Source: a virus (lineage: Duplodnaviria; Caudoviricetes). From it: a DNA stretch of 61,310 nt. The notes under the pieces are model-generated. The model worked only from the letters and a program-made list of their open reading frames with translations. It was not told the origin of the DNA and made no database searches. Both the position numbers and the translations under genes were made by a program. The stretch spans positions 1 through 61,310 of the IMG/VR virus record IMGVR_UViG_3300032360_000004; one strand, given 5' to 3'. Shown here one piece after another: positions 1 through 61,310 of this stretch (positions within the stretch are counted from its first letter, which is position 1; every line of letters begins with the position of its first letter).

Positions 1-128
1 GCGAGGTGGACCGTAGTGTCATGGACCGGGTGACTAAGGTGTGCCTGGATACTGCCCGTGGTCAAACCATGATGATAGCCCAGCAACTACACGCAGCAGG
101 TACCACCAAGGGGGCTGCCCTGCGAGCT
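1..128. repeat. Terminal redundancy (circular assembly overlap), copy 1
   Basis: 1-128 is identical to 61183-61310 except position 2 (C vs T at 61184, a synonymous AGC/AGT change). The helicase ORF reads through the junction. Confidence 0.97.
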
Positions 129-308
129 ATAGCACTGGCCACTAACACCCCAGAGAATAAGACCCGCGAACTGTTGCGGTTCTTACAACGTATAGACGCA
201 GTAGAATCCTTTAGTACAGGTAAGGGTATCGGGGGCAATAAAGCCCGGTGGAGACTAACCGCTAAACTACAAACCCTATACACCACCGTACTGGGGGAAG
301 GGCAATGA
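1..308 (+). CDS. C-terminal part (probable winged-helix tail) of the MCM-like AAA+ helicase that starts at 60096
   Basis: In frame with 60096..61310 through the terminal overlap. The joined ORF is 464 aa. Confidence 0.85.
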   Translation, partial: EVDRSVMDRVTKVCLDTARGQTMMIAQQLHAAGTTKGAALRAIALATNTPENKTRELLRFLQRIDAVESFSTGKGIGGNKARWRLTAKLQTLYTTVLGEGQ

Positions 309-1201
309 CTATGACAACCCACGACTTAAGGTTGGACAGCCAATTAAACCTGGACCATGTGGAACACGTGGTGTCCATAGTGTCCTCGTCCCGTGCTGGC
401 AGCAGCCTGCTAAAGCACACCATGGCTCTGCACTCAGACCTATCCACATTGGCAGGGGAAGAGGAACCCTATTACAAGCTGGCCCACAACGGTTACCCGT
501 GGCACACCTGTGACGTGTTCCACAGTCTAAACGGATTAGACTACGTTAGGCTGCTTATGGCCAACGAACTGCACAACCACCAACAGCAGCACAACCGGGC
601 CTGGATACAATCACAAACGGTAGAAGAACCACCGTTCGTCCAGCCTAAACAGTGCCGTCTTACCCCCACCCTGTTGTTAAAGACTCCCCAGAACATATAC
701 CGCCGTGGGGTGCTGGAAGAACTATTTCCAGGGCGACGTATTAGTTACATCTACTTAACTCGTGGCTTTGCCCAAGTGGTTAACGGGCTTATAGATGGGT
801 GGTTGAGTGATGACTATAAAGCCCGGAAGACTGAGCAAGGGTGGTGGAAGTTTGATATGCCACCCGGTTGGGCATTCAGTCACCTCTACCAACGGTGCTA
901 CCACCAGTGGCGTATGGCTAACCTGTTTGGCCTTGGCGAGTACGATGATGCTAGCTACCGGTTAAAGTTTGAGGACTTTACACGTGATACTGATAGCGTG
1001 TGCCAACGGCTGTACCGTCTGCTGGGCCTGCCACCGCACTCAGTGCCACCCCTGGAAGACCTGCCCCACATCATGGCTACCAGTGCCCCCAAGCCACACA
1101 GGTGGCAGGGTAGAGCGTACTTGGCCAAACTGCTTGGCAGCCGGGCCGAACCTCTAATGACTAACTTAGGCTATAGCATGGACCAGTCTACATGGACATA
1201 A
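305..1201 (+). CDS. Sulfotransferase-family (PAPS-binding P-loop) protein
   Basis: 5'-PSB-like IVSSSRAGSSLL..H, EEPYY, LLKTPQN, 3'-PB-like YIYLTR, and LKFEDF. Confidence 0.75.
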   Translation: MTMTTHDLRLDSQLNLDHVEHVVSIVSSSRAGSSLLKHTMALHSDLSTLAGEEEPYYKLAHNGYPWHTCDVFHSLNGLDYVRLLMANELHNHQQQHNRAWIQSQTVEEPPFVQPKQCRLTPTLLLKTPQNIYRRGVLEELFPGRRISYIYLTRGFAQVVNGLIDGWLSDDYKARKTEQGWWKFDMPPGWAFSHLYQRCYHQWRMANLFGLGEYDDASYRLKFEDFTRDTDSVCQRLYRLLGLPPHSVPPLEDLPHIMATSAPKPHRWQGRAYLAKLLGSRAEPLMTNLGYSMDQSTWT

Positions 1202-2142
1202 TCGACTTTTGTAAGTTGTCTAAACTGAACATGGACAACTGCGACTTCGACTGTATCTACCCCCTAGTGACTGACCTAGCCAACCAAGGTGGGTGGAGTG
1301 ACAAAGATCGCCTGTGGTACTGCGTGCTGTACATGGTGTTTTACAATGAGTCGGCAGCCCTTACCTACTTCCATCATCCCAGGAGAGGGGCAACCCGGCT
1401 GCCCATAGACACAGCCCGTCGTTGCTTGCGTGGTGGCCGTATAGTACGCCACCTGGAAAGCTGGAAAGCCATTAGCCAAGGGCAGCACGTAGCCGACTAC
1501 CTATGTAACGGCTTTACAGATGACCGGGCAGCCAACTGGCACCAACTGCTGGACAACATACAGCAGGTATATGGAAACGGTAGGTGGGCAGGCTATACCA
1601 CGGCTGACCTGTTGCACAAGGTGTGTGGGTTACCCGTGCAGCCCACTAGCACAGGGTGGCGACAGAGTAGTGGTCCTAAGAATGGCCTGGAAAAGCTACC
1701 ACCCAATAAGCTGGCCCTAGACCAACGTGAGGGACATTGGCTTCGCAGGCTGGCACCCTTGGCACAGAAACACCTACGGCTGGCCTACTGGCCCGAGGGG
1801 TGGGATTACGGTGTGCTGGAGAGCCTGCTGTGTGACTGGGACGGGCTAACTAAGGGTGGCTATTACAGTGGCCGTAACCTGGACCGTATGCTCAACCGCA
1901 TGGGTAAGGTGTTGGATGTGACCGGCACCAGCAGCCCGTTGCTAAAGCAGATCCTAGAGAGTCGTCAGCGGGTGTACCCGGCTAACCAGTTAGGCGAACG
2001 GCATGGTTGGTACGCTATAGATCCCAAACGTAAGAAACACTACCTACAAACGGGGGAAGTATTATGTGGAGCAGAGGACCGCAAATCTATAACAGGTGCC
2101 ACCAGTTTAATGCAGTTCCTGGGCAGGCACTGGTGTGGGTAG
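1192..2142 (+). CDS. Amino acid:DNA transferase (aGPT-Pplase2-like, HhH-fold DNA hypermodification enzyme)
   Basis: DFDCIYP, TARR, GNGRWAGY, SSGPKNGL, ESLLCDW..L.KGGYYSG and GE..GW..I...RK..Y..TG match the aGPT-Pplase2 family pattern. It lies near 5-hmdU genes across the junction. Confidence 0.7.
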   Translation: MDIIDFCKLSKLNMDNCDFDCIYPLVTDLANQGGWSDKDRLWYCVLYMVFYNESAALTYFHHPRRGATRLPIDTARRCLRGGRIVRHLESWKAISQGQHVADYLCNGFTDDRAANWHQLLDNIQQVYGNGRWAGYTTADLLHKVCGLPVQPTSTGWRQSSGPKNGLEKLPPNKLALDQREGHWLRRLAPLAQKHLRLAYWPEGWDYGVLESLLCDWDGLTKGGYYSGRNLDRMLNRMGKVLDVTGTSSPLLKQILESRQRVYPANQLGERHGWYAIDPKRKKHYLQTGEVLCGAEDRKSITGATSLMQFLGRHWCG

Positions 2143-2744
2143 ACGCCCACCCAGATTTCCACAGCAACGCCACCAGCATTAGCGGGTTCATAGGTGGCAA
2201 AGCCCTACACCGTATACGTAAGAAGTACGAGGCCATATACATACTGGGGGCACGCGACATAGAGCCTGGAGAGTTAGACAACATACGGGCCGAGGACCAC
2301 GTACACCTAGTAAGCGACGTGGACTACCTTGGCCTGCTGCCCAGTGGTGGCACTCACGTACATATAGACGGTGACGTGCTGGACCCACTGGTTAACCCAG
2401 ACGTGTCGTACCCGGTACGTTGGGGGTACACGGTGCAGGGCTTGGCTAACGTGCTGCTGCGGCTACCTGTAAGCCAGCTACAGGGCTGGTCGGTTAGTAA
2501 CATGGCCCCCGAGCTATTGGATGACCTGTGTAACCTGCTGCGTGGTCCTACGCTGTGCAGTGCTTGCGATGGCCCGTTCAACCTGGAAACCGAGGGTGGC
2601 CAGTGCGGTACCATCGGCACGTTTATAAACGTGGCCTTCTGCCCTACCTGCTTTGCAGGTATCTATGACATGGTGGACCAAATGAAACCACCCACCCCGT
2701 GCAACAAGTGCGACCGGGTGGGTGGGTGTGCGTCCCAGGGATGA
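2064..2744 (+). CDS. Arginase/agmatinase (ureohydrolase)-like protein with C-terminal Cys-rich zinc-finger extension
   Basis: WVDAHPD, ILGARDIEPGE and HVHIDGDVLDP metal-binding motifs. C-terminus has CxxC...FCPTC...CNKC. The start is uncertain and overlaps the upstream gene. Confidence 0.75.
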   Translation: MWSRGPQIYNRCHQFNAVPGQALVWVDAHPDFHSNATSISGFIGGKALHRIRKKYEAIYILGARDIEPGELDNIRAEDHVHLVSDVDYLGLLPSGGTHVHIDGDVLDPLVNPDVSYPVRWGYTVQGLANVLLRLPVSQLQGWSVSNMAPELLDDLCNLLRGPTLCSACDGPFNLETEGGQCGTIGTFINVAFCPTCFAGIYDMVDQMKPPTPCNKCDRVGGCASQG

Positions 2745-2859
2745 CCCTCACAGGGCTTTACCGCTACTACTGTGGTAGTAGTGGAAAACGCACCCACCCG
2801 TAATACGCCAGTATACTGCTGGTTTACCCGTTTGCAACGGTTGTTTTTATGTCGCCCCC

Positions 2860-2890
2860 TTGCCCTGTACCGGGGTTACCGTGCTACCAT
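2860..2890 (+). promoter_or_regulatory. Candidate sigma70-like promoter upstream of the structured leader RNA and late operon
   Basis: TTGCCC-19 bp-TACCAT with an extended -10 TG, in an intergenic region. Confidence 0.3.
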
Positions 2891-2973
2891 GAGGGTTATG
2901 GGGTTGCAGGGCTTTACAGGCCCGTAGGCAGCCCCGTAGGGTACCCCAGCGTGCCCGTACATCTAACCCCCCG

Positions 2974-3133
2974 GTGCCACCACTGAAAACCCACCTTTCC
3001 TCCATGTTCTCTACGTGCGTTATGCGTTGCTACGGCTACCCGGCTGTCCGCTTGCTCCGGCTAGTAGGTTGTGCTGTGAACTGCGTAGCGTGTTGCATGA
3101 GAACAGTGTGGTTAGTAGGTGGTGGCACTTTTT
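2974..3133 (+). ncRNA. Rod-like structured RNA with GTCCGCTTGCTCCGGC at its apex (anti-RBS element 1)
   Basis: Nested stems GTGCCACCAC(2974-83)/GTGGTGGCAC(3119-28), TGTTCTC(3005-11)/GAGAACA(3099-3105) and GCGTTATGCG/TGCGTAGCGT, followed by a T tract. The many G.U pairs favour the + strand. Confidence 0.6.
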
Positions 3134-3163
3134 ACACCCCCAGTTATGTAGGGACCATCTACC

Positions 3164-3544
3164 ATGGCTAACGAAGCCCGAGTGAGCAGTAACCTGACCC
3201 TAACTAAAGGTAACCTGGACTACGCCAGCCGACCCAGCAGTTTTACCGCTGATGTAGCTACGGCTAACCCCACTGGGCCTACTCCAGGTAGCATACTGGT
3301 AGCAACTGCTGGTACGGACATTGTTCTGACCCAGCTAACCACCCCCGGCTATGTGGTGTTAAAGAACTATGACGATACTAACTTTGTAGAGTACGGTATA
3401 TGGGATGGTGGAACATTTCACGAGCTAGGTGAGGTGCAAGCCGGAGAGCAGTACGTCCTGAGGTTTAGTCGTAACCTGAGTGGCTTCCGGCTTAAAGCCG
3501 ATACGGCTGCGTGTGAATGTAGCGTGGAAGCTTTTGAAGCGTAG
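3164..3544 (+). CDS. Hypothetical beta-rich protein, probably virion-associated
   Basis: 126-aa ORF, first gene of the late operon. Resembles 24862..25365. Confidence 0.7.
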   Translation: MANEARVSSNLTLTKGNLDYASRPSSFTADVATANPTGPTPGSILVATAGTDIVLTQLTTPGYVVLKNYDDTNFVEYGIWDGGTFHELGEVQAGEQYVLRFSRNLSGFRLKADTAACECSVEAFEA

Positions 3545-3583
3545 ATCGTTTTACACTACCTTATAGCCATTGGGATAACTTGG

Positions 3584-4180
3584 ATGGCCAGTACCGGTAT
3601 TAAACCTAGAAAGCGTGGCATTGATCCGGCTAGGCTCAGTGACCAGCAGCTAGTGTTTGTTAATGAACTGGCAGCGGACGGCAACTTCAATGCAAGCGAG
3701 GCAGCCCGTAAGGCAGGCTATAAGCGTCCTGGCACCACAGCGGGTAAACTGCTCAGGCAGCCGAAGATAGCCGCAGCACTGGGCAAGGTGTTATACGACC
3801 GCCTGGAGCGGTGCCGTCTAACTCAGGATGACGTACTGGGCTACCTACAGTCCGCCCTGTTCTTTAACCCACTGCACTACTTCAAGCCTACCGATGATGG
3901 ACATTGGTTGGTGTCTGACCTGGAAAGCCTGCCAGAGGAGGTAGGTATGCTGATAGACACCCTAGAGGTACAGCGGCAGTACGACCGGGACGGTAACCCC
4001 ACTGAGGACATATTTAAGGTGAAGCTGGTTAGTAAGGCCACGGCACTGGGCCTAGCCATGCGGCACGTGGGCGTAGAGAAGCACGAGGTAACGCACACCC
4101 TGGACTGGGACAGTCTAGTGGGCCAAGGCAACACCAAAGCCGTAGACGTTATAGAAGCCCGCATAGCTGAAGGAAACTAG
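3584..4180 (+). CDS. terS: Terminase small subunit
   Basis: LSDQQLVFVNE..DGNFNASEAARKAGY...GKLL..PKI HTH signature, upstream of TerL. Confidence 0.9.
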   Translation: MASTGIKPRKRGIDPARLSDQQLVFVNELAADGNFNASEAARKAGYKRPGTTAGKLLRQPKIAAALGKVLYDRLERCRLTQDDVLGYLQSALFFNPLHYFKPTDDGHWLVSDLESLPEEVGMLIDTLEVQRQYDRDGNPTEDIFKVKLVSKATALGLAMRHVGVEKHEVTHTLDWDSLVGQGNTKAVDVIEARIAEGN

Positions 4181-4402
4181 ATGGTTGCTCCGTACGCTCC
4201 CGTGTGTACTAGCTGTAGTCTGGGCATGACTGAGCAGATAGCCGTTACCACGACAGTGACTATGTACTGGTGCCCATACTGTGGGACGTTGGTGGGGGCA
4301 CGTACTGACAACGTAGCGGAGCCGGTAGGCGTACCCAAGGTGCCACAAATGAGTGCCTACTTTACCCACCAGCCAGGAGGCGAACCCCGTGGCAAGCCTT
4401 AG
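4181..4402 (+). CDS. Small Zn-ribbon hypothetical protein
   Basis: CTSC and WCPYCGT motifs; GAAGGAAA RBS. Confidence 0.55.
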   Translation: MVAPYAPVCTSCSLGMTEQIAVTTTVTMYWCPYCGTLVGARTDNVAEPVGVPKVPQMSAYFTHQPGGEPRGKP

Positions 4403-5930
4403 CCCCGGTCCTGGTGGTGTTATAGACCCAGTGCAGTTCCAGGAGTTGTGCTGGCCAGACATAACCCTATACGACAAGCAACGGGAAATACTATATAGCG
4501 TCCGCGACAATGACGAGACGTTTGTGCCAGCAGGCAATATGTTAGGCAAGGACTTTGTGGCTGCCCTGTGTACGCTGTGGTTCTTTATATCCAGGCACCC
4601 CTGCCGCATCATTACCACCAGTGTAGACGGTACCCAACTGGAGAGCGTGCTGTGGGGGGAGATCCGCAGGTTTATACAGAGCAGCCGCCACCGTCTGCCG
4701 TTGGTGGTCAACCACCTACACCTACGTAAGACCATAGGAGACAGCGTGGACGGGCTTAGCTATGTACTGGGCCGTGTGGCTGCCAAGGGTGAGGGAATGT
4801 TAGGGCACCACGTGGCCCGTGTGGGTGATGGCATACCCCGTACCCTGTTTGTGGCAGACGAGGCCAGCGGTGTGGATAACATCAGCTACGAGCGTGCTGA
4901 CACATGGGCTGACCGAAAACTGGTAATAGGAAACCCATACCCATGTACCAACTTCTTTAAGAAGGGGGTCCAGGCGGGTAACGTGCAGGCACCCAGCAAC
5001 GGCCACCTGTACCGCAACGTAATAAGGATCAGGGCTGAGGACAGTCCTAATGTTCGTCTGGCTACAGCCCAGCAGCAGGCCGGTAACCCGGTAACGGGGG
5101 AGATGCTAATACCCGGTGTTATGGACCATGACACATACACCAAGAGACGCAGCACGTGGGACAGCATACGCCAGTGCATAGGCTTGGATGCAGAGTTTTA
5201 TGAGGGGGCGGAAGTACTGTTGTACCCGCCTGAATGGCTCAACCGTGCCGAAGCCCTAGCTGCCAGCCTGGAAGGCCATACCCGTAGAGCAGCCCTTACC
5301 ATAGGCGTGGACCCAGCCGAGGGCGGGGATAACACCTGCTGGGCCGTGGTAGACGAACTGGGCCTAATAGACCTGATTAGCAAGAAGACACCGGACACCA
5401 CTGTTATAACCGGCGACACCATAGCCCTAATGCAGCAATACGGAGTAACGGCTACTAACGTGCTGCTGGATGCAGGCGGTGGGGGCAAGCAACACGCAGA
5501 CCGTCTACGCAGCCAAGGCTACCCAGTGCGAACCGTGGCGTTTGGTGAGAGTGCTACCCCTGTTCCGGCACGTAGACTAAAGACCATGGGTGAACGTGCC
5601 ATAGACCGGGAAGAGCGGTATGTCTATAAGAACCGGCGAGCTGAAATGTATGGAATACTGAGGGAGCTACTAGACCCAGCCGTGGAACCGGGCTTTGCCC
5701 TTCCTGCCCAATACACAGCCCTACGGCATCAGCTAAGCCCCATACCACTGGTGTACGACGGCGAAGGCCGCCTGGAGCTGCCTCCTAAAACTAAACCCAA
5801 CCCCACCAGCACCAAGGTAACCCTAACCGAGTTAATAGGCCACAGCCCTGACGAAGCCGACGCCCTTGCTCTAGCCGTATACGGTATGAGGAGCAAGGCA
5901 GCCCAAGCTGTAGCCGGTGCCGTGGTGTAG
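4353..5930 (+). CDS. terL: Terminase large subunit
   Basis: LYDKQ, Walker A PAGNMLGKD, Walker B FVADEASG, IGNP, RNase H-like IGVDPAEGGD, and C-terminal SPDEADA. Confidence 0.93.
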   Translation: MPTLPTSQEANPVASLSPGPGGVIDPVQFQELCWPDITLYDKQREILYSVRDNDETFVPAGNMLGKDFVAALCTLWFFISRHPCRIITTSVDGTQLESVLWGEIRRFIQSSRHRLPLVVNHLHLRKTIGDSVDGLSYVLGRVAAKGEGMLGHHVARVGDGIPRTLFVADEASGVDNISYERADTWADRKLVIGNPYPCTNFFKKGVQAGNVQAPSNGHLYRNVIRIRAEDSPNVRLATAQQQAGNPVTGEMLIPGVMDHDTYTKRRSTWDSIRQCIGLDAEFYEGAEVLLYPPEWLNRAEALAASLEGHTRRAALTIGVDPAEGGDNTCWAVVDELGLIDLISKKTPDTTVITGDTIALMQQYGVTATNVLLDAGGGGKQHADRLRSQGYPVRTVAFGESATPVPARRLKTMGERAIDREERYVYKNRRAEMYGILRELLDPAVEPGFALPAQYTALRHQLSPIPLVYDGEGRLELPPKTKPNPTSTKVTLTELIGHSPDEADALALAVYGMRSKAAQAVAGAVV

Positions 5931-5947
5931 CCAAAGGAGCGAATTCT

Positions 5948-6151
5948 GTGGTACAACAAACGACGATCAACCTTAAAAACTTACGGCTGGGATCCTACGG
6001 CAATGAGGGTAACCGGTCCTACACTATGATACTTACCAACACCGGCCATGCCGTGGGTAAGTTCGTGACCGTAGGCCATGGCTACCAGGAGCACGTTCGT
6101 AGGTTAAAGGCTGTAATCAAGAAGGGTGTTAAGAATGACCCAGCACCATGA
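5948..6151 (+). CDS. Hypothetical protein
   Basis: 67-aa ORF with AAGGAG RBS that fills the gap. Confidence 0.45.
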   Translation: MVQQTTINLKNLRLGSYGNEGNRSYTMILTNTGHAVGKFVTVGHGYQEHVRRLKAVIKKGVKNDPAP

Positions 6152-6509
6152 CCCGTACCTGTACCATGCGGTAGTTAAACCCGCAGACGTGTACGACGGG
6201 GATAGCGTAACGGCCCATATAGACTTAGGCTTCGGTGTGTGGCTACGTAGACAAAAGATACGCCTGTGGGGCATCAACACACCAGAACTACGTGGGGCCA
6301 CCCGCCGGAAAGGCCAAGCAGCCCGCGACCACCTGCGTGACCTGTTGCCGGAAGATGGGCACATATTCATACGCAGCCACAAGGACCGTAAAGGTAAGTA
6401 TGGAAGATGGCTAGCCGAGCTAATTATCATCAAGCCCGGTGGGACAGTTACCAACGCGAACAGTAATCTAGTGGCCACCGGTCACGCAGTGGAATACATG
6501 AGGAGATAA
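6126..6509 (+). CDS. Thermonuclease (staphylococcal nuclease-like)
   Basis: VYDGDSV, IDLGF, IRLWGINTPE and KGKYGRWLA. The start may be ATG 6135. Confidence 0.9.
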   Translation: MLRMTQHHDPYLYHAVVKPADVYDGDSVTAHIDLGFGVWLRRQKIRLWGINTPELRGATRRKGQAARDHLRDLLPEDGHIFIRSHKDRKGKYGRWLAELIIIKPGGTVTNANSNLVATGHAVEYMRR

Positions 6510-6512
6510 CCC

Positions 6513-8078
6513 ATGCCAACACCAGCACGCAAAACCGCAGGCCAAGCCGTCCGCAATAGTAACGGCAAATCATTAACCAAGGCCCAGGAGCGGTATGAAG
6601 AACGGGAGCTAATTGGCAATGTGCTAATGAGCCGTCGAGACCTTATCAAGGGTTTTCTAGACCCACGTAAGGACATTGACGATGAGTGCGGTTATAAGAA
6701 GACCAACGAGATAACCGGCGACCACTACCGCCTGTTATATGGCCGCGGGGCTGTAGCTGCCCGTGTGGTAGAGGTCATGCCCCAGGAAAGTTGGCAGGTA
6801 CAACCGAGTATATATGAAACGGAAGACGCAGAAGAAACCACCCCGTTCGAACAGGCATGGCAAGACCTGGACAACAACCTACGGGGCGAGAGCTTTTACC
6901 AGGACGAAGAGGGTAGCCCAGTATGGGAACACCTACTACGGGCTGACGTGCTGAGCGGTGTCGGTTCCTATGGAGTGATACTGCTGGGCCTAGATGATGG
7001 ACGTGACCTGTGGCACCCGGTCAAAGCACGTGAGGGGGCTAAGCTGTTGTTCCTGAGGAGCTTTGACTCAGCACTAGTAGCTATTACCCGGTACGAGGAT
7101 GACATACATAGCCCCCGCTTTGGACAGCCGGTGCAATACAGCATCACCTTTAATGATCCCCGTGATAAGAGCCAGAGCGGGGTGGGCCTGCCCCTTTCCA
7201 CCGTTAAGGTACACTGGACCCGTGTGGTACACCTAGCCGACAACCTCGGCAGTAGTGAGGTGTTTGGCGTGCCTCGTATGCAGCCTGTATATAACCGTCT
7301 GGTTGACCTGCGTAAACTGTATGCAGGCAGTGCGGAAATGTACTGGCGTGGTGCCTTTCCTGGCTTTGCTCTAGAGACTCACCCACAACTGGGTGGCGAC
7401 GTCAGCATAGACAAGAGCGTGCTACGTGACGAGATGGAAAACTATATGAATGGGCTACAACGCTACATGGCCTTAATGGGCATGAGTGCCAAGAGCCTAG
7501 CCCCACAGGTGGTGGACCCAAGCCCACAGATTAATATCCAGCTAGACGCTATCTGCATACGGCTGGGTATACCCAAGCGTATATTCGTGGGTAGTGAACG
7601 GGGGGAACTGGCCAGCAGCCAAGACGCCGGTACCTGGAATGGACGCCTGCGGTACCGTCAGCACAACTACATAACACCACGTATTATCGTGCCATTCTGC
7701 GACCGGCTTATACAGGTAGGCGTGCTACCCAAGCCAGCCGGGTACAGCGTGGTGTGGCCAGACCTGGACAGCCTGACTGACGAAGAACAGGCTAACATTG
7801 CCAGCAAGCGTACCGAGGCTATGGTCAAGTACGTGGCTGGTGACGTGGAAGCCCTGATGACACCTATGGACTACCTGACCCGTATCCTGGGTTTAACATC
7901 TGAAGCCGCCATAGATGTACTAGAAAACACTATGGATGCTATATCAGAGGATGACGAGGAACTGCTTTCTGAGCCTGTGCAATCCCCGCCCTATCAGGAA
8001 GATGCTACATATGGGAAAGCCGAAGAAACTAAAGAAGACGACAAAGAAGAAAAAGAAGAAAAAGAAGATAAGTCCTAG
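6513..8078 (+). CDS. Portal protein (DUF1073-like) with acidic C-terminal tail
   Basis: 521 aa after TerL; AARVVE..PQESW, VHWTRVVH, IPKRIFVGSERGELAS.QD. Confidence 0.85.
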   Translation: MPTPARKTAGQAVRNSNGKSLTKAQERYEERELIGNVLMSRRDLIKGFLDPRKDIDDECGYKKTNEITGDHYRLLYGRGAVAARVVEVMPQESWQVQPSIYETEDAEETTPFEQAWQDLDNNLRGESFYQDEEGSPVWEHLLRADVLSGVGSYGVILLGLDDGRDLWHPVKAREGAKLLFLRSFDSALVAITRYEDDIHSPRFGQPVQYSITFNDPRDKSQSGVGLPLSTVKVHWTRVVHLADNLGSSEVFGVPRMQPVYNRLVDLRKLYAGSAEMYWRGAFPGFALETHPQLGGDVSIDKSVLRDEMENYMNGLQRYMALMGMSAKSLAPQVVDPSPQINIQLDAICIRLGIPKRIFVGSERGELASSQDAGTWNGRLRYRQHNYITPRIIVPFCDRLIQVGVLPKPAGYSVVWPDLDSLTDEEQANIASKRTEAMVKYVAGDVEALMTPMDYLTRILGLTSEAAIDVLENTMDAISEDDEELLSEPVQSPPYQEDATYGKAEETKEDDKEEKEEKEDKS

Positions 8079-8277
8079 TGGCCACCCGCACTATCTGCCC
8101 ACCCCAGAGCAGATAGCTAAGGAGGCTGCTCTAATACGGGCAGAACGTCTAGACGACTCAGCACCCCCTATCCGTATACAGGGCATACCCAACAAACCAC
8201 GTGATCCTAAGCCAACGCACCGGGTGCACATAGGTATCTCCGGGCTAGATTACTAACCCTTCCAGGGCACACAAACT

Positions 8278-11200
8278 ATGCCAGTTACACAGTGCTACCA
8301 TGAGGGTGCCCCCGGCTACCGCTGGGGGCAGCAGGGTACGTGTTACACGGGCTTGGGGGCCAAGGCTAAGGCAATCAAGCAGGGGCGTGCTGCAAGGGCA
8401 CAGGGGGCCACACAGGGGGCTACACACAACGCCAAACAGTCAACACGCAAGAAGGTAGCCAGCCCCTTACGGGCCGACCCTACCCGTACCACCACGCTCC
8501 GCCGTAGGTTTGAGACCGAAATGCGTAAGCGGTTTAACCGGCTAAAGGCGAAGATAAAACACCTATTAGTTGTGGAGGATGTGTTTGGACTACGGCCCAA
8601 AAACCTTAATCCATTAAGTATTGGCAATACGCTGGGGAGCCCCCGCAATGAGGCAACCATGGGGGTGGCTAACATTGGGCCTCCTGCTAACCACGCCGAG
8701 AGCATCTCGGCCTCCCCAGTATATAACCAGCGGTGGCGGTTCCTAACAGACGACGCCAAGGTGGACCAGTTTGGTCAGTGGCTGGGTACTCAATACCCAG
8801 ACATAGTACCAGGAGAACTAGGCAACGTGGACGACGCATGGTTTACAGCCTACACTGAGGAGGGCTACCGCAAGGGGGCAGGCCGGGCGTTTGACGATGT
8901 GCGTAAACCCATGCTAGCTAGCGGCAATGAGGGGAACATGAGTTGGTTCGCTGGCAGCCGGGATGAGTTTCTAAGACAGAGCTTTGCTCGCCCCGTGGCC
9001 ATAGGCAAAGTTAAGCTATTAGCTGGACGGGTGTTCACAGAGTTAAAGGGTGTGACACAGACTATGAGCCAGCAGCTAACCCGTGAGCTAGCGGACGGGC
9101 TGGTACAGGGTATGAGTCCCCGTGAGATATCCCGTCGCATGGCCAACCGGGTGGACAACCTCACCCGTACCCGTGCCAATGTTATAGCCCGGACAGAAAT
9201 AATACGTGCTCACGGTGAAGGCCAACTAGACGCCCTGGAAACCCTAGGCGTTGACAAGGTGGGCGTTATGGCTGAATGGTCAACCACTGGGGATGACCGG
9301 GTGTGCCAACTATGCCTACCCCTGGAAGGCTCGGTCCTGAGTGTTAAAGAAGCCCGTGGCCTGTTACCCCGTCATCCTAACTGCCGCTGTGCCTACGTAC
9401 CTGCCATGCCTGACTGGCTAGAGAAACCACCTCCCACCCAGCTACGTACCAAGGCCAAGGTAGATAAGGCTTTTGAGAAAAGTATAAGAGGGGAGATCCC
9501 CAAGGGGCAACTCCGTAAACGTAGTCTGGCCCAGCAGAAAGCCCGCAGCCGTTGGCCGGGTGCAGATAGGAAAATACGTAAACGTCCTCGTCGTCGGCCA
9601 GTAGATGTACCCCAACCCGGTGCCCGTGCTGGTGTACCTAAGGAGTGGATGGCTGAACTAACTGAAGCAGAGAAGGCTGAGTTTAAATCATTGGTCAAAG
9701 AGCGAGCCAAACTTAACAAGAGCATAAAGAACCTGGAGGGGAAACTTAGCGACGATGCAAGCAATGTCAGGGCTGCCTATAAGCAGCGGCTTGAAGTGGT
9801 GAAGGGGGACATAAAGGCATACCGTACCCTGATGAAAGAACGGACCGAGGCTAAAGGTATAAAGATCGCCAAGCACCAACCCAAGCCCAAGACTAAGAAA
9901 CCGGCAGCCCCCGAGGCCCACCCAGCTAGCCTAGTAGAGCCACCGGCACCTATTAGAAGCGGCGACATCCTAGATGACATTGCTAACAACCAATACCTGG
10001 ACGACATACAGCGGCAGGTTGTTGCCGCAGGGGATGATCCTTGGATTGAAAAGATGACTAGGGTTTTGGATGACAAGGTAGACGAATCCATAAAGGCTTC
10101 GGACAAGTTATATGACGAGATCCTGGAGGCCAAACAGAAATGGATAAACGCCAACCAGGACGGCATCGTAGGCTTCGAACCTATATACGACGTAGACGGC
10201 AGTAGAGTCCATGACTTTTTTGACACACTAGAGGGTCAGCGGTTTAATAAATTGGCTAGGGAACTGAAGGAAGCCACAACAGCCAACAGGCAGGCATTAC
10301 TAGAGCACCTCACAACAGGTAAGAATAAAGACGTGTACAGGATACTAGAAGTGCTGGAGGAAGACCGAGCACATATAACCTATACACGGGCAAAGACCAC
10401 CCATCACGACCCGTTTGCGGGTGGTAAAACGGTCAGCCACAAAAACAAAACGGATAATCTATTTAGAGCTAAAGCCGATGAAGCTAAGGACTGGCTAACC
10501 AGTCTGACCAGGAGACGGCAACAAGGGCTAAGCCCCGCACAGTTAAAAGAGCTTACCGAACAGATAGGCGACACCAAGAAACTCCTACATGATAACGAAA
10601 TGTGGCTGAAAGCAAAAACTAGGGATTTGGATGAGATGCAAACAATCCTTAGTGATTGGAGGAAAGCAGGAAGCCCATTAGACGATACTGGGCACATACC
10701 TATCACTGGGGAGTTTTCTGCTCAGTCAAACCAGTGGACCGACGCGAAACTTAGGATGAGGATAAAAAAGCTAGAGCTTGATCGAGATGTGTACTTCAAG
10801 GAGGTAGGAGAGACCAGACAGAAAATATGGAAACTAGAGGACGCCCAGAAAATTGCACAGACGGGGGGTAAGGTTGTAGAGTTTGACGGCTTCGACATAC
10901 CGTTGCACCGGCTAAAAACAAAGAAGCGGGCCTTCCAACGGAGCAAGCCTCAGACTACTCAGGGTATTTATTGTAGTGACACCAGCGACGTTAGCACGTT
11001 CATCCACGAGTTTATGCACCGCTACGAGGATGAGATACCGGGACTGCTTAAACAAGCTCAGCAGTTTAAGGATATGCGTATAGCCAGGAGCGGCAAGCCG
11101 GTTGTCAACTTTAAAAAGAAATGGCCGGGTTCCAACTATAAGCCTTATGAGGAGGGTAGTCCAGACGATTTTGAAAAAGTGTATAAGGCTATCGGCCGTA

Positions 11201-11370
11201 CTAGTGAATCGGCGAGTAGGTCTGCCCACTATGTGGGTAAGAGCTACGACGACGCCACAGAGATTTTAACCATGGGCATCCAGATGGTATATGAGAACCC
11301 GGTTGAGTTTGCGAGGGCTGACCCGGAGTGGTTTAAGTTTGTTGTGGGTATGTTAAAGGGGACTCTCTAA
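8278..11370 (+). CDS. Head morphogenesis protein (MuF/SPP1 gp7) with long C-terminal extension ending in an HExxH metallopeptidase-like domain
   Basis: RANVIARTE, WSTTGDDRVCQLC and PRHPNCRC MuF core; C-terminal TFIHEFMHRYE...TEILTMG. Confidence 0.85.
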   Translation: MPVTQCYHEGAPGYRWGQQGTCYTGLGAKAKAIKQGRAARAQGATQGATHNAKQSTRKKVASPLRADPTRTTTLRRRFETEMRKRFNRLKAKIKHLLVVEDVFGLRPKNLNPLSIGNTLGSPRNEATMGVANIGPPANHAESISASPVYNQRWRFLTDDAKVDQFGQWLGTQYPDIVPGELGNVDDAWFTAYTEEGYRKGAGRAFDDVRKPMLASGNEGNMSWFAGSRDEFLRQSFARPVAIGKVKLLAGRVFTELKGVTQTMSQQLTRELADGLVQGMSPREISRRMANRVDNLTRTRANVIARTEIIRAHGEGQLDALETLGVDKVGVMAEWSTTGDDRVCQLCLPLEGSVLSVKEARGLLPRHPNCRCAYVPAMPDWLEKPPPTQLRTKAKVDKAFEKSIRGEIPKGQLRKRSLAQQKARSRWPGADRKIRKRPRRRPVDVPQPGARAGVPKEWMAELTEAEKAEFKSLVKERAKLNKSIKNLEGKLSDDASNVRAAYKQRLEVVKGDIKAYRTLMKERTEAKGIKIAKHQPKPKTKKPAAPEAHPASLVEPPAPIRSGDILDDIANNQYLDDIQRQVVAAGDDPWIEKMTRVLDDKVDESIKASDKLYDEILEAKQKWINANQDGIVGFEPIYDVDGSRVHDFFDTLEGQRFNKLARELKEATTANRQALLEHLTTGKNKDVYRILEVLEEDRAHITYTRAKTTHHDPFAGGKTVSHKNKTDNLFRAKADEAKDWLTSLTRRRQQGLSPAQLKELTEQIGDTKKLLHDNEMWLKAKTRDLDEMQTILSDWRKAGSPLDDTGHIPITGEFSAQSNQWTDAKLRMRIKKLELDRDVYFKEVGETRQKIWKLEDAQKIAQTGGKVVEFDGFDIPLHRLKTKKRAFQRSKPQTTQGIYCSDTSDVSTFIHEFMHRYEDEIPGLLKQAQQFKDMRIARSGKPVVNFKKKWPGSNYKPYEEGSPDDFEKVYKAIGRTSESASRSAHYVGKSYDDATEILTMGIQMVYENPVEFARADPEWFKFVVGMLKGTL

Positions 11371-11660
11371 TGGCAGAAGCACAACGTATGGTGGCCATCA
11401 TAAAGGGTATGACCTGTGAGCTTACCCCGGATAGGGGCACGTGGCAGTGTATAGATAAGTACGGTTTGCAGGATCAGTTTACGAGCACCCGACTTAGGGA
11501 TGAATATGAGCTATGGATTAGCCGGGCTGGCCCGGCAATGGGTGAGCCGATGCACTTCGCATTCGTGGAAACCGTTAGGGTTTTCAAAGGCAAGATAACT
11601 ATAAACACACCCGACCCTGAAGTTAGTGAGTACGACATCGACAATACAGTAAAATTCTAA
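11370..11660 (+). CDS. Small protein coupled to MuF, candidate immunity protein
   Basis: TAATG stop/start overlap immediately downstream of MuF-CT. Confidence 0.55.
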   Translation: MAEAQRMVAIIKGMTCELTPDRGTWQCIDKYGLQDQFTSTRLRDEYELWISRAGPAMGEPMHFAFVETVRVFKGKITINTPDPEVSEYDIDNTVKF

Positions 11661-11689
11661 CCCCTTTACCAACCTGGAAGGAACTGAGC

Positions 11690-11860
11690 ATGGACAAGAT
11701 TAAAGCACTGTTGCGTAGCCGTAGGTTTTGGATGGCTGTACTGGGCACCGTGGCTGTAGTAGCCGACGAAGCCTTCAACCTGGACCCATCACAAGTAATG
11801 ACTATCGGGGGCATCATAGTAGCCTGGATAGTGGGCGACGCTCTACGTAAAACGGAATAA
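11690..11860 (+). CDS. Small two-TM membrane protein, holin-like (56 aa, not in ORF track)
   Basis: MDKIKALLRSRRFWMAVLGTVAVV...IGGIIVAWIVGDALRKTE; GGAAGGAA RBS. Confidence 0.7.
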   Translation: MDKIKALLRSRRFWMAVLGTVAVVADEAFNLDPSQVMTIGGIIVAWIVGDALRKTE

Positions 11861-11864
11861 CAGT

Positions 11865-12101
11865 ATGCGTGTGGTTACGGAGATACCCAAGGTCAATGGC
11901 CTACGGGCTACCCAACTAACACTAGAAGCGGAGAGCATAACCGATGAGCGAATACTAGGTGCTCTAACTGCCCTGACCTATTACGGTGGCGTGGGCACAG
12001 TGAACATACCACACAAGGAATGGGGATTTAGTTTTACCCTGGAACCCGGACCTTCCGACCTAACGGAGGAACTGTATGATGAATTCCCGGACGATGACTA
12101 A
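11865..12101 (+). CDS. Hypothetical protein
   Basis: 78-aa ORF tightly packed in the operon. Confidence 0.55.
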   Translation: MRVVTEIPKVNGLRATQLTLEAESITDERILGALTALTYYGGVGTVNIPHKEWGFSFTLEPGPSDLTEELYDEFPDDD

Positions 12102-12339
12102 CGGCTACACCCCCACACAGCAGGCCATGGTGGATGTGCTGGCTGACGGGCAGGCCCATACCCGGCAGGAGCTACACGCCTGCCTACCAGACGAGCTAGG
12201 CCCACTCAGCAACATTAACGCCCACCTGTGCAACGTGCGTAAACACCTACGCCCTATAGGCCAGGACATTGTGTGCGAGCTAGTTAACCGCAGGATCTGC
12301 TACCGCCATGTACGGTTACTGGCCAGTACACACGGGTAA
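12094..12339 (+). CDS. Winged-helix DNA-binding-like protein
   Basis: YTPTQQAMVDVLADGQAHTRQEL...INAHLCNVRKHL, an OmpR-C/wHTH-like pattern. Confidence 0.6.
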   Translation: MTNGYTPTQQAMVDVLADGQAHTRQELHACLPDELGPLSNINAHLCNVRKHLRPIGQDIVCELVNRRICYRHVRLLASTHG

Positions 12340-12409
12340 ATAGTAAGCGTTTATAACTAGGCACATTCCATTGCTAGTCCCGGCCAAAAGAACATACCCT
12401 AGGTAAGAC

Positions 12410-13690
12410 ATGGAACAAGTAACAGTTAACCTGACTGGCAGCACACGTAGAGAGACATTAAACGGACGGGAGCACATTGTTGCCCCACTCAGTTTAATCG
12501 TTCCAGGTGTGCTAAACGGTAGCCGTGGTCCGTTGTACTACCCCCCAGAGGAGGTAGCCAAAGACCCGGCTATATGGAACCACGTGCCTATTGTGGTGTA
12601 CCATCCAATAGTAGACGGGCAGCAGGTAAGTGCTCGCGACCCTGATGTGCTTAATACCCAAGGTATAGGCGTGGTCCTACGGGCTACTATAAGCAACGGC
12701 AAACTAAGGGCCGAAGGCTGGTTTGACGTGGAGCGTACCACCAAGGTGGACCCCCGTATACTGACCGCCCTGGAACAGGGCCAGCAGATTGAACTAAGCA
12801 CGGGCTTGTACACCGACAACACCCCAGCCCCATCAGGGGCAGCCCACAACGGCACAGCATACGACCGTGTAGCTCGCAACTACCGCCCTGACCACCTAGC
12901 TATATTGCCTGACCAGGAGGGGGCGTGCAGCATAGCCGACGGCTGTGGCGTGCTAGTTAATGATGCAGAAACCGAAACAGCCACTACCACCGAAGGAGCC
13001 AATAACATGGCCACAAAGTTGAACGACGAAGCTAAGGCAGCCGTTGTAAATGGCTTAATTGCTAACTGCGACTGCTGGGATGAAAAGGACCGTGAGGTTC
13101 TTAACACCTTTAACGATGGTAAGCTGCAAGCCCTGCAACAGCGGGTCGAGCAGAACCAGCAAACCCAACTGGTAGCTAACGCAGCGACCGCAGGGTTTGA
13201 GGACGAGGCTGGTAACAGTCACACCTATGACTCTGATACAGGTAATTGGAACAGCACCATGGCAGAAGTTGAAACCCCAGAACCGGAAGCCGTTGAAGAA
13301 CAAGAAGAAACGGTCACGGCCACTGAACCGCAGCCTCCCCAGACCACTAACGAATGGCTGGCCACAGCCCCGGTGGAAATCCAGAGTGCTGTACGTAATG
13401 CGATGGAAATTGAAGCCCGTGAAAAAGCACAGGTTATATACCAGATGACGGCGAACGTCTCGGAAGAGGCTAGGCCCGGTTTGGTAGAAGCCTTGCAAGG
13501 TAAGGAACTCGGTGAGTTGCGTACCTTGTCAGCACTGGCTCCAGCAGCCCCAGTCGCTACCCAGGAACCCACTGCTAGCTACGCTGGTGCAGCCGCACCC
13601 GTGGGCAACACGCAGCCTAGCGACTTTGATAAGGATGACCTTCTGCCCTTGCCCACTATTAACTGGGCCAAGGAAAACACTTCTAAGTAG
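12410..13690 (+). CDS. Prohead protease/scaffold (DUF2213-like)
   Basis: IVPGVLNG, YHP, IELSTG, PDHLAIL..EGACS..DGCG; acidic coiled C-terminal scaffold. Confidence 0.85.
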   Translation: MEQVTVNLTGSTRRETLNGREHIVAPLSLIVPGVLNGSRGPLYYPPEEVAKDPAIWNHVPIVVYHPIVDGQQVSARDPDVLNTQGIGVVLRATISNGKLRAEGWFDVERTTKVDPRILTALEQGQQIELSTGLYTDNTPAPSGAAHNGTAYDRVARNYRPDHLAILPDQEGACSIADGCGVLVNDAETETATTTEGANNMATKLNDEAKAAVVNGLIANCDCWDEKDREVLNTFNDGKLQALQQRVEQNQQTQLVANAATAGFEDEAGNSHTYDSDTGNWNSTMAEVETPEPEAVEEQEETVTATEPQPPQTTNEWLATAPVEIQSAVRNAMEIEAREKAQVIYQMTANVSEEARPGLVEALQGKELGELRTLSALAPAAPVATQEPTASYAGAAAPVGNTQPSDFDKDDLLPLPTINWAKENTSK

Positions 13691-13738
13691 TCCAGCGTTA
13701 TAACTAACGCACCTCACTAATCTACGGAGATGATACTC

Positions 13739-14209
13739 ATGGCCAAAGGTAACGAAATTGTTGTTAGTGGTAACCCCAAGGGGGTGTTCCTTGAGGGAAC
13801 TGTTGATGGCACGCCCAAACCGGGTGTCGTCATGCAAATCAACGCAGCCGTTGAACCAGTTGGTGGACGCCACGACTGGACTGAGTATGACACAGCCTCC
13901 TCCGGGGACCAGCGGCTTGTTGCTGTGCTGCTCCCAGACTCCCTACAGGGTAAGGCAGCAGATGCTGCCTATGTAGACGGTGACCGGTGCTTCCTGTACT
14001 GTCCCGTCGCCGGAGAAGAGCTTAATATGCTGGCTGATGATGACGGCACTCCTGCTTTTGCAATCGGTGACGTTCTGATTCTTAAGGACACGGTCGGCAA
14101 AGTGATTGCCACTACCGGCACCCCCGAGAGTGAGCCGTTTATTGTCTTGGAAACTAAGTCAGCTATTTCAGCGGATACACTTATCCACTGTATATACACT
14201 GGCCACTAG
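13739..14209 (+). CDS. Capsid decoration/cement protein
   Basis: Lies between the protease/scaffold and the MCP; small beta-rich protein. Confidence 0.65.
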   Translation: MAKGNEIVVSGNPKGVFLEGTVDGTPKPGVVMQINAAVEPVGGRHDWTEYDTASSGDQRLVAVLLPDSLQGKAADAAYVDGDRCFLYCPVAGEELNMLADDDGTPAFAIGDVLILKDTVGKVIATTGTPESEPFIVLETKSAISADTLIHCIYTGH

Positions 14210-14259
14210 GATCCTTCTAACCCCCTCCCCACACTTATACAACCTACAGGAGTACTACA

Positions 14260-15405
14260 ATGTTCGTCGACTATATCCTTAACGGGCAAGGCCACGGCAA
14301 TGTGGCCGAGCAGCTTGCTGGTACTGGGTTTGATCCCGGTCTGCTGCGTCCCTATATTGACGGTGGTGGTAACAAGTGTGTAACCGTTAATACGGGACGC
14401 ACTGAGTACGACGCCGACAGTGGTCAATACAAACCGCTCTTCGAAAAGAGACTGGTTAGCGAATGTGTTGCCAACGGGGTTAATAGCCCGGTGTTCAATG
14501 CCACCAGCCTGCGAAAGCAGGAATGGCTCCAGCTTGATAACGTGGTGCTGCGTGCAGCCCGCGAACGGCTGCGTGCCTGGAGTGACTTGGCCGGTGCTAA
14601 TAGCTTCGGTGGGTTCAACGGTATGTCCAAGATGATTCTTGAGCATGAAACCATGTCTGATCCCGGCGAAGCCGTGGTTGATATGGACGGGCTGACTGAA
14701 GGGCGTACAGACGCTCCTAGGTTCCAGCTTGAAGGTTTGCCGTTGCCCATCACTCATAGTGACTTCTGGTTTAGTAGCCGACGGTTGGCTGTTAGCCGTA
14801 ACACAGGTACACCGCTTGACACCACCATGGGTGAAGCGGCAGGTCGACGTGTTGCCGAGCAGATCGAGAAGACCTTGATCGGTACCGTCACTGGTGCTAG
14901 CTACGGTGTGGCTGCTGACTATAGCAATGCACCCACGGTGTACGGCTATACCAACCACCCGGACCGTAACACTAAGACCGACCTTACGGTGCCCGACGGC
15001 ACTAACGGGGCCACTACGGTGGACGAGGTGTTGGAGATGATTGAAACCCTGATGGGTGACAAATTCTTTGGTCCGTATATGCTCTACCATAGCACCGACT
15101 GGGATAAGTTCCTGGACGATGACTACCGTACCAATGATGATCGCACCTTGCGTGCACGCCTGCGTGAGATCGAGCAGATTAGCGACGTGCGTCGGCTTGA
15201 TTTCCTTACCAACACCTTCACCCTGTTGCTGGTGCAGATGACCAGCGACGTGGCCCGTGCCGTCAACGGCATGGACATTACCACGGTGCAGTGGGATAGT
15301 GTTGGCGGGATGCGTGTTAACTTCAAGGTTATGGCCATCCAGGTGCCACAGATCCGCAGCGACTTTAGTGGTAACTGCGGTATCATGCACGGCACCACGT
15401 CATAA
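14260..15405 (+). CDS. Major capsid protein (HK97 fold, encapsulin/Linocin-M18-like type)
   Basis: 381 aa; LRKQEWLQLD, PLPITHSDF, YGYTNHPDRN, FKVMAIQVP; strong AGGAG RBS. Confidence 0.85.
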   Translation: MFVDYILNGQGHGNVAEQLAGTGFDPGLLRPYIDGGGNKCVTVNTGRTEYDADSGQYKPLFEKRLVSECVANGVNSPVFNATSLRKQEWLQLDNVVLRAARERLRAWSDLAGANSFGGFNGMSKMILEHETMSDPGEAVVDMDGLTEGRTDAPRFQLEGLPLPITHSDFWFSSRRLAVSRNTGTPLDTTMGEAAGRRVAEQIEKTLIGTVTGASYGVAADYSNAPTVYGYTNHPDRNTKTDLTVPDGTNGATTVDEVLEMIETLMGDKFFGPYMLYHSTDWDKFLDDDYRTNDDRTLRARLREIEQISDVRRLDFLTNTFTLLLVQMTSDVARAVNGMDITTVQWDSVGGMRVNFKVMAIQVPQIRSDFSGNCGIMHGTTS

Positions 15406-15423
15406 CCCCACTAGGGGAAACCC

Positions 15424-15462
15424 GCTACCCGGTAGCCGTAACCTATGCGGTTGCCGGGTAGC
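15424..15462 (+). terminator. Long hairpin downstream of the MCP (terminator or stability element)
   Basis: GCTACCCGGTAGCCGTA-loop-TGCGGTTGCCGGGTAGC, with no clear U tract. Confidence 0.55.
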
Positions 15463-15509
15463 TGGGCCTACCCCGTTTACTACCTAACCACTCAACCAGG
15501 AGCGAGATC

Positions 15510-15896
15510 ATGCCAGCCACCTACCGACTCAAACGGGGCAAGCACCAGCAGACTGTTAGTGGCAGCACTGTGGTGTATAGTGCCCTGGACCCCGCAGGTA
15601 ACCCACGACCCGGCTTCAGCAAGGGCGATGAGTACGTTACCACCGACCGGGACTTGGTGGAACTGTTTGGCCCCCAGAAGTTTGACCGGGTGCCAGACGA
15701 CCAAGTGCCCTCGGCTGTTAGTAGCCCCAAGCAGGCAGAAGCGGCAGCAGTGAACAACCTGGAAGGGCTTGCCACCTTGACTGTTGCCGACCTACGCACC
15801 TTAGCCAACGAGGAAGAAATTGACCTGGACGGGGCTAAGCTAAAGGGCGACATCATATCTGTCTTAGAGGAAGCTGGTATATCCGCCAGCCTCTAA
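15510..15896 (+). CDS. Protein with C-terminal Rho-N/HeH-like domain
   Basis: LATLTVADLRTLANEEEIDLDGAKLKGDIISVL; GGAGCGAG RBS. Confidence 0.7.
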   Translation: MPATYRLKRGKHQQTVSGSTVVYSALDPAGNPRPGFSKGDEYVTTDRDLVELFGPQKFDRVPDDQVPSAVSSPKQAEAAAVNNLEGLATLTVADLRTLANEEEIDLDGAKLKGDIISVLEEAGISASL

Positions 15897-15917
15897 CCCA
15901 TACCGGAGTGTCCAGCT

Positions 15918-16325
15918 ATGGCACGTGCCACCGACGCAGACGTTAGGGCCATCTTAGATGACACCAGTGATATAAGCACCAGCGTACCTATACGTGCTGC
16001 TAACACACTGGTGGACTGGTTAACTAACACCTGTGACAACGCCAGCCTATTAACCACGGCACAGCTTCAAGAAATAGAGACGTGGTTAGCTGCACACTTT
16101 TATGCCCATGCTGATCCCCAGTTCGCCGCTAAGGCTACAGGCGGGGCCAGTGCTACATTCCAGGGCCAGACGGCAATGAACCTGTCCAGCACCCAGTGGG
16201 GCCAAACGGCTATGATGCTGGATGTAACCGGGTGCCTAGCAGCCCGTAGCAAAGGTGGCAACGTGGGCATGGCATGGCTGGGTAAGCCACCCAGCAGCCA
16301 GATAGACTACGACCAACGGGATTAG
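15918..16325 (+). CDS. Head-tail adaptor protein
   Basis: IETWLAAHF, LSSTQWGQTAMMLD; position in the operon. Confidence 0.75.
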   Translation: MARATDADVRAILDDTSDISTSVPIRAANTLVDWLTNTCDNASLLTTAQLQEIETWLAAHFYAHADPQFAAKATGGASATFQGQTAMNLSSTQWGQTAMMLDVTGCLAARSKGGNVGMAWLGKPPSSQIDYDQRD

Positions 16326-16329
16326 TACT

Positions 16330-16695
16330 TTGGCAGTTTTAGAAACCACCGCCCTGCACCAGAAAGCCGTACTATATACGGCTAATGGATTTGACGATTA
16401 CGGCGAACCCAAGGTGGATGCGGCTGTTGAGATAGATGTCCGTTGGGAAATAGGTAAGCACGAGGGCATAAGCCCCACGGGTGCTCCTATAGCTTTGGAC
16501 AGTACCGTAGTGGTAGACCGCGAAATAGCTATAGGCAGTGCAATATGGTTGGGAGCACTGGCAGACTTGCCCAGCCCTGTAACCAACCTTCGCACGGTAA
16601 TTGACTATGCGGAGATCCCAGATATAAAGGGCAGGCAGGTATACCGGACGGTTAGCTTAATGAAGCTGAGCGACGAGATACCCGCCAGTGCATAA
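16330..16695 (+). CDS. Head closure protein
   Basis: DDYGEP..., VRWE; position in the operon. Confidence 0.7.
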   Translation: MAVLETTALHQKAVLYTANGFDDYGEPKVDAAVEIDVRWEIGKHEGISPTGAPIALDSTVVVDREIAIGSAIWLGALADLPSPVTNLRTVIDYAEIPDIKGRQVYRTVSLMKLSDEIPASA

Positions 16696-16700
16696 CTATA

Positions 16701-16952
16701 ATGGAGGAAGAAAGAATACTAGAACTGGTTACGAGTCTGAAAGCACAGGTATCACAGTTACGAAAGCAGGTAGGTAAAATAGAGGAAGCTATGGAAGTCT
16801 ACCAGACAGAAATATCGGGGAACGATCGCAGCATGGGTATTCGTACACGGGTGGCTATTATCTGGCGTACTTATGTGTGGATCCTGTGCAGTGCTAGTGC
16901 CGTTGGTGGCAGTTTCATAACCTGGATGGTCATGCACCACCTACAGCATTAG
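16701..16952 (+). CDS. Coiled-coil plus C-terminal TM protein (holin-like)
   Basis: N-terminal heptads and a hydrophobic C-terminus. Confidence 0.55.
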   Translation: MEEERILELVTSLKAQVSQLRKQVGKIEEAMEVYQTEISGNDRSMGIRTRVAIIWRTYVWILCSASAVGGSFITWMVMHHLQH

Positions 16953-16961
16953 GAGAATACA

Positions 16962-17975
16962 ATGAGACAACCCATTACCTACTCCCTGCTGTACCTGTTG
17001 CTGCTGGTACCTAGCCGACAGGCAATAGCCCAGGAAGTACACCCGGCCAGCGTGCGTATAGCCAGTAACAAGACCACCTGTAGCGGCACACTAATTTCCA
17101 AGGACGTTACCACAGGCATGGTGCAGGGACTCAGTGCAGCCCACTGCTTTAAGAAGGGCAAGTCTCTAACCGTATACTTGCCCAGTGGTAGGACCGCCAC
17201 AGCCAACATTCTTAAACGCTCTGAAGGTGTCGACCTGTTGCTGTTTGCTTTCAAGGTAGACCAAGAACAGTTGTCCCGTATCAAGGTGGCCCCAGTTGCC
17301 AAGGGCCGTACACCGGGTGCCCGGTACTACGCAGTAGGGTTTCCAGGTGGGCAAGCTAAGCCAGCACGGGTTGACTTAAAGCTAGACATCCCAGGAGGCC
17401 CAGAGTCATGGACGTGGTACAACGTAGTGGGTGGGAAGTTTAGTTGGGGCAGCAGCGGGGGTGGTGTCTTTAACACCCATGGCCAACTGGTGGGCACTAT
17501 AGCTCGCACCAATACCGGTGACAGCTTTACCCGGTTGGGTGCTAACAACATAACGGACGTGCGTAAGTTCGCAGGGGTTGCCCCAGCACAGGCAGCCACA
17601 ATACCAGTGGCTGGGCTGCTTGGTGAGCACGGCAGCGGGGCTACGTACCCTGACCGGGTAGCCAGCGAAATGATACGGCAGCTACAGCAGCAGGTAGCTG
17701 ATTTAAGCCGTCTGGTTGCCGATCTACGGGCCGCAAAGCCCCCAGCCATAGTAACTGGCCCCCAAGGCCCAGCAGGCCCACAGGGGGCCACAGGGGCTGC
17801 CACAGCGGGGCTACCGGGTAAGCCGGGGCCAACAGGGGCAGAAGGCCCAGAAGGCAAACCCGGCATTCCAGGTGTCATACGTATAGAGGTGTACCGGCAA
17901 GGACGGCTAAATAAAACCATAGAGGATCTACGCACGGGAAGTACCGTGCGGTTAACTATTTCGGATAAGGAGTGA
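16962..17975 (+). CDS. Signal-peptide trypsin-like serine protease with coiled coil and collagen-like Gly-X-Y repeats
   Basis: Signal peptide ending AIA; triad LSAAHC / VDLLL / GSSGGG; GPQGPAGPQG...GKPGIPG. Confidence 0.85.
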   Translation: MRQPITYSLLYLLLLVPSRQAIAQEVHPASVRIASNKTTCSGTLISKDVTTGMVQGLSAAHCFKKGKSLTVYLPSGRTATANILKRSEGVDLLLFAFKVDQEQLSRIKVAPVAKGRTPGARYYAVGFPGGQAKPARVDLKLDIPGGPESWTWYNVVGGKFSWGSSGGGVFNTHGQLVGTIARTNTGDSFTRLGANNITDVRKFAGVAPAQAATIPVAGLLGEHGSGATYPDRVASEMIRQLQQQVADLSRLVADLRAAKPPAIVTGPQGPAGPQGATGAATAGLPGKPGPTGAEGPEGKPGIPGVIRIEVYRQGRLNKTIEDLRTGSTVRLTISDKE

Positions 17976-17979
17976 GACC

Positions 17980-18213
17980 ATGGCAGACAGTACACACGCA
18001 GGCGAAGGACATTCGGTAAACTTCAATGAAGTTATCGCACGCAGCCAAGCAACAACCCTGGACGGCATGGGTAAGATGTTCGGTTTGGCGACTGACTTGC
18101 AACGGGGCATCTTCGCTAAGAAGATGGATGAGATTGACCCGGTGCAGGCAGCAGCTATTAGGCAGGTGAGCCATCGCGAAGCACCAATTGGTATCGTGGC
18201 ACCATCTGCCTAA
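17980..18213 (+). CDS. Hypothetical protein
   Basis: 77 aa; AAGGAGTGAG RBS. Confidence 0.65.
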   Translation: MADSTHAGEGHSVNFNEVIARSQATTLDGMGKMFGLATDLQRGIFAKKMDEIDPVQAAAIRQVSHREAPIGIVAPSA

Positions 18214-18251
18214 GCAGGCTATTAACACCGAGGCCGTAAGAGGAGCGAGGG

Positions 18252-18500
18252 ATGACTACCACCACACTACGGTCTGAACAACTACATAGTCTGGCCAAAC
18301 GTGTTGAGCAGGGCACACCTATAAACGGTCCTGCCCTGCTCAACGCTATGGCTATAACACAGGTGGCCCATGATGCCGAGTACGCAGAACGCATCGACCA
18401 ACGGTGGCAACAACGTGCCGAACGACTACAGTCGCAACTGGATAAACTTCACAGAGTCGATACTGGAGGATCAGCGGCTGAACCGGGTAGCAGTGTGTAA
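18252..18500 (+). CDS. Hypothetical coiled-coil protein
   Basis: GGAGCGAG RBS at 18242. Confidence 0.6.
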   Translation: MTTTTLRSEQLHSLAKRVEQGTPINGPALLNAMAITQVAHDAEYAERIDQRWQQRAERLQSQLDKLHRVDTGGSAAEPGSSV

Positions 18501-18759
18501 GGCTTTAGATATTCCGGTGGAACCCGTGCGTGACCTAACCGTAACCAACACCAGTAAAGGTATTAGTGGCTGGGCCATGGCTGCTGTGGCTGGGTCCATG
18601 CTGCTGGGTGGACTAGGTGGTGGCATGGGGCTGGTTAGTCTGCTCAACAACATACCGCAACCACCAGCAGCTACTACACCCATTGACCCACAACCTCCAC
18701 AGGTTATATACCGGGATAAGCAGGTAGATGTAGAAGTTATTCCTCCACCAGGAAACTAA
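18370..18759 (+). CDS. Single-TM protein with Pro-rich C-terminus (start uncertain, possibly GTG 18415)
   Basis: TM segment WAMAAVAGSMLLGGLGGGMGLVSLL; overlaps the previous ORF in another frame. Confidence 0.55.
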   Translation: MMPSTQNASTNGGNNVPNDYSRNWINFTESILEDQRLNRVAVCKALDIPVEPVRDLTVTNTSKGISGWAMAAVAGSMLLGGLGGGMGLVSLLNNIPQPPAATTPIDPQPPQVIYRDKQVDVEVIPPPGN

Positions 18760-18765
18760 ACCCCC

Positions 18766-19119
18766 ATGTCTGGGATCTACGGCATTAACAAGCTACGCAG
18801 AAAGCTAAAAGCTATGGAGCTTGCGGCTAAGCAGCGGGATGCTATTGACGTGGTGGTGGGATATACCGCTAAGTATGCCGTGTATGTACATGAGAACACA
18901 GAGTCCCGCCACACCGTGGGCCAAGCCAAGTACCTGGAACAGCCTGCCCGTGAAAAGGCGGACGAGCTTGGCAACATTGTGGCCAAGGCTGCCAAGCGGG
19001 GTTTATCATTGGACAAGGGGTTACTACTTGCTGGATTAAAGCTACAGGCAGCAAGCCAAAAGCTGGTACCAGTAGACACCGGCAACCTTAAGGGTAGTGC
19101 CTTTACGAGGAAGGAATAA
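18766..19119 (+). CDS. HK97 gp10-like neck/tail-completion protein
   Basis: VGYTAKYAVYVHE, GQAKYLEQP, PVDTGNLKGS. Confidence 0.8.
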   Translation: MSGIYGINKLRRKLKAMELAAKQRDAIDVVVGYTAKYAVYVHENTESRHTVGQAKYLEQPAREKADELGNIVAKAAKRGLSLDKGLLLAGLKLQAASQKLVPVDTGNLKGSAFTRKE

Positions 19120-19121
19120 CT

Positions 19122-19568
19122 ATGACGGGCACCCTAACACATTCACCGGCAGACATTGTTCGCAGCCTCCTGGTGGACCTAGGTCATGGCACGGTACCCA
19201 GTGCTGGTAGTACGTGGCCCGTGTTTGTTGGTAACGAACCTAACAGCCCTGACGACGCTATAACCGTGTACGATACCACCAGCCGTATGGACGGGCGTAC
19301 ACAGGTAGACGGGCAACAGCACGAGCACCATGGGGTGCAGATCCGTATACGTAACGGTAACCACGTAGACGGGTACACCAAGGCCCGAGCCATAGCTGTA
19401 GCCCTGGACGAAACGGCTTACCAAAATACTGTCACTATTAGTAGCACAAGCTATACGGTACAGTGTGTGAGTCGTGTGGGTGGGGTGATCGCTTTAGGTA
19501 AAGACACCCCTAACACTAGACGAAACCTATTCACCATCAATGCACTGGTGTCAGTGCATACTGACTAA
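19122..19568 (+). CDS. Tail terminator protein
   Basis: EPNSPDDAITVYDT, GVQIRIR, LGKD..RR..FTIN. Confidence 0.75.
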   Translation: MTGTLTHSPADIVRSLLVDLGHGTVPSAGSTWPVFVGNEPNSPDDAITVYDTTSRMDGRTQVDGQQHEHHGVQIRIRNGNHVDGYTKARAIAVALDETAYQNTVTISSTSYTVQCVSRVGGVIALGKDTPNTRRNLFTINALVSVHTD

Positions 19569-19598
19569 CTAACCACACCACACTAAAGGAGCCACCAC

Positions 19599-20075
19599 AT
19601 GGCTGCACCAACACTGACCGCACGAGTTGCCCCTCTTGGCATCGCACTGGCAGACGGCTATTCGACAAAAATCGCTTTCGCGGCTGACTCAGATATTAGT
19701 TTCTGGGAAAAGTCTGTGTCACCACCTAGCCTGGATGGTGGAGATACCATTGAAGTTAGCACGATGCACAACTCCGTATACCGGACATTTGCTGCCCGTG
19801 CTCTTATTACGTTGGGTGAGAGTAGTATAACCGCAGCCTATGACCCGGATGCGTATGACGAGATCATCGGGATCATCAATGTTAATACCTCAGTCACTGT
19901 CCACTTTCCAGATGGTAGTACGCTGACGTTCTGGGGCTACCTGCGTACCTTTGAACCCGGCGACAATACCGAGGGTGAACAGCCCGAGGCTACCATTACC
20001 ATTCAGCCCACCAACGTCGACCCGTCATCCGGCCACGAACATGGACCGGTTATGGTTGAAGTGGCTGGGACATAA
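19599..20075 (+). CDS. Tail tube protein
   Basis: 158 aa; PSLDGGDTIEVSTM, FPDGSTLTFWGY; position in the operon. Confidence 0.8.
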   Translation: MAAPTLTARVAPLGIALADGYSTKIAFAADSDISFWEKSVSPPSLDGGDTIEVSTMHNSVYRTFAARALITLGESSITAAYDPDAYDEIIGIINVNTSVTVHFPDGSTLTFWGYLRTFEPGDNTEGEQPEATITIQPTNVDPSSGHEHGPVMVEVAGT

Positions 20076-20113
20076 CACTACGGGTAAACCCAAACCTTAG
20101 AGGAGCGAGTACG

Positions 20114-20563
20114 ATGAGTAGTAGCAACACCGGTTTAAACTTTTCCAACATTGAACCTATAGAGCTACCGGTAACGGTTGGCGACCACAAGTACACACTA
20201 CGCGAAGCCAGTGGCGGGGCAGCCTGCCGCTATCGTAACGCACTTATAGAGTGTACTAAGCTGGGACCCGAGGGTAAGCCTACGCACCTTAAAGGCATAG
20301 CCAGCATCGAACCGCTGCTGGTTAGCCTGTGCCTGTTTGACATTAAGAACAAACGTGTACCCGTGCAGGTAATCGAGGGTTGGCCTGCACGGGTGCAGAA
20401 GGCACTGTTTAACAAAGCCCAGGAAATTAGTGAGTTAAACGAAGATGATGCGGAAGAAACTGTTGAACAGCTTGAACAAAAACTACAGGCAGCCCGTGCT
20501 AAGGACGATGACCAGTCAGCGGCAAAAAACGAGCCCAGCGGTATACCGGCTGGTTCCGACTAG
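20114..20563 (+). CDS. Tail assembly chaperone (gpG-like)
   Basis: Between the tube and tape measure genes, with a slippery site near its 3' end. Confidence 0.8.
   Translation: MSSSNTGLNFSNIEPIELPVTVGDHKYTLREASGGAACRYRNALIECTKLGPEGKPTHLKGIASIEPLLVSLCLFDIKNKRVPVQVIEGWPARVQKALFNKAQEISELNEDDAEETVEQLEQKLQAARAKDDDQSAAKNEPSGIPAGSD
20524..20530 (+). other. Programmed -1 ribosomal frameshift site A AAA AAC
   Basis: The -1 frame continues ...RAQRYTGWFRLASHLGMPLQQC... into the 20578..20874 frame. Confidence 0.85.
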
Positions 20564-20874
20564 CCAGTCACCTAGGTATGCCGCTACAGCAGTGTATAGA
20601 TGCCCACACCCACAGGCAGTTCCTTACCTGGATGGCATGGCTAGATCATCGGGACACTACGCCAGAACCAACCCAATACTATCTGATGCAGATAGCAGCC
20701 GAGGTACGTCGTGTGCTGGCCAAGAACCCAAACAGCATAAAGCTGGACGACTTCGAACTACAGTTTGGCACAGCTACCCCGCAGATAGCCGACCCCGAAT
20801 TGGATCTTAAACAATCTAAGCACCGGTGGAATACGTTGCTAGGAATAGGATCAAACGATGGCAGCAGAGACTGA
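20530..20874 (+). CDS. Frameshift extension of the tail chaperone (gpT-like)
   Basis: WFRLASHLGM...QFLTWMAW pattern typical of gpT segments. Confidence 0.75.
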   Translation, partial: RAQRYTGWFRLASHLGMPLQQCIDAHTHRQFLTWMAWLDHRDTTPEPTQYYLMQIAAEVRRVLAKNPNSIKLDDFELQFGTATPQIADPELDLKQSKHRWNTLLGIGSNDGSRD

Positions 20875-23800
20875 AGTCGAAAGGCTAGTAGTACGCCTAA
20901 CAGGCGACAGCACTAGCTACCAGCGTATGCTCCGCACGGCAGGAGCAGCTACTAAGCAGGCCACAGCCCAGTTCGCTATGGCGGGTAGGTCTGTGACTGC
21001 TCTGGGTGTGAAGTTGAAGGCACTCGGGGTTAAGATGGCGATGGTAGGGAAGGGCATGAGGAGCATGGGTACCAAGATGGCCGGTGCCCTTACCCTACCT
21101 ATAGCAGTCGTTGCCGGGGCAGGGGTATATGCCTTCGCCAAGTTTGACAAGGCTATGACTGAGTCCACCGCTATAATGAAGGTGACAGCAGAGCAGGCCG
21201 AGAGGATGAGGAAAACCGCCCTGTCCTTAAGCACCGCAGGGGGTGGTACACAGGGGGCAACAGAACTAGCTGAGTCCTATTACTTCTTAGCCTCGGCAGG
21301 TAAGAATGCTGAACAGTCCATGGCTCTGCTGCCAGCGGTTGCCCAGTTTGCTACGGCTGGTGCTTTTGATATGGCTAAGGCCACTGACCTGTTAACCGAT
21401 GCCCAGAGTGCATTAGGTTTGAGCAGTAAGGACGCAGCCAAGGATACGGAAAACCTGACTAGGGTTAGTGATGCACTGGTTAAGTCTGGCACACTAGCCA
21501 ACGCCAGCGTACAGCAGTTTGCAGAAGCCCTAACAGCGGATGCAGCAACTGCGTCCCTGAGCCTAGGACAGAGCCTGGAGAGCACCTTAGCCATACTGGC
21601 CCTGTACGCTGACAAGGGTAAGAAGGCAGCCGAAGCCGGTAACCTGTATGGCCGTGCTACTAGGCTGCTAACCAAGGCTTCCCGTGCTAATGCTGACCAG
21701 TTTAAAAAGCACAACGTCAAGGTTATAGATGCAGCTACCGGGGAATACCGCGACTTCATAGATATCCTGGATGATATGAATGTGGCGTTTAAGGGGATGA
21801 CTGGCCCCCAGCGGGCTGCTGCCCTGGAGCAGATGGGCTTCGCCGCATTGGCCCAGAAATCCATACTGCCCCTGCTAGATTCCACCACGGCACTTAAAGG
21901 TTATAAGAAGGAACTGGAGGGGGCAGGAGGTCAAACCGCTAAGACCGCTACCAAGCAGATGAAGTCCTTTTCCAACCAGCTAAAGGTGTTAAAGAACAGG
22001 CTGGTAAACGTGGGTATTGAGATCGGTAAAGTACTGGCACCCATGATAGAGAAATTAAGCGGTTGGATTTCGAGTGCGGTAAAGTGGTGGAACACTCTTA
22101 ACGCTTCCACTAAAAAGACCATCATTGTAGTAGCCTTGGTGGTAGCGGCTCTTGGTCCGATACTAATAATTGGTGGAATGCTGGTCAGTGCCATCGGTGC
22201 TATTGTCAGTGCCATAGGTAGCGTGATTGCCTTCCTTGGACCGTGGGGTGTGGCAATAGTTGCCCTGATAGGAACCATAGGTGGACTCACTCTTAGCTGG
22301 GATGATGTACTGGGGGCTGTTAAGGGCTTTGTCATGGGAGCTATTGGGTTTGTCATTCACTTTAGAGAGAACATGGGAATACTGTGGAAATGGCTAAAGG
22401 ATAACTGGGGTAAGATATTGCTATGGATGTTCGAGGCTTGGGTGCAGGTCAATCTAAATATGGCCTATAACTTGGGCGTGGGAATCAAGACTCTGGTCCG
22501 GCTGTATGTAGCTTTCCAGGGTTGGCTGTCTGGTATGTTCGAGCGTGCGTTTTCTAAGGAGTTTCTTAAGTGGGTTTTCATAGGCCTCGCGAAAGTGGGC
22601 CAAGCACTTCTCGACTTTGCTGAAGCTGCATGGGAAACTCTAAAGGGTATATTTACTGGGGCAGCCCCCACTATGGGGGACTTTATGGACCAGTTAAAAG
22701 ATGACTTCGATAAAGGTGCGGAGAATATAAACTTCATAGAGACGGCTGGCGATATTATCTCGGAAGAGGCCAAGAACCTTAAAGGTCCTCTAGAAGGTAT
22801 GTGGTCAGACCTGGAAGGTCCTCAGTTCAACCTGGAAACTGGGTTTAATAAAGCTGAGACCAAGAAGGTTGCCAAAGACGTTGCCGAAGATGCTGCCAAA
22901 GCCGTAGAAAAAGCCGTAGATAAGAAAGTTGATAAGGAAATAAAAGCCAACGTCCACTATAGTGTGAGCGGCATAGGGGCAGTGGAAGCAGGTACCGCTG
23001 AAGCCATGGCACGGGTTAGGGAATTCATGTCTCTAAAACCGGATGCCAACCTAGACAAGAAAGCTTCCCTAGAAGCCGCGATAAAAGCCCAAGAAGCACG
23101 CAAAGCACAGGTGCGAGCAGGTGGTGCTGATCCGGGAGCCAAACAGTCGAAGACTATACTAGAGCAGGTCACAGAACCGGGTGGTGTGTTTGGCCCACGC
23201 ATGGGACACGGCAAATGGGATAGTATCCCGGGGAACCCACCCACTGGCATAGCCGCAGAAGCCGCAGCCGCAGCCGCAGCAGCTAGCTCCACTGGCGTAG
23301 GGGAAGCCCATAGGATGTATGGTCCCGCAGCAGGTGCTAAGCGGAAGGCAGAACAGCAAGATGTATACAATAACGATCCGGCCAACATGGTCGGGAAAAT
23401 GATAGACAAAGTAAAAGCAAATCTGCCATTCGCTAGAGCAAAGTTTCCGGGAGAAGATGGTGGCCAGGATGCACCCGTCAATGCGGTTGCTGAGTATCAA
23501 AAGAAGATGGCGGAAATTGAAGCAAAGACGCCATCCGGTATAGGTGCAAAGCTAATGGCGGATGCCGGAACCGCGATGAAAAGTATAGAGGGAGCCGGGG
23601 TTGCGGGACACAAGTTTACTCCTGAACAGTTAGCTGCCCAGAAGACGGTTAGGGGAGGACTACAAGGGGGTGACGGTGCTGGGTTCCTAGGACTAAGCCC
23701 CCAGGAATTCGCAAGAATAGACGCCGAGAATAAGGCAGCCGAAGCAAGTAAAAGGGCAAGAGCCGCTAACCCGTGGTTGGATAAGAGGGTTAAATCCTCA

Positions 23801-23953
23801 GAGTCTGTAATACAGGGAGTCACACCTAAGTCACAAGCACCGAAGCCTGATATGAACCTAGTTAATATATCGTCAGGAATAGATAAGTTGGTGGAGCTTG
23901 CTGAGGAACAGAATAAACTGGAGCCAGTGACCATATCAGGAGCGGGGTTATAA
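20858..23953 (+). CDS. Tape measure protein (TP901-like)
   Basis: 1031 aa, Ala-rich; YFLASAG, QFATAG.FD, TM segments, W-periodic repeats. Confidence 0.93.
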   Translation: MAAETEVERLVVRLTGDSTSYQRMLRTAGAATKQATAQFAMAGRSVTALGVKLKALGVKMAMVGKGMRSMGTKMAGALTLPIAVVAGAGVYAFAKFDKAMTESTAIMKVTAEQAERMRKTALSLSTAGGGTQGATELAESYYFLASAGKNAEQSMALLPAVAQFATAGAFDMAKATDLLTDAQSALGLSSKDAAKDTENLTRVSDALVKSGTLANASVQQFAEALTADAATASLSLGQSLESTLAILALYADKGKKAAEAGNLYGRATRLLTKASRANADQFKKHNVKVIDAATGEYRDFIDILDDMNVAFKGMTGPQRAAALEQMGFAALAQKSILPLLDSTTALKGYKKELEGAGGQTAKTATKQMKSFSNQLKVLKNRLVNVGIEIGKVLAPMIEKLSGWISSAVKWWNTLNASTKKTIIVVALVVAALGPILIIGGMLVSAIGAIVSAIGSVIAFLGPWGVAIVALIGTIGGLTLSWDDVLGAVKGFVMGAIGFVIHFRENMGILWKWLKDNWGKILLWMFEAWVQVNLNMAYNLGVGIKTLVRLYVAFQGWLSGMFERAFSKEFLKWVFIGLAKVGQALLDFAEAAWETLKGIFTGAAPTMGDFMDQLKDDFDKGAENINFIETAGDIISEEAKNLKGPLEGMWSDLEGPQFNLETGFNKAETKKVAKDVAEDAAKAVEKAVDKKVDKEIKANVHYSVSGIGAVEAGTAEAMARVREFMSLKPDANLDKKASLEAAIKAQEARKAQVRAGGADPGAKQSKTILEQVTEPGGVFGPRMGHGKWDSIPGNPPTGIAAEAAAAAAAASSTGVGEAHRMYGPAAGAKRKAEQQDVYNNDPANMVGKMIDKVKANLPFARAKFPGEDGGQDAPVNAVAEYQKKMAEIEAKTPSGIGAKLMADAGTAMKSIEGAGVAGHKFTPEQLAAQKTVRGGLQGGDGAGFLGLSPQEFARIDAENKAAEASKRARAANPWLDKRVKSSESVIQGVTPKSQAPKPDMNLVNISSGIDKLVELAEEQNKLEPVTISGAGL

Positions 23954-23954
23954 T

Positions 23955-24848
23955 ATGGTTGCCACCGTAATGACGGGCCAACGTACCTGGAACCTACGTA
24001 GAGACGATGAGGGGCATCGTGAGTACACCATAGTACACCAAGTGCGTGCCGATGCGTTGGATGGCCCAGCGATTATAATGCAGGCCGGAGGTTTACCGTC
24101 TGTGGGTTCTACCTGGAACTTTGATAACGACGCAGACCCGTGGGCGTTTTGCTACCCCACCATGTCTATAAGCCCAAGGACAAGCAATGAACCCAACACA
24201 CTATGGACGGTGGAGCAGAAGTTTAGCACCAAGCCCCTGAACCGGTGCCAGGACGACAGCATAGATAACCCCCTGGATGAGCCGGACCGCATCAGTGGAG
24301 GCTTTACTAAGCTAACCAAGGAAGCAGATAAGGACCGCCACGGTGATCCTATAAAGAGTAGCAGCCATGAGCAGGTACGAGGTAGTGCCGTACAGCGTGA
24401 CGACAACCGGCCTAACGTAAAGATAGAACGCAACATACCTGCACTACCTTTAGGTACCTTCAGTGAAATGGTGGACACGGTAAACGACGCACCCCTGTGG
24501 GGTGTGAGTGCCCGGTGTATAAAGCTGAGCAACGTAAGCTGGAGCCGTCAACTGTACGGCACCTGTAGTTTTTACTACACCGTGGGTTACGAATTCGATG
24601 TTAACTTTGACACTTTTGATAAGTCACTAATTGACGAAGGAACCATGGTCCTGGACAAGGGGGGTAACAAGGATGACCCGCAGGACTTCATTGTCTATAA
24701 AGATCGCAACGGGGAAAATAGCCGTGTTATCCTAAACGGTAACGGGGCAGCCTGGGACGGTACTGGCACTGATGGTCCCGGCACTATAGAGGTGCAATTC
24801 TATGACGAAAGCAACTTCCTGCTGCTCGGGGTTCCCTCCAGCCTCTAA
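23955..24848 (+). CDS. Tail-tip/distal tail-like protein
   Basis: Immediately after the tape measure gene; beta-rich, 297 aa. Confidence 0.55.
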   Translation: MVATVMTGQRTWNLRRDDEGHREYTIVHQVRADALDGPAIIMQAGGLPSVGSTWNFDNDADPWAFCYPTMSISPRTSNEPNTLWTVEQKFSTKPLNRCQDDSIDNPLDEPDRISGGFTKLTKEADKDRHGDPIKSSSHEQVRGSAVQRDDNRPNVKIERNIPALPLGTFSEMVDTVNDAPLWGVSARCIKLSNVSWSRQLYGTCSFYYTVGYEFDVNFDTFDKSLIDEGTMVLDKGGNKDDPQDFIVYKDRNGENSRVILNGNGAAWDGTGTDGPGTIEVQFYDESNFLLLGVPSSL

Positions 24849-24861
24849 CCTACACCGCTCC

Positions 24862-25365
24862 ATGCCTAATACCCAACACCAACTACATCTACCCATGACG
24901 GTAGACCTTGTACCACCAGAGGAGCGTGGCGTAAAAGATGCTACCCAGTGGTCTGAGGGGCAGGATAGATTAGTGGCCAACGCCACCGTGTACCACCAGC
25001 ACCACGGGGATCAGCCTACTAGTTCCGCCTGTAAGTTTAGCACCGTACTAGACACAGTGGAGCAGCCGTTCACACGACGGGTAAATATAGGTACCGAACC
25101 CGTACCGTTGGAAACTGGTTGGGTGGTGCAGGCTGGGTACGTGCTAATAGAAAACCGCACAGGCCAGCACCCCGAGGTAAACCCCACCCAGGAAGAACGT
25201 GAGACCATAGCCAGTACTGTAGTACGGGTGGCCGTTGGCTCAGACCGGGGGTGGCTCATACACCCTAACCGGTTTATGCTGGCCGAAGTAGAGGATGCCA
25301 GCCTAGTGACCCTCCAGTGTTTACAGGGTACAGCGTTAGTCTATCTAAGTGTGTTTTCCAGGTAG
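24862..25365 (+). CDS. Hypothetical virion protein, similar to 3164..3544
   Basis: AGYVLIENRT vs PGYVVLKNYD, with similar C-terminal strands. Confidence 0.55.
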   Translation: MPNTQHQLHLPMTVDLVPPEERGVKDATQWSEGQDRLVANATVYHQHHGDQPTSSACKFSTVLDTVEQPFTRRVNIGTEPVPLETGWVVQAGYVLIENRTGQHPEVNPTQEERETIASTVVRVAVGSDRGWLIHPNRFMLAEVEDASLVTLQCLQGTALVYLSVFSR

Positions 25366-25374
25366 CCCTTACCC

Positions 25375-27564
25375 ATGGCAGATGCCTACTACCTATCGCC
25401 GGAAGATAAGGCCAAGCTGGAAGTCCTGCTTGCTAAGACCGCTAAACAGCAGGTAAACCCCGGTGGTGCATCTGATGGTCGCAGGCCGCACAGCCAACCA
25501 CCGGAGGTGTATCTGTGCCGGGTGCCGTGTCGTGATAGTATTCCGGCCATGACGGGTGACCAGCCCGGCTATGCAGAGTGCTGTATATTCAAGCTGGAAC
25601 TAAAAACTGACAAGGACGACGACGACCACCTGATCGTCCCTATTAAACACCCAGACGGCACCCACCGAAGGGAGGTGATCTACAATATATATAGTATCGC
25701 TGTACCGGACGATCGTTACTGGCGTATACAGCGTACTAAAGACGGGCGGTGGATAGCAGAGAAACCCGAAGAGGCATTCACCACCCCCGCTCCCGTCACC
25801 ACCACCACCACTGTAGATCCTTCAGCACCCACCACTACTACTCTGCTTCCTGGTCCTTCAGCTAGCCCCTGTTCAGGTACGTGTAAGTGGGTGTGGGATG
25901 ATACTGCTGGTATCTGGAACATAGACACCAATAATTGTGCCGCTGCTCCTACAACTACCAGTACGGGTATACCTACTTCCAGTACTACCGTGGGTCCTAC
26001 TACAACTGCCGGTCCCACCACTACCACCACCTGTGTATGCCCCACCACTACCACTACCTGGAGCCCCACTACTTTACCCCCCACCACCACCCTCGGTCCT
26101 ACTACCACCGGTCCTACCACTACTCAGGCACCTTGTGAATGTAACTATCCAAACTACTGTGGAACCACCGACGGAGAATGTAATGTAACCAGTTGCGTGC
26201 AGGGTAATCCTCAACCACCCCCCTGTATGGCAACTACCCCCGGTCCAACCACCACCACCTGTGACTGTAGCACCAGCACAACATTAGCCGGGGGGCCGAC
26301 ACTTCCACCGGGTAGCACCCTACCTCCTGGTGGTAGTTGTGCTGGCGGATGTGAGTGGGTATTTACCGGCCACTACGGTGGTGGCGGTACCGGGTGGCGG
26401 TTGGTCTCTAATAACTGCGACAGCAGTTGTCCCTGTGGTGTTCCTCCAGTTGGTGGTGACTTCTGCGATACACACAGTGCACCATGTATAACTCAGGGAA
26501 CGCCTGGAACGTGTTCCCCGACCTGCTCTAATACGTGTACCTTCTGGTGGGTGCCCCTTCTAAACAGGTGGGTATGGGTTGATGATAATTGTACCTGGAC
26601 TTGTCTCTACGGTTGGGGTTACTGCTCCTGTCCTTATCCAACTCATAACGGTGGTGCTGACTGTGCCCCTATTACCGTTAACTGTGTAATGCCCACCCCG
26701 CCTACCGTACCACCGGGGACGGGGGGTCCCTGTGGGCACTGCTACACGTCAACCACAAGCACATCCGTTCCAACTACTACCACTCCTGGCCCGTGTGCTT
26801 GGTGTAAGTTTCAGTGGGACACAGTCTCTTCCATATGGACAGTGGCAATAGATAAATGTGGTCCACAATGTAGTTGTATTCAACCGGGATACAGTGGTAC
26901 GGATTCTTGTGAAACAGCGGTCGTAACCTGTGCGACGACCACTACCACCATTGCTCCTAGTACCACTACCACTGCTGACCCCTGCTCAGGTTCAGCCACT
27001 TGGATATGGTGCGAGAACAAATCTAAATACTACCTGTCGTCGATGACCTGTGCAGGTACCGGTGATGCCGGGGCGTGTGGGTCTGCTGCGGCACCCGTTA
27101 TAGGGGACCACCCAAGCAACAACGGTAACTGTATTAGTGGAGCATCCACACACTGTGTTTCCGGGGGAATTATAACTACTGAGCCTCCATGTTCCGGTGA
27201 TTGCACTACCCTGCCCCCAACTACTACCACCCTAGCCCCAACCACCGCAGCACCTACTACAACGGCAGCACCAACGGCAGCACCAACTACAACTACAGCA
27301 GCACCTACAACAACAGCCGCACCGCCCACAACTACAACAGGCGAACCCGATTGCAGTTTGTTTACCAACTGTGTCTATGACTGGGGCTTTAACCCCATGA
27401 CCTTCCAGTACGAATACGGCCCACCGTATGTACCTTCTAACAGTTGTTATAATGAAGTAGGCTGCTGTTGTCCTCCGTTGGAGGGAACAACTGTATACGA
27501 AGGTCCGACAGCTATCAGAGCCTGTGCCTCTGGTGTTTCTGACACTAACGGTGAGTGTATGTAA
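25375..27564 (+). CDS. Mucin-like Thr/Pro-rich and Cys/Trp-repeat tail protein (candidate receptor-binding fibre)
   Basis: Many PTTT(T) runs separate about 6 C-x2-4-C-x-(W/F/Y)-x-W...C..CxC..P...C modules; last structural gene. Confidence 0.75.
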   Translation: MADAYYLSPEDKAKLEVLLAKTAKQQVNPGGASDGRRPHSQPPEVYLCRVPCRDSIPAMTGDQPGYAECCIFKLELKTDKDDDDHLIVPIKHPDGTHRREVIYNIYSIAVPDDRYWRIQRTKDGRWIAEKPEEAFTTPAPVTTTTTVDPSAPTTTTLLPGPSASPCSGTCKWVWDDTAGIWNIDTNNCAAAPTTTSTGIPTSSTTVGPTTTAGPTTTTTCVCPTTTTTWSPTTLPPTTTLGPTTTGPTTTQAPCECNYPNYCGTTDGECNVTSCVQGNPQPPPCMATTPGPTTTTCDCSTSTTLAGGPTLPPGSTLPPGGSCAGGCEWVFTGHYGGGGTGWRLVSNNCDSSCPCGVPPVGGDFCDTHSAPCITQGTPGTCSPTCSNTCTFWWVPLLNRWVWVDDNCTWTCLYGWGYCSCPYPTHNGGADCAPITVNCVMPTPPTVPPGTGGPCGHCYTSTTSTSVPTTTTPGPCAWCKFQWDTVSSIWTVAIDKCGPQCSCIQPGYSGTDSCETAVVTCATTTTTIAPSTTTTADPCSGSATWIWCENKSKYYLSSMTCAGTGDAGACGSAAAPVIGDHPSNNGNCISGASTHCVSGGIITTEPPCSGDCTTLPPTTTTLAPTTAAPTTTAAPTAAPTTTTAAPTTTAAPPTTTTGEPDCSLFTNCVYDWGFNPMTFQYEYGPPYVPSNSCYNEVGCCCPPLEGTTVYEGPTAIRACASGVSDTNGECM

Positions 27565-27627
27565 TAGACGTAGGTCCAACACATTAATACTGCACGCGAA
27601 TTAGGTCTCATACCAGGAGCGAGAAAG

Positions 27628-29526
27628 ATGCCTAAACTAACCATTGGGATGGCCCACTTTGATGACTTTGACGGGGTGTACTTTACACTCCAATCTTTAA
27701 GGCTCTACCACACAGAGTTAATGTCCGAAGTGGAAGTGGTTGTTGTAGACAACAACCCACAGTCGGTTTTAGGCCAAGCTGTAAAAAACTTCATCCAGAG
27801 CCAGTCTCAGGGTACAGGCGGGGGCGTAAAGTACGTAGAGCAGGCCTCCCCCACTGGCACCAGCCCAGCCAGGAATACTATATTTCAGGTTGCCACTGGG
27901 GACTACGTGCTAGTGATGGACTGCCATGTACTCATAGCTCCAGGGGGTTTGGAATACCTGCTGGACTACTACTCTAAACATCCAGATACTTCTGACCTAT
28001 TAACCGGTCCCCTTCTCTATGACAGTATGACCCAGATTAGTACCCACTTCGATGATGAGTGGCGGTCGGAGATGTGGGGGACATGGGGAACCGCCTGGAA
28101 GTGCGGGTGTGGAGACGACGGGGTTGTCTTTTCTCTTAAACCCAGTGGAGAACAAAACCCAGTCACTAAGCCAAGGCTGGTGTCTCCTGGTTACATACCT
28201 ATAGAGTCTTGCGGTACCTGTAAGAAAAAGCTCCCCATACTTGGCTGGGCTGGGCACGAAGAGGCATATTCCAGGGAAGGGTTTAATATGCTGGGTATGG
28301 GCAAGGATGACAAGCCCTTTGAGATACCAGCACAAGGCCTCGGCCTGTTTAGTTGTCGCCGAGATGCGTGGTTGGGGTTCAACCCAGATGCACGGGGGTT
28401 CGGTGGAGAAGAACTATACATACACGGTAAGTATAGGGAAGCCGGGCATAAGGCACTGTGCCTGCCCCCATTGAAGTGGCTCCACAGATTTGGAAGACCC
28501 AGCGGGGTTAAATACCCGCTCACCCGGTGGAACAAAATCCGCAACTACGTGTTAGAGTTTACCGAGATGGGGTGGCCTCTTGATCCTATCCACGAACACT
28601 TCGTGGCTTCTGGGCTAATGCAGGAAGACCACTGGGAACTATTAGTTAGTGACCCAGTTAAAGCCATGGATCCTAATGAGGGAGAAGGGTGTGGCACCTG
28701 TGGTGCAGGGGACACCGGGAACCACGGTTCTATAAAGACCATCGAAGATGCGTACCTTTATGTGAAGGGTATTCCTAGGGATCTGGATCAACACCTGCCC
28801 AAGCTAAAGGAACTCGCTGAACAGGTTGACCACGTGACGGAGTTTAGCAACCGACGCGAGAGTGTAATAGCCCTACTGGCTGGGCTACCTAAAACCCTTG
28901 TTAGCTATAACACAGAACGGGATTCCCTAATCAGGCAGGTAGAGGGACTGGAAAATACGTCTGTGGATTTTACAGTGACTAGCAAAACCAGCGGAGAAGT
29001 ATCTTCTATAGAGGAAACCGACTTACTGTTTTTAGATATGGAGCACACGTTCGACGCATTACTGGTAGAACTATTAAAGTTCGGATCTTCGACCACAAGA
29101 AGATATATAGTAATGCACGACACGCAGATACACGGGAGCATAGGTAGTGACGGTGGACAGGGACTGCTTGATGCCGTGGCGGTATTCCTTGCAGAATTCC
29201 CAGAGTGGTCTGTGATTTACCACACAGCAGAACAGTACGGACTAACCGTACTGGGTAAGCTAAAGAAGGATAAGCCCAAGCTGCCCAGTAAACTAAAGAT
29301 GGCTACCAACCTTGCCAAAGCTATAAGCACGCACGTAGTCACCGGGGGTGAGACTACCAACGCGAAGGACTACAAGGCCCGGCTACAAGCGTGTAACTTG
29401 TGCGACCAACGGGTGGACAGCCAGTGTGCTGCCTGTGGTTGCTTTGTAGATAAGAAGGCATCACTCCAAAGCCAAAACTGTCCTCTTGCCCGGTGGCCTA
29501 AACTAACCACCCCGGTGAAGCCGTGA
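27628..29526 (+). CDS. GT2 glycosyltransferase fused to a methyltransferase-like domain and a C-terminal Cys-rich domain
   Basis: LTIGMAHFDD, VVVDN, VMDCH, GFGGEE; DLLFLDMEH...YIVMHDT; RLQACNLC..C.ACGC...CPLARW. Confidence 0.8.
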   Translation: MPKLTIGMAHFDDFDGVYFTLQSLRLYHTELMSEVEVVVVDNNPQSVLGQAVKNFIQSQSQGTGGGVKYVEQASPTGTSPARNTIFQVATGDYVLVMDCHVLIAPGGLEYLLDYYSKHPDTSDLLTGPLLYDSMTQISTHFDDEWRSEMWGTWGTAWKCGCGDDGVVFSLKPSGEQNPVTKPRLVSPGYIPIESCGTCKKKLPILGWAGHEEAYSREGFNMLGMGKDDKPFEIPAQGLGLFSCRRDAWLGFNPDARGFGGEELYIHGKYREAGHKALCLPPLKWLHRFGRPSGVKYPLTRWNKIRNYVLEFTEMGWPLDPIHEHFVASGLMQEDHWELLVSDPVKAMDPNEGEGCGTCGAGDTGNHGSIKTIEDAYLYVKGIPRDLDQHLPKLKELAEQVDHVTEFSNRRESVIALLAGLPKTLVSYNTERDSLIRQVEGLENTSVDFTVTSKTSGEVSSIEETDLLFLDMEHTFDALLVELLKFGSSTTRRYIVMHDTQIHGSIGSDGGQGLLDAVAVFLAEFPEWSVIYHTAEQYGLTVLGKLKKDKPKLPSKLKMATNLAKAISTHVVTGGETTNAKDYKARLQACNLCDQRVDSQCAACGCFVDKKASLQSQNCPLARWPKLTTPVKP

Positions 29527-30236
29527 GGATATTTATTATTAACTACAACCGGCTGACCAGCACCCGCAATATGGTGGAGTACCTATTAACGCTACCTGAT
29601 GCCGACCCGGTTATCATAGACAACGCCAGCACCTATCCTCCCCTGTTACACTGGTATAACCACGCCTGCCCGGTGGAAGTAGAGTTAGGAACTGAGGATT
29701 TTGGACCACGTGTACTGTGGGCAAATCGTAGCCGCCTAATACCCCCCGGTAAGGTGTACGCTGTAACTGACAGCGACCTGGACCTCAGTGGTTGCCCGGT
29801 TGACCTGTTGCAGCACCTGACCAGTGGGCTGGATCAATACCCTGAGATACGCAAGGTGGGTGTATCTTTAGCCCTGGAAGACATACCTGATGACAACCCA
29901 CTACAAGAGTTTACACGCAACCGCGAGGCACGGTACTGGGAAGACGAACGGGATGACAAGTTTTATGACGCTGACGTGGCCACTACTTTTGCCGTCTACC
30001 GCTCACACGATGGGCAGCCTCCAGCCCACTATGGTCCAGCCTTACGCAGCAAAGCACCGTACCAAGCCCGGCACCTACCGTGGTACCTAACCCCGGACAC
30101 TATGACAGATGAAGATAGGTACTACCTGGACCGCATAAACCCAGCCTGGACGGGTATTGTTTTTAGCCGCCATCTACAAAATCACTTGGATACTTTGGGA
30201 CCGGCTAACTATAAGGAGGACGTGGCATATGACTAA
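29523..30236 (+). CDS. GT2-like glycosyltransferase
   Basis: IFIINYNR, IIDNASTYPPL, VTDSDLD, ARHLPWY. Confidence 0.8.
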   Translation: MRIFIINYNRLTSTRNMVEYLLTLPDADPVIIDNASTYPPLLHWYNHACPVEVELGTEDFGPRVLWANRSRLIPPGKVYAVTDSDLDLSGCPVDLLQHLTSGLDQYPEIRKVGVSLALEDIPDDNPLQEFTRNREARYWEDERDDKFYDADVATTFAVYRSHDGQPPAHYGPALRSKAPYQARHLPWYLTPDTMTDEDRYYLDRINPAWTGIVFSRHLQNHLDTLGPANYKEDVAYD

Positions 30237-30999
30237 CCAACTACCCCGCTTGGCTTGCCTGTGCCCCACGTATAAACGTCCCAACTGCTTAGCTAATGCA
30301 GCCGCCTGCTATGTGCAGCAGACCTACCCCGCACACCTAAGTAGGTTGTTTGTGCTGGACGACGCAAGCCAGCACGCGGACAGTCCGGTGTCTGATGACG
30401 GTATAAGGTGCATAGTGCAGAGCAGTCGGTATACCACCCTGCCAGCCAAGTTTGCAGCACTGATAGACATAGCCACAGCCGAATGGAATCCAGATGCGTT
30501 TGTCATCTGGGAAGATGATGACGTGTTCCTACCTTGGCACTTACAGAGTATCTCCGACGCTATTATGTCAGGGGGAGAATACCTGACCAGCCGCACCGTA
30601 CATAGCACTTACGAGCAGCCCATGGGTGGGACTGTACTAGAAGGTGCAGATGGTAGGTTCCACAGTTCCTGGGCATTTACGGTAGACCTTCTTAAACGTA
30701 TTGGAGGCTACCCCAACACAGCACGCCTGGACTTTGACCAGCAACTAGGCTCGGCTCTTAAAGCCGAAGCCGGTACAGCCCACCACTACAGCTACCCACG
30801 GGGACCACAGCCCAGCTACGTGTACCGCTGGGGTAACGGTATATACCACGGTAGTCAGCGGGGCGAGGAAGGTTTTCAATCTCTATGGGATGAACTGTCC
30901 CAGCTACCTGCCCCGTATGTAGGTGCCTTGGTGCCGAAGATGGATAGAGAAACCACCCTAATACATAAGGTGCTGCAATGCGATGGGCTTACGGTGTAA
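30229..30999 (+). CDS. GT2 glycosyltransferase
   Basis: CLCPTYKRP, QTYP, VLDD, WEDDDVFLPWHL. Confidence 0.85.
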   Translation: MTNQLPRLACLCPTYKRPNCLANAAACYVQQTYPAHLSRLFVLDDASQHADSPVSDDGIRCIVQSSRYTTLPAKFAALIDIATAEWNPDAFVIWEDDDVFLPWHLQSISDAIMSGGEYLTSRTVHSTYEQPMGGTVLEGADGRFHSSWAFTVDLLKRIGGYPNTARLDFDQQLGSALKAEAGTAHHYSYPRGPQPSYVYRWGNGIYHGSQRGEEGFQSLWDELSQLPAPYVGALVPKMDRETTLIHKVLQCDGLTV

Positions 31000-31715
31000 C
31001 CACGGTACCCCAGCGGTTCGACAATCTATTACCACGCACCTTAGAATCGTTGGCTGCTGGTGGCTTTGATAAGCCAAGGTTGTTTGTGGACGGTGTACAG
31101 AACGCTAGCCAGTATGACTATCTGGGCCTGGAAGTGACCACCCACTACCCCACCATACGGACCTACGGTAATTGGCTGTTGGCCCTATGGGAACTGTACA
31201 TACGCAACCCAGCGGCTGAGCGGTACGCAATATTCCAGGATGACATAATTACCTACCGCAATTTACGACGGTACCTGGAACAGACTACTTACACCCACGG
31301 TTCCCATGAACTGTACTACAACCTCTACACCTACCCGGTAAACCAAAGCCCTCCACCCAGTGAGGAGTATACCGGGTGGCACGCCAGTAACCAGATGGGT
31401 CGTGGTGCACTGGCCTTGGTGTTTAACCGTCCGGCAATTAGTACCCTGCTGGAACAGTCCCATATAATTTCCCACCCGCAGAATGCCCAACGTGGCTGGC
31501 GTAGTGTGGACGGCACAGTGGTGACAGCCTTTAAAGCTATCCAGTGGCTAGAGTACGTACACGCCCCCACCTTGGTGCAGCACACAGGTACCGACCTCAG
31601 TAGTATGAAGAACCGTGGATACCGTGAGCTACCTGAAACCTTTAAGGGTGAAGCCTACGACGCCCTTCAACTGCTACCCACCACTGAGTCAATAGAAGCA
31701 CAGCCATGCCCATGA
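30978..31715 (+). CDS. GT-A fold glycosyltransferase-like protein
   Basis: GVTTVPQR, IFQDD, GALAL, PTLVQHTG..SS. Confidence 0.7.
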   Translation: MRWAYGVTTVPQRFDNLLPRTLESLAAGGFDKPRLFVDGVQNASQYDYLGLEVTTHYPTIRTYGNWLLALWELYIRNPAAERYAIFQDDIITYRNLRRYLEQTTYTHGSHELYYNLYTYPVNQSPPPSEEYTGWHASNQMGRGALALVFNRPAISTLLEQSHIISHPQNAQRGWRSVDGTVVTAFKAIQWLEYVHAPTLVQHTGTDLSSMKNRGYRELPETFKGEAYDALQLLPTTESIEAQPCP

Positions 31716-32038
31716 AAACCATAACCCTGGACAGCCCAAAGGACTTCCTAACCTACAGAGAAGGGTCAGGAAATACTGTGGAAATATTTGACATACAGGT
31801 GGGCACCAAGCGGGGCCGAGGGCGTGGTCGCAAACTTGTAGATACGCTGTTGAAGAAACTGGCACACCCCCCGATCCATGGCCGTCCACTACCTATCCCT
31901 ATGGTGTTTGCTATTACCCGGCATAACAACCGGATTGCTCGGGAGTTTTATACAGCAGTCGGGTTTAGGTTTGTTGGTTTCTTACACCACTTTTACGGGG
32001 TAGGTAATGACGCAGTTATGTATGGAATAGACGCATGA
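31706..32038 (+). CDS. GNAT acetyltransferase
   Basis: KRGRGRGRKLV and N..AREFYTAVGF motifs. Confidence 0.85.
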   Translation: MPMKTITLDSPKDFLTYREGSGNTVEIFDIQVGTKRGRGRGRKLVDTLLKKLAHPPIHGRPLPIPMVFAITRHNNRIAREFYTAVGFRFVGFLHHFYGVGNDAVMYGIDA

Positions 32039-33030
32039 AAGTAGGCACACTGGCATACGCCACTAGCCAAGGGCTGGGCATACTGGCCAAGTCATTTATC
32101 GACAACGGGGTGGTAACCGACATCCTGGTGGTAGAGCACTACAACCGTCCAGCTAATGACTGGTATCCTGATGCACCGGTCACCCCCATGGCCCCGCTTA
32201 ACATGGACCTAGCTAGGGACTTTGTTAAGAGCATGGACGCGATGCTGTTTTTTGAAACCCCATTTAGTTGGGATCTAATACCTTACTGCCGCGACAACGG
32301 TGTACGTACCGTACTCATGCCCATGTACGAATGTATGCCCCGCACCCTGCCCTACTGCCCCGACAGCTACATATGTCCTAGCCTGTTGGACCTACGCCAC
32401 TATCCTCTAAACAGCACCTTTATACCTGTGCCGGTCCAGGTACCTTGGCAGCAACGGCACAAGGCCCGCACCTACGTACACAATGGTGGACACCTTGGGC
32501 TACGTGGGCGTAATGGTACCCTGGAACTACTACAGGCTATGAAGTATGTACAGAGTCCACTACGGCTGCTGGTGCGTGGGCAGTGCGGTAGTTTCCCAGG
32601 ATTAGTAAGTCAGGTACCAGAAATAGCGAGCGACGAACGGGTTAGCATTATAAGGGGCACCCTGCCGTACGATGAACTGTGGAACACCGGGGACGTGTTT
32701 GTTTTCCCCGAGAAGTTTAATGGTCTCAGCCTAGCCTTACAGGAAGCCCGTGCTGCCGGGATGCTGGTGATGGGCACACACCGGTACCCAATGACAACAT
32801 GGCTACCTAACGAAGCCCTGATACCTGTACTTGGCACACACCGGGCTTGTGTCAGTGGACGGTGTATAGAGTTTGACGAGGCAGTGATAGACCCAGAAGA
32901 CATAGCCGCCACAATGGACAAGTGGTACGACCAGGATATATCCAGCCAGTCACTAGCTGGTAAGCACTGGGCCGAGGATATGAGTTGGGAAAGCCTTGGT
33001 CCTCAGTACCTGGAATACATAATAGGTTAG
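32035..33030 (+). CDS. GT4-like (GT-B) glycosyltransferase
   Basis: GDVFVFPEKFNGLSLALQEARAAGMLV; C-terminal SWE. Confidence 0.85.
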   Translation: MKVGTLAYATSQGLGILAKSFIDNGVVTDILVVEHYNRPANDWYPDAPVTPMAPLNMDLARDFVKSMDAMLFFETPFSWDLIPYCRDNGVRTVLMPMYECMPRTLPYCPDSYICPSLLDLRHYPLNSTFIPVPVQVPWQQRHKARTYVHNGGHLGLRGRNGTLELLQAMKYVQSPLRLLVRGQCGSFPGLVSQVPEIASDERVSIIRGTLPYDELWNTGDVFVFPEKFNGLSLALQEARAAGMLVMGTHRYPMTTWLPNEALIPVLGTHRACVSGRCIEFDEAVIDPEDIAATMDKWYDQDISSQSLAGKHWAEDMSWESLGPQYLEYIIG

Positions 33031-33038
33031 CCTACACC

Positions 33039-33929
33039 ATGCACATACTATACGTGGCTAAACACCGGGGCGGTGGTAACGATGACGAGGGAGCAATTAC
33101 CTATGGACTGCGGGAACTGGGCCACACCGTCACAACCATAGACGAAAACCGTGGTCACCAAGCTAGTGCCCACATCGGGGGAGCAGACATATGCCTGTTC
33201 CATAAATGGCAGGATCTTAATACCATCAGGAAGATAACTATTCCCAAAGTGTTCTGGTACTTTGACCTAGTGACCTATGACGATATTAAACTGGATGTAC
33301 GTAACGGCCAACGTGTGCAGTGGATGGAAGCGGTAACCCCACTAGTAGACCTAGGATTCTGCACCGACGGGGATTGGGTATCTCATGACACCAGTGGTAA
33401 ACTCCACCACCTGACCCAAGGGGCTGACGTTAGAACGGCCCTTCCAGGTAACCCACTACCAGCCGGACCGCCTATAGCTCTGACCGGTATACGGACTGGT
33501 GGTGGTACAGGACGCGAGAGCCATGTGGACGAACTGGTATCAACCTACGGTAGTAGTTTCCACCATGTAATTAGTGGGGTGCATGGCAGCCAATTGGCTG
33601 ACGTTATAGCCCGGTCCCGGATAATGATCGCCCCGGACTCACCAACCACAGACCTTTACTGGAGTAACCGTGTGTACCTTACGCTGGGTTATGGTGGGTT
33701 CATGTTGCATCCCTATTGCCACAACCTAACCCGTCACTACACCGACGGTGTCCATCTTGTGTACTACCACACCCGGCAAGACCTAAACGAAAAAGTAGAG
33801 CACTACCTCCACCACCCCGATGTCTGCCACCGTATAGCCGCAGCCGGGTACGCCCATACCTTAGCCCACCACACGTACACACGCCGATGCCGTGCACTGG
33901 TGAAAACTGCGGAGGACCATCTGTTATGA
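33039..33929 (+). CDS. CgeB-like GT-B glycosyltransferase
   Basis: YWSNRVYLTLGYGGF, IAAAGY...HHTYTRR. Confidence 0.8.
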   Translation: MHILYVAKHRGGGNDDEGAITYGLRELGHTVTTIDENRGHQASAHIGGADICLFHKWQDLNTIRKITIPKVFWYFDLVTYDDIKLDVRNGQRVQWMEAVTPLVDLGFCTDGDWVSHDTSGKLHHLTQGADVRTALPGNPLPAGPPIALTGIRTGGGTGRESHVDELVSTYGSSFHHVISGVHGSQLADVIARSRIMIAPDSPTTDLYWSNRVYLTLGYGGFMLHPYCHNLTRHYTDGVHLVYYHTRQDLNEKVEHYLHHPDVCHRIAAAGYAHTLAHHTYTRRCRALVKTAEDHLL

Positions 33930-34480
33930 CAATCTCTACTCCTATGCCCCAGGACATATTAAACCCTGCTTTTTGGCAGGAGCAGTTGCACGGTGCCGAG
34001 CACCTACACCACGCTGTGTTCCACTGCCCACCAGAAAAGTGGCAACGCATAGAACAGCGACACCGGGAAATACTGGCTGAACATATACAACCCGCCGACA
34101 GTGTTCTGGATGGGGGGTGTGCATGGGGCAGAATGATAGACCTGCTACCGCCGTCCTGGCAGGGCACCTATACGGGTGTTGACCTGTCCCCAGACTTTAT
34201 AGACATGGCCAAGGCTAACTACACCCCGGTGGATGAGGCTCATAACGTACCCCTGTTCTACGTGGATGATCTACGTAACGACTTGCACTACCTGACACAC
34301 CATATACCCCAGTCTAAATATGACTGGGCCATAGTGGTAAGTATGAGGCGAATGATAATCCGCAACTTGGGGGATGAAGGATGGGACCTCATACAGCACC
34401 AACTGTTTAATGTGGCTAAGCGGATACTGATGCTGGAATATAAAGAAGACGACGTTGGACAGGTTCTGGTTTATTGTTGA
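33926..34480 (+). CDS. Class I SAM-dependent methyltransferase
   Basis: SVLDGGCAWG, YTGVDLSPDFI. Confidence 0.85.
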   Translation: MTISTPMPQDILNPAFWQEQLHGAEHLHHAVFHCPPEKWQRIEQRHREILAEHIQPADSVLDGGCAWGRMIDLLPPSWQGTYTGVDLSPDFIDMAKANYTPVDEAHNVPLFYVDDLRNDLHYLTHHIPQSKYDWAIVVSMRRMIIRNLGDEGWDLIQHQLFNVAKRILMLEYKEDDVGQVLVYC

Positions 34481-34499
34481 CCCAAGGAGAGCGAGAAAG

Positions 34500-35474
34500 A
34501 TGGAAGCCAGGAGCATACTAAAATCCAATGCCTGTGTTATTGGTGGTGCTGGGTTTTTGGGTAGCCACCTAGTTAACCGGCTGGTGGAAGACTACGGCTG
34601 CACCGTGCTGGTGTTGGACAACCTGATAAGTGGCCTACCCAAGCACGTACACCCGGCTGCTAAGTTTGTATGGCATGACATACGCGATGAGGAATCTACC
34701 ACCACCCGGCTCCTGGTAGACCACGACATACAGTTTGTATTCAACTACGCAGCAGAGCCGTACATACCTGAGTGCTGGGAACGACCACTGCACTTCTTTG
34801 ACATTAACGCTGTGGCTGTGCTGCGGGTACTTAATGCCTGCCAGCAGGCTGGGGTGGAAGGGCTGCTACAGGTTAGCAGTGCAGAAATATATGGAGATAT
34901 GAAGGGTAAGATTAAGGAGACCGACCCCGTGCAGGCTCACAGCACCTACGGGGTAAGCAAGCTAGCAGCCGACGGGCTAGTCCAGGTGAGGTGGCGTGAG
35001 GCCAGTGTTCCGGCTATTGCCATGCGTCAGTTTAACTGTGTGGGTGAGCGGGAAACCCATGAGTACGTTATCCCAGAGATTATAAGCCAACTGGCTGCCC
35101 AACAGGGCCGGGATAACGCACTGGTGCAACTGGGCAACAACAGCACTAGGGATTTCCAGTATGCGGGGGATGCCGTAGCCATGGCCATAGAACTACTGGA
35201 GCACGGTCAGTATGGCGACGTATACAACATGGGCAGCGAAGAGGCCATAACCATCTACGACCTAGCCGTTCTGATAGGTGACCTGATGGGCTTTGGCAGC
35301 ACCTCTATAAATACGGATGCAGAGCGTGTACGCCCTTGGGAAATATGGCACTTACAAAGCGACAACACCAAGCTGTATGGTGTTATCAGGCAACGCCCAC
35401 GGGTTCCCCTAAAGCTGGCTCTACAACGGACCATTGACTACTACCACGCCAACAACAACCGCTGGGATTTCTAG
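34500..35474 (+). CDS. NAD-dependent nucleotide-sugar epimerase/dehydratase
   Basis: IGGAGFLGSHL, SSAEIYG, YGVSK, RQFN, RDFQY. Confidence 0.93.
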   Translation: MEARSILKSNACVIGGAGFLGSHLVNRLVEDYGCTVLVLDNLISGLPKHVHPAAKFVWHDIRDEESTTTRLLVDHDIQFVFNYAAEPYIPECWERPLHFFDINAVAVLRVLNACQQAGVEGLLQVSSAEIYGDMKGKIKETDPVQAHSTYGVSKLAADGLVQVRWREASVPAIAMRQFNCVGERETHEYVIPEIISQLAAQQGRDNALVQLGNNSTRDFQYAGDAVAMAIELLEHGQYGDVYNMGSEEAITIYDLAVLIGDLMGFGSTSINTDAERVRPWEIWHLQSDNTKLYGVIRQRPRVPLKLALQRTIDYYHANNNRWDF

Positions 35475-35476
35475 CC

Positions 35477-36508
35477 GTGCAACCGTACCAAGACCTGGAG
35501 CACAAGTACGGCCAGTGGATAGGCAACCCCAACACGGTGGCCTGTGCTACCGGTACGGCTGCCCTGCACTTAGCCCTGGAAGCCTTATGTCTGCCACCGG
35601 GCAGCGAGGTGTTAGTGCCCGAGTTTACCATGGTGGCCTGTGCCCGTGCGGTAACCATGGCCGGGCTGGTGCCTGTGTTTGTAGACTGCGATCCCACCAA
35701 TCTACTGGTAAGCCCCAAAGCCTACAGCCAACATATAGGACCACGCACCAGAGCCATAATGGTGGTCCACATATATGGCCGACAGTGTGACATGGTAGGC
35801 GTGTCCACATTAGCAGCACAGCACAACCTAGCCGTGGTAGAAGACCTAGCCGAAGCCCACGGCATAGCACCCCACCCGGCCAGCACCGCAGCCTGCTGGA
35901 GTTTCTACCGGAACAAAATTATAGCCGGTGAGGAAGGTGGTATGGTGGCCTTTAAGCAACAGGCCCACGCCACCAAGGCACGCCAACTACGGAGCCTGGG
36001 ATTCACCCCCGACCATGACTTCAAACACATACCACGGGGCGTTAATGCCCGACTGAGCAATTGCCACGCCACGCTAATACTAGGAAGCCTAGCCACCGTG
36101 GAAGACAACCTGACCAAGCGAACACAGGTGTGTAACTGGTACGACCAGCTAGTGCCCCCGGCCTACCACCAGCCACCCCGTGCAGTGTGCTGGGTGTACG
36201 ACATATGCCTACCATCGGAAACTAACACCTCGCTCCTGGTCAGCAAGTTAAACACGGCAGGGGTGGCAGCCCGTCTAGGGTTTAAGCCCATGAGTGAGCA
36301 ACCAGAATACGCAGCCCCGGTGCAGCACCTAGCCGCTTACCGGGCCAGCAGGCAGGTGGTGTACCTACCAGTACAGCCACGCCTGGAACAGCCACAAGTA
36401 CGGAAGACCGTACAGGCGTTACTGTCAGCCATTCAGTCCCAGTCCCCGCCCTGCGGCATGGGTCCGCTCGCTCCGGCACGTGCCTGTGGGGTGGGGCTGG
36501 GGCGTTAG
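35477..36508 (+). CDS. DegT/DnrJ/EryC1/StrS PLP aminotransferase
   Basis: TGTAALHLAL, VHIYG, VVEDLAEAHG, SFYRNKIIAGEEGG. Confidence 0.93.
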   Translation: MQPYQDLEHKYGQWIGNPNTVACATGTAALHLALEALCLPPGSEVLVPEFTMVACARAVTMAGLVPVFVDCDPTNLLVSPKAYSQHIGPRTRAIMVVHIYGRQCDMVGVSTLAAQHNLAVVEDLAEAHGIAPHPASTAACWSFYRNKIIAGEEGGMVAFKQQAHATKARQLRSLGFTPDHDFKHIPRGVNARLSNCHATLILGSLATVEDNLTKRTQVCNWYDQLVPPAYHQPPRAVCWVYDICLPSETNTSLLVSKLNTAGVAARLGFKPMSEQPEYAAPVQHLAAYRASRQVVYLPVQPRLEQPQVRKTVQALLSAIQSQSPPCGMGPLAPARACGVGLGR

Positions 36509-36513
36509 CTGAA
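36432..36513 (+). ncRNA. Long hairpin with apical GTCCGCTCGCTCCGGC (anti-RBS element 2) at the 3' end of the late operon
   Basis: TCCCAGTCCCCGCCCTGCGGCATG pairs, with G.U pairs and bulges, with CGTGCCTGTGGGGTGGGGCTGGGG. The loop matches 3046-3061 at 15/16 positions. Confidence 0.55.
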
Positions 36514-36786
36514 CAGGTGCAGGGTAAGTGCTGCATTTACGGCCCAAGGCTCACAGGGGGGCTGTGTGGCCCTGTGCAGCACCGTGTGTACCCCCATGGC
36601 CCGTAAAGGCTGCCATATGGCTCTGTACGGGCCTGTAATCAGTTGGGCATGGGTTTTAGCCTTACCAGTACCCAAGGCCCGTACAGGGGCACACAGGGCC
36701 GTTAAATGGCTGCACGAAAAAACCCCCCAGCAGCACCCAACTTTATGGGTACCACCGGGGGGGTGGAAGCAGCAGGGGTAAGGGGG

Positions 36787-37035
36787 CTAAGCCCCGGTTT
36801 CAGTGAAGGACAACCACAGGCCAACCGCATCAGCCAACCAGTACAGGGTGTCCAGGCGGGGGCTAGGTATCTGCCCCTGCTTATATTTGTCAATGGTAGC
36901 CAATGACACACCACTACGCCTGGAAAGCTCTGCTGTGTTCCAGCCCAAGCTGTCGGCAGCTATAAAGATGCCACCCAGCAGTTCGTCACGCTGGTCCAGA
37001 TAGTCACGGTCATCGGTACGGGTAACAGCACTCAT
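36787..37035 (-). CDS. XRE-family HTH protein
   Basis: ELSRRSGVSLATIDKYKQG...PRLDTLYWLADAVG. Confidence 0.8.
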   Translation of the reverse strand: MSAVTRTDDRDYLDQRDELLGGIFIAADSLGWNTAELSRRSGVSLATIDKYKQGQIPSPRLDTLYWLADAVGLWLSFTETGA

Positions 37036-37052
37036 GCAGTGCACACTCCTTA

Positions 37053-37145
37053 TTATTCAAGCCAGCCCAGCCAGTCCGCCAGTGCGGACATACCAGCCAT
37101 GGCAGTTAGTAAACAGGCAAACTCCATCAGTCCTAGTGTTGGCAT
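37053..37145 (-). CDS. 30-aa hydrophobic peptide
   Basis: MPTLGLMEFACLLTAMAGMSALADWLGWLE with AAGGAAGGAA RBS. Confidence 0.45.
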   Translation of the reverse strand: MPTLGLMEFACLLTAMAGMSALADWLGWLE

Positions 37146-37183
37146 ACTAATAGTTCCTTCCTTGGTAATAGGTATGCACGATG

Positions 37184-39013
37184 CTAGCTAACATACACCA
37201 GCACCTTAGCAGCACGAGTGATAGCCACGTAACGCAGGTTCATTTCCTGGTCACGTTGCCATGCACTCTTAGCCATGGGGTGTGGGATACCCGCACCTTC
37301 CGGCTCCAGCAAAAACACCCGGTCGGCTTCTAACCCCTTGGCCTTATGTACACTGCTCAGCATGATGCCGGGAGTGTTTCGGTCGTTAGTAAATATCTGC
37401 TCGATCTTACTAATGACGTCCGCAATACTCTGGGCTTCCTCAGTGAAGCACAGCAGGCAATCGTGCCGGTCTTGCAAAGCAATGAGCCGGGCCGAACTGG
37501 GATTACGCTTAGCGTTTTCCTTTCGTTCTTCTGCGTGCAGCCAGTCAGTCAACCGGCCCACTAGGTTAGGTACGTCAGATGCCTTAAGCCTATTGACGGT
37601 GCTAATGAGACCTTGACCAATGTCCCGTCCCTGGATGTTAGCCTGCACCCCGTCTTTAATAAACCTAAAGCACTCACTGACCAGCGGAGCATTAACACGG
37701 CACAGTACCATGTCGCCACCTGTGGCTATGGTGCGGTAATTACCATCACCCTTATACGCAGCCCGTAGCACGGTGCCAGGACCGTTGTCGGGGTGGGCTT
37801 CAAAGTCTGGTACCAACGCACGGGCCTCTTCCACTATGGCCTTGCCACAACGGCGGGTCACTGTCAGTGGCAAACTAGTGCAGCCCCGGTTAGTCTCGCT
37901 AAGGATCTCTTCCAGGCGGGGTATGCTGTCACTGTCCGCACCGGCAAACCCGTAAATAGCCTGCTTGGGATCACCACACAGTACCAGCCTACTGCCTACC
38001 TTCAGGGCAAGCTGCTGCTGGCAGCGGTTCAGGTCCTGGGCTTCATCAACCAGCAGCAGATCGTACTGGGTGACGGGCAGGTCCAAGGCCACGGGTAGCC
38101 ATATCATGTCGTCGAAGTCTATGCACCCGTCACGGGTCACATCCTTACAACGGTCAAGCACTCGGGGCACAAGGTCAAACACTTCAGCCTCGCTACCATT
38201 AAGCTCCACGTCATAGTGGGCTGCCAGTTGTTGCAACTCATCCTGCATAGTAGTTAGCAGGTTGGTCTGAGTAGCACCCAGTCCCACGAGGTTCATCTTG
38301 CACAGGCTAACCAGCTTGGCAGTGGCCCGGACCATGGACCGTTTCTTCTCATCCCGTCGCAGGGCACGGCTATCCTGGCCCAGCAACTCAGCCACAATAT
38401 CCTGCACCCGGTACTGGTTAACCTTCACCCGGCCACAGGCTTTACCTACAGCCTTAAAGCCCATGCTGTGCATTGTCATAGCTTCACAGCCTGCGGGTAC
38501 CCGCTGCTGCAACTCTGTGGCGATGGACTTATTAAAGGCGACGAAGCAGATGGTGCGGACCTTACCTGCACTCAACTGCATAGCGTCCCACACGGCTGCC
38601 TGCTGGGGGCTGGGGGTTAGGGGGCTGGTGCCACCCTGTACCAGCTTTAACCCTTCCACCAGTGTGGTGGTCTTGCCAGTACCAGCCCGTGCAATAACAA
38701 CCAAGTGCGGTGCCGTGCACCGTATCAACGGCCTGTCCCCACGTAGGACATTGGCCAACCCAATACTGGGCTCCTGGTGTGGCGGGATACCACCAAGCCC
38801 TGTGCCGTCGTTGGCACAGGCGTCGGTGCTGTTGAGGCAGACAAACCTAGCAGCACTACGAAACGTATGTTCCAACCCGGTTACAGGCTCAGTGACAGTG
38901 TACCGGGTACGACCCCGGCTGTTCTGTGTAATAGCGTCCACACGTACGGACGTCTGCTCGCCACCCACTGTGGCCACATATAGTCTTCCCTGTTCAATCT
39001 GTGATTTCCTCAT
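37184..39013 (-). CDS. UvrD/Rep-like SF1 helicase
   Basis: ARAGTGKT, VDEAQD, GDPKQAIYGFAGA, SSVHKAKGLE, YVAITRA. Confidence 0.93.
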   Translation of the reverse strand: MRKSQIEQGRLYVATVGGEQTSVRVDAITQNSRGRTRYTVTEPVTGLEHTFRSAARFVCLNSTDACANDGTGLGGIPPHQEPSIGLANVLRGDRPLIRCTAPHLVVIARAGTGKTTTLVEGLKLVQGGTSPLTPSPQQAAVWDAMQLSAGKVRTICFVAFNKSIATELQQRVPAGCEAMTMHSMGFKAVGKACGRVKVNQYRVQDIVAELLGQDSRALRRDEKKRSMVRATAKLVSLCKMNLVGLGATQTNLLTTMQDELQQLAAHYDVELNGSEAEVFDLVPRVLDRCKDVTRDGCIDFDDMIWLPVALDLPVTQYDLLLVDEAQDLNRCQQQLALKVGSRLVLCGDPKQAIYGFAGADSDSIPRLEEILSETNRGCTSLPLTVTRRCGKAIVEEARALVPDFEAHPDNGPGTVLRAAYKGDGNYRTIATGGDMVLCRVNAPLVSECFRFIKDGVQANIQGRDIGQGLISTVNRLKASDVPNLVGRLTDWLHAEERKENAKRNPSSARLIALQDRHDCLLCFTEEAQSIADVISKIEQIFTNDRNTPGIMLSSVHKAKGLEADRVFLLEPEGAGIPHPMAKSAWQRDQEMNLRYVAITRAAKVLVYVS

Positions 39014-39243
39014 CGTGCTTGCTCCTTAGTGTTGGGCCTCTTACGGCCACGGGGATAGCCCTTGGGCTGTGGTGTGTCGCGGTATAGTTCCGCGTCATGT
39101 AGTGCAATGGTGTAGCGGTAGCCGTGCTGGTTATTACGAGTAGGTACCCGTCGTGCCCGCAACCGGCCCACACGTATAAGGGTGCGGACCTGTTGCGGAC
39201 TACAGCCTATAACCTTGGCTGCCTGAGCAGGGGTTAATACCAT
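39010..39243 (-). CDS. Excisionase-type HTH protein
   Basis: LTPAQAAKVIGCSPQQVRTLIRVGRLRA. Confidence 0.8.
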   Translation of the reverse strand: MVLTPAQAAKVIGCSPQQVRTLIRVGRLRARRVPTRNNQHGYRYTIALHDAELYRDTPQPKGYPRGRKRPNTKEQAR

Positions 39244-39250
39244 GGCGTCC

Positions 39251-40792
39251 TCACTTCTTGTAGCAGGAAAGTAGTTCAGGTAGGTGGCCCAACAACAGGC
39301 CAGCCATGTCAGTCAGCTTGTTGGCGTAGTTCTCGTCATGGTCCAGGTAGCCCATGCCATGCACCAACTCATGTACAGCGGTTATAGCCAACTGGTGCAG
39401 GTCACCCCTTGCCCGGTTGGGACTGTAGTTATAACGGCGAGTATACTTGCCGTCCGCAATGTTAACCGGGTTGAGGTAGTACACCTTGCCGTGCTTCTCA
39501 GTACATTCGTACTGAGCCAGCACGTCGTCATCGCTGAATATAAAGCCCACTGTAAACTGGTCATCCCAGCCGTACACCTCATGCAGCTTGACCAGCAGCT
39601 TGGTCCAGATGGTCATGATGCGGTAGGCATACTTGCAGAAGTCCGGGCTATCCGGCCTGTACTGCTTTTTAACCTTGTAGCCAGTTTCATTCTTAATGAC
39701 GAAGGCACTGGCCAACACGTACACACCGGCATCCACCATCTGCTGGTGTTGCTCGGGGGTTGGCTGGCTGCCGTCCAGGTTAAACTTTATCTGGCCGTAG
39801 TGCTGCTCCACCACTGGCCGGTTATCATACTGGCCAGTGTCGCCACTGGTAACTACGTCACCAAGACTAGGACCACCCTCTTCCGCAGGGCGTGCCGTCA
39901 CGGTCTTAGCTGCCGTGGTCTTGGCTGCGTGCTTGGCTGCCTGTGCAGCGAAGCCAGTGCAGGCCACCTTATCGCCCTCGTACCGCAGGTACTCTATGGG
40001 CTTAGGCTTCAGTGCCTTACGCTTGTTGGTAATCAGGTCAGTTAGAAACTCATCCAACTGGGCCTGTTGCTGCCAACGCAAGCCGTCCCGGTTGGACATC
40101 AGCACGTCGCTGCTAATACCTTCCAGTTCTACCACCACACACCCGTCGTACTTGGTGGTCTGCGTGAACATGGGCGTACCACCAATCCTCACAACCAGTA
40201 ACCGGCTGGCCTGCTTGTTGGTGTACACCCGGCCGAAGGGCAGGTCGCGACGGTAATAGCCCCGTCGCATACCGCCATCCACTTGCTCACCGTTCACAGT
40301 AAACGTGCACCGCACGTTACTAAGACTGATGAACCGCTTAGCCTGTTGTAACAGGTCAGCACCGCATTCCTCAGGTATGGTGATGGTGCTGGTAGTGCCT
40401 TCCAGGCGTGGGGCATTGCGTCGCAACTTGTAGTTAGCCCCGGTACCACTGACTTCCAGCCTACCTGTGTGAATCTTGAAGGCTTCCCAGCAGAAGTACA
40501 GCAGTTCCTTGGCTTTGCCAAAGCCACCCACGCTACCGTCGGCAAAGTCTTTACCACTGGCACCCAGTGCCAGCAGCTTGCCAACCAGAGTATCCTCGGT
40601 CATAGGGCTACCGTTGTTGGCCACTATAACCGTGGTGCAGCCACCACCGGCTTCCCTGATGGTAACGTCCACCTGTTTGCTGCCGCAGTCTATACTGTTC
40701 TGGAAAAACTCACGCAGCAACGCCCACTGCCAGTTACGGTAGTCATTACGGGCCTTGCTAAAAAACTCAGGACTAATAGTTATCTGGGACAT
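39251..40792 (-). CDS. GHKL (HSP90/MutL-like) ATPase with C-terminal HExxH domain
   Basis: LLREFFQNSID, NNGSPM, SGK, GGFGKA; C-terminal AVHELVH...H. Confidence 0.8.
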   Translation of the reverse strand: MSQITISPEFFSKARNDYRNWQWALLREFFQNSIDCGSKQVDVTIREAGGGCTTVIVANNGSPMTEDTLVGKLLALGASGKDFADGSVGGFGKAKELLYFCWEAFKIHTGRLEVSGTGANYKLRRNAPRLEGTTSTITIPEECGADLLQQAKRFISLSNVRCTFTVNGEQVDGGMRRGYYRRDLPFGRVYTNKQASRLLVVRIGGTPMFTQTTKYDGCVVVELEGISSDVLMSNRDGLRWQQQAQLDEFLTDLITNKRKALKPKPIEYLRYEGDKVACTGFAAQAAKHAAKTTAAKTVTARPAEEGGPSLGDVVTSGDTGQYDNRPVVEQHYGQIKFNLDGSQPTPEQHQQMVDAGVYVLASAFVIKNETGYKVKKQYRPDSPDFCKYAYRIMTIWTKLLVKLHEVYGWDDQFTVGFIFSDDDVLAQYECTEKHGKVYYLNPVNIADGKYTRRYNYSPNRARGDLHQLAITAVHELVHGMGYLDHDENYANKLTDMAGLLLGHLPELLSCYKK

Positions 40793-40907
40793 GGTGTGCT
40801 TGCTCCTAATTGTGGCACATAGTTATATGCCGGGCCAATCATTATAACCGCTAACCGCCACACACCACAACCACCCCCCGGTGGGGTGGTGTGGTATGTG
40901 TAAGAGG

Positions 40908-41105
40908 CTAGGCGTCGTTCATCTTAGCCATCTGCCTCAGTACCCTAGCCCGGTCGCTACGGGTGAGGTCACGCAACGGGTACAACGCAGCAAGGGCGTA
41001 GGTACGTACATCGTGTACCGTCATGCCCCGCTTCCGGGGTAACCGTATGCCTAACCGTTTACGCTGCTCCGGGGTTAGGTCTTCCACACTAATAGTTCCT
41101 GCCAT
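40908..41105 (-). CDS. Small basic early protein
   Basis: GGAGCAAGC RBS. Confidence 0.65.
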   Translation of the reverse strand: MAGTISVEDLTPEQRKRLGIRLPRKRGMTVHDVRTYALAALYPLRDLTRSDRARVLRQMAKMNDA

Positions 41106-41145
41106 ACGCTTGCTCCTAGTTGTGGGCCAGTGGCCCGGTTAGTTC

Positions 41146-41367
41146 TCATGCAACCCGTACCACTTTGGTAACTTTGAATCTTTTCATACACTCGTACCAG
41201 TCTGGGCTTTGTGGTTCCACGGCATCATCTACTAGGCCAAGCCCCATGAGCTTTGCCACATCCCCCGCATGGGCCGGACCGTTGGCTTCAACCTTAAACG
41301 TGTGGACCTGTTCCGAAAACGCCCACAGGTTGTTAGACGTTTCAACGACTCTAACTCTGAACAACAT
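41146..41367 (-). CDS. Hypothetical early protein
   Basis: CTGAAGGAAC RBS. Confidence 0.6.
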   Translation of the reverse strand: MLFRVRVVETSNNLWAFSEQVHTFKVEANGPAHAGDVAKLMGLGLVDDAVEPQSPDWYECMKRFKVTKVVRVA

Positions 41368-41369
41368 AG

Positions 41370-41591
41370 TTATGTTCCTTCAGTAATTGTTTGGACCCAG
41401 TGGATTGCGACCTCTCGGGTTCTTTCTGGTTGCACTGTGACCCATCCTAAACCCTTCACCTGCTTCACTGACCTGAGCTTAGCCCGTCCCCTTGGCCACA
41501 AGCCGTAGACCTGATACGTGCTTCCAGGCAGGTCGGAGCCGGTCAGTCTCACAATGTCACCTTCTTTAACGGTCATCTTCTCAGCCTCCAA
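41370..41591 (-). CDS. Hypothetical early protein (SH3/KOW-like; start possibly ATG 41576)
   Basis: VKEGDIVRL pattern. Confidence 0.5.
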   Translation of the reverse strand: MEAEKMTVKEGDIVRLTGSDLPGSTYQVYGLWPRGRAKLRSVKQVKGLGWVTVQPERTREVAIHWVQTITEGT

Positions 41592-41600
41592 AGGGGGGTG

Positions 41601-41828
41601 TTAGTTGCTGTAGTGGGGTGTCCGCTTGTAGCAGGGCTGGTCGCGGCTGTTCTTCAAGCACTGCACGGCCTCCTGCATGGTCAGCAAACCGTTGCCAACT
41701 GCCTTACGTAGTTCAATGGCCAGGAGCCGCACTAGCTCCCGTCTAGTCAGGTTGGCAGGTACAGGGTCAGGGGTGCCGTGGTTACTGTCACAGTAGTGCT
41801 CGGCACCTTCCCATCCGGGTTGACTCAT
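41601..41828 (-). CDS. Hypothetical early protein
   Basis: CTGAAGGAAC RBS. Confidence 0.6.
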   Translation of the reverse strand: MSQPGWEGAEHYCDSNHGTPDPVPANLTRRELVRLLAIELRKAVGNGLLTMQEAVQCLKNSRDQPCYKRTPHYSN

Positions 41829-41857
41829 AATAGTGTTCCTTCAGTTAGTGGGTGTGG

Positions 41858-42157
41858 TTAGTTAGTTGACAACTCAGCAACCAGTCCGGAAATACTCTTG
41901 TCCACATAGTCAGGGTGGTAGCCCTGTACTACGTGCTGCCCGTCAACGAACCCCCAATGGGGGCGACGGTGTGTTGCCATGATAAACAGCATGGGGAGGG
42001 GGCCACTCTCCAGCGTGCCTAACTCAGCACTGTAGCCCAACTGCCGCAGTCCTATAAACTGCTTGACTGCTTTGGCCCGTGTGGTGGGCCGGGCAGTACG
42101 TTTCTTAGTTGGTGTCCGCTTCAGTCGCCAACTAACAATCCAATTACGTTCAGCCAT
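41858..42157 (-). CDS. Hypothetical early protein
   Basis: AAGGAGTAA RBS. Confidence 0.6.
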   Translation of the reverse strand: MAERNWIVSWRLKRTPTKKRTARPTTRAKAVKQFIGLRQLGYSAELGTLESGPLPMLFIMATHRRPHWGFVDGQHVVQGYHPDYVDKSISGLVAELSTN

Positions 42158-42260
42158 GTGGTTACTCCTTACTAGTTATGGGGCACCTACCCCACGGGTC
42201 AGTTTGTATGTGGTACGGTGGTGGGTGGCGGGGTGGGCATAGGCACCACAACACCACTTA

Positions 42261-42728
42261 TTATTGTTGGCGTCGGTAATGCCCCTCTCCCAGTTCACCC
42301 CGGTCAGGTACAACGTGCCAGCGTCCGCCCTTCTTAGTCAGCGTGCCAACGTACTCTCCTGGGAAGCAATCGCCGTCAGACCACACGCCATCTGTCACGT
42401 TGCGGTACACGGGGCTGCCTTCCTCAAAGCCGTACAGCACGGCCCACACTTCAACGGGTGTAATGCCATGCACTGTTCGCGTCTGCGACCCCCACCCAGT
42501 GGGGCGGCTACCGGGGTAGTGGGCCTTGGTGTACTGGTCGCAGCCGTGGTTAATCTGCTGCTCACGTTGAGCTTCCAGGCGGTTGCTATGCGTGGTGAAG
42601 CACTTGTGAGCAAAGCTACACAGGTTGACCGTTACGGTTCCAGTGTCCCCTCTAGTGTTGGAAATCAACATAGAGTCCAGCACTAGGTTACGGGTGGCAG
42701 CCTTCAGGGTGTAAATGTAAATGCCCAT
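42261..42728 (-). CDS. Hypothetical early protein
   Basis: CTGAAGGAAA RBS. Confidence 0.65.
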   Translation of the reverse strand: MGIYIYTLKAATRNLVLDSMLISNTRGDTGTVTVNLCSFAHKCFTTHSNRLEAQREQQINHGCDQYTKAHYPGSRPTGWGSQTRTVHGITPVEVWAVLYGFEEGSPVYRNVTDGVWSDGDCFPGEYVGTLTKKGGRWHVVPDRGELGEGHYRRQQ

Positions 42729-42777
42729 GGTTTGTTTCCTTCAGTTGATGGTAGTGAATGGTGAGTAGTGAGGTGTA

Positions 42778-43152
42778 CTAGCAGTCCGAACCAATCGTGG
42801 GGCAGCAGTGAGCAGAGTTGCACCGGTACTTAGGAGTGATGGTCCCAGCGTTGTAGGGAGTCATCGGGTTGCCGCACTCACCACATGAGGGTCGGCGGGT
42901 TTTCTTGGGGGCCGGTAGTGGCAAAGCACAAATCCCATCTGAGTCAATGACATTGTAAGCGGCTTGGAGCAGGCTGACCTGTGCAGCCCTTTCCTCTTTG
43001 GTCTGGACCCACTCTTGCACTGGGTACAGGTCAGCACTGGTGAGGTAGTGGATCTTACACAGGGCGTCCAGGTCTTTGTTGTTGATGGCAGTGGCGAGGG
43101 CGTTGTTGAAGTCAGTCGCGTTTGTGATGAAATCCATGTCGAAGTCGAACAT
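42778..43152 (-). CDS. Hypothetical protein with C-terminal Zn ribbon
   Basis: GGAGCAAGC RBS before MFDFDMDF; CGECG...YRCNSAHC. Confidence 0.65.
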   Translation of the reverse strand: MFDFDMDFITNATDFNNALATAINNKDLDALCKIHYLTSADLYPVQEWVQTKEERAAQVSLLQAAYNVIDSDGICALPLPAPKKTRRPSCGECGNPMTPYNAGTITPKYRCNSAHCCPTIGSDC

Positions 43153-43227
43153 GTGCTTGCTCCCGGTTATGGTTGGTAGTGGTTGGTGTGGTCTAGTAGT
43201 AGTATCGGTCGCCGTGCTCAACAGACT

Positions 43228-43446
43228 TTAGTTAGATTTCCTTCCGAGGGTTTTGATGAAGGTTCGAACAGCGTGTACTTGGTCAGTTGTCCCATCAAGG
43301 GCTTCTCTGTTTTCCCACAGCCCTTTGACTGTCAGGGCACCAACAGCACCGTTGTACAAGATGCTGTTCGTGTTCAAGATCATTGCGGTCTGCTCACTGG
43401 TGAATGAAACTTGTCCGGTCGCCGTGTTAGTGAATCGCGTAGCCAT
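43228..43446 (-). CDS. Hypothetical protein, first gene of the early transcript
   Basis: GGGAGTAGGC RBS. Confidence 0.65.
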   Translation of the reverse strand: MATRFTNTATGQVSFTSEQTAMILNTNSILYNGAVGALTVKGLWENREALDGTTDQVHAVRTFIKTLGRKSN

Positions 43447-43859
43447 GATTGCCTACTCCCGTTTCGAGGTAACTTTTCAAGACAGAGTACCAATCCCTGC
43501 CGACGGGTTTGACAACAAGCAGGCAGGGTAACCAACCGGGTAGCGAACCCAGTAGGTTGCGGTGGCCCCCAGTGCGGTGCGGCTACTGGTAGTAGCCTGC
43601 ACCCCGCATACGCCAGCGGTGGGGTAGGGCAGTAGGGCCAACCTGCCCCGCCTGCTTGTTGCCCGGCAAGGTTGCTGGGTGCTTGGCCCCATTTGAGCCG
43701 GGGGTGTTGTACCCGACCCCACCGGGTTGCCCCGGTGCCTTGCCGCTTGAGTTGTCAAAGAGCTTGCGAGGCCCGTGCCCCACAGAGACAGTTATAGGCG
43801 GGGCCAACTATTAGCACAACCCCCAGACCCGCAAAAAAGCCTTTAGGGGCAAAAAAACA

Positions 43860-43900
43860 GGGTCCGGAATACCGCTTGTTTTACGGGGTATTCCGGACCC
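43860..43900. repeat. Perfect 14-bp inverted repeat in a non-coding region
   Basis: GGGTCCGGAATACC-13 nt-GGTATTCCGGACCC. Confidence 0.8.
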
Positions 43901-43940
43901 TTGGGGGTTCCCCCACCAAATTGGTGGGATTTCTGGGGGG

Positions 43941-45416
43941 CTACTCAGGCCGTAGGCAGTCCAGCGGTACGTCATAGGTGTTACCGGTTTCATTGTCCTC
44001 CACTTGGGCAACGGTGCCTGCCGGGCCTTGGTACGTGTCCTGCAGAATGCCCTTCCACGGTTTGGTGTTAGGGTCATCTACCAACACCCGGACTCCTGCC
44101 AACTCACCTTCCCACGTCCACGTCCCTGGGATCGGGTCTTTGGCCTTAGACGGCTTGGCCTTTTTCTTACCCCGGCCACCCGCCTTCTTGGCTTCAGCCT
44201 TTGCCCGTTCGGCTGCTGCACGGGTGGCAATCTCTTCCAGGCTGGGGTCGTTGGCTGCTGCCACTTCAGCCGGGTCGCCTAGGTCAATGCCACCCACGTC
44301 AGCCGTCTCGGCCAACGTGCGAAACCCGTCTGGGTCTGTGTGGTAGTCCAGCACTAGGTGTTTGGCAGTAACAGCCTTACCTGTGGCGTACTGGTTCCAA
44401 GCCTTGGCCAGCAGCCCGGTACGCTCAGGTACGCTACCACCACCGTCGTCCACCATGTGGGCTAGTGCTACCCGCACTGCCTTTAGTTGGTTGTCACTAC
44501 CAGCCAACCACACCAGGAAATCACAGGCATCCTCCCACTGGGCAAAGTCCAGCAGGTCTTCGCTGGGGTTACTGGCTGCCCGGTACTCAGCCGGGTCGGT
44601 ACCGCTGCTGCCCATCAGGTACAACATACCAGCCATATAACCAAGGCTCAGGTAGCGAGACAGTTGCTTGTCCCCCCCGTCCTCTTGGTACACGTGCTGC
44701 ACACAGTCCAGCAGCTTGGGGTGACGGGCAATAAAGTCCAGGGCTTCAGCATGGGTCCGCCGTGGGGCATGAGCACTAAGCCCCATACCAGTACGGCTCC
44801 ATAACAGCCGCACCGCATAGTCAGTAATGCGGGCCACCTTGCGTCGTGCCACGCTGGGCATATTGGCAAAGTGGTTGCTGCGGTAGATGACGTCGGCCAA
44901 GCTGCGAGGCTTACACGTGTCCATGGTATTAATCACGTGGTCCTCCTCACTGATGCCATACACCACCAGCTTTACCATGGTGGGTTGCTGGGTATGGCCG
45001 GGCCAGTCTTCTGGGGCTTCTTGCCATGCCTCCGCTGCCAGTATGAAACTGATAAGCGTATGCTGGCCATTCAGCACCAACCCGGTGGAGCCAATAATGA
45101 CCGGCTCCCCGTTCATCTGCCACCGTTGTCGCAGGTGTTCCTGCTTCAGCATTTGCACCACGCCACCATACAGGGGTCGGTTGGTGACATTGTTGTAGCA
45201 CCGGATCTTAGTGCCGTGGTGGTTTCGCAGCAGGTAGTCACTGCCATAGGGGGCGTCCTCAGTTTCCTCTTCCCAACCTAGCAAGTCCTTAGCTTGGTCT
45301 ACGGTCAGGGGTTTGCTGTCATCACACAGGGACAAGGTTACTTCCGGGTACAGCACCGTACGACCATTAGTATCCGTCGCGGTGGTGCTGGTTTTCTTCT
45401 TGGGTGCTTTAGGCAT
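43941..45416 (-). CDS. ParB/DndB-like (DGQHR-type) protein with Lys-rich linker
   Basis: NRPL...WQMNGEPVII...GLVLNGQHTL, DTCKPRSLAD. Confidence 0.65.
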   Translation of the reverse strand: MPKAPKKKTSTTATDTNGRTVLYPEVTLSLCDDSKPLTVDQAKDLLGWEEETEDAPYGSDYLLRNHHGTKIRCYNNVTNRPLYGGVVQMLKQEHLRQRWQMNGEPVIIGSTGLVLNGQHTLISFILAAEAWQEAPEDWPGHTQQPTMVKLVVYGISEEDHVINTMDTCKPRSLADVIYRSNHFANMPSVARRKVARITDYAVRLLWSRTGMGLSAHAPRRTHAEALDFIARHPKLLDCVQHVYQEDGGDKQLSRYLSLGYMAGMLYLMGSSGTDPAEYRAASNPSEDLLDFAQWEDACDFLVWLAGSDNQLKAVRVALAHMVDDGGGSVPERTGLLAKAWNQYATGKAVTAKHLVLDYHTDPDGFRTLAETADVGGIDLGDPAEVAAANDPSLEEIATRAAAERAKAEAKKAGGRGKKKAKPSKAKDPIPGTWTWEGELAGVRVLVDDPNTKPWKGILQDTYQGPAGTVAQVEDNETGNTYDVPLDCLRPE

Positions 45417-45678
45417 TGGTTTGGTCTTTCTTGTTGGGGTGTGTGCTTGCAATAGGGGTTCCCACCTGGACAGGTCTAGGTACGTAGATCCTTAAGGGTG
45501 GGACAGGTGCCTGTGGTTCTTCAGCCGATAACTGCTTCTCCTCTTTAACTGGTTTAGGGTTTCTTACTTCCACCTTAGCGATGCCTTCACTGGCAAGAGC
45601 GTGGACAATCCAATCTTCTTGTGGCGGTTCCAGGCTGGCTATATCTATGCCTGCTGGAACACGTACGACCTTTACCAT
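45409..45678 (-). CDS. Hypothetical protein
   Basis: GGAGCAAGC RBS before MVKVVR. Confidence 0.55.
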   Translation of the reverse strand: MVKVVRVPAGIDIASLEPPQEDWIVHALASEGIAKVEVRNPKPVKEEKQLSAEEPQAPVPPLRIYVPRPVQVGTPIASTHPNKKDQTNA

Positions 45679-45884
45679 CTGCTTGCTCCCATCCATGTGG
45701 TTACCTGCTGTTAGGGGCAGGGTAGCCCTACGGCCAATTGACCGGGGGGCTGTTATACACAGCAATTGCTGCCGGGTGCAACCCCAGTTTACCCAGCGGG
45801 TAAAAACTGCACCCCCCTGTACAGCTTGGGCCAGTAGTTTAGTATAAACAGTATGCCACGGGTGGCAGCCAGGAGCACAACACA

Positions 45885-46088
45885 ATGGACAACCCAGTAC
45901 GACATCCATGGGATAAGTGGTTTAAGAGCGAAGGCTTTACCCTCCTACGGGGTAAGCAGTACCAGTGTATGCCGCACAGCATGGCCCAACAGATACGCAA
46001 CGCAGCACACCGTAAGCAGCACCGGGTGAGCATAAAGATCGCTGGGGATAAACTAGTAGTGACCAACCTAGGACCAATCAATGACTGA
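45885..46088 (+). CDS. Small DNA-binding-like protein, first gene of the replication operon
   Basis: AGGAGCAC RBS; HPWDKWF pattern. Confidence 0.6.
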   Translation: MDNPVRHPWDKWFKSEGFTLLRGKQYQCMPHSMAQQIRNAAHRKQHRVSIKIAGDKLVVTNLGPIND

Positions 46089-46551
46089 CATCCGCCCCAC
46101 CTATATAGGTATAGATCCAGGACAGAGCGGTGGCCTGATACTGCTGGATGGCGTGATGGTAAAGGCCACGCCCATGCCTGCAACCGAGCGGGATATATGG
46201 GACTGGTTTGACCACCAAGACATTGGCACTGCACCACAGGCAATTATCGAGAAGGTACACAGTATGCCCCGGCAGGGCGTGGTGAGTAGCTTTAAGTTTG
46301 GACTGGGGTACGGTGGTCTCCGCATGGCACTAATAGCCGCCTGCATTCCATTTGATGAAGTCACCCCCCAAGTGTGGCAACGGGCACTAGGTATCCCCAG
46401 CCGCCTGAAGACTGAAACCCCCACCAAGTGGAAGAACCGGCTAAAGGCCAAGGCACAGCAACTATACCCACGCCTGGAGGTAACCCTTAAGACAGCGGAC
46501 GCACTACTTATAGCCACCTACTGCCAGCGTAAGCACACAGGCACCCTGTAG
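46081..46551 (+). CDS. RuvC-like Holliday junction resolvase
   Basis: IGIDPGQSGG, IIEKVH, SSFKFG, TPQVWQ, ADALLIA. Confidence 0.88.
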   Translation: MTDIRPTYIGIDPGQSGGLILLDGVMVKATPMPATERDIWDWFDHQDIGTAPQAIIEKVHSMPRQGVVSSFKFGLGYGGLRMALIAACIPFDEVTPQVWQRALGIPSRLKTETPTKWKNRLKAKAQQLYPRLEVTLKTADALLIATYCQRKHTGTL

Positions 46552-46584
46552 GTGGTAAGCTATTACTAAGGAGCAAGCACACCA

Positions 46585-47142
46585 ATGGCCACACGTTACC
46601 AAGCACACCGTAAGAAATGGATAGACTGTACGGCTTGCCCTTTGCACCAAGGACGAACACAGGTGGTGCTAGCCCGTGGCCACCTACCTGCCGACATACT
46701 GTTTGTGGGTGAGGCTCCTGGTGCTAGTGAAGATGTACTAGGGCGTCCGTTTGTTGGGCCTGCTGGGCACCTGTTAGACAGCATAGTGGACCAAGCCTTG
46801 GACGCAGTACCCGGTATAGGTGTAGCTTTCACCAACCTAGTAGCCTGCATTCCTAAGACTGGGGCAACAACTGCTAAGATTGGCGAACCGCCTGCACAGG
46901 CTATACAGGCGTGCAATCCTAGGCTGCTGGAACTCATTGACCTATGCCACCCCCAGTTAATAGTGGGCGTGGGGGTACTGGCTACCAAGCACCTGGAAGC
47001 ACTAGACTCCTCTATGGTCATGGTTATTAGTATTGTCCACCCGGCTGCCATATTGCGTATGGACATCAGTCAACGGGGGCTAGCAATACAACGGGCCACC
47101 ATAGCTTTGGAAGACGCAGCCACAGAACTAGTCCCATTTTAA
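46585..47142 (+). CDS. Uracil-DNA glycosylase family 4 (Fe-S)
   Basis: CTACPL, FVGEAPG.SED..GRPFVGPAG, TNLVACIP, HPAA. Confidence 0.92.
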   Translation: MATRYQAHRKKWIDCTACPLHQGRTQVVLARGHLPADILFVGEAPGASEDVLGRPFVGPAGHLLDSIVDQALDAVPGIGVAFTNLVACIPKTGATTAKIGEPPAQAIQACNPRLLELIDLCHPQLIVGVGVLATKHLEALDSSMVMVISIVHPAAILRMDISQRGLAIQRATIALEDAATELVPF

Positions 47143-47158
47143 GGAGCAAGCAACAGCC

Positions 47159-48202
47159 ATGGCTATTACACCCATCTGGCAAGGCCCGGAAAAAGACGGT
47201 ATCACCCAGTCGCTGCTTGGTAGGTTTCTGTCCTGCCGTGAACGGTTTCGGCTATTAGTAGTGCACGGGTTAAAACCTGTGGACACTTTTAGGCACGCCC
47301 TGGAATACGGTCAAATGTGGCACGCCTGCGAGGAAGCCCACGCAGACGGTGCCGACTGGGCTGAAGCCCTGCAAGAATACTGCCAACCACTGGCCCGGCA
47401 ATATCCCACCCAGCAAGAGCAGGTACAGCACTGGTACCGGGTATGTAAAACGCAGTTCCCTATATACGTAAAGTATTGGGCCAAGCACCCCGATGTTAAA
47501 AACCGGGAACCACTAGTACAGGAGCAGACGTTTAACATTCCCTATGAGTTACCCAGTGGGCGTACCGTGCGGCTGCGGGGTAAGTGGGACAGCGTGGATG
47601 TCATTGGCAAAGGCAGCCGGGCCAAAGTGTACCTACAGGAAAACAAGACTAAGGGTGATGTAGACGAGGAACAACTCAAACAGCAACTACAGTTTGACCT
47701 ACAGACCATGCTGTACCTAACAGCCATGCACATGGCAGGCGACCCCACACAGGCGTGGCCCCACAGCATTGCCGGGGTACGGTACAATGTAGTACGCAGG
47801 CCACTAAGTGGTGGCAGGCACAGCATACGGCAGCACAAGCCCACCAAGAGCAAGCCCCAAGGCGAAAGCCAGGATGAGTATTACAATCGGTTAGGTGGGC
47901 TTATAGCCAGTGACCAGGACTTTTTCTTTATGCGATGGAAGGCAGTGGTAACTGATGCAGACGTGGAAACATTTAAACAGCAGTTCCTTAACCCAGTGCT
48001 AGAACAACTCTGTCAGTGGTGGGACCACATTACCACCAACCTGGAAGACCCATTCCAACCCAGCAACACTACCCACTACCGTTACCCGTTTGGAGTATAT
48101 AACCCGGTAGGTGTGGGCCGAGCCAGTGAACTGGATGAGTACCTGTCCACAGGCAGTACACTGGGCCTGCAAGAAACCGACACTGTATTTCCGGAACTGT
48201 AA
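47159..48202 (+). CDS. PD-(D/E)xK RecB/Cas4-like exonuclease
   Basis: LRGKWD...LQENKT, Q...Y motif; paired with the Sak4-like gene. Confidence 0.8.
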   Translation: MAITPIWQGPEKDGITQSLLGRFLSCRERFRLLVVHGLKPVDTFRHALEYGQMWHACEEAHADGADWAEALQEYCQPLARQYPTQQEQVQHWYRVCKTQFPIYVKYWAKHPDVKNREPLVQEQTFNIPYELPSGRTVRLRGKWDSVDVIGKGSRAKVYLQENKTKGDVDEEQLKQQLQFDLQTMLYLTAMHMAGDPTQAWPHSIAGVRYNVVRRPLSGGRHSIRQHKPTKSKPQGESQDEYYNRLGGLIASDQDFFFMRWKAVVTDADVETFKQQFLNPVLEQLCQWWDHITTNLEDPFQPSNTTHYRYPFGVYNPVGVGRASELDEYLSTGSTLGLQETDTVFPEL

Positions 48203-48217
48203 GAGGAGCAAGCACTA

Positions 48218-49072
48218 ATGCCCAACGTAACGAAGCAAACAACCAAGCCCCGTAAGCGTAAGAAGGGTGGCAAGGTAGTTGACCGCATCCAACCTATAGG
48301 CTTTGACAAGAAGGACGGTATAAAGATTAACCTGTACGGACGCAGTGGCACGGGTAAGACCACCCTGTGGGCTACCTTCCCCAAGCCAATACTGGCCGTG
48401 GTATGCAGTGGGGGTAGCCAGCCCGGTGAACTACGCAGCATTAATACCCCGGCCTACCGCAAGACAATTAATCAGGTGGTGATTGAAAGCAGTGAGGAAA
48501 TTAAAGAACTGGTGGAGTACCAGAAGGAAACTAATAAGTATGCCACCATAGTGCTGGACCACGCCACCGGTCTACAGGACTACGTGCTGCGTGAGGTACT
48601 AGGTATAGACCAAGCCCCGGCCCAACTAAGCTGGGGCGTTGCTAGCCAGCAGCAGTACGGGCAGGTAGCTCTACAGATGAAGGAGCGGCTACGTAGCCTG
48701 CTGGACCTAGACTGTAACGTAGTTATAGTGGCCCAGGAGCGGGAGTTTAATACTGACAGCGAGGGTGACCTGCTAATGCCGTTCGTTGGTAGTGCCCTGA
48801 CACCCAGTGTGACGGGGTGGTTAAACCCAGCCTGTGACTATATCTGCCAAACCTTTATCCGACAGGTTTCTGAGCAGGTAACTATTAAGGTAGGCAACAA
48901 GGAAGTTAAGAAAAGCCGTAAGGGTGCCGGGGTGGAGTACTGCCTGCGTACAGCCCCCGACCCTGTGTTCATCACTAAGTTTCGGCTCCCCAAAGGGGTG
49001 GACCTACCAGATGTAATAGTGGACCCAGACTTTGACAACATCAACCAACTCATCACAGGGCAAGGAGGCTAA
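48218..49072 (+). CDS. Sak4-like AAA recombinase/annealing ATPase
   Basis: LYGRSGTGKTT, TIVLD, VIVAQE. Confidence 0.8.
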   Translation: MPNVTKQTTKPRKRKKGGKVVDRIQPIGFDKKDGIKINLYGRSGTGKTTLWATFPKPILAVVCSGGSQPGELRSINTPAYRKTINQVVIESSEEIKELVEYQKETNKYATIVLDHATGLQDYVLREVLGIDQAPAQLSWGVASQQQYGQVALQMKERLRSLLDLDCNVVIVAQEREFNTDSEGDLLMPFVGSALTPSVTGWLNPACDYICQTFIRQVSEQVTIKVGNKEVKKSRKGAGVEYCLRTAPDPVFITKFRLPKGVDLPDVIVDPDFDNINQLITGQGG

Positions 49073-49073
49073 C

Positions 49074-49286
49074 ATGGATGTCGAAGTCAGAACAGGTAAC
49101 CTAGTTATCACTCGGAAAACTAATGAGAGTTTTATCATTGGGGATGATATAAAGGTTACCATTCTGGATGTAGGTGTAGACAAGGTACGTGTAGGGATTG
49201 AAGCCCCCAAGACAATTAGCATACATCGCCAAGAAGTCTACAACGCTATACAGAGTGGAAGGGGGGAACAGGCAAACACCATCTAG
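49074..49286 (+). CDS. csrA: Carbon storage regulator CsrA/RsmA homologue
   Basis: LVITRKTNESFIIGDDIKVTILDV..DKVRVGIEAPKTISIHRQEVY, with the RNA-binding HR retained. Confidence 0.95.
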   Translation: MDVEVRTGNLVITRKTNESFIIGDDIKVTILDVGVDKVRVGIEAPKTISIHRQEVYNAIQSGRGEQANTI

Positions 49287-49342
49287 TTTAGAGACCATCT
49301 ATTTTAGTACACACCTAAGAACTAAGAGCGAGAAGGATCACC

Positions 49343-50350
49343 ATGCCAAAGAAAACCGGAAGCGGTGGATTTTCCAACAAGCTGGGTAAAGCGGGTCGGA
49401 AAGCGTTTAATACCCACAAGAGCGACGACACTAATATGGGAGGTGGTGCTGAACTGCCGCCCGGCATTGAAGGAGGTATAGCTCAACTGGTGGAGTGCAA
49501 GTTTGACCAGTATAAGCGTGGCCCTAATCAGGGGGAATATTTCTTCTACGCTGCTGCGGTAGTTGTGCAGCCTACTGAGCATGGAGGTATCGGTATTGAG
49601 GGGCTGCGTACCAGTATCATGGAACCGCTGTGTGACACCCCCCAACGCAGCCGACCCGACATGGATGCCCACCTGGACTGGGTGTTAAATGAACTGCGTA
49701 AGCTGGGTGTGGCCACAGACGATATCGACTTTGATGATATTGAAGACGTGGCAGCAGCTATTAAAGCCGAGGGACCTTATATGAGGTTCCGCACGTGGCA
49801 GGGTGAACCCACCGAGCAGTGGCCCAACCCACGGGTTAACCACCAGTGGGGTGGTGCCTGCACATATACCCCGGATGATGACGGGGATGCTGTGGTGGAC
49901 AACACTGATGATGACGATGAAGATGATGAAGATGACACCCCGGCACCAGTGGAAGACACTACTGATAGTTCTGACCTGGACGCACTGGCTGCTGCTTCAG
50001 ATGAAGGTGACGAGGAGGCCCAATCTAAACTGGCCGACGCAGCCTTTGAAGCCGGTGTGGATGAGGAAGATGTTAGTAATGCTGAGAACTGGGTAGCCGT
50101 AGCTGAACTGGTTAAAGCAGTTGACCAGGACGAGACTGATGATGACGACGATGATGATGACGATGACGAGGCTACCGATTGGCAGCCAGAGAAGGGGGAA
50201 GTGTATAGCTATAAGCCCCCCAAGGCACGCAAGACGGTGGACTGCGAAGTGACTGCTGTGTTTAGTGGCAAGGAAACGTGCAACCTTAAAAACCTTGACG
50301 ATGGCAAGGTCTATAAGGCTGTGTCCTGGGATAAGCTGGAGCAGGAATAG
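49343..50350 (+). CDS. Putative ssDNA-binding protein with long acidic C-terminal region
   Basis: Follows the exonuclease and Sak4 genes; OB-like N-terminal half; poly-Asp/Glu tracts. Confidence 0.55.
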   Translation: MPKKTGSGGFSNKLGKAGRKAFNTHKSDDTNMGGGAELPPGIEGGIAQLVECKFDQYKRGPNQGEYFFYAAAVVVQPTEHGGIGIEGLRTSIMEPLCDTPQRSRPDMDAHLDWVLNELRKLGVATDDIDFDDIEDVAAAIKAEGPYMRFRTWQGEPTEQWPNPRVNHQWGGACTYTPDDDGDAVVDNTDDDDEDDEDDTPAPVEDTTDSSDLDALAAASDEGDEEAQSKLADAAFEAGVDEEDVSNAENWVAVAELVKAVDQDETDDDDDDDDDDEATDWQPEKGEVYSYKPPKARKTVDCEVTAVFSGKETCNLKNLDDGKVYKAVSWDKLEQE

Positions 50351-50369
50351 TTTCCAGGCTGCTAGAATT

Positions 50370-50421
50370 CCCAAGGATGGGTTATGGGTGTGTGCTTGCT
50401 CCCTTGGGCCACGGATGGCCC
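50370..50421 (+). ncRNA. Small RNA element: two GGA-loop hairpins flanking the anti-RBS GGGTGTGTGCTTGCTCCCTT (anti-RBS element 3)
   Basis: CCCA-AGGA-TGGG (50370-81) and GGGCCA-CGGA-TGGCCC (50406-21); alternative stem CCCAAGG/CCTTGGG. Confidence 0.6.
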
Positions 50422-50428
50422 TTTATAT

Positions 50429-50502
50429 ACCCCTGTAGCTCAGTCGGTTAGAGCAGGGTGCTCATAACGCTTTGGTCGCAGGTTCGAATCCTGCCGGGGG
50501 TA
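50429..50502 (+). tRNA. tRNA with CAT anticodon, most likely tRNA-Ile2 (lysidine, reads AUA); CCA not encoded
   Basis: Cloverleaf ACCCCTG/CGGGGGT, GCTC/GAGC, loop CTCATAA, GCAGG-TTCGAAT-CCTGC. C4/C5 acceptor pairs and the overall sequence resemble Ile2 tRNAs. Confidence 0.9.
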
Positions 50503-50538
50503 CTAGGGTCAATAGAGTGGAAAGGATACCCACCATCG

Positions 50539-51102
50539 GTGATAAACAAAAAACTAGGGAAGCTGTTAAAGACAGCCAGAGCAACTAAACCCCAGTGGAA
50601 ACTATTACCGTCCGTACTGTTGTGCCCCAATATACCCAAGCCCCTGCACGGTGTAGCACCCCGTGTAATACTAGGTAGTAAGTGGTGGGACGTTACCCGT
50701 AGGGCAGCCTACGCCAGCACCGGGTACCACTGCCAAGCCTGTGGGGTGCATAAGTACCACGCCCGTCTACACCAGTGGTTAGAAGCCCATGAGGAGTACG
50801 ATACCGACTACCTGTTAGGTCGCATGACTTACATACGCTCTGTGCCCCTGTGCCACTACTGCCACGCCTATATACACAGTGGCCGACTGCAAGCCCTGCG
50901 GGACAAAGGTCAGATTAAACCCCAACTACACGACGAGATACTAAGCCACGGTGACCGGGTACTAAGGCAGGCAGGGCTAACCAAGCCACCAACACACAAC
51001 GGTCCTATGGCCGACTGGAGCGACTGGCGACTGGTGCTGAATGACAAACTATATCCACCAAAGTTTAAGACAGTAGAGGAGTGGGAAAAGGAGTTCGCAT
51101 GA
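50539..51102 (+). CDS. HNH-like endonuclease (start uncertain)
   Basis: CQACG, LEAHE, LCHYCHAYIH. Confidence 0.75.
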   Translation: MINKKLGKLLKTARATKPQWKLLPSVLLCPNIPKPLHGVAPRVILGSKWWDVTRRAAYASTGYHCQACGVHKYHARLHQWLEAHEEYDTDYLLGRMTYIRSVPLCHYCHAYIHSGRLQALRDKGQIKPQLHDEILSHGDRVLRQAGLTKPPTHNGPMADWSDWRLVLNDKLYPPKFKTVEEWEKEFA

Positions 51103-53099
51103 TTATAAGCCTAGACACAGAAACTACTGGACTGGATCTACGGCATGGCAGCAGGCCATTCCTGGTGACCATGTACAACAGCGACGACGTTACCACGTGG
51201 TGGGAGTGGGACGTAGACCCACTAACCCGGCAGCCTGTTGTACCCCCCGGTGACCTGGAAGAGGTACAGCAAACTATAGACAGTGCCGAGTTTATAGTTT
51301 TGCAGAACGCTAAGTTCGATGTAGCTGCCCTACAGTCTGTTTACCACGGCACCCTGGAATGGGATTGGTCCAAGGTCTATGACACCCTGTTGGCTGGCCA
51401 CCTGTTAGCAAGCAACCACCCCCACGACCTGACCACTATGGCCCTGATGTACTTGGGTGTAGATATAAAGTCCCAGGACAACACCGTGCAACAAGCCTGC
51501 AACGAGGCCCGTCGTATAGCACGCAGCAGGTACCCAGATTGGTTAATAGCCCGTAGTGACGACCCGACCATGCCCAGTGCTAAGGGTTCCCTAGCTAAGA
51601 GCGATATGTGGTTACCTCGTGCTGTGGCCAAGGTAGAACACTACCCCACTAACCACCTGTGGCATACGGTGTGTGCCCGATACGCCAATGTTGATAGTGA
51701 GGTCACCCTCCACCTGTTTAACCGCCAACGGCAGCTATTAGAGGAGCGGGGCTTGTGGGATATATACCTGACCCGCCTACGGGTGCTACCTATTGCATAT
51801 GACATGGAGAGCCGAGGCATAACTATATGCCGAAGCCGCCTGGAACAACTACAACAGGAGTACACAGAGGAGAGTGGCCAAGCTGGCCGGGTGTGTGTCA
51901 ACATTGCTACTAGTTTTGGTGCGGACCTACGCCTACCTAAAGGGGGTAATAACAACAGCCTGCTTAGTACCGTGTTTGGCAGTATGGGACTGGAGCCTGT
52001 TAAACGGTCTAAGAAAACTGGTGCTCCCAGCCTGGACAAGCAAACTATAGAACACTACGAAGCTACCCTGCCCCCACGAAGTAGGGAACTAACATTCGTA
52101 CAGGCACTAAGACGCAAACGCAAACGCGACACAGCCCTGCAATACATGGAAGGCTATATAAGGTTCTGGCTGCCCTTAGACAGTGACCAGGACACCGGGT
52201 GGTACCGCTTGCACCCCAGCCTAAACCCAACAGGTACGGACACCCTGCGGTGGAGCAGTAGTAACCCCAACGAGCAGAACATCAGCAAGCAGGAAGGGTT
52301 TAACCTGCGGCACTGCTTTGGCCCAGCACCGGGCCGTGAGTGGTGGAGCCTGGATGCTAAGAATATAGAACTGCGTATACCCGCCTATGAGGCTGGGGAG
52401 ACCGAGATGGTAGACCTGTTCGAACGTAGTGACGAACCGCCCTACTACGGCAGCTACCATATGTTAATATTCGACACCCTGCATCCAGACAAGTTTGCCC
52501 AGTACGGTATGGAATGTAAACAGCGGTACGGCAGCACGTGGTACCAGTGGACCAAGAATGGAAACTTCGCTGTGCAGTACGGGGCAGTGGAAGCCAGCGG
52601 TACCGCTGACCGGGCCTATCATATACCGGGTGCCCAGCACCGCATACAGGAACGATTCTCTAAGGTGGCTGCTCTTAATACTAAGATGATAGAGTTCGCC
52701 ACCCAGCACGGTTACGTAGAGACCATGCCAGACCTGACCGTAGATCCCACCCGTGGCTACCCGCTGCTATGTACACTGAGCCAGTGGGGTGAAGTGCTGC
52801 CCACTGTGCCCCTGAACTACCACGTACAGGGAACAGCTATGTGGTGGATGATGAAGGCCATGTTGAGGTGCCAGGAGTACCTGGACACGTTACCCGGCTG
52901 CTACATGGTTATGCAGATACACGACGAACTGGTGTTTGACTTTCCACAAGGCAAGGGGCTACAGCCGTGGCGTACTAATATGCCCCGCATCCGCAGGATT
53001 AAAAGCCTGATGGAAGAGAGTGGTAAGGACCTAGGAATACCCACACCCGTCAGTTTAGAATATCACCCCACCACCTGGAGCGAGGGTATGGTCCTATGA
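51099..53099 (+). CDS. polA: Family A DNA polymerase with 3'-5' exonuclease
   Basis: SLDTETTG, QNAKFD, YANVD; SSSNPNEQNI, LDAKNIELRI, KNGNFAVQYG, QIHDELV. Confidence 0.95.
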   Translation: MIISLDTETTGLDLRHGSRPFLVTMYNSDDVTTWWEWDVDPLTRQPVVPPGDLEEVQQTIDSAEFIVLQNAKFDVAALQSVYHGTLEWDWSKVYDTLLAGHLLASNHPHDLTTMALMYLGVDIKSQDNTVQQACNEARRIARSRYPDWLIARSDDPTMPSAKGSLAKSDMWLPRAVAKVEHYPTNHLWHTVCARYANVDSEVTLHLFNRQRQLLEERGLWDIYLTRLRVLPIAYDMESRGITICRSRLEQLQQEYTEESGQAGRVCVNIATSFGADLRLPKGGNNNSLLSTVFGSMGLEPVKRSKKTGAPSLDKQTIEHYEATLPPRSRELTFVQALRRKRKRDTALQYMEGYIRFWLPLDSDQDTGWYRLHPSLNPTGTDTLRWSSSNPNEQNISKQEGFNLRHCFGPAPGREWWSLDAKNIELRIPAYEAGETEMVDLFERSDEPPYYGSYHMLIFDTLHPDKFAQYGMECKQRYGSTWYQWTKNGNFAVQYGAVEASGTADRAYHIPGAQHRIQERFSKVAALNTKMIEFATQHGYVETMPDLTVDPTRGYPLLCTLSQWGEVLPTVPLNYHVQGTAMWWMMKAMLRCQEYLDTLPGCYMVMQIHDELVFDFPQGKGLQPWRTNMPRIRRIKSLMEESGKDLGIPTPVSLEYHPTTWSEGMVL

Positions 53100-54001
53100 A
53101 GATTGAACAGGTGGCCAAGCTGTCACCACAGGCACGGCTATTATACTGGATACGTGAGCGGCACCAGATTTACCTACGTCGTAAAGCTGGCAAGCCTACA
53201 CCGTGGACCGATGACCAGATACTACAAACAGCCTTCTTTACAAATCCCTACCGTGAGCACGACCGTACTACTATCTGGCTCAGGGAAAACTTTAGGGATG
53301 AGCATAGAAAGCAACCCAGTGTAGTAACTGGGACCATTATATATAGGTGGTTCAATCGCATAGAGACGGGGCAAGTGTTGCTACAACATGGCCTGTTGAC
53401 TAGGTGGAAGCCCCGGCTTGCCATGAGAGTGCTGGGGGAGTTGGCCAAGCCCTTCACCAGTGCCTACATCATTAGCACCCGGTCAGCCCCCAAGGGTACC
53501 AGTAAGCTGGAAGCCGTCTGTAACTATATAGACCAAGTGTGGAACCACAGGACAAGACTGCCAGCCAGGATAGAGACCTGCGGCACCATGCAGCAGACTG
53601 TGGACATACTTAAACAGTATGAAGGGCTAGGACCGTTCATGTCTTACGAGATAGCCTGCGACCTGAGATACACCCGCTACTTACAGGATGCCCCAGACGT
53701 TACTACATACACACAGGTAGGACCGGGTGCTCGCAGGGGCTTATACCGTCTCCAGGGATTACAACCCAAGAAGCGGCTCAACCGTAACACCGGGGGCACT
53801 GGCTGGTACGGGGCCAGTCAGCCAACCCTGGAAGACGAAATAGGAACTGTGCAACAAGTCATGCAGCTTATTAATGGGGGAACTAAGATCCGAGTCCCCG
53901 TGTTTGAAATGAGGGAGGTGGAACATAGTCTGTGCGAGTGGGATAAGTATGAACGGGTGTTACAGGGAGAACGACCCAAACGTAAATACATGGGAGCCTA
54001 G
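53096..54001 (+). CDS. 5-hmdU DNA kinase-like (aGPT-Pplase1), paralogue 1
   Basis: WIRERHQIY..R..G..PWTDDQIL...FTNPYREHDRTT, YRWFN, GLGPFMSYEI.CD, EHSLCEWDKY.R. Confidence 0.85.
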   Translation: MKIEQVAKLSPQARLLYWIRERHQIYLRRKAGKPTPWTDDQILQTAFFTNPYREHDRTTIWLRENFRDEHRKQPSVVTGTIIYRWFNRIETGQVLLQHGLLTRWKPRLAMRVLGELAKPFTSAYIISTRSAPKGTSKLEAVCNYIDQVWNHRTRLPARIETCGTMQQTVDILKQYEGLGPFMSYEIACDLRYTRYLQDAPDVTTYTQVGPGARRGLYRLQGLQPKKRLNRNTGGTGWYGASQPTLEDEIGTVQQVMQLINGGTKIRVPVFEMREVEHSLCEWDKYERVLQGERPKRKYMGA

Positions 54002-54003
54002 TT

Positions 54004-54903
54004 ATGTTGAGTGAGCAAGTGGCCAAGCTAACATCCAGGGACAGGTTTATTTATTGGATACGTGAACGGCACCAGATATATAGGAAACGCAGGGCAGGCC
54101 AGATTGCACCGTGGACAAATGACCCGGTGCTGCGACAATACTTCTTTACCAACCCGTACCGGGAGAACGACAAGGTAACCCAGTGGTTCAGGCAGCACCT
54201 GCGGGAACCCCTGCGGGATGATCCCCGTGTGCTGTTTGCCACCGTGGCCTTTAGGTGGTTTAACCTGCCTAGTACGGGCTGTGCGTTGATGCACTACCCC
54301 AGTGAGGGTAAATGGCCGGGTTTACTGGGCAAGTGGCGTACAGGGGCAGCCACGGCCCTTCTAGGGGGCTTGAAAGAACAGGGTAAGGTGTTTACCGGGG
54401 CATTCAACATATCCGCCAGCGGCAGTACCAAGCCCAAGGTCAACCGGGTGTGTGAGGACTACATAGAACCCGTGTGGAGGGACCGTGCCAACCTGCTGCA
54501 CCGGGTAGAGGGTTGTACCACCCTGCAGGATGCCCACGCCCTGCTAAGGCAATACACCGGGCTGGGTGGTAGTGGCTTTATGGCCTACGAAATCATATGC
54601 GACCTGCGGTATACCTACCTGCTGGAAGACGCCACTGACATATGCACCTGGACCAACCCCGGTCCGGGCTGCCACCGTGGGCTGGCCCGCCTGGAAGGGC
54701 AAAGCCTACAGGGGGCACGACGGGTGAAGGTGGATGAACCACTAATAAAGATGCGGGACTTGCTGGCGTACACCCGTAGACGGCTACCGTCGATGCAGTT
54801 TGAAATGCGGGAGATAGAGCACAGCCTATGTGAGTACGATAAGTATGAGCGAGCACGGCTTAGCGAAGGACACCTTAAAAGAAAGTACCACCCCTCCTCA
54901 TGA
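54004..54903 (+). CDS. 5-hmdU DNA kinase-like (aGPT-Pplase1), paralogue 2
   Basis: Same motif set: PWTNDPVL, FTNPYRENDKVT, FRWFN, FMAYEIICD, GPG, EHSLCEYDKY.R. Confidence 0.85.
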   Translation: MLSEQVAKLTSRDRFIYWIRERHQIYRKRRAGQIAPWTNDPVLRQYFFTNPYRENDKVTQWFRQHLREPLRDDPRVLFATVAFRWFNLPSTGCALMHYPSEGKWPGLLGKWRTGAATALLGGLKEQGKVFTGAFNISASGSTKPKVNRVCEDYIEPVWRDRANLLHRVEGCTTLQDAHALLRQYTGLGGSGFMAYEIICDLRYTYLLEDATDICTWTNPGPGCHRGLARLEGQSLQGARRVKVDEPLIKMRDLLAYTRRRLPSMQFEMREIEHSLCEYDKYERARLSEGHLKRKYHPSS

Positions 54904-55445
54904 CTGTGATTGATATACGTGGCACCCATGGCAGTGGTAAGAGTTGGTGTATGCACCAGCTACTAGACCAGTACGAACACCAACCCATAACTGAGGAAGG
55001 CAAGCACATAGGATACACACTGCCTGACCTGGAAGCAGCCTTGGTAGGTAAGTACGCCACAGTGACCGGGGGTTGTGACGGGGTGGGAACAGCCGATGAG
55101 GTGGTCCGCCGGGTCAGGCTGTTCGCCAGCCAGTACAGGTACGTATTACTAGAGGGGATATTAGTGTCCCACTCATTCAAGCGGTACCACGAGCTAGCCC
55201 TGGAAGTGGGTGACTACCGGTGGTTGTTTATGTCTACACCACTGCGGAACTGCATAGCCCGTGTGCGTGCCAGGAGAAGAGCACGTGGCAACCTGAAACC
55301 ACTAAGCCCACACAACGTAATTAAGGACCACGTCAGCGTGTGGACCAACATACAACGCAAGGCTCGGGACGCAGGCCACCGGGTGGTGGTGGTGCCGTGG
55401 CGTGACCCGCTGCCCACTGTGCTGCACGAACTGGGAGTATCCTAG
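54900..55445 (+). CDS. P-loop nucleotide kinase associated with thymidine hypermodification loci
   Basis: IRGTHGSGKS, GKY...GGCD, LLEG, TPL..CIARV..RR. Confidence 0.8.
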   Translation: MTVIDIRGTHGSGKSWCMHQLLDQYEHQPITEEGKHIGYTLPDLEAALVGKYATVTGGCDGVGTADEVVRRVRLFASQYRYVLLEGILVSHSFKRYHELALEVGDYRWLFMSTPLRNCIARVRARRRARGNLKPLSPHNVIKDHVSVWTNIQRKARDAGHRVVVVPWRDPLPTVLHELGVS

Positions 55446-55467
55446 TCATGACCACCGGGCAGGTACC

Positions 55468-55504
55468 AAAGAAAAACCCCCACCCCCCAAAGGGGGCAGG
55501 GGTT
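55468..55504 (-). terminator. Rho-independent terminator for the histone-like gene
   Basis: GC-rich hairpin followed by TTTTTCTTT on the - strand. Confidence 0.65.
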
Positions 55505-55525
55505 ACAACAGCCGGGCCAGTGGCC

Positions 55526-56332
55526 CTAGCTAAACTTCAACATCTTTGCCAAGCCGGGGGCCGTCAGTTTGGGACCCTTGGCCGCAACCTTGCTGGCCTT
55601 CTTGGGTGCCTTCTTGGCCTTGGCCTTGGCCTTGGCCTTGGGGGCAGCCTTGGGGGCAGCCTTCAGGGTCTTGGTGCCCTTGGCCGTGACGGCGAAGCAG
55701 AACCGTGCTCGGCCGTGGTTGTCCTGGGCCTCATGGCTCTTGATGAGTCCCTGACCTTCCAGGCTGTTGGGGTAGCTGGCACCCTTGCTACTGTTGGCAG
55801 CCATCATGCGGGTCAGCCCCTTCAAGATGCCCGTGGCAACCCGGACGTCATTGTAGGACACGTTGCCCTTGGCCTTGGCCACTGCGGTCAGGATTCTAAC
55901 CTGACTGCCCGTGAGTCCAGCAACCTTGGGGCCAGTGGCCTTGCGGGTCTTGCGGCTGGCCTTGGGGCTGGCCTTCTTGGTGTTCTTCTTGGCAGTCTTC
56001 TTGGCAGTCTTCATAGCTTGCTCCTTGCCACTCTTGGTGGCTTTGGAAACTTGACGGGAGGTACGCTGCCCCGACTTCAGCAACAGAGTGCAGGGCACAG
56101 CCTGCACATTGAGGAAACCTTGATTTGTACGGGTGGCAACCTGCTTGGCAGCCAACTCAGGAGAACCGGCCCAACCCAGCACACCGTCTCCGGGCAGGTT
56201 GTAATGTCTGGTCTCGCCGGTTGCAGGGTGGTGGATCCCAGTGGCCGTAATGCAGTGGGTGTAGGTGCGGGCCGTGGTGCGGGTGTGGATGGTGCCGTCT
56301 TGGGCGGTTATGGTGTAGGTTTTCTTGGACAT
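55526..56332 (-). CDS. Histone H1-like Lys/Ala-rich protein with central winged-helix; second in-frame start at 56014
   Basis: KTAKKTAKK and KAAPKAAPKAKAKAK repeats flank LTGSQVRIL...SLEGQGLI...FAVTAKG. A GGAGCAAGC RBS precedes both 56332 and 56014. Confidence 0.75.
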   Translation of the reverse strand: MSKKTYTITAQDGTIHTRTTARTYTHCITATGIHHPATGETRHYNLPGDGVLGWAGSPELAAKQVATRTNQGFLNVQAVPCTLLLKSGQRTSRQVSKATKSGKEQAMKTAKKTAKKNTKKASPKASRKTRKATGPKVAGLTGSQVRILTAVAKAKGNVSYNDVRVATGILKGLTRMMAANSSKGASYPNSLEGQGLIKSHEAQDNHGRARFCFAVTAKGTKTLKAAPKAAPKAKAKAKAKKAPKKASKVAAKGPKLTAPGLAKMLKFS

Positions 56333-56377
56333 GGTTGCTTGCTCCGTTTGCGTGGGCCGTGTGAATGTCATAAACGA

Positions 56378-56406
56378 ACTATCCCAGTTATCGGCAAACA
56401 GCACAA
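56378..56406 (-). promoter_or_regulatory. Candidate sigma70-like promoter for the histone-like gene
   Basis: TTGTGC-17 bp-GATAGT with a TG extension. Confidence 0.4.
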
Positions 56407-56461
56407 GCCCCCTGCACCTGTTTTGGCAAGTTTGTTATAAATAGCAAGCAAACCCCTCGTT

Positions 56462-56923
56462 TTGGAGTCCCAAATGCCCCCAGAAACTTTGCCCCCAAGC
56501 CAAGAAAAGCCGCCAATCGTGTACCTTGCGGTGCCCTACAGCCATGCGGATCCGCTGGTGATGGAGGCCCGTTACCGGGCTGTCACCCACGCAGCCGGGC
56601 GATTGCTGGCACAGGGACGGCACGTGTTCAGCCCCATCACCCACACCCACCCCATAAAGGTAGCTGCCGGTCAGGTTGACCTGTGGGACTCCTGGGCAGC
56701 GTACGACACTGCCGTCATGACCAACCTGTGTAGCAGCATGGTGGTACTATGCCTAAAGGGGTGGCGTACCAGTACCGGGGTGCGTGCTGAAAGACAACTG
56801 GCTCGATCCCTGGGACTGCCTATCAGCTACCTGCTGCCCCAGCATTGTGGCCTCCGCCCCAGATACCCGTACCAAGACTGGCAGCCGATGATCCCCGATA
56901 TCCCAACCCGTCCCAACGCCTAA
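56462..56923 (+). CDS. Nucleoside 2-deoxyribosyltransferase-like (DUF1937-type) protein
   Basis: VYLAVPYSH, VFSPITHTHP, GWRTSTGVRAE. Confidence 0.8.
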   Translation: MESQMPPETLPPSQEKPPIVYLAVPYSHADPLVMEARYRAVTHAAGRLLAQGRHVFSPITHTHPIKVAAGQVDLWDSWAAYDTAVMTNLCSSMVVLCLKGWRTSTGVRAERQLARSLGLPISYLLPQHCGLRPRYPYQDWQPMIPDIPTRPNA

Positions 56924-56956
56924 AACCAGTATCCCAACCGTCCCAGCCCGTCCCAA
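56892..56956. repeat. Helically phased TCCC(A) repeats
   Basis: TCCC starts at 56892, 56901, 56911, 56932, 56941 and 56951. Confidence 0.6.
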
Positions 56957-56964
56957 GGTATTCC

Positions 56965-58098
56965 ATGCACTACCAGTACCGTAATGTAAATGATGCGTTT
57001 GTTGGGCTTGTCCAGGCTATTCACACTGGGGAACTGCCCACGGTGGTGACACCCAGCCGGGCCGGTGAAGTCATGATGGTACCCCACCCGGTGCTGGTCA
57101 GTTACACCCACCCACTGGAGCGGGTGCTGCTGCACACAGGCCGGGACGCTAACCCGTTCTTCCACCTCTTTGAAAGTCTGTGGATGTTGGCCGGGTGCAA
57201 CACCGTGGCTCCACTGCTGTACTACAACAGCCGCATAGCAGCCATTGCCAGCGATGACGGCAAGACGTTTAACGGTGCCTACGGTTACCGCTGGCGACAC
57301 CCCGTGGACCAGCTAGCCGTTATCATTGAACACCTACGGGCCACGCCTGGAAGCCGTCGTGCCGTATTGCAAATGTGGAACACGCAGGATGACCTACTGC
57401 GGGTGGATGATACTAAAGACGTGTGCTGCAACACGCACGTGTACTTTAGCGTGGAACAGGGCACGTGTCCTGACTGCAACGGCACTGGCTATAACAGTGT
57501 GTGGAGCTTGGGCACCCAAGGACCAGAGCCTTGCACACGGTGCAACGGCTTACCCCACGACCAACCCACCTACCTGAACATGACCGTATGCAATAGGAGC
57601 AACGATCTGCTGTGGGGTTTGCTGGGTGCCAACGTGGTCCACTTCAGTGTGCTGCAAGAATACGTAGCCCTGAGCCTGGGATTACAGGTTGGCACCTACT
57701 ACCAGTTTACTAACAACCTGCACGTGTACACCGAAAGGTGGACCCCGGAAAAGTGGTCTGCCTTTGAGCGGTCCAAAGGGCAGGCACCTTACGCACTTCC
57801 ACAGGCCAAGCGTGTACCGTTGGTAGAGCAGCCGGACAGGTTCAATGCAGAGTGTAAGCAGTTTGTGGACGGGCCACTCATACCGCCAACCCTTGTAGGA
57901 GAGGGGCGGTTTAACTGGAAGGAGCCGTTCTTACAACACGTGGCTGCTCCCATGTGTTGGGCCTACCGTCTATACAAGCAACGGGAATACGCCCTAGCTT
58001 TAAGAACTGTGGACGAGGTGTGGGACCGTGACTGGCGGACTGCCGCTACCAACTGGATACAAAAACGGCAGGCCCGGTATCTGGATAAGTCATCATAA
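56965..58098 (+). CDS. Thymidylate synthase homologue, probable dUMP hydroxymethyltransferase, with DnaJ-type Zn-finger insertion
   Basis: RDANPFFH..ESLWMLAG, GAYG.RW, SRRAVLQMW, KDVCCN, NRSND..WG..GAN, NNLHVY; insert CPDCNGTG...CTRCNG. Confidence 0.85.
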   Translation: MHYQYRNVNDAFVGLVQAIHTGELPTVVTPSRAGEVMMVPHPVLVSYTHPLERVLLHTGRDANPFFHLFESLWMLAGCNTVAPLLYYNSRIAAIASDDGKTFNGAYGYRWRHPVDQLAVIIEHLRATPGSRRAVLQMWNTQDDLLRVDDTKDVCCNTHVYFSVEQGTCPDCNGTGYNSVWSLGTQGPEPCTRCNGLPHDQPTYLNMTVCNRSNDLLWGLLGANVVHFSVLQEYVALSLGLQVGTYYQFTNNLHVYTERWTPEKWSAFERSKGQAPYALPQAKRVPLVEQPDRFNAECKQFVDGPLIPPTLVGEGRFNWKEPFLQHVAAPMCWAYRLYKQREYALALRTVDEVWDRDWRTAATNWIQKRQARYLDKSS

Positions 58099-58652
58099 TG
58101 ATTTTACCTACAGCAGTACGCAGCAAACGCAATTTCGTAGAGCGGTACCAGCGGGGTGAGTTCGGAAACCGCAGCCCTACCTGGAATGACCTAACGGAAT
58201 GCCTAGCTAGCGGGTACACGGGATTGGTACATATCCGTAACCGGGTACGTGGTGGGGCTACATGGTATGACGTGCCTCACGGGGGGCTACAAGATGCGTG
58301 GAAGCACGCTGTTGATAAGTGCGGCAAGATCCACCTATACATAAGTGCAATGGCCCCAACGGACCGCACCGTGCTCCAGGGAGAAGTACAGCAGGGCTAC
58401 CACGGGCTGGATCTATATTACACCACCGTAGCTCAACCCATGCGGCAGGCACTAGCCACCAGCAGCAGGCAGGTACGTGGTATAATGGCTAGTTGGCTAC
58501 TGCGGTACCACCTGTGTCCTAATAGCCATGACTGGCTGTTGTACCTGCTGGACGCCTACCCCAATCACGTGGTGGAGTTTAGTGCGTACGAAAGACCATG
58601 GGGAACAGTACCGGGGCACAACACAGTCTTCTGGGAAGTCCGTCAATACTAA
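58098..58652 (+). CDS. Conserved-looking hypothetical protein in the modification cluster (possible degenerate ATP-grasp)
   Basis: TAATG-coupled to the TS gene; GEFGN, QGEV, VVEFS, FWEVR. Confidence 0.55.
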   Translation: MILPTAVRSKRNFVERYQRGEFGNRSPTWNDLTECLASGYTGLVHIRNRVRGGATWYDVPHGGLQDAWKHAVDKCGKIHLYISAMAPTDRTVLQGEVQQGYHGLDLYYTTVAQPMRQALATSSRQVRGIMASWLLRYHLCPNSHDWLLYLLDAYPNHVVEFSAYERPWGTVPGHNTVFWEVRQY

Positions 58653-58669
58653 TAGAGGGAGCAAGCACT

Positions 58670-59167
58670 ATGGACCCAACACAATACCAACAACTGGCAG
58701 CACGCACTGAGTGTGACCAGGAAGCAGCCCGACAACGTGTAGCAACCGACAATATGTTACGCACCACCCGGCTGCTGCACGCCTGCTTAGGATTGTCTGG
58801 AGAGGTAGGTGAGTTGTCTGCTGCTGCCGAACGCTGGGTGTACTACGGGCACGACCTGGATGCAGGTAATGTAAAGGAGGAGGTAGGTGATTGCCTGTGG
58901 TACCTAGCCCTAGCCTGTAACGCCCTAGGCTTGGACATGGCACAGGTGATGGAAGCTAACATAGCTAAGCTGCGTCAGCGGTACCCTTCTAAGTATAGTG
59001 ACGACCAAGCCCTGGAAGTTAACCGTGACCGGGCAGCAGAACGCAGCATAGTGGAAGGTGTCCCCGACAGTGACCAAAACCCCATGGTACAAAATGGCCA
59101 AGGCTGGGCCGAGCCACCTTGGGGATTTAATGCCCACCGATTAGATAACGATAACTGTGATGCTTAG
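58670..59167 (+). CDS. MazG-like NTP pyrophosphohydrolase
   Basis: YQQLAART, GLSGEVGE, EEVGDCLWY, NIAKLRQRYP. Confidence 0.9.
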   Translation: MDPTQYQQLAARTECDQEAARQRVATDNMLRTTRLLHACLGLSGEVGELSAAAERWVYYGHDLDAGNVKEEVGDCLWYLALACNALGLDMAQVMEANIAKLRQRYPSKYSDDQALEVNRDRAAERSIVEGVPDSDQNPMVQNGQGWAEPPWGFNAHRLDNDNCDA

Positions 59168-59203
59168 TTTTATATACACCTATAGGGAAGGAGACCTGTA
59201 CTT

Positions 59204-60103
59204 GTGCCTGTTAAAGATGATAAACCCCCCGAGAAGCTCAGACCGTTTATATTCCACGGGGTGGACCTGTCCTGGTCTTCAGGAGATAACAACGCCATGG
59301 CAGACTGTCCCCTATGTGGCCGGGAGGGCCGGTTCGGGGTGAAGATAGAGACCGGCGAATATAACTGTTTCAAGTGTGGGGAGACTGGTAACGCGACTGT
59401 GTTTCTGCGTTGGTTGTGGGACACCAGCACACAGGCAACCACTACGGAGCAGTACCGGCAGTTAGCTACTGACCGGGGTTTGTTAATGCCTGACTGCCTG
59501 ATCCACTGGGGCATCTGTGTGAGTGCTATTACAGGGGACTGGCTGGTACCCGGTTACAACTCCAAGGGTAACCTGTGCCAGCTATACAGGTACCTGCACA
59601 CGGCCAAGGGGGCACGCCTGCTGCCCACGCCCACCATGGGGCACCAGCTACACGGTGGGAACCTATATAACGGGAAGAAGCCGCTGGTGTATATATGTGA
59701 GGGACCTTGGGACGCCATAGCCCTGTGGGAAATGCTGAGCATGGCCCGGTATAAGGAGGAGGATGAACGGCTGGCTCCAACGGCTAACATCAGCAACAGC
59801 CTGCTGGCACAGGCTAACGTGGTAGCGGTGCCGGGCTGCACTACTTTCGCCAAGGCATGGCTACCCCTGTTTGCTGGCAAGGTGGTGGTGTTGATGTATG
59901 ACAACGACCACCCCCGCACTCATCCGTCCACTGGTAAGACTGTAGCCCCGGCAGGCTATGCTGCCATGCAACGGGTAACCCGGTTGCTAATGTCAGCCCA
60001 TAAGCCACCCCAGGAAATTAACTATCTATGTTGGGGTGAGGATGGAGGCTACGACCCCAACCTACCCAGCGGTACAGACGTAAGGGATATGCTAGATGCC
60101 TAG
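59204..60103 (+). CDS. DNA primase (Zn-finger plus TOPRIM)
   Basis: CPLCG...YNCFKCG, ICEGPWDA, MYDND, DVRD. Confidence 0.88.
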   Translation: MPVKDDKPPEKLRPFIFHGVDLSWSSGDNNAMADCPLCGREGRFGVKIETGEYNCFKCGETGNATVFLRWLWDTSTQATTTEQYRQLATDRGLLMPDCLIHWGICVSAITGDWLVPGYNSKGNLCQLYRYLHTAKGARLLPTPTMGHQLHGGNLYNGKKPLVYICEGPWDAIALWEMLSMARYKEEDERLAPTANISNSLLAQANVVAVPGCTTFAKAWLPLFAGKVVVLMYDNDHPRTHPSTGKTVAPAGYAAMQRVTRLLMSAHKPPQEINYLCWGEDGGYDPNLPSGTDVRDMLDA

Positions 60104-61310
60104 ACCACCAATAACCAACGACACAACCACTAACGTCATAGACCGTATACGCAACCTGGAAGCCCTGTTGGATCTGACTAAGGGGGTGCCCAAATCCTGG
60201 AAGACGGCTAAGGCCAGCAGCAACGGGCAAGCTACTGACGACGATGATACTTCAGTGGACCTAACCGGGGGTGACATGGACTCCCTGCCCTGCACCAGCT
60301 ATAAGGTGCTAATTAATGCGTGGCGTAGGGCACTGCGTTGGACTGATGGACTGGACCGTGCTCTAAGTGTTATGCTGGCCAGCATCACCAGCACGAAAAG
60401 TGTTGGCGACCAGCTATGGATAAAGATCATAGGTCCAGCCGCTTGTGGTAAGAGCACCCTGTGTGAAGCTGTTAGCGTCAATAAGGATTACGTGTTGGCC
60501 AAGAGCACCATCCGGGGCTTTCATAGTGGGTGGCGGGAAACCGGTGAGGACAGTGAGGATAATAGCCTAGTGGCCATGGTGGCAGGCAAGACGTTAGTAA
60601 CTAAGGACGGGGACACGCTGCTGCAAAGCCCCAACCTAAGCCAGATACTAGCCGAGGCCCGTGACCTGTACGACAGCACCAGCCGTACCCATTACCGTAA
60701 CACTATGAGCAAGGACTATAGCGGTATCCGCATGACGTGGCTGCTATGCGGCACCAGTAGTCTACGCAGCATAGACGAGAGTGAACTGGGTGAGCGGTTC
60801 TTGGACTGCGTAATCATGGACGGCATAGATGATGACCTGGAAGACGAGGTGCTGTGGCGGGTGGCTAACCGGGCTGACCGTAACCTAGCTATAGAGGCGG
60901 ACGGTGGGCCTGAAACTCACTACGAGCCTGAACTGGCTACAGCTATGAGGTTAACCGGGGGATATGTAACCTACCTGAGGACCAACGCTAAGACCCTACT
61001 GGGTACCATTACCAGTCCCACGTGGGTACTAAGACGGTGTACCCAGCTTGGTAAGTTTGTGGCTTTCATGCGAGCACGCCCCAGCCTCCGCCAGGAGGAG
61101 ACGGCCGAGCGTGAGTTCGCCGCCCGGTTAGTGAGCCAACATATACGGCTGGCCAAGTGCCTAGCTGCTGTGATGAACCGTAGTGAGGTGGACCGTAGTG
61201 TCATGGACCGGGTGACTAAGGTGTGCCTGGATACTGCCCGTGGTCAAACCATGATGATAGCCCAGCAACTACACGCAGCAGGTACCACCAAGGGGGCTGC
61301 CCTGCGAGCT
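60096..61310 (+). CDS. MCM-like AAA+ ATPase/helicase (continues to 308 via the junction; not in ORF track)
   Basis: Open frame MPRPPIT...; Walker A GPAACGKS, degenerate Walker B LVTKD, Arg-finger-like LGERF, RLVSQHIRLAKCLA. Confidence 0.75.
   Translation, partial: MPRPPITNDTTTNVIDRIRNLEALLDLTKGVPKSWKTAKASSNGQATDDDDTSVDLTGGDMDSLPCTSYKVLINAWRRALRWTDGLDRALSVMLASITSTKSVGDQLWIKIIGPAACGKSTLCEAVSVNKDYVLAKSTIRGFHSGWRETGEDSEDNSLVAMVAGKTLVTKDGDTLLQSPNLSQILAEARDLYDSTSRTHYRNTMSKDYSGIRMTWLLCGTSSLRSIDESELGERFLDCVIMDGIDDDLEDEVLWRVANRADRNLAIEADGGPETHYEPELATAMRLTGGYVTYLRTNAKTLLGTITSPTWVLRRCTQLGKFVAFMRARPSLRQEETAEREFAARLVSQHIRLAKCLAAVMNRSEVDRSVMDRVTKVCLDTARGQTMMIAQQLHAAGTTKGAALRA
61183..61310. repeat. Terminal redundancy, copy 2
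   Basis: Matches 1-128 with one mismatch. Confidence 0.97.

What the first reader, a model, noticed from the sequence alone, without database searches (positions are those of the whole stretch)
305..2744. Sulfotransferase + amino acid:DNA transferase + ureohydrolase: candidate new thymidine hypermodification chemistry
Seen: three overlapping genes continue, across the circular junction, the operon that encodes a dUMP hydroxymethylase-like enzyme, two 5-hmdU kinases, a P-loop kinase and MazG. Established: in M6/ViI/PhiW-14-type phages, 5-hmdU in DNA is phosphorylated by aGPT-Pplase1, substituted with an amino acid by aGPT-Pplase2, and then tailored by PLP or radical SAM enzymes. No such tailoring enzyme is evident here. 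Inference: the ureohydrolase supplies or trims an Arg/agmatine-derived group (ornithine or putrescine). The sulfotransferase then either sulfates the adduct or activates the hydroxymethyl as a sulfate leaving group, which would give a sulfated base not known to me.
Basis: partly seen in the sequence, partly recalled or inferred. Interest (0 to 1): 0.85.

Follow-up and report, generated by a model that had tools for sequence, protein, structure and literature searches.

The report
Sulfotransferase–guanidine hydrolase module for phage thymidine hypermodification
An uncultured phage carries, inside its thymine-modifying gene set, a sulfotransferase-like enzyme paired with an arginine-type hydrolase, a pairing that recurs in many phages and bacteria and suggests a sulfur- and nitrogen-bearing DNA base not yet described.

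Summary
The three genes are real: Sulfotransfer_3 (305-1201), ADDT/aGPT-Pplase2 (1192-2142) and an arginase-family ORF (2064-2744), in a terminally redundant phage contig that also holds a TS-like gene, two HMUDK helical-domain genes, a P-loop kinase and MazG. The arginase-like ORF lacks the N-terminal ~85-95 residues of all 13 aligned relatives.

The sulfotransferase belongs to a conserved family. In 47 of 49 informative dereplicated loci it sits beside a guanidino-group enzyme: DDAH-like in 31 groups, arginase-like in 16. On a quick tree the two unrelated folds replace each other repeatedly. The pair occurs inside thymidine-hypermodification cassettes (18 groups with ADDT, including ParB–TET/JBP–kinase–SULT–DDAH–ADDT in a 100%-complete phage record). 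It also occurs in bacteria without ADDT, often next to PAPS-synthesis genes.

The closest folds are the activating sulfotransferases CurM and OLS. The gene set matches by annotation the nucleocidin/ascamycin sulfamylation genes (NucO/NucN/NucK/NucQ), but I could not compare sequences.

Best reading: the pair uses PAPS and an arginine-type substrate to make or finish the group that ADDT couples to kinase-activated 5-hmdU. The product is unknown. No held paper and no cultured phage record shows this module.

The parts
305..1201 (+). Sulfotransferase-fold enzyme (SULT), 298 aa, short 'phage' form of a conserved family
   Evidence: Pfam Sulfotransfer_3 E 2e-10. AF2 model has mean pLDDT 89.3. Foldseek top PDB hits are CurM ST 4gbm and OLS ST 4gox, then TPST and 3-OST. 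79 homologues were found. In alignment A1, S29, R30 and G32 of the S-R-x-G-S-T loop are in at least 90% of rows, and G51-E52-E53-E54-P55-Y56 is invariant.
1192..2142 (+). Amino acid:DNA transferase (ADDT, formerly aGPT-Pplase clade 2), 316 aa
   Evidence: Pfam PF18724 54.9 bits against a cut-off of 26.2; phrog_6364. Homologues of 33-39% identity lie beside SULT in other loci. The closest cultured relatives are uncharacterised actinophage proteins at 24-28% identity.
2064..2744 (+). Arginase-fold guanidino hydrolase-like ORF, 226 aa, N-terminally truncated, with a unique Cys-rich tail of about 70 aa (alternative GTG start at 2130)
   Evidence: Pfam Arginase E 5e-13 but only profile positions 112-259 of 280. 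Alignment A2 shows the missing N-terminal part, while C12, D27, H29, D31, D102 and D104 are kept. In the AF2 model residues 15-161 are confident and the tail is below pLDDT 50. No second arginase-family or DDAH-like gene was found in the record.
53096..54001 (+). HMUDK helical-domain protein 1 (aGPT-Pplase1 type)
   Evidence: Pfam PF18723 E 2.2e-49; phrog_2396.
54004..54903 (+). HMUDK helical-domain protein 2 (paralogue)
   Evidence: Pfam PF18723 E 1.6e-48.
54900..55445 (+). P-loop kinase, candidate 5-hmdU DNA kinase
   Evidence: Weak Pfam HMUDK_HMUD1 E 2.8e-4, below cut-off. Homologues occur in 17 loci (window included), in several directly upstream of SULT.
56462..56923 (+). DUF1937 / nucleoside 2-deoxyribosyltransferase-like protein
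   Evidence: Pfam DUF1937 E 7e-19; phrog_355.
56845..58098 (+). Thymidylate-synthase homologue, candidate dUMP hydroxymethylase
   Evidence: Pfam Thymidylat_synt E 4.8e-18; phrog_5131 E 3.8e-92. The hydroxymethylase role is inferred from context only.
58098..58652 (+). Conserved 184-aa protein of unknown family, next to the TS-like gene
   Evidence: No Pfam or PHROG hit. A 45% identical homologue follows the TS-like gene in L006.
58598..59167 (+). MazG-like nucleotide pyrophosphohydrolase
   Evidence: Pfam MazG E 8e-10; phrog_229 E 1.2e-38.
3..128 (.). Terminal redundancy: identical to 61185-61310, joining the two ends of the record
   Evidence: Exact 126-nt match; the ORF at 60096-61310 continues into 3-308.

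Best explanation
Window 305-2744 is the tailoring cassette of a 5-hmdU-based thymidine hypermodification pathway. The TS-like enzyme and MazG would supply 5-hmdU in DNA, and the P-loop kinase with the HMUDK helical proteins would phosphorylate it. This follows the established pathway and is inferred here. The ADDT then displaces the phosphate with a nucleophile. What is new is how that nucleophile, or the final group, is made. A sulfotransferase-fold enzyme, probably PAPS-dependent and closest to the 'activating' CurM/OLS sulfotransferases, works as an obligate pair with a guanidino-group hydrolase on an L-arginine-type substrate. In this window the hydrolase is a truncated arginase-fold protein; in most relatives it is DDAH-like. 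I think the pair most likely acts on a free small molecule before the ADDT step and supplies a small, probably anionic, nitrogen nucleophile. The finished base would then carry a sulfur- and nitrogen-bearing group. Shown here: gene identities, the conserved pairing, the non-homologous replacement of the hydrolase, and embedding in hypermodification cassettes. Inferred: substrates, order of steps and product.
For: (1) Family assignments are.

(2) Pairing. Of 56 SULT groups dereplicated at 85% identity, 47 have a guanidino enzyme (31 DDAH/ADI-like, 16 arginase-like). Seven of the 9 without one end less than 800 nt downstream of SULT, which leaves 47 of 49 informative groups. In 37 of the 47 the two ORFs abut or overlap by -28 to +4 nt.

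(3) Replacement. On a quick SULT tree the arginase label needs at least 5 changes forced by starred branches. W, L003 and L052 (arginase) interleave with DDAH-linked rows.

(4) Cassette context. 18 groups carry ADDT. G006, a 79,355-b record rated 100% complete by CheckV, has ParB_N, Tet_JBP, a P-loop kinase, SULT, DDAH-like and ADDT in a row. L033 has the same order.

(5) Arginine-type substrate. The DDAH-like family matches P. aeruginosa DDAH over its full length (E 4.5e-35). D88, R107, D136, R152, H184 and C271 are invariant and align with the DDAH motifs.

(6) PAPS link. APS-kinase or CysN genes lie near SULT in 8 of the 56 groups. L078 has CysNC plus CysD, and a haloarchaeal plasmid has cysC directly after the SULT homologue.

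(7) Small-molecule supply. Median pI is 6.1 for SULT, 5.75 for DDAH-like and 5.4 for arginase-like, against 7.5 for ADDT, 8.1 for HMUDK_hel and 8.6 for the P-loop kinase. Of the 11 loci that the ADDT scan returned, 4 (two distinct forms: L086, and the near-identical L088/L089/L095) carry a DASS/SLC13-type anion transporter gene where the pair sits elsewhere, and no SULT was found in those 4 records.

(8) The pair also occurs without ADDT in Oxalobacteraceae and Bdellovibrionota genomes.
Against: - No modified base has been observed, and no cultured phage has the module.
- The window's own hydrolase lacks about a third of the fold, so it may be inactive.
- The canonical 3'-phosphate-binding serine of sulfotransferases appears replaced by the conserved N160-G161 (N160 and G161 are invariant in A1). 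This rests on a weak alignment segment, so PAPS use is not proven.
- An arginase-type and a DDAH-type enzyme would give different fragments from the same substrate, which no simple scheme reconciles.
- The pI argument is soft.
- The four transporter records are only 20-63% complete, and the search returned 'nothing rang' with no positive control, so absence of SULT there is not shown.
- In 12 viral groups (type B: SULT, DDAH-like, two TS-like genes, an APH-type kinase) no ADDT is present, so the coupling enzyme there is unknown.
- Two informative loci (L016, L047) have SULT without a partner.
Confidence: 0.55

Rival explanations
1. Post-installation tailoring. ADDT attaches arginine or agmatine to 5-PmdU. 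The hydrolase then trims the guanidino group on the DNA to an ornithine/putrescine-type or citrulline-type adduct, and SULT sulfates that adduct.
For: In the known pathways tailoring follows amino-acid installation: PLP, radical SAM and flavin enzymes act on N-alpha-GlyT or O-SerT (Lee 2021, abstract and sections 16 and 21 read). The gene order SULT-ADDT-hydrolase or SULT-hydrolase-ADDT is compact.
Against: The pair is conserved without ADDT in bacteria and in type-B viral loci. The DDAH-like partners keep invariant residues that align with the DDAH positions I recall as binding the free alpha-amino and alpha-carboxylate groups, which does not fit an N-alpha-linked DNA adduct (roles recalled). 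The pair is acidic. A transporter substitutes for the pair in sister loci.
Confidence: 0.2
2. SULT activates 5-hmdU itself by O-sulfation, making a sulfate leaving group for ADDT in place of, or beside, phosphate.
For: The closest sequence and fold relatives are CurM ST and OLS ST, which sulfate a hydroxyl to create a leaving group (their role as stated in PMC10946740 section 7).
Against: A P-loop kinase gene accompanies SULT in 10 of the 18 ADDT-linked groups, including both compact TET/JBP cassettes; in the other 8 none was seen in the stretch held, which in five reaches only 240-1216 nt upstream of SULT. SULT is tied to the guanidino enzyme, not to hydroxymethylases, and occurs in bacteria without any hm-pyrimidine genes. 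SULT is not basic like the DNA-acting proteins.
Confidence: 0.07
3. The window's third gene is a decaying remnant. The truncated arginase-like ORF is inactive, and this phage runs the pathway with SULT and ADDT only, or relies on a host enzyme.
For: About 85-95 N-terminal residues are missing that all 13 relatives have. The model keeps only 5 strands. No near homologue with the same architecture was found.
Against: The frame is open for 236 codons with no stop. All the invariant residues that align with arginase metal ligands, plus C12, are kept. The core is modelled with pLDDT 85-95. It keeps the conserved position and overlaps ADDT.
Confidence: 0.25
4. The pair has nothing to do with DNA. 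It is an auxiliary metabolic or glycan/protein-sulfating function that merely sits near replication genes.
For: The window encodes a sugar cluster with a GT2, a GT1-like gene, a 4,6-dehydratase-like gene and a DegT aminotransferase at 27628-36508. Bacterial homologues have no DNA-modification neighbours.
Against: In 18 groups the pair is contiguous with ADDT, and in G006 and L033 it lies between the kinase and ADDT of a TET/JBP cassette. In the window it is about 25 kb from the sugar cluster.
Confidence: 0.08

Closest known systems
Thymidine hypermodification pathways of phages M6, ViI, PhiW-14, SP10 and PaMx11 (Lee et al. 2018, 2021)
   Same: A source of 5-hmdU, a P-loop 5-hmdU DNA kinase with aGPT-Pplase1/HMUDK helical proteins, and an ADDT (aGPT-Pplase2) that substitutes the activated hydroxymethyl.
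   Different: The tailoring genes named there are radical SAM isomerases, PLP decarboxylases, flavin lyases, acetyltransferases, amidoligases and GATases. 'Sulfotransferase', 'arginase', 'arginine' and 'guanidin' each occur 0 times in the main text of the 2021 paper, and 'sulfotransferase' 0 times in the 2018 paper. The window's ADDT is only 24-28% identical to any ADDT homologue in a cultured phage.
ParB-dependent T-dioxygenase (5mYOX) hypermodification clusters (PNAS 2026, PMC13229309; passages read)
   Same: G006 and L033 carry ParB_N plus Tet_JBP followed by a P-loop kinase and ADDT, as described for that subclass.
   Different: That paper lists GATases, P-loop kinases and AADTs as partners, and 'sulfo', 'arginase' and 'deiminase' occur 0 times in its main text. 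Here SULT and a DDAH-like gene sit between the kinase and ADDT. The window itself uses a TS-like gene, not TET/JBP.
Sulfamylation genes of nucleocidin and ascamycin (NucO/AcmO, NucN/AcmN, NucK/AcmK, NucL, NucQ and PAPS genes)
   Same: The shared features are a divergent sulfotransferase whose closest folds are 4GBM and 4GOX, next to a ~320-aa 'amidinotransferase'-type protein, together with a canonical sulfotransferase, a SAM methyltransferase, a rubrerythrin-like protein and CysD/CysN/APS kinase. L078 has CysNC, CysD, a rubrerythrin-like gene, SULT, a DDAH-like gene and a canonical ST in a row.
   Different: I could not test direct sequence homology because I had no source for the Nuc or Acm sequences. 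Those clusters modify a nucleoside 5'-OH in Streptomyces. The phage cassettes lack the canonical ST, the rubrerythrin and the other nuc genes, and carry ADDT instead.
CurM and OLS 'activating' sulfotransferase domains (PDB 4gbm, 4gox)
   Same: They are the best PDB matches by profile (4gox E 0.004) and by Foldseek (E 1.5e-6 and 2.3e-6, TM about 0.5). They share the S-R-S-G-S-T phosphosulfate loop.
   Different: Identity is only 16%. These are free-standing proteins, not PKS domains. The family has an invariant GEEEPYY motif and WWKFDMPPGW, with the motif N-G where the 3'-phosphate serine is expected.
Pseudomonas aeruginosa DDAH (PDB 1h70, 3rhy) and the arginase/agmatinase family
   Same: The DDAH-like partners align over the full length with conserved positions for Cys, His, the acidic residues and two Arg. 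The arginase-like partners reach the Pfam gathering score and keep DxHxD and DxD.
   Different: The arginase-like subfamily has G-D-C where, from memory, arginases have G-G-D-H. The window copy is truncated. Neither enzyme type has been described in DNA modification in the papers I searched.

Membership tests
5-hmdU-based thymidine hypermodification pathway | A source of 5-hmdU: a dUMP hydroxymethylase (TS homologue) or a TET/JBP T-dioxygenase | tested here: met
   The window has a TS homologue at 56845-58098. Relatives G006 and L033 have Tet_JBP plus ParB_N. Hydroxymethylase as opposed to methylase activity cannot be read from sequence.
5-hmdU-based thymidine hypermodification pathway | 5-hmdU DNA kinase (P-loop) | tested here: inconclusive
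   54900-55445 matches HMUDK_HMUD1 at only E 2.8e-4, 20.9 bits against a cut-off of 27. Two strong HMUDK_hel proteins lie adjacent, and P-loop homologues occur in 17 loci, window included.
5-hmdU-based thymidine hypermodification pathway | Amino acid:DNA transferase (aGPT-Pplase2) | tested here: met
   PF18724 at 54.9 bits against a cut-off of 26.2.
5-hmdU-based thymidine hypermodification pathway | Hypermodified thymidine present in virion DNA | not testable with these tools
   This is an uncultured IMG/VR record.
PAPS-dependent sulfotransferases | Sulfotransferase fold | tested here: met
   AF2 pLDDT 89. The 43 highest-ranked Foldseek PDB hits are all sulfotransferases or the sulfotransferase-fold retinol dehydratase.
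PAPS-dependent sulfotransferases | 5'-phosphosulfate-binding loop | tested here: met
   S-R-x-G-S-T, with S29, R30 and G32 in at least 90% of A1 rows, aligns to P-R-S-G-S-T of 4gox.
PAPS-dependent sulfotransferases | 3'-phosphate-binding R...S motif | tested here: inconclusive
   R153 is invariant, but the expected Ser position appears to be N160-G161, both invariant. This rests on a weak alignment segment.
PAPS-dependent sulfotransferases | Genomic link to PAPS synthesis | tested here: met
   APS-kinase or CysN genes lie near SULT in 8 of 56 groups, and cysC follows SULT on a haloarchaeal plasmid. There is none in the window record.
Arginase/ureohydrolase family | Pfam PF00491 above the gathering score | tested here: met
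   49.6 bits against a cut-off of 22.
Arginase/ureohydrolase family | Complete alpha/beta fold including the N-terminal strands | tested here: not met
   Only profile positions 112-259 of 280 are matched. About 85-95 residues are missing compared with 13 relatives. The model has 5 strands.
Arginase/ureohydrolase family | Binuclear metal ligands (H, DxHxD, DxD) | tested here: inconclusive
   D27-x-H29-x-D31 and D102-x-D104 are present. The position of the first His is Cys (G-D-C) throughout the subfamily, and C12 is kept in the window. Ligand roles are recalled from rat arginase.
DDAH/ADI (guanidino-modifying) superfamily: the alternative partner in relatives, absent from the window | Catalytic Cys and His plus acidic residues, and two Arg for the carboxylate | tested here: met
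   D88, R107, E110, E133, D136, R152, Q183-H184, N226 and C271 are invariant in 29 sequences and align with 3rhy over its full length at E 4.5e-35. Residue roles are recalled; my literature search for them found nothing.
Nucleocidin/ascamycin sulfamylation module (NucO+NucN) | Sequence homology to NucO/AcmO and NucN/AcmN | not tested
   No tool gave access to those sequences. Attempts were made. The atlas lead is a 417-aa, mostly actinobacterial cluster at TM 0.87.
Nucleocidin/ascamycin sulfamylation module (NucO+NucN) | A divergent ST (closest folds 4GBM/4GOX) adjacent to an 'amidinotransferase'-type protein, with a canonical ST, a rubrerythrin-like protein and PAPS genes | tested here: met
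   L078 has all of these. The canonical ST is also in L080, L081 and L084. The descriptions of the nuc and acm genes come from the papers. The window has only the ST plus a hydrolase.

The most novel reading that the evidence does not exclude
The SULT/guanidino-hydrolase pair is a portable sulfur-nitrogen bond-forming unit, the same chemistry that makes the sulfamoyl group of nucleocidin and ascamycin and whose mechanism is still unknown. SULT would N-sulfonate the guanidinium of L-arginine with PAPS. The DDAH-type partner would then release sulfamate, while the arginase-type partner would release an N-sulfo-urea. In phages the ADDT would couple this anion to 5-phosphoryloxymethyl-dU, giving an N-sulfo-aminomethyl (or sulfamoyl) uracil. 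That would be the first sulfur-bearing nucleobase modification of DNA.
Probability: 0.15. Interest if true: 0.95.

Novelty: new variant of a known kind. Interest (0 to 1): 0.8.

Why it matters
Thymidine hypermodifications protect phage DNA from restriction, and their enzymes are used as tools. All characterised routes tailor glycine, serine, glutamate or putrescine adducts. This module adds two enzyme classes, a sulfotransferase and a guanidino hydrolase, that no searched paper links to DNA modification. It recurs in at least 18 dereplicated viral groups with ADDT and in 12 more with TS-like genes. It therefore predicts a new, probably charged, base, and it can be tested directly with a compact six-gene cassette. 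Because the same pair sits in bacterial clusters that mirror the nucleocidin/ascamycin sulfamylation genes, working out its chemistry in a simple phage system could also help with the open question of how biological sulfamates are made.

Tried and rejected
- DNA and protein searches of cultured phage records found nothing for the region (blastn), the arginase-like ORF or SULT.
- Single-sequence scans of IMG/VR with ADDT and the arginase-like ORF found no relatives. Alignment-based scans were needed.
- I considered a frameshift fusion between the ADDT C-terminus and the arginase N-terminus and rejected it. ADDT homologues have the same length and tail, which leaves no room for the missing ~90 residues.
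- The search for homologous proteins with the window arginase-like ORF gave nothing at E <= 0.001.
- APS kinase was sought in the window record and not found.
- HMUDK Pfam models did not ring in G005 or G006. The HMUDK_HMUD1 search rang nowhere, controls included, so it is uninformative. A P-loop gene upstream of SULT in G006 was then found by motif and by Pfam.
- The Streptomyces plasmid homologue (L100) is a more distant family member with no guanidino partner. It sits between a multi-pass membrane protein and an oxidoreductase-like ORF, both read by eye, so it gave no bridge to NucO.
- The profile search of the 5.8-billion-protein set with A6 listed only Oxalobacteraceae and metagenome proteins among the 120 shown of 470.
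- The careful tree search did not finish, so only the quick tree is reported.
- Supplementary files were not opened. The SI and the gene-cluster figures of Lee 2021 and the PNAS 2026 paper may show clusters containing these genes under Pfam labels that the main texts do not mention.
- The literature search for DDAH residue roles found nothing, so those roles are recalled. I also recall, without a call, that Pfam PF02274 was formerly named 'Amidinotransf', which may explain the AcmN/NucN annotation.

Full report
**The observation.** The window is a 61,310-b IMG/VR virus record (CheckV 87%, classed linear). Its bases 3-128 repeat exactly at 61185-61310, so the ORF at 60096-61310 runs on into 3-308 and the record closes on itself. 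Three overlapping + strand ORFs follow directly. The first is 305-1201 (298 aa; Pfam Sulfotransfer_3, E 2e-10). The second is 1192-2142 (316 aa; ADDT PF18724, E 1.4e-14). The third is 2064-2744 (226 aa; Arginase PF00491, E 5e-13). All are above their gathering scores. On the other side of the junction lie:
- two HMUDK helical-domain genes (53096-54001 and 54004-54903);
- a P-loop protein (54900-55445; only a weak HMUDK_HMUD1 hit);
- a DUF1937 gene, a TS homologue (56845-58098), a 184-aa protein of unknown family, and MazG.

**The third gene is truncated.** The arginase match covers only profile positions 112-259 of 280. In an alignment with 13 relatives of 241-289 aa, the window protein lacks the first ~85-95 residues. 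It still keeps C12, D27-x-H29-x-D31 and D102-x-D104, and it adds a unique Cys-rich tail of about 70 aa. The AF2 model is confident for residues 15-161 (pLDDT 80-95 per block) and poor for the tail. No other arginase-family or DDAH-like gene was found in the record (the DDAH-like search had no positive control). A frameshift fusion with ADDT is excluded, because ADDT homologues elsewhere have the same length.

**The sulfotransferase family.**
- One search found 79 homologues. About 40 are proteins of ~280 aa at 40-53% identity on contigs of up to 171 kb. The rest are forms of ~405-420 aa with an insertion.
- A broader profile found 470 at E <= 0.001 among the 8000 candidates scored.
- In alignment A1, S29, R30 and G32 of an S-R-x-G-S-T loop are in at least 90% of rows, and G-E-E-E-P-Y is invariant. 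A WWKFDMPPGW motif and R153...N160-G161 are also conserved.
- The AF2 model (pLDDT 89.3) is a sulfotransferase fold.
- The best PDB matches by profile and by Foldseek are the OLS and CurM sulfotransferase domains, followed by TPST and 3-OST.

**Related loci.** Scans with A1 returned 46 metagenome, 19 IMG/VR and 18 GTDB-genome loci. I clustered all ORFs of at least 80 aa within 6 kb of SULT.
- A DDAH/ADI-like family is in 51 loci, an arginase-like family in 21 (window included), and ADDT in 28. Two more ADDT loci were found by HMM.
- After dereplication at 85% SULT identity there are 56 groups, and 47 have a guanidino enzyme (31 DDAH-like, 16 arginase-like).
- Seven of the nine without one stop less than 800 nt after SULT. 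L016 (membrane ORFs downstream) and L047 truly lack a partner. That gives 47 of 49 informative groups.
- In 37 of the 47 the partner ORF abuts or overlaps SULT by -28 to +4 nt.

**The two hydrolase folds replace each other.** The first relative found, L001, already showed the point: Sulfotransfer_3, then ADDT, then an ADI-family protein where the window has the arginase-like gene. On a quick maximum-likelihood tree of 53 SULT rows, starred branches force at least 5 changes of the arginase label. I left out three fragments shorter than 230 aa, and the careful search did not finish. W, L003 and L052 (arginase) lie among DDAH-linked rows. Two unrelated guanidino-hydrolase folds thus replace each other beside the same sulfotransferase.

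**Three architectures recur.**
- Type A (18 groups): HMUDK_hel and/or a P-loop kinase, SULT, ADDT and a hydrolase, often with a TS-like gene. A P-loop kinase gene was detected in 10 of these 18 groups. In the other 8 (L001/L048, L005, L006, L015, L040, L045 and others) none was seen in the stretch held.
  - Two independent contigs, L033 and G006, carry ParB_N, Tet_JBP, a P-loop kinase, SULT, DDAH-like and ADDT in a row. G006 is 79,355 b and 100% complete by CheckV. Here the 5-hmdU would come from a T-dioxygenase rather than a hydroxymethylase.
- Type B (12 viral groups): a guanylate-kinase-like gene, an unknown gene, a 166-aa P-loop protein, SULT, DDAH-like, a TS-like gene, an APH-type kinase, a TS homologue, an unknown gene and a sigma factor, with no ADDT.
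- Type C (13 groups; Oxalobacteraceae and related genomes): a HemK/PrmC-like methyltransferase, SULT and arginase-like, flanked by ordinary chromosomal genes.

**What the partners tell.** The DDAH-like family matches P. aeruginosa DDAH end to end (E 4.5e-35). Its invariant D88, R107, D136, R152, H184 and C271 align with the DDAH motifs. From memory these are the alpha-amino and alpha-carboxylate binders and the catalytic residues; a literature search to confirm this found nothing. That fits an L-arginine-type substrate with a free amino-acid end. The arginase-like subfamily is large, with 253 representatives at E <= 1e-30 in the 1.84-billion-protein library. It has G-D-C where, again from memory, arginases have G-G-D-H.

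**Link to PAPS.**
- APS-kinase or CysN genes lie near SULT in 8 of 56 groups.
- L078 has a CysN/CysC fusion (1zun_B at 1e-68; APS-kinase domains at 1e-55) and CysD (1zun_A at 7e-69).
- A haloarchaeal plasmid has cysC directly after its SULT homologue.
- The window record has no APS kinase, so the phage would rely on host PAPS.

**Small-molecule supply versus work on DNA.**
- SULT and both hydrolase families are acidic (median pI 6.1, 5.75 and 5.4). ADDT, HMUDK_hel and the P-loop kinase are basic (7.5, 8.1 and 8.6; the window's own are 9.0-9.8).
- An ADDT-based scan of IMG/VR gave 11 loci. Seven carry SULT plus DDAH-like.
- The other four (L086, and the near-identical L088/L089/L095) carry, between ADDT and the P-loop kinase, a 473-481-aa transporter of the CitMHS / DASS-SLC13 type. 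No SULT was found anywhere in those records, but they are only 20-63% complete and the search had no positive control.

I read this as two ways of providing a small, probably anionic donor: synthesis or import. It is an inference.

**A literature lead.**
- The Chembiochem 2023 paper on nucleocidin (section 7 read) shows genetically that sulfamylation needs several genes. NucK is a canonical sulfotransferase. NucO is a tentative sulfotransferase whose closest folds are 4GBM and 4GOX. NucN is annotated as an amidinotransferase and proposed as the nitrogen donor. NucL is a SAM methyltransferase, and NucQ is a pseudo-rubrerythrin. PAPS genes are needed as well.
- The ascamycin paper (Table 1 passage) lists acmN (319 aa, amidinotransferase) beside acmO (444 aa, hypothetical). 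It also lists acmK, acmL, acmQ and PAPS genes.
- A review (passages) states that the S-N bond-forming mechanism is unknown.
- L078 carries CysNC, CysD, a rubrerythrin-like gene, SULT (423 aa), a DDAH-like gene and a canonical sulfotransferase. The last scores Sulfotransfer_3 1.2e-33 and Sulfotransfer_1 5.9e-13, nearly the values the paper reports for NucK.
- Canonical sulfotransferase homologues also accompany the pair in L080, L081 and L084.
- The structure-nearest atlas cluster to the window SULT is a 417-aa, mainly actinobacterial sulfotransferase cluster (TM 0.87).
- I could not obtain Nuc or Acm sequences, so homology is untested.

**What is in print.**
- 'Sulfotransferase' occurs 0 times in Lee 2018 and Lee 2021.
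- 'Arginine', 'guanidin', 'arginase' and 'amidinotransferase' occur 0 times in the main text of Lee 2021.
- 'Sulfo', 'arginase' and 'deiminase' occur 0 times in the PNAS 2026 T-dioxygenase paper.
- No paper holds 'hypermodified', 'phage DNA' and 'sulfotransferase' together.
- A six-term search returned only unrelated papers.
- No cultured phage record has a SULT or arginase-like homologue.

**Verdict.** The cassette is a real, recurrent tailoring module of thymidine hypermodification, and a guanidino substrate is well indicated. The sulfotransferase more likely helps to build the appended group, together with the hydrolase and probably before ADDT, than activates 5-hmdU. The product remains unknown, and the window's own hydrolase may be impaired.

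Noticed in passing
window 27628-36508: This is a nucleotide-sugar/glycosylation cluster after the tail genes. It holds a GT2 (match at 27676-27990, inside a 632-aa ORF), a Glyco_trans_1_2 gene (33567-33902), an NAD epimerase/4,6-dehydratase-like gene (34455-35474) and a DegT/DnrJ/EryC1 PLP aminotransferase (35477-36508, E 8e-68). The target (DNA, virion or host surface) is unknown.
   Followed up: partly
L086 6957-8378; L089 6930-8375 (also L088, L095): Viral ADDT + P-loop kinase + HMUDK_hel (+ TS-like in L088/L089/L095) clusters carry a 473-481-aa DASS/SLC13-type anion transporter gene next to ADDT, with no SULT or hydrolase found in the records. A transporter inside a DNA-hypermodification cluster is unusual.
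   Followed up: partly
L017 6314-13925 (and 11 further dereplicated viral groups): This 'type B' cluster has a guanylate-kinase-like gene, two unknown genes, SULT, a DDAH-like gene, a TS-like gene, an APH-type kinase, a TS homologue, an unknown gene and a sigma factor. No ADDT is recognisable, so it may be a different, perhaps nucleotide-level, pyrimidine modification that uses the same pair.
   Followed up: partly
L074 7192-9985; L070, L071, L075, L077 and others: Oxalobacteraceae chromosomes (Solimicrobium, Pseudoduganella, Rugamonas, Undibacterium) carry a three-gene operon: a HemK/PrmC-like methyltransferase (motif N-L-P-F), SULT (~411 aa) and an arginase-like gene (G-D-C motif). In some, an APS kinase lies convergently downstream. 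The cellular function is unknown.
   Followed up: partly
L078 3850-10667: A Bdellovibrionales MAG cluster carries CysN/CysC, CysD, a rubrerythrin-like gene, SULT, a DDAH-like gene and a canonical sulfotransferase. By annotation it mirrors the sulfamylation genes of the nucleocidin and ascamycin clusters.
   Followed up: partly
L101 5785-8882 (Halomicrobium salinisoli plasmid NZ_CP084467.1): Haloarchaeal megaplasmids carry a SULT homologue followed by a long cysC (358 aa) and a YqcI/YcgG-family protein. No guanidino hydrolase was detected by my HMMs.
   Followed up: no
window 55448-56440 (+) and 55526-56404 (-): Two long ORFs overlap on opposite strands between the P-loop kinase and the DUF1937 gene. 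The minus-strand one is Lys/Ala-rich and looks like a histone-H1-type DNA-binding protein. I did not resolve which one is real.
   Followed up: no
window 51081-53099 and elsewhere: A family-A DNA polymerase gene lies directly upstream of the HMUDK genes, and a UDG-superfamily gene exists somewhere in the record (Pfam E 1.3e-20; position not determined). This recalls the PolA/UDG theme reported for phages with T-modified genomes (PMC13697223; search listing only).
   Followed up: no

Follow-up and report, generated by a model that had tools for sequence, protein, structure and literature searches.

The window, a 61,310-nt virus contig (Caudoviricetes; IMG/VR record IMGVR_UViG_3300032360_000004), encodes at the head of its structural (late) gene block a conserved plus-strand RNA hairpin (rod 1), the apical loop of which displays an exact complement of a ribosome-binding site (RBS) word that is repeated ahead of the DNA-metabolism genes. 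A tip complementary to a shared RBS suggests an RNA that would switch off one gene class late in infection. A second hairpin (rod 2; 36436-36503), which is new here and had not been noticed in the earlier sequence-only reading of this DNA, stands at the opposite end of the late block and presents a near-identical tip that fits a second RBS word. Rod 1 and its surroundings comprise the following features:

2810..2818, plus strand: AGTATACTG box, a candidate -10-like element with no -35; putative function, based on an invariant AGTATAMTG upstream of the hairpin at 4 of 4 loci.
2828..2850, plus strand: small terminator-like hairpin with a T run, between the AGTATACTG box and rod 1 (terminator scan).
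2972..3133, plus strand: rod 1, a long irregular hairpin of ~55 pairs, including 11 G·U, followed by T5 (fold and covariance model).
3046..3061, plus strand: conserved apex of rod 1, GTCCGCTTGCTCCGGC, with the 7-nt loop CTTGCTC (3051-3057), closing CCG/CGG and a bulged T (fold, alignment).
3050..3058, plus strand: anti-RBS 9-mer GCTTGCTCC, consisting of the 7-nt apical loop and its closing bases; complement of GGAGCAAGC (word count, fold).
3129..3133, plus strand: T tract immediately 3' of the rod 1 base stem, terminator-like (sequence).
3164..3544, plus strand: opening gene of the structural block, encoding a 126-aa protein of unknown function; TerS, TerL and portal come next (ORFs, homology).

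Folded as RNA, positions 2974-3133 of the plus strand reach -65.5 kcal/mol (z -4.15; 0/200 shuffles equally stable), and the reverse strand is weaker (-51.1 kcal/mol, z -2.46). The outer stem, read from the letters, pairs GTGCCACCAC (2974-2983) perfectly with GTGGTGGCAC (3119-3128), and the inner stem pairs TGTTCTC (3005-3011) with GAGAACA (3099-3105). The predicted fold includes all three stems named in the sequence-only reading and a 7-nt apical loop (CUUGCUC), the bases of which have a predicted unpaired probability of at least 0.97; the rod of nested stems with a T tract (T5 at 3129-3133) and an anti-RBS tip that was described there is therefore borne out. A search with its own covariance model (cmsearch) scores rod 1 at 189.9 bits. 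A gathering-level Rfam scan of the whole window had a tRNA as its sole match, and a permissive scan of 2700-3400 returned one unrelated match (E 4.2) and no family for rod 1, in keeping with the earlier reading, which could not place the RNA in a known family. The terminator scanner made no call at rod 1, because the enclosed structure lies beyond its limits (20 counted pairs, 3-8-nt loop). In a sliding 120-nt fold scan of the contig, which is too short to hold the entire rod 1, strong hairpins were common, some of them with U runs, and rod 2 ranked tenth; because the contig contains many other strong hairpins, stability alone does not set a hairpin apart here.

Rod 1 ends 31 nt ahead of the first gene of the structural block and 450 nt upstream of terS. 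In the related locus L015, the genes on the other side of the hairpin are divergent, and the hairpin there must therefore belong to the structural-block leader. The AGTATACTG box has a single exact copy within the window. A sigma-70 scan of 2500-3700 found no plus-strand site, and thus did not support the candidate promoter that had been proposed ahead of rod 1. The gene adjoining rod 1 has no Shine-Dalgarno (SD) sequence in the window or in L015; where this gene does have an SD, the complementarity of the SD to the loop does not extend beyond 4-5 nt. The 24 sequencing data sets that hold this contig are all marine or related metagenomes, and none is recorded as RNA; the pieces recovered from four of these data sets are identical to the window, with no variants and none spanning the hairpin.

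A hairpin occupies the equivalent position, ahead of the same 126-aa gene, in three other lineages (L015/L095, L096 and L097), in which the apex GTCYGCTTGCTCCRG is kept while the stems have been rebuilt by compensatory changes. The window and L015 share 33 identical nt at the apex, with 85% identity overall; of 48 pairs, four have changed in both bases, 10 in a single base and none is broken, the one-sided changes moving between G-C, G·U and A-U. L096 and L097, in which the neighbouring protein is 68% and 65% identical, respectively, retain the apex on stems that are otherwise unalignable, and the apical stem of L097 has U-A in place of C-G as its middle pair, a position just outside the 9-mer. 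The GC-rich base stem (12 bp) is followed directly by T5 in the window or T6 in L015; in L096 and L097 the U-rich tract after the hairpin is interrupted. Across five hairpins placed on the model, 97.5% of cells are paired and 26/48 pairs are changed on both sides (0/500 shuffles as high), and when the hairpins are anchored at the apex and aligned without gaps, the 3-bp stem and 7-nt loop emerge unaided, with 10/15 pairs changed on both sides. Structural covariation, on which the sequence-only reading depended, is thus present in the homologous hairpins. In each of the five hairpins the plus strand is more stable, by 9-29 kcal/mol, with 5-15 G·U pairs versus 0-4 on the reverse strand; because all copies are far more stable on the plus strand and carry this many G·U pairs, the element is an RNA. 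Compensatory changes and strand bias together uphold the earlier description of a non-coding, structured, plus-strand element heading the structural block.

The distribution of the hairpin is narrow. Among loci found by the 126-aa protein (42 metagenome and 16 viral contigs), it occurs only in L095, L096 and L097, as well as in L137, which is the same as L015; from L098 onward, the 126-aa gene directly follows another gene. No match to model R1 below E=2 was obtained in 79 TerL loci (L016-L094, of 80 returned), the first of which (TerL 66% identical) has a different gene order and no hairpin. Exact matches to the apex 16-mer in viral contigs amounted to 12 stretches: one true homologue (L008, same contig as L015) and 11 chance occurrences. 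A search of genome contigs for relatives found nothing, and GenBank phages gave no DNA match, with TerL matches there at most 30% identical.

The complementary RBS word, GGAGCAAGC, ranks first in copy number among the 9-mers of the contig, with 14 copies versus 0.62 expected on both strands (0/100 shuffles reach 14). Eleven of the copies sit 1-7 nt 5' of an ATG, at genes for the helicase, exonuclease, Sak4 and MazG and their neighbours, and none of the structural-block genes has the motif; the claim that the apex is an exact complement of an RBS word thus holds for 11 DNA-metabolism or neighbouring genes and for no structural-block gene. These 11 sites were identified by word search:

39017..39025, minus strand: RBS of the helicase gene 37184..39013.
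40798..40806, minus strand: RBS of gene 39251..40792.
41108..41116, minus strand: RBS of gene 40908..41105.
43155..43163, minus strand: RBS of gene 42778..43152.
45681..45689, minus strand: RBS of gene 45409..45678.
46570..46578, plus strand: RBS of gene 46585..47142.
47143..47151, plus strand: RBS of the exonuclease gene 47159..48202.
48205..48213, plus strand: RBS of the Sak4-like gene 48218..49072.
56016..56024, minus strand: ahead of an in-frame internal ATG at 56014.
56337..56345, minus strand: RBS of gene 55526..56332; motif kept in the L015 orthologue.
58658..58666, plus strand: RBS of the MazG-like gene 58670..59167.

The copy at 10940 is within a gene and no start codon follows it. 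Of the 14 sites with one mismatch, only four have a start codon within 14 nt, one of these being rod 2. The predicted duplex between loop 1 and the early RBS reaches -15.6 kcal/mol, versus -8.2 kcal/mol for a canonical anti-SD 13-mer on the same RBS. The anti-RBS word itself has a further copy outside the rods:

50394..50402, plus strand: orphan occurrence of GCTTGCTCC, the third, within the tRNA-Met 5' leader (transcribed strand; word search).

This copy was rejected as a structured element (fold z +0.78).

The second hairpin and the RBS word that it matches are as follows:

36436..36503, plus strand: rod 2, a paralogous hairpin at the end of the plus-strand late block, within the last codons of ORF 35477..36508 (weak covariance-model match, fold).
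36466..36474, plus strand: rod 2 loop word GCTCGCTCC, complement of GGAGCGAG(C) (sequence, fold).
15499..15506, plus strand: late-class RBS GGAGCGAG, also present ahead of ATGs at 18242-18249, 20102-20109 and 27616-27623 (word search).

Rod 2 folds to -60.3 kcal/mol (z -3.40; reverse strand -46.4), and has no U tract. Its apex (36462-36477) is 15/16 identical to that of rod 1, the loop differing by one base; CCGCTYGCTCCGG is matched exactly at two positions, 3048 and 36464, and nowhere else. The GGAGCGAG word occurs seven times versus 1.12 expected, which places it joint second among GGAGNNNN words, and it is kept at three orthologous sites in the relative G001. A minus-strand copy at 36229 was rejected as a structured element, being unstructured and inside a gene. 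The bases of the rod loops are predicted to be unpaired with a probability of at least 0.94, and the predicted duplex of loop 2 with the late RBS reaches -15.3 kcal/mol. The late RBS is also a good partner for loop 1, by way of one G·U (predicted -13.2 kcal/mol), and class discrimination is therefore not clean. The rod 1 loop opens with CUUG and the rod 2 loop with CUCG, both of which fit 5'-YUNR by sequence. Because the rod 2 loop fits a second RBS class, it strengthens the anti-RBS idea and at the same time complicates a simple scheme in which late transcription shuts off early genes; under simple shut-off, no role readily suggests itself for a loop against late RBSs that is carried at the end of the late mRNA. 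The rod 2 apex 16-mer matched nine stretches of viral contigs, none of them related and none with a similar hairpin.

Only three further lineages carry the rod 1 hairpin, and its loop is the same in all of them; loop and RBS therefore show no covariation from phage to phage, and the only such 'covariation' is that of the rod 1/rod 2 pair within one genome. Both the hairpin and the stereotyped RBS are present in the window and in G001, and neither is present in G002, a complete relative; this co-occurrence is confounded by the close kinship of the window and G001. Both RBS classes are retained in G001 at orthologous genes with flanks that differ. No stereotyped GGAG 9-mer RBS was found in 29 helicase-region loci of relatives. 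A few GGAGCAAG RBSs were seen in L181, and the top word in L162 is a tandem repeat.

We tentatively interpret rod 1 as a leader RNA, or a terminated late RNA, that uses its YUNR loop to pair with class-specific RBSs, a reading to which we give a little short of an even chance; transcription, timing, termination, pairing in vivo, the direction of the effect and the role of rod 2 all enter it as inferred steps. Rod 1 would be a conserved, structured plus-strand RNA in the untranslated leader of the structural block, in which the long stem would serve as a scaffold and, together with the U tract, would probably terminate or attenuate transcription. An upstream start could then give rise to a short terminated RNA or, on read-through, to a late mRNA that begins with the hairpin. 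Function would reside in the apical module (G, bulged U, 3-bp stem, and 7-nt loop with the YUNR turn CUUG), displaying GCUUGCUCC for 9-bp pairing with GGAGCAAGC, the SD and spacer of 11 cistrons of the DNA-metabolism modules. Such pairing in trans would occlude these RBSs and reduce their translation once late transcription runs. Rod 2, at the 3' end of the late block, would display GCUCGCUCC, which fits the GGAGCGAG of several late cistrons, such that the phage appears to hold two loop/RBS pairs, one base apart. An extension of this pairing that we regard as speculative and rather unlikely is a temporal programme run in part through translation, by RNA alone, in which the spacer would act as an 'address code' (GGAGCAAGC for DNA metabolism, GGAGCGAG for late genes, one spacer base apart) read by U-turn loops at the 5' and 3' ends of the late transcript; early translation would be turned off at the start of late transcription, and late translation tuned when the 33-kb transcript is complete.

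Alternatively, and with a likewise modest probability that is well short of even, the tips may be protein-binding operators (G, bulged U, CYG, CUYGCUC, CRG, C) bound by a phage or host RNA-binding protein; a protein such as an antiterminator, processing factor or stability factor would then flag the late transcript at both its 5' and its 3' end, and the match to the RBSs would be secondary or unrelated. Two tips that are 15/16 identical on unrelated stems also have the typical look of a protein-binding operator, as does a closing stem that covaries around a fixed loop, and the leader position with two terminator-like elements suits antitermination control; in lambda, the two nut-site hairpins are likewise one loop base apart. 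However, operators leave unexplained the exact complementarity of the loops to the first and joint-second most repeated GGAGNNNN words, and why the conserved 9-mer and the RBS word end at exactly the same point; no candidate protein is at hand, and the neighbouring 126-aa protein is also present in relatives that lack the hairpin. It is improbable, in our assessment, that these are plain transcript-end structures, with rod 1 an intrinsic terminator/attenuator or RNase III-type processing hairpin, rod 2 a 3' stabiliser, and the RBS match a product of chance or shared ancestry. A GC-rich base stem leading at once into T5 or T6, a contig rich in strong hairpins (some with U runs), and stems that change freely while pairing stays are all consistent with such structures, but a given 9-mer should arise by chance only ~0.0008 times on one strand of a 160-nt stretch (derived from 0.62 per contig on both strands), and conservation out to 65% protein identity is confined to the apex. 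In addition, the one-base change in the second hairpin lands on the other stereotyped RBS, and rod 2 is without a U tract.

The same complementarity would also be accounted for if the pairing is real and has another role: protection or activation of the RBSs (e.g., GGAG shielding from a RegB-like nuclease), cis long-range folding (rod 2), or titration of ribosomes or another factor. Rod 2 and its matching RBSs lie on one long transcript, and excerpts of PMC3014915 describe the target of a class-specific nuclease of T4 as an extended GGAG consensus. Nevertheless, a 9-bp duplex over the SD would be expected to block initiation rather than help it, and any SD of the gene adjoining rod 1 matches the loop over no more than 4-5 nt and is missing altogether from the window and L015; we consider this explanation slightly less probable again than plain transcript-end structures. 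A signal acting at the level of DNA, in which an inverted repeat next to terS would serve as a terminase site, origin or recombination site, is suggested by the 450 nt that separate it from terS and by the direct repetition of the 16-mer 33.4 kb away, but is very improbable, given that the 5-15 G·U pairs per hairpin are mismatches in DNA and on the other strand, and that the one-sided changes run between G-C, G·U and A-U. Least credible, and given almost no weight, is a small protein gene, although ORF 2974..3171 (65 aa) and ORF 3015..3185 (56 aa) are open in the window and L015 also has an open frame. This candidate was rejected because no single frame is conserved: the middle of the L015 frame matches the window 65-aa frame and its end matches the 56-aa frame. 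The window and L015 differ in the hairpin by indels of 1, 1 and 2 nt. Moreover, the hairpins of L096 and L097 are only ~90 nt, half the length of rod 1, and there is no SD. The non-conservation of the 65-aa frame accords with the sequence-only reading, for which its conserved translation would have been an objection.

Should the loop-RBS pairing be real, the spacer beside the SD would work as a regulatory label for an entire gene class, recognized by a single small RNA; the two natural variants, one base apart, already provide a compensatory test and could furnish an orthogonal RBS/anti-RBS part pair for synthetic biology. Without such pairing, rod 1 nonetheless represents a new structured RNA, conserved in a lineage of uncultured marine phages.

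Individual examples of base-pairing phage sRNAs are known (c4, sar, OOP, StxS and the lambda sRNAs), and the known class-wide shut-off of early translation, that of T4 RegB, is protein-based. The C-rich loops of certain Firmicutes sRNAs (RsaA, RsaE, RNAIII) are complementary to the SD regions of many mRNAs; these pair with the generic G-rich SD, whereas the words here consist of SD plus a phage-specific spacer in two variants. Bacterial 6S RNA (SsrS) is of similar size to rod 1 and is also mostly double-stranded, and has a large central bubble that mimics an open promoter. In contrast, the MFE and centroid folds of rod 1 contain only small internal loops and the 7-nt apical loop, and it is this apical loop that is conserved; with no central bubble and no 6S family match even at E<=10, the 6S-like shape suggested by the sequence-only reading was not sustained.

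In position, rod 1 resembles lambda 6S RNA and StxS, structured RNAs of ~75-200 nt with a terminator end, located directly ahead of the late genes, where read-through leads into the late mRNA. Excerpts of PMC7547250 describe StxS as acting in trans by base pairing, and those of a preprint (bioRxiv 10.1101/2024.10.31.621285) describe lambda 6S RNA as ~194 nt, with RIL-seq partners that include one early-operon RNA. These RNAs have no sequence or Rfam relation to rod 1, and they are transcribed from a late promoter, with a Q-type antiterminator for reading through the terminator, whereas the promoter candidate here is only the conserved AGTATAMTG box, with no sigma-70 site; the proposed targets here are the phage's own stereotyped RBSs across a whole gene class, and a second paralogous hairpin lies at the operon end. 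YUNR U-turn loops are described in part of PMC4152353 as scaffolds for fast initial antisense pairing, and the likeness of rod 1 and rod 2 to these is one of sequence pattern alone. For T4 RegB, PMC3014915 describes an extended GGAG-containing RBS word that marks one temporal class and is used for its shut-off; the reader of that word is a nuclease helped by S1, whereas the candidate reader here is an RNA loop, and the words differ. The phage antisense RNA c4 of P1/P7 has loops that pair with complementary words around an RBS and block translation, according to passages of PMC12197685, and rod 1 similarly exposes in its loop a 9-nt exact complement to 11 RBSs (predicted duplex -15.6 kcal/mol). 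However, c4 serves one operon (ant) in immunity, whereas in the window one 9-mer extends across 11 cistrons in several operons on both strands.

The hairpin at 2972-3133 (+) (rod 1), which precedes the gene for a 126-aa protein (3164..3544), contains all the features described for it from the sequence, including a middle stem rich in G.U pairs:

2974-2983 with 3119-3128, + strand, perfect 10-bp base stem (sequence)
3005-3011 with 3099-3105, + strand, stem TGTTCTC/GAGAACA (sequence)
3046-3061, + strand, tip 16-mer GTCCGCTTGCTCCGGC (sequence)
3129-3133, + strand, T5 (sequence)

Rod 1 folds at -65.5 kcal/mol (z -4.15; equalled by 0 of 200 shuffles) and its reverse strand at -51.1 kcal/mol (z -2.46). 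At the tip, CCG/CGG closes a 7-nt loop, CUUGCUC, whose bases have ensemble unpaired probabilities of at least 0.97. Rfam matched only tRNA in the whole window at gathering level and nothing relevant in 2700-3400 at E<=10. Identity with bacterial 6S RNA is rejected.

Homologous hairpins occur in the relative G001 (L015, L008, L014 and L137; L095 is an identical sequence on a different contig), in which the intergenic region is 85% identical to that of the window. Compensatory changes were found: 14 of the 48 pairs differ, four on both sides and ten on one, with none broken; TGTTCTC/GAGAACA corresponds to a GCCCC/GGGGC stem in G001, and no difference falls within the 33 nt around the tip. A covariance model (R1) of these two sequences (window and G001) retrieved two further hairpins, L096 and L097, upstream of the orthologous 126-aa gene (protein identity 68 and 65%, respectively). 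Both are only ~90 nt long with stems unalignable by sequence; in the L097 base stem every change is compensated, and GAAA and AGUA persist on its flanks. The tip sequences are CTGTCCGCTTGCTCCGG (L096) and CTGTCTGCTTGCTCCAG (L097); the latter has a single change, a C-G to U-A swap at the central pair of the 3-bp stem, just outside the 9-mer. In a model-fitted alignment of five hairpins, which is biased towards the model, 97.5% of cells were paired (35-56% in slid controls) and 26 of 48 pairs were changed on both sides, a level reached in 0 of 500 shuffles. An ungapped, tip-anchored alignment, folded independently, recovered the 3-bp stem and 7-nt loop, with both bases altered in 10 of 15 pairs and some broken cells from register shifts. 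The + and - strands of the five hairpins fold at -66.5/-51.9, -73.6/-44.2, -44.0/-34.1, -45.4/-36.3 and -50.5/-35.6 kcal/mol, with 5-15 G.U pairs per hairpin on the + strand versus 0-4 on the other; the greater stability and G.U count of the + strand point to an RNA in the late-gene sense and argue against a DNA cruciform.

The 126-aa gene of more distant relatives is not preceded by any intergenic region, and the complete relative G002 (L192-L195; 60,552 nt, direct terminal repeats, 47% GC, 126-aa protein 63% identical) lacks both the hairpin and a stereotyped extended RBS. The 65-aa ORF over rod 1, whose conserved translation had been raised as a counter-indication, was rejected as a gene: one L015 frame matches parts of two window frames, 1-2-nt indels separate the window from L015, and the element is half-length in L096 and L097. 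Rod 1 is very probably a structured, non-coding, + strand element; as a conserved structured RNA it is new, and it belongs to a small lineage of uncultured marine phages.

The promoter proposed before rod 1 was not recovered: a sigma-70 scan of 2500-3700 gave no + strand site, its sole yield being a small terminator-like hairpin at 2828-2850. An AGTATAMTG box upstream of the hairpin (2810-2818 in the window, where the exact copy occurs once) is invariant in all four hairpin-bearing loci (window, L015, L096 and L097), is preceded by TAGTAG-type repeats, and could be a -10-only promoter of the late leader. Genes to the left of the hairpin are divergent in G001, which excludes a role for it there as terminator of a preceding operon and places it in the late-block leader.

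The 61,310-nt window is the entire virus record (completeness 87% by CheckV), and the public runs containing it are marine metagenomes. No cultured close kin were found, TerL being at most 30% identical to the best match in the GenBank phage set. The genes are arranged as follows, with 'early/middle' and 'late' assigned from gene functions:

3164 to about 36508, + strand, structural/late block
37184-45909, - strand, DNA-metabolism/auxiliary genes
46081 through the contig end plus 1-2744, + strand, DNA-metabolism/auxiliary genes

The late block begins with the 126-aa protein of unknown function, followed by TerS, TerL, an SNase-like protein and portal, with sugar-modifying enzymes last. The DNA-metabolism/auxiliary genes encode helicase, exonuclease, Sak4-like, MazG-like, sulfotransferase, amino-acid:DNA transferase and arginase-like proteins. 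The sulfotransferase, amino-acid:DNA transferase (ADDT) and arginase-family genes at 305-2744 suggest DNA base hypermodification; they are flanked by a gene that ends at 308 and by the hairpin region, and L096 has the same flanking gene without the insert. A gene for a small HTH-type transcriptional regulator (36787-37035, -) sits in the gap where the late block and the - strand module converge. The intergenic regions bounding the late block (2745-3163 and 36509-37183) share short words, including TTACAGGCCCGTA in opposite orientation and several occurrences of GGCCCGTA and GCCCGTACA.

The early RBS word, GGAGCAAGC, is the commonest 9-mer of the contig (14 copies versus 0.62 expected; 14 reached in 0 of 100 shuffles). 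Eleven copies, all within the 37-59 kb modules, lie 1-7 nt before an ATG; each is on the coding strand, and many directly follow the stop codon of the gene before. The other copies are:

rod 1 tip, antisense
inside gene 8278..11370
50394-50402, orphan

Read on the + strand, 50394-50402 is a third GCTTGCTCC on the transcribed strand, in the 5' leader of tRNA-Met (50429-50503); its - strand reading is an RBS word that no start codon follows, and the local fold is non-significant (z +0.78). The motif is sharp, with any start codon within 14 nt at only 4 of 14 one-mismatch sites, rod 2 (below) among them. Canonical anti-SD accounts for the GGAG portion of GGAGCAAGC alone: the early RBS pairs with a 13-nt anti-SD at -8.2 kcal/mol versus -15.6 kcal/mol with loop 1, the apical loop of rod 1. 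G001 keeps GGAGCAAG(C) at five early-type genes with differing flanks. A - strand frame at 55526-56404 has GGAGCAAGC before each of two in-frame ATGs (56332 and 56014), a pattern suggestive of two products, one long and one short; the frame is overlapped by a + strand ORF (55448..56440).

A weak match of model R1 identified a paralogous hairpin, rod 2 (36436-36503, +), at the late-block end within the last codons of an aminotransferase-like ORF (-60.3 kcal/mol, z -3.40; reverse strand -46.4). Its tip, GTCCGCTCGCTCCGGC, is identical to that of rod 1 at 15 of 16 positions, with the same bulged U, 3-bp stem and 7-nt loop, and CCGCTYGCTCCGG matches exactly only at these two tips. Owing to the one differing base, the rod 2 loop word is GCTCGCTCC, which is complementary to GGAGCGAG(C). 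This late RBS word has 7 copies versus 1.12 expected, joint second among all GGAGNNNN words, of which GGAGCAAG is first:

15499, 18242, 20102 and 27616, GGAGCGAG 2-4 nt before the ATGs of late genes

G001 retains GGAGCGAG at orthologues of the first three of these genes, with differing flanks. Calculated duplexes with the early and late RBS are -15.6 and -13.2 kcal/mol for loop 1, and -11.4 and -15.3 kcal/mol for loop 2, the apical loop of rod 2.

The best-supported idea, held tentatively at a little under an even chance, is that the rod 1 tip may recognise, through its loop, the stereotyped RBSs of the phage itself, a modified form of the sequence-only interpretation. That interpretation, of a structured non-coding RNA with a tip complementary to an RBS word, is partly supported and is extended by the second loop/RBS pair; its candidate promoter and 6S likeness were not borne out. 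A fixed 9-mer would occur by chance about 0.0008 times on one strand of 160 nt (derived from the contig count). The tip is the sole part conserved across lineages, and the conserved loop word ends where the conserved RBS word ends. Both loops start with the YUNR pattern, described in antisense RNA recognition loops (PMC4152353), and the one-base change in rod 2 falls on the second RBS class. Hairpin and stereotyped RBS are both present in the window and G001 and both missing in the relatives examined. A protein-binding operator at the hairpin tips, the main rival, would likewise yield two near-identical tips on unrelated stems, but leaves the double complementarity of two loops to two RBS words unexplained; a plain terminator or stabiliser does not account for tip conservation.

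Several points count against anti-RBS function, which is plausible at slightly less than even probability: loop 1 accepts the late RBS via a G.U pair, the sigma-70 scan gave no + strand promoter in 2500-3700, loop and RBS show no between-phage covariation, and there is no obvious logic to an anti-late loop where the late transcript ends. The loop and RBS variants of rods 1 and 2 form a natural compensatory pair, making the function directly testable. Very strong local hairpins also occur at 15341-15480 (+, z -7.1), 20281-20420 (+, z -5.7), 40795-40930 (-, z -4.5) and 43811-43945 (-, z -4.4; a perfect 15-bp stem, then U7, probably a terminator); the anti-RBS word is absent from all four. The end of a relative's locus (L162, 12876-12995) carries about 10 copies of a 12-nt tandem repeat of GGAGTGCGGCGC-type units.

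The open-access literature searched yielded no account of a loop in a phage RNA that matches an RBS word shared by a whole gene class. By position, rod 1 comes closest to the terminated late-leader RNAs known from lambdoid phages: StxS, described as a trans-acting sRNA (PMC7547250), and lambda 6S RNA (~194 nt), reported with its role undetermined and with one early-operon RNA among its RIL-seq partners (bioRxiv 10.1101/2024.10.31.621285). By mechanism, the proposed anti-RBS loop is nearest to the P1/P7 c4 RNA, as described in PMC12197685, and its protein counterpart would be the T4 RegB system, whose target on early mRNAs is described as an extended GGAG word (PMC3014915).

What the first reader, a model, noticed from the sequence alone, without database searches (positions are those of the whole stretch)
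15499..58666. Genome-wide extended RBS motif GGAGCAAGC whose variants all preserve pairing to a phage-encoded complement: candidate antisense translational regulon
Seen: exact GGAGCAAGC lies 1-7 nt before 11 ATGs. On + these are 46570, 47143, 48205 and 58658; on - they are 39017-25, 40798-806, 41108-16, 43155-63, 45681-89, 56016-24 and 56337-45. Late genes carry GGAGCGAG (15499, 18242, 20102, 27616; GAGCGAG at 34489 and also at middle gene 49326). Two more variants are GGAGTGAG (17969) and GGAGTAGGC (- strand 43451-59). Established: the canonical 16S anti-SD explains GGAG(GUG) but not the CAAGC extension. Seen: every substitution (C>U, A>G) still pairs with 5'-GCUUGCUCC-3' through G.U wobble. 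The copies I found that do not precede a plausible gene are in the complementary orientation inside structured + strand elements (3050-58, 36466-74, 50394-402). Inference: phage RNAs pair with a barcoded RBS to repress, time or possibly activate translation of a whole gene class. I do not know of a described system of this kind.
Basis: partly seen in the sequence, partly recalled or inferred. Interest (0 to 1): 0.92.

Follow-up and report, generated by a model that had tools for sequence, protein, structure and literature searches.

The report
Phage start-codon motif with matching hairpin loops
An uncultured marine phage puts the same nine-letter ribosome-binding signal in front of eleven genes, and it also carries hairpins whose loops are the exact complement of that signal, which suggests a testable RNA switch for a kind of phage motif that has lacked an explanation since 2011.

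Summary
GGAGCAAGC occurs 14 times where 0.62 are expected, and 11 copies lie 1-7 nt before ATGs that open ORFs of 65-609 aa (P about 2e-15). Late genes use GGAGCGAG.

The motif belongs to a described kind: the start-associated sequences (SAS) of cluster K mycobacteriophages, whose function is unknown.

New here:
It folds as a small stem with a 7-nt loop.
- On the late-gene strand the two loops read CUUGCUC (upstream of the late genes) and CUCGCUC (3' end of the late genes). These are exact complements of the early and late RBS variants.
- In six related phages, a strong hairpin beside the last late gene carries, on that strand, a loop complementary to that phage's own RBS variant.
- In cluster K phages the lone reversed SAS copy is also a conserved hairpin loop. 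It lies where late transcription is reported to start.

Best reading (about 0.4): late transcripts carry anti-RBS loops that mask these RBSs. No transcript or effect is shown. The main rivals are a decoy for a protein or the ribosome (the phage encodes CsrA) and a purely cis-acting signal.

The parts
39017..39025 (-). GGAGCAAGC, 3 nt before the ATG (39013) of the 609-aa helicase
40798..40806 (-). GGAGCAAGC, 5 nt before the ATG (40792) of a 513-aa protein
41108..41116 (-). GGAGCAAGC, 2 nt before the ATG (41105) of a 65-aa ORF. A GGGCC..GGCCC hairpin lies just upstream.
43155..43163 (-). GGAGCAAGC, 2 nt before the ATG (43152) of a 124-aa ORF. The 9-mer plus AC is kept in relative G438, while the flanks have diverged.
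45681..45689 (-). GGAGCAAGC, 2 nt before the ATG (45678) of an 89-aa ORF
46570..46578 (+). GGAGCAAGC, 6 nt before the ATG (46585) of a 185-aa protein of the UDG superfamily
47143..47151 (+). GGAGCAAGC, 7 nt before the ATG (47159) of the 347-aa exonuclease. It starts right after the upstream stop codon.
48205..48213 (+). GGAGCAAGC, 4 nt before the ATG (48218) of the 284-aa Sak4-like annealing protein
56337..56345 (-). GGAGCAAGC, 4 nt before the ATG (56332) of a 268-aa protein with weak PadR/MarR-like matches
56016..56024 (-). GGAGCAAGC, 1 nt before an internal in-frame ATG (56014) of the same gene. It predicts a 162-aa C-terminal isoform.
58658..58666 (+). GGAGCAAGC, 3 nt before the ATG (58670) of a 165-aa MazG-domain protein
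15499..15506 (+). Late variant GGAGCGAG before the ATG at 15510 (128 aa). Kept in G438.
18242..18249 (+). Late variant GGAGCGAG before the ATG at 18252 (82 aa). Kept in G438.
20102..20109 (+). Late variant GGAGCGAG before the ATG at 20114 (149 aa). In 7 of 7 relatives with a detectable orthologue, 6 have GGAGC and 3 have GGAGCGA at the predicted start.
27616..27623 (+). Late variant GGAGCGAG before the ATG at 27628 (632 aa)
3046..3061 (+). 16-mer GTCCGCTTGCTCCGGC, which reads GCCGGAGCAAGCGGAC on the - strand. It forms the stem CCG/CGG with a 7-nt loop, CUUGCUC on the + strand, the exact complement of GAGCAAG. It lies in the 419-nt non-coding stretch ahead of the late genes.
36442..36499 (+). 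Long hairpin (dG -39.5 kcal/mol, z -2.9) whose apical loop on the + strand is CUCGCUC, the complement of the late variant GAGCGAG. The 16-mer lies at 36462-36477, 31 nt before the stop (36506-36508) of the last + gene of the late block (35477-36508).
50394..50402 (-). Orphan GGAGCAAGC with an upstream GGGCC..GGCCC hairpin and no start codon after it. It lies between two + genes, 27 nt before tRNA-Met. The + strand fold is not significant.
10940..10948 (+).
49074..49286 (+). 70-aa CsrA-family RNA-binding protein, a candidate protein partner. Its own RBS is GGAGGCTAAC.

Best explanation
GGAGCAAGC is a start-associated sequence: a Shine-Dalgarno core (GGAG) plus a genome-specific extension (CAAGC). 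It marks the replication and nucleotide-metabolism genes. GGAGCGAG marks a set of late genes.

The phage also carries hairpins that display the exact complement of each variant in their loops on the late-gene strand. One lies ahead of the late gene block (3046-3061, loop CUUGCUC). The other lies at its 3' end (36442-36499, loop CUCGCUC).

The most likely mechanism is that late transcripts, or stable hairpin fragments left from them, pair through these loops with the marked RBSs. The loops resemble the 16S anti-SD but extend into the phage-specific letters. Pairing would mask the SD and so shut off or time translation of a whole gene class.

Shown: the motif, its tie to start codons, the loop complements, and their covariation with the RBS variant across relatives.
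Inferred: that the late strand is transcribed through the hairpins, that the loops pair with the RBSs, and that translation falls as a result.
For: (1) Selection acts on the 9-mer itself. There are 11 identical copies with unrelated flanks. In the close relative G438 (about 88% nt identity over the late block, about 78% at these two early genes) the upstream flanks of two shared early genes differ while GGAGCAAGC is kept. Orthologous genes in more distant relatives carry other spacers, so copies are made alike within a genome.

(2) GCCGGAGCRAGCGGAC occurs exactly twice. It folds as CCG/CGG with a 7-nt loop. The single differing letter is the same A/G that separates the early and late RBS variants.

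(3) The upstream hairpin lies in a perfectly conserved 33-nt block (alignment columns 301-333). The surrounding columns 217-400 of the W/G438 non-coding alignment hold most of the differences.

(4) In W, G436, G439, G419, G422 and G431 a stable hairpin (dG -34 to -51 kcal/mol on the late strand; z -2.9 to -5.2 for the three tested) lies at a junction of convergent genes. In five genomes it lies from 31 nt before to about 40 nt after the stop of the last late-strand gene. In G419 it lies about 700 nt past that stop, inside a 1099-nt gap. The late-strand loops are CUCGCUC, AUUCGCUCC, CUUGCUCC, CUUCGCUCC, UUGUUAGCUCCUU and UUUUUUGCUCCUUU. Each complements that genome's own commonest start-associated motif.

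(5) SD-type starts with at least 8 nt of perfect complementarity to the loop number 11, 5, 13, 2, 12, 7 and 3 (for W upstream, W 3' end, G436, G439, G422, G431, G419). Shuffled loops give means of 0.13-1.0, with maxima of 3-8.

(6) In all six genomes the complement is on the TerL strand.

(7) An independent system shows the same design. In cluster K phage Anaya the single reversed SAS copy is the apical loop (CCUCCUAUCC) of a hairpin in a gap between two rightward genes. In 7 cluster K phages the loop is invariant, 98.9% of stem cells pair against 32-50% when partners are slid, and one pair shows a change on both sides. A search found the element in 122 Mycobacterium phage records. In Adephagia it lies between genes 92 and 93, where the authors place the start of late transcription (PMC11373665, passages read).
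Against: - No RNA data exist. No listed sequencing run holds the phage as RNA. No sigma-70-like promoter was found on the + strand upstream of 3046. Whether the upstream hairpin lies inside the late leader is unknown.
- The stems are palindromic, so each hairpin also forms on the other strand with the RBS-like motif in its loop. Comparative data cannot tell a decoy from an antisense loop.
- The upstream hairpin is weak on its own (dG -16.9, z +0.7).
- G440 has a strong variant (AGGAGCGA, 10 start-associated copies), but no clear loop hairpin was found in its 53%-complete record.
- The unrelated motif-bearing phages G001/G003 and G002 have no complementary copy. In G002 the non-start exact copy sits in a possible loop on the sense strand of a gene.
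- In G439 the loop complements GGAGCAAG, but most of its RBSs are GGAGCAAA, so only 2 starts reach 8 nt.
- Covariation in the cluster K stems is modest: 96 of 500 shuffles reach the observed score.
- MAFFT and RNAalifold could not align the six marine hairpins.
- Gene calls and start codons come from my own simple ORF scoring.
Confidence: 0.4

Rival explanations
1. Decoy or operator for an RBS-binding factor. A sequence-specific protein, or the 30S subunit itself, recognises GGAGCRAR on mRNA. The protein could be the phage CsrA homologue, a host CsrA or an unknown phage protein. The hairpins then present the same motif in a loop on the early-strand transcript, as a high-affinity decoy, an autoregulatory site or a stabiliser.
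For: - Each hairpin also folds on the early strand with the RBS-like motif in its loop.
- The window encodes a genuine CsrA homologue: PF02599 at E 2.3e-22, and E about 4e-15 to RsmE and CsrA structures. CsrA proteins bind GGA motifs at RBSs (PMC12038007 and PMC4894983, abstract or passages).
- CsrA is frequent in this phage family: over the Pfam cut-off in 15 of 29 helicase relatives and in 4 of 4 nearest TerL relatives tested.
- In G438 the upstream element lies between a leftward early gene block and the late genes.
- In G002 the loop copy is on the sense strand of a gene.
Against: - Phage CsrA does not track the feature. Among hairpin-bearing genomes, W, G419, G439 and G431 have CsrA, while G436 and G422 (both complete) lack it. 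Among genomes without the hairpin, G414, G423, G434 and G442 have it.
- G001-G003 have no CsrA.
- In W a strong leftward terminator (36762-36723) lies about 250 nt before the 3' hairpin on the early strand.
- The only promoter-like site on the - strand near 3050 (2837-2810) would fire away from the element.
- In cluster K the neighbouring genes are all rightward, so the transcribed strand carries the complement, not the motif.
- Two decoys that differ only at the A/G position are harder to explain with one protein.
Confidence: 0.22
2. Cis-only signal. GGAGC plus purines is simply this lineage's preferred strong RBS. Copies become identical within a genome through recombination at short homologies, or through exchange of gene cassettes at the motif. 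The junction hairpin is an ordinary two-way terminator that happens to hold one more copy, homogenised along with the rest.
For: - The family as a whole favours C after GGAG: 42% in W and 33% in G436 and G422, against 22% in unrelated phage loci.
- Orthologous genes have different spacers in different genomes.
- In G438, genes with no homologue in W carry the motif.
- The phage encodes Sak4-like and exonuclease recombination proteins.
- Unrelated phages (G001/G003, G002) show the same motif without any complement.
- The two 16-mers are direct repeats at the two ends of the late block.
Against: - Nine to eleven bases is very short for gene conversion.
- A terminator loop is normally free to drift. 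Yet in six diverged genomes it tracks the RBS variant, and it stays on the same strand and at the same junction.
- The closing stem CCG/CGG around the motif is kept in W (twice), G439 and G419.
- The same design recurs in cluster K.
Confidence: 0.2
3. DNA-level operator. The asymmetric 9-mer is the binding site of a phage DNA-binding protein that acts on transcription in an orientation-dependent way, like the stoperators of cluster A mycobacteriophages. The hairpin copies are further sites.
For: - The sites are asymmetric and oriented with transcription.
- The phage encodes HTH proteins: HTH_26 at 36787-37035 (-), and weak PadR/MarR-like matches at 55526-56332 (-). The latter gene carries two motif copies.
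- Stoperators are cited as the contrast case in PMC3203893 (passage read).
Against: - The motif contains the SD. It lies 6-12 nt (GGAG to ATG) from 11 start codons, including starts that directly follow the upstream stop codon and one internal start. This fits action on mRNA.
- Presentation in a loop has no meaning in duplex DNA.
Confidence: 0.08
4. The extension pairs with the host ribosome, either an unusual 16S 3' tail or another rRNA segment, so the motif is only a longer Shine-Dalgarno sequence.
For: - The same AAGGAGCAAG appears before ATGs in phages unrelated to the window.
- GCUUGCUCC resembles 16S helix-6 hairpins of some bacteria (recalled, not tested).
Against: - The canonical tail ...CACCUCCUUU (recalled; the CCUCC core is stated in the abstract of PMC10783764) pairs with AAGGAG but not with CAAGC.
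- One genome uses two variants in two gene classes, and relatives use others.
- In 401 Pseudomonadota genomes, GGAGCAAG-N(1-8)-ATG reaches at most about 39 per genome (about 13 per Mb at the highest), against 179 per Mb in the window.
- The host is unknown, so its 16S could not be read.
Confidence: 0.02

Closest known systems
Start-associated sequences (SAS/ESAS) of cluster K mycobacteriophages (Pope et al. 2011, PMC3203893). SAS-like motifs are also reported in Microbacterium cluster EF phages (PMC7302621) and in Citrobacter phage Mordin (PMC4611695).
   Same: - A short asymmetric repeat in 10-19 copies, a few nt before start codons and mostly ATG.
- It contains the SD core plus conserved letters that 16S cannot pair with.
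- It is confined to non-structural genes.
- One stray copy lies in the opposite orientation.
- The function is unknown (passages read).
   Different: - Different sequence (GGAGCAAGC against GGGATAGGAGCCC) and different hosts (marine, unknown).
- Many copies here directly follow the upstream stop codon instead of lying in gaps of more than 50 bp.
- No 17-bp ESAS repeats were seen.
- A second variant marks late genes.
- The complement presented in a hairpin loop is not mentioned in the SAS passages I read. The word 'antisense' occurs 0 times in PMC3203893.
c4 antisense RNA of phages P1 and P7
   Same: A phage RNA whose loop sequences pair around a ribosome-binding site of a phage mRNA and block translation (review PMC12197685, passage read).
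   Different: c4 acts on one target operon (ant) and controls immunity. Here 5-13 RBSs per genome would be targets, and the element lies at the ends of the late gene block.
C-rich-loop small RNAs that mask SD sequences of many mRNAs (Staphylococcus aureus RNAIII, RsaE and relatives). Recalled; no paper read here.
   Same: Hairpin loops that mimic the anti-SD pair with the SDs of a set of mRNAs and repress them as a class.
   Different: Those are bacterial, free-standing sRNA genes with short UCCC seeds. Here the seeds extend 3-9 nt past the SD core into a phage-specific extension and would be part of late mRNAs.
T4 RegA translational repressor and RegB endoribonuclease, which cuts GGAG in early SDs. 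Recalled; the review PMC3014915 was seen in a search listing only.
   Same: Phage-encoded, class-wide control of early genes that acts at their RBSs.
   Different: Those are proteins. No RegA or RegB homologue was found among about 50 window proteins scanned.
CsrA/RsmA regulators and their phage-borne homologues (Campa et al. 2021, PMC8450108)
   Same: The window encodes a CsrA homologue. CsrA binds GGA at RBSs and in hairpin loops.
   Different: - Published phage CsrAs are proposed to act on host mRNAs (passages read).
- Here CsrA presence does not track the motif or the hairpin.

Membership tests
Start-associated sequences (SAS) | A short asymmetric repeat, many copies per genome, far above chance | tested here: met
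   14 copies against 0.62 expected. It is the commonest 9-mer in the window.
Start-associated sequences (SAS) | Located a few nt upstream of start codons, mostly ATG, in one orientation relative to the gene | tested here: met
   11 of 14 copies lie 1-7 nt before ATGs of ORFs of 65-609 aa; P about 2e-15.
Start-associated sequences (SAS) | Contains the SD core plus conserved positions that cannot pair with the 16S 3' end | tested here: inconclusive
   CAAGC does not complement the canonical tail (recalled sequence). The host and its 16S are unknown.
Start-associated sequences (SAS) | Restricted to non-structural (early) genes | tested here: met
   All 11 copies lie between 39 and 59 kb, before helicase, exonuclease, Sak4, UDG-like, MazG and small ORFs. 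A separate variant, GGAGCGAG, marks late genes.
Start-associated sequences (SAS) | Upstream extended element (ESAS: imperfect 17-bp inverted repeats or a promoter) | tested here: not met
   Only short GC hairpins precede 3-4 copies. There is no shared upstream repeat. Several copies directly follow the upstream stop codon.
Trans-acting antisense RNA with an anti-SD loop | Seed complementary to the RBSs of several targets | tested here: met
   Loops CUUGCUC and CUCGCUC. 11 and 5 SD-type starts have at least 8 nt of perfect complementarity. Shuffled loops average 0.20 and 0.13.
Trans-acting antisense RNA with an anti-SD loop | Seed exposed in a predicted loop of a stable structure | tested here: met
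   36440-36500 (+): dG -39.5, z -2.9, 7-nt apical loop. 3025-3085 (+): small hairpin only, z +0.7.
Trans-acting antisense RNA with an anti-SD loop | Seed and target co-vary in relatives | tested here: met
   In six genomes the loop matches that genome's own RBS variant. G440 is an exception (partial record).
Trans-acting antisense RNA with an anti-SD loop | The RNA is made, and it lowers translation of its targets | not testable with these tools
   No RNA holder was listed. No promoter was identified.
CsrA regulon | A CsrA protein is present | tested here: met
   PF02599 at E 2.3e-22. PDB CsrA and RsmE at E about 4e-15, with the HR(Q/E)E motif aligned.
CsrA regulon | Presence of the regulator tracks presence of the motif and hairpin across relatives | tested here: not met
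   G436 and G422 have the motif and hairpin but no CsrA. G414, G423, G434 and G442 have CsrA but no such motif or hairpin.
Stoperator-type DNA operators | The site is independent of the translation start, and a cognate DNA-binding repressor exists | tested here: not met
   The site contains the SD and lies 6-12 nt (GGAG to ATG) from the starts, one of them internal. Binding by a repressor is not testable here.

The most novel reading that the evidence does not exclude
Start-associated sequences and their lone reversed copies are two halves of one general phage switch. Late transcripts carry hairpin loops that imitate the ribosome's anti-SD but extend into a phage-private extension. When late transcription starts, these loops pair with every RBS that bears the extension and turn off (or retime) the early gene class. 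The same design exists in a family of marine siphoviruses and in cluster K mycobacteriophages. This would explain the SAS motif, unexplained since 2011, and the family-wide preference for GGAGC over GGAGG.
Probability: 0.3. Interest if true: 0.85.

Novelty: new variant of a known kind. Interest (0 to 1): 0.7.

Why it matters
SAS-type motifs have been catalogued in phage genomes since 2011 without a mechanism. A 2025 survey of 188 cluster K genomes still calls for functional tests (PMC12699233, passages read).

The link found here gives a concrete hypothesis. The start-associated motif has an exact complement in a hairpin loop on the late strand, the two co-vary across relatives, and the same design appears in culturable cluster K phages. 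The hypothesis can be tested with standard phage genetics in Mycobacterium smegmatis.

If it is right, it adds a class-wide RNA-RNA translational switch to the known ways of timing phage genes. It also gives a sequence signature (recurrent RBS plus complementary loop) for sorting early from late genes in uncultured phage genomes.

Tried and rejected
- Host 16S. The host stays unknown. A scan of genome contigs with the helicase gave only one good hit, a contig of a MAG labelled archaeon (55% identity), probably a mis-binned phage.
- Host genes sharing the motif. In 401 Pseudomonadota genomes no genome came near the phage's density. That sample includes the unpublished genome G391 as one of the 401; nothing is drawn from it alone. 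Other phyla were not scanned.
- Expression. No RNA holder was listed for window 45001-55000.
- Natural variation. Contigs of four marine DNA runs are nearly identical to the window. None of the 41 listed differences falls in a motif copy, but 131 rows were not shown, so nothing follows from this.
- Cultured relatives. None at the DNA level. Protein matches are only 22-32% identical.
- The 20-kb helicase loci showed no recurrent 9-mer. Whole genomes later did.
- GGAG-CAAG is not generally favoured in unrelated phage loci: 10 of 1136 and 8 of 744 sites.
- Phage CsrA as the partner. The co-occurrence test was negative.
- An alignment fold of the six marine junction hairpins failed. MAFFT could not align them, and there were 0 predicted pairs.
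- A perfect-stem hairpin scan found G439 but missed the bulged hairpins of W and G436. My loop classifier counted pairs loosely, and I do not rely on its tallies.
A scan with the 16-mer gave 21 hits, of which 20 look like chance and one is the close relative G438.
- Fetching Mordin added little.
- Supplementary figures of the SAS papers (site lists, maps) were not opened. They may already show the position of the reversed site.

Full report
WHAT THE WINDOW IS. The window is a whole IMG/VR virus record of 61,310 bp, linear and estimated 87% complete. It looks like a siphovirus. It has small and large terminase subunits, portal, head-morphogenesis protein, tape measure, helicase, exonuclease, a Sak4-like annealing protein, DNA polymerase and thymidylate-synthase-like genes, plus one tRNA-Met. 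It has no close cultured relative. Marine metagenomes hold nearly identical DNA. Genes run on the + strand from 1 to 36.5 kb (late genes from 3.2 kb), on the - strand from 36.8 to 45.9 kb, and mostly on the + strand after that (my own ORF scoring).

THE OBSERVATION. GGAGCAAGC occurs 14 times against 0.62 expected and is the commonest 9-mer in the genome. Eleven copies lie 1-7 nt before an ATG that opens an ORF of 65-609 aa. Only 2.7% of positions have such an ATG, so P is about 2e-15. All eleven lie in the replication and nucleotide-metabolism part of the genome (39-59 kb). One precedes an internal in-frame ATG of a gene with weak PadR-like matches. GGAGCGAG, or GAGCGAG, precedes seven further genes, most of them late. 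A third RBS family, GAAGGAA, precedes about eight ATGs.

The "wobble-preserving" argument is circular, because the variants were picked with a pattern that allows only such changes. Many other GGAG sites near ATGs have other extensions.

IT IS A KNOWN KIND OF MOTIF. Cluster K mycobacteriophages have 11-19 copies of GGGATAGGAGCCC, 3-7 bp before ATGs of non-structural genes. The conserved letters go beyond what 16S can pair with. There is one stray copy in the opposite orientation. [quoted passage not shown] Similar motifs are reported in Microbacterium cluster EF phages and in Citrobacter phage Mordin. Papers from 2024 and 2025 still call the role ill-defined. The window's motif meets the main defining features, but not the upstream ESAS repeat.

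SELECTION ACTS ON THE MOTIF ITSELF. The flanks of the 11 copies are unrelated. A scan with the 16-mer described below found a close relative, G438 (about 88% nt identity over the late genes; TerL 93% aa). There, two shared early genes keep GGAGCAAGC(+AC) while the upstream flanks differ. Small genes absent from the window also carry the motif. The three late GGAGCGAG sites are kept.

More distant relatives share most genes at 35-62% aa identity. They have their own recurrent start-associated motifs:
- G422: CAAGGAGCAAGCC (5 exact GGAGCAAGC copies, all at starts) and CAAGGAGCT
- G436: TTAGGAGCGAA (11 of 16 copies at starts)
- G439: AGGAGCAAA
- G440: AGGAGCGA
- G431: AAAGGAGC
- G419: AGGAGCGA

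Orthologous genes carry different spacers in different genomes. So RBSs are made alike within a genome rather than inherited gene by gene. Two phage lineages unrelated to the window (G001/G003 and G002) also use AAGGAGCAAG before 7-9 ATGs. The motif is not generally favoured in unrelated phage loci. It is not dense in any of 401 Pseudomonadota genomes.

THE COMPLEMENTARY COPIES. It folds as a CCG/CGG stem with a 7-nt loop. On the + (late) strand the loops are CUUGCUC and CUCGCUC. The only letter that differs between the two copies is the A/G that separates the early and late RBS variants. Each loop is therefore a plain Watson-Crick complement of one variant.

The first copy lies in the 419-nt non-coding stretch ahead of the late genes. 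There it forms a perfectly conserved 33-nt block between W and G438, within the part of that alignment that holds most of the differences. The second copy tops a long hairpin (dG -39.5, z -2.9) 31 nt before the stop of the last late gene. The third copy (50394) resembles an ordinary RBS cassette without a gene. It is not in a significant fold.

COVARIATION IN RELATIVES. In W, G436 and G439 the only motif copy near the junction of the convergent late and early blocks is the apical loop of a very stable hairpin. It lies from 31 nt before to about 40 nt after the stop of the last late gene. The late-strand loops are CUCGCUC, AUUCGCUCC and CUUGCUCC (dG -39.5, -40.3 and -37.5; z -2.9, -5.2 and -3.2).

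Scanning convergent junctions added two more genomes. G422 has the loop UUGUUAGCUCCUU, the complement of its CAAGGAGCUAAC RBSs. G431 has UUUUUUGCUCCUUU, the complement of AAAGGAGCAAAAAA. G419 has CUUCGCUCC, in a hairpin of dG -51.5 to -55.9 that lies about 700 nt past the last late-strand gene, inside a 1099-nt gap.

In all six genomes the complement lies on the TerL strand. Starts with at least 8 nt of perfect complementarity to the loop number 2-13 per genome, against means of 0.13-1.0 for shuffled loops. Of the seven genomes with five or more start-associated GGAGC-type 8-mers, six have such a hairpin. The exception is G440, a 53%-complete record. In the seven other family genomes examined, the junction hairpins I looked at have unrelated loops.

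THE SAME DESIGN IN CLUSTER K. In Anaya the single reversed SAS copy lies in the 385-bp gap between the rightward genes 96 and 97. It is the loop (CCUCCUAUCC) of a two-part hairpin on the rightward strand. Across seven cluster K phages the loop is invariant. 98.9% of stem cells pair, against 32-50% when partners are slid. Five pairs vary on one side only, and one pair changes on both sides. The shuffle control is not significant (96 of 500), as expected for such similar sequences. The element is present in 122 Mycobacterium phage records. In Adephagia it lies between genes 92 and 93, where the authors place the start of late transcription (PMC11373665). In the passages I read, Pope et al. do not discuss an antisense role. 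The word 'antisense' occurs 0 times in that paper.

HOW IT MOST LIKELY WORKS. I favour (about 0.4) loop-to-RBS pairing. Late-strand RNA carries loops that resemble the 16S anti-SD (GCUCC against CCUCC) but extend into the phage-specific letters. These loops mask the marked RBSs. This reading explains five things:
- why the extension is conserved
- why the family prefers GGAGC to GGAGG
- why the loop and the RBS change together
- why the window has two loops for two gene classes
- why the element lies at the start or end of late transcription in two unrelated phage groups

The closest described mechanisms are the P1/P7 c4 RNA and bacterial C-rich-loop sRNAs (recalled).

What is missing is any evidence of transcription or of an effect. 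There is also no way here to exclude that the hairpin works on the other strand, as a motif-bearing decoy.

RIVALS. A protein or ribosome decoy (0.22) fits because the hairpins are symmetric and the phage encodes a genuine CsrA homologue. That homologue is common in the family. But its presence does not track the motif or the hairpin. In W, terminator and promoter predictions place the early-strand transcripts away from both elements. In cluster K the transcribed strand carries the complement. A cis-only RBS with homogenised copies (0.2) fits the unrelated phages that lack complements, but not the conserved loop that tracks the variant. A DNA operator (0.08) and a host-rRNA partner (0.02) fit poorly.

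VERDICT. The motif is real. It is a new example of a known but unexplained kind.

Noticed in passing
window 49074-49286 (+): A 70-aa CsrA/RsmA-family protein with a 9-aa N-terminal extension. Its RBS is GGAGGCTAAC, not the motif. CsrA matches pass the Pfam cut-off in 15 of 29 helicase-relative phage records and in 4 of 4 nearest TerL relatives tested, so it is a frequent gene of this phage family.
   Followed up: yes
window 305-2744, 53096-55445, 56845-58098: A likely thymidine-hypermodification set: two 5-hmdU DNA kinase helical-domain proteins plus a weaker third match, an amino acid:DNA transferase, a sulfotransferase, an arginase-family protein and a thymidylate-synthase-like protein. A UDG-superfamily protein lies at 46585.
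   Followed up: partly
window 55526-56332 (-), internal ATG at 56014: The gene with weak PadR/MarR-like matches has a second exact GGAGCAAGC 1 nt before an in-frame internal ATG. This predicts a 162-aa C-terminal isoform that begins MKTAKKTAKK.
   Followed up: partly
window 36509-36790: About 280 nt of non-coding DNA between the convergent blocks. It is full of inverted repeats built on GGCCCGTA-like units (9 copies in the window against 3.6 expected). It ends in a strong leftward terminator at 36762-36723. It could be a structured RNA or an origin.
   Followed up: partly
window 2745-3163: A 419-nt non-coding region ahead of the late genes, with many inverted repeats (whole-region fold z -2.4). 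It is 90% identical to G438. In G438 it separates a leftward block of small early-type genes from the late genes, a gene order different from the window's.
   Followed up: partly
window 41381, 41842, 42742, 37160 (-); 4169, 11677, 19110, 24636 (+): A second recurrent RBS family, (ACT)GAAGGAA(C/A), lies before about eight ATGs. No complementary loop was found for it.
   Followed up: partly
window 49343-50350 (+): A 335-aa protein with long acidic runs, including a poly-Asp stretch encoded by a GATGAT repeat at 50138-50166. This repeat, not the gene, explains the very high metagenome depth in that bin.
   Followed up: yes
window 50429-50503 (+): tRNA-Met (CAT anticodon) begins 8 nt after a GGGCC..GGCCC hairpin and 27 nt after the orphan motif copy. 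If it is co-transcribed, RNase P cleavage would free an upstream RNA that ends in that hairpin.
   Followed up: no
G436 (L230-L233), e.g. 45279, 41553, 36815, 29242: The relative G436 has a longer start-associated motif, TTACCYTTAGGAGCGAA, before many genes in all parts of the genome.
   Followed up: partly
G002 (L165) 13360-16580 (-): An unrelated phage has a tandem run of seven small genes, most preceded by a near-identical ..ACGAATAAGGAGCAAGT-ACC-ATG cassette. This looks like local duplication.
   Followed up: no
L180 (Citrobacter phage Mordin) 8685-15232: The record annotates nine 14-bp repeat_regions directly before the RBSs of early genes. It also annotates a protein 'similar to T4 endoribonuclease RegB' at 3689-4237.
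   Followed up: no
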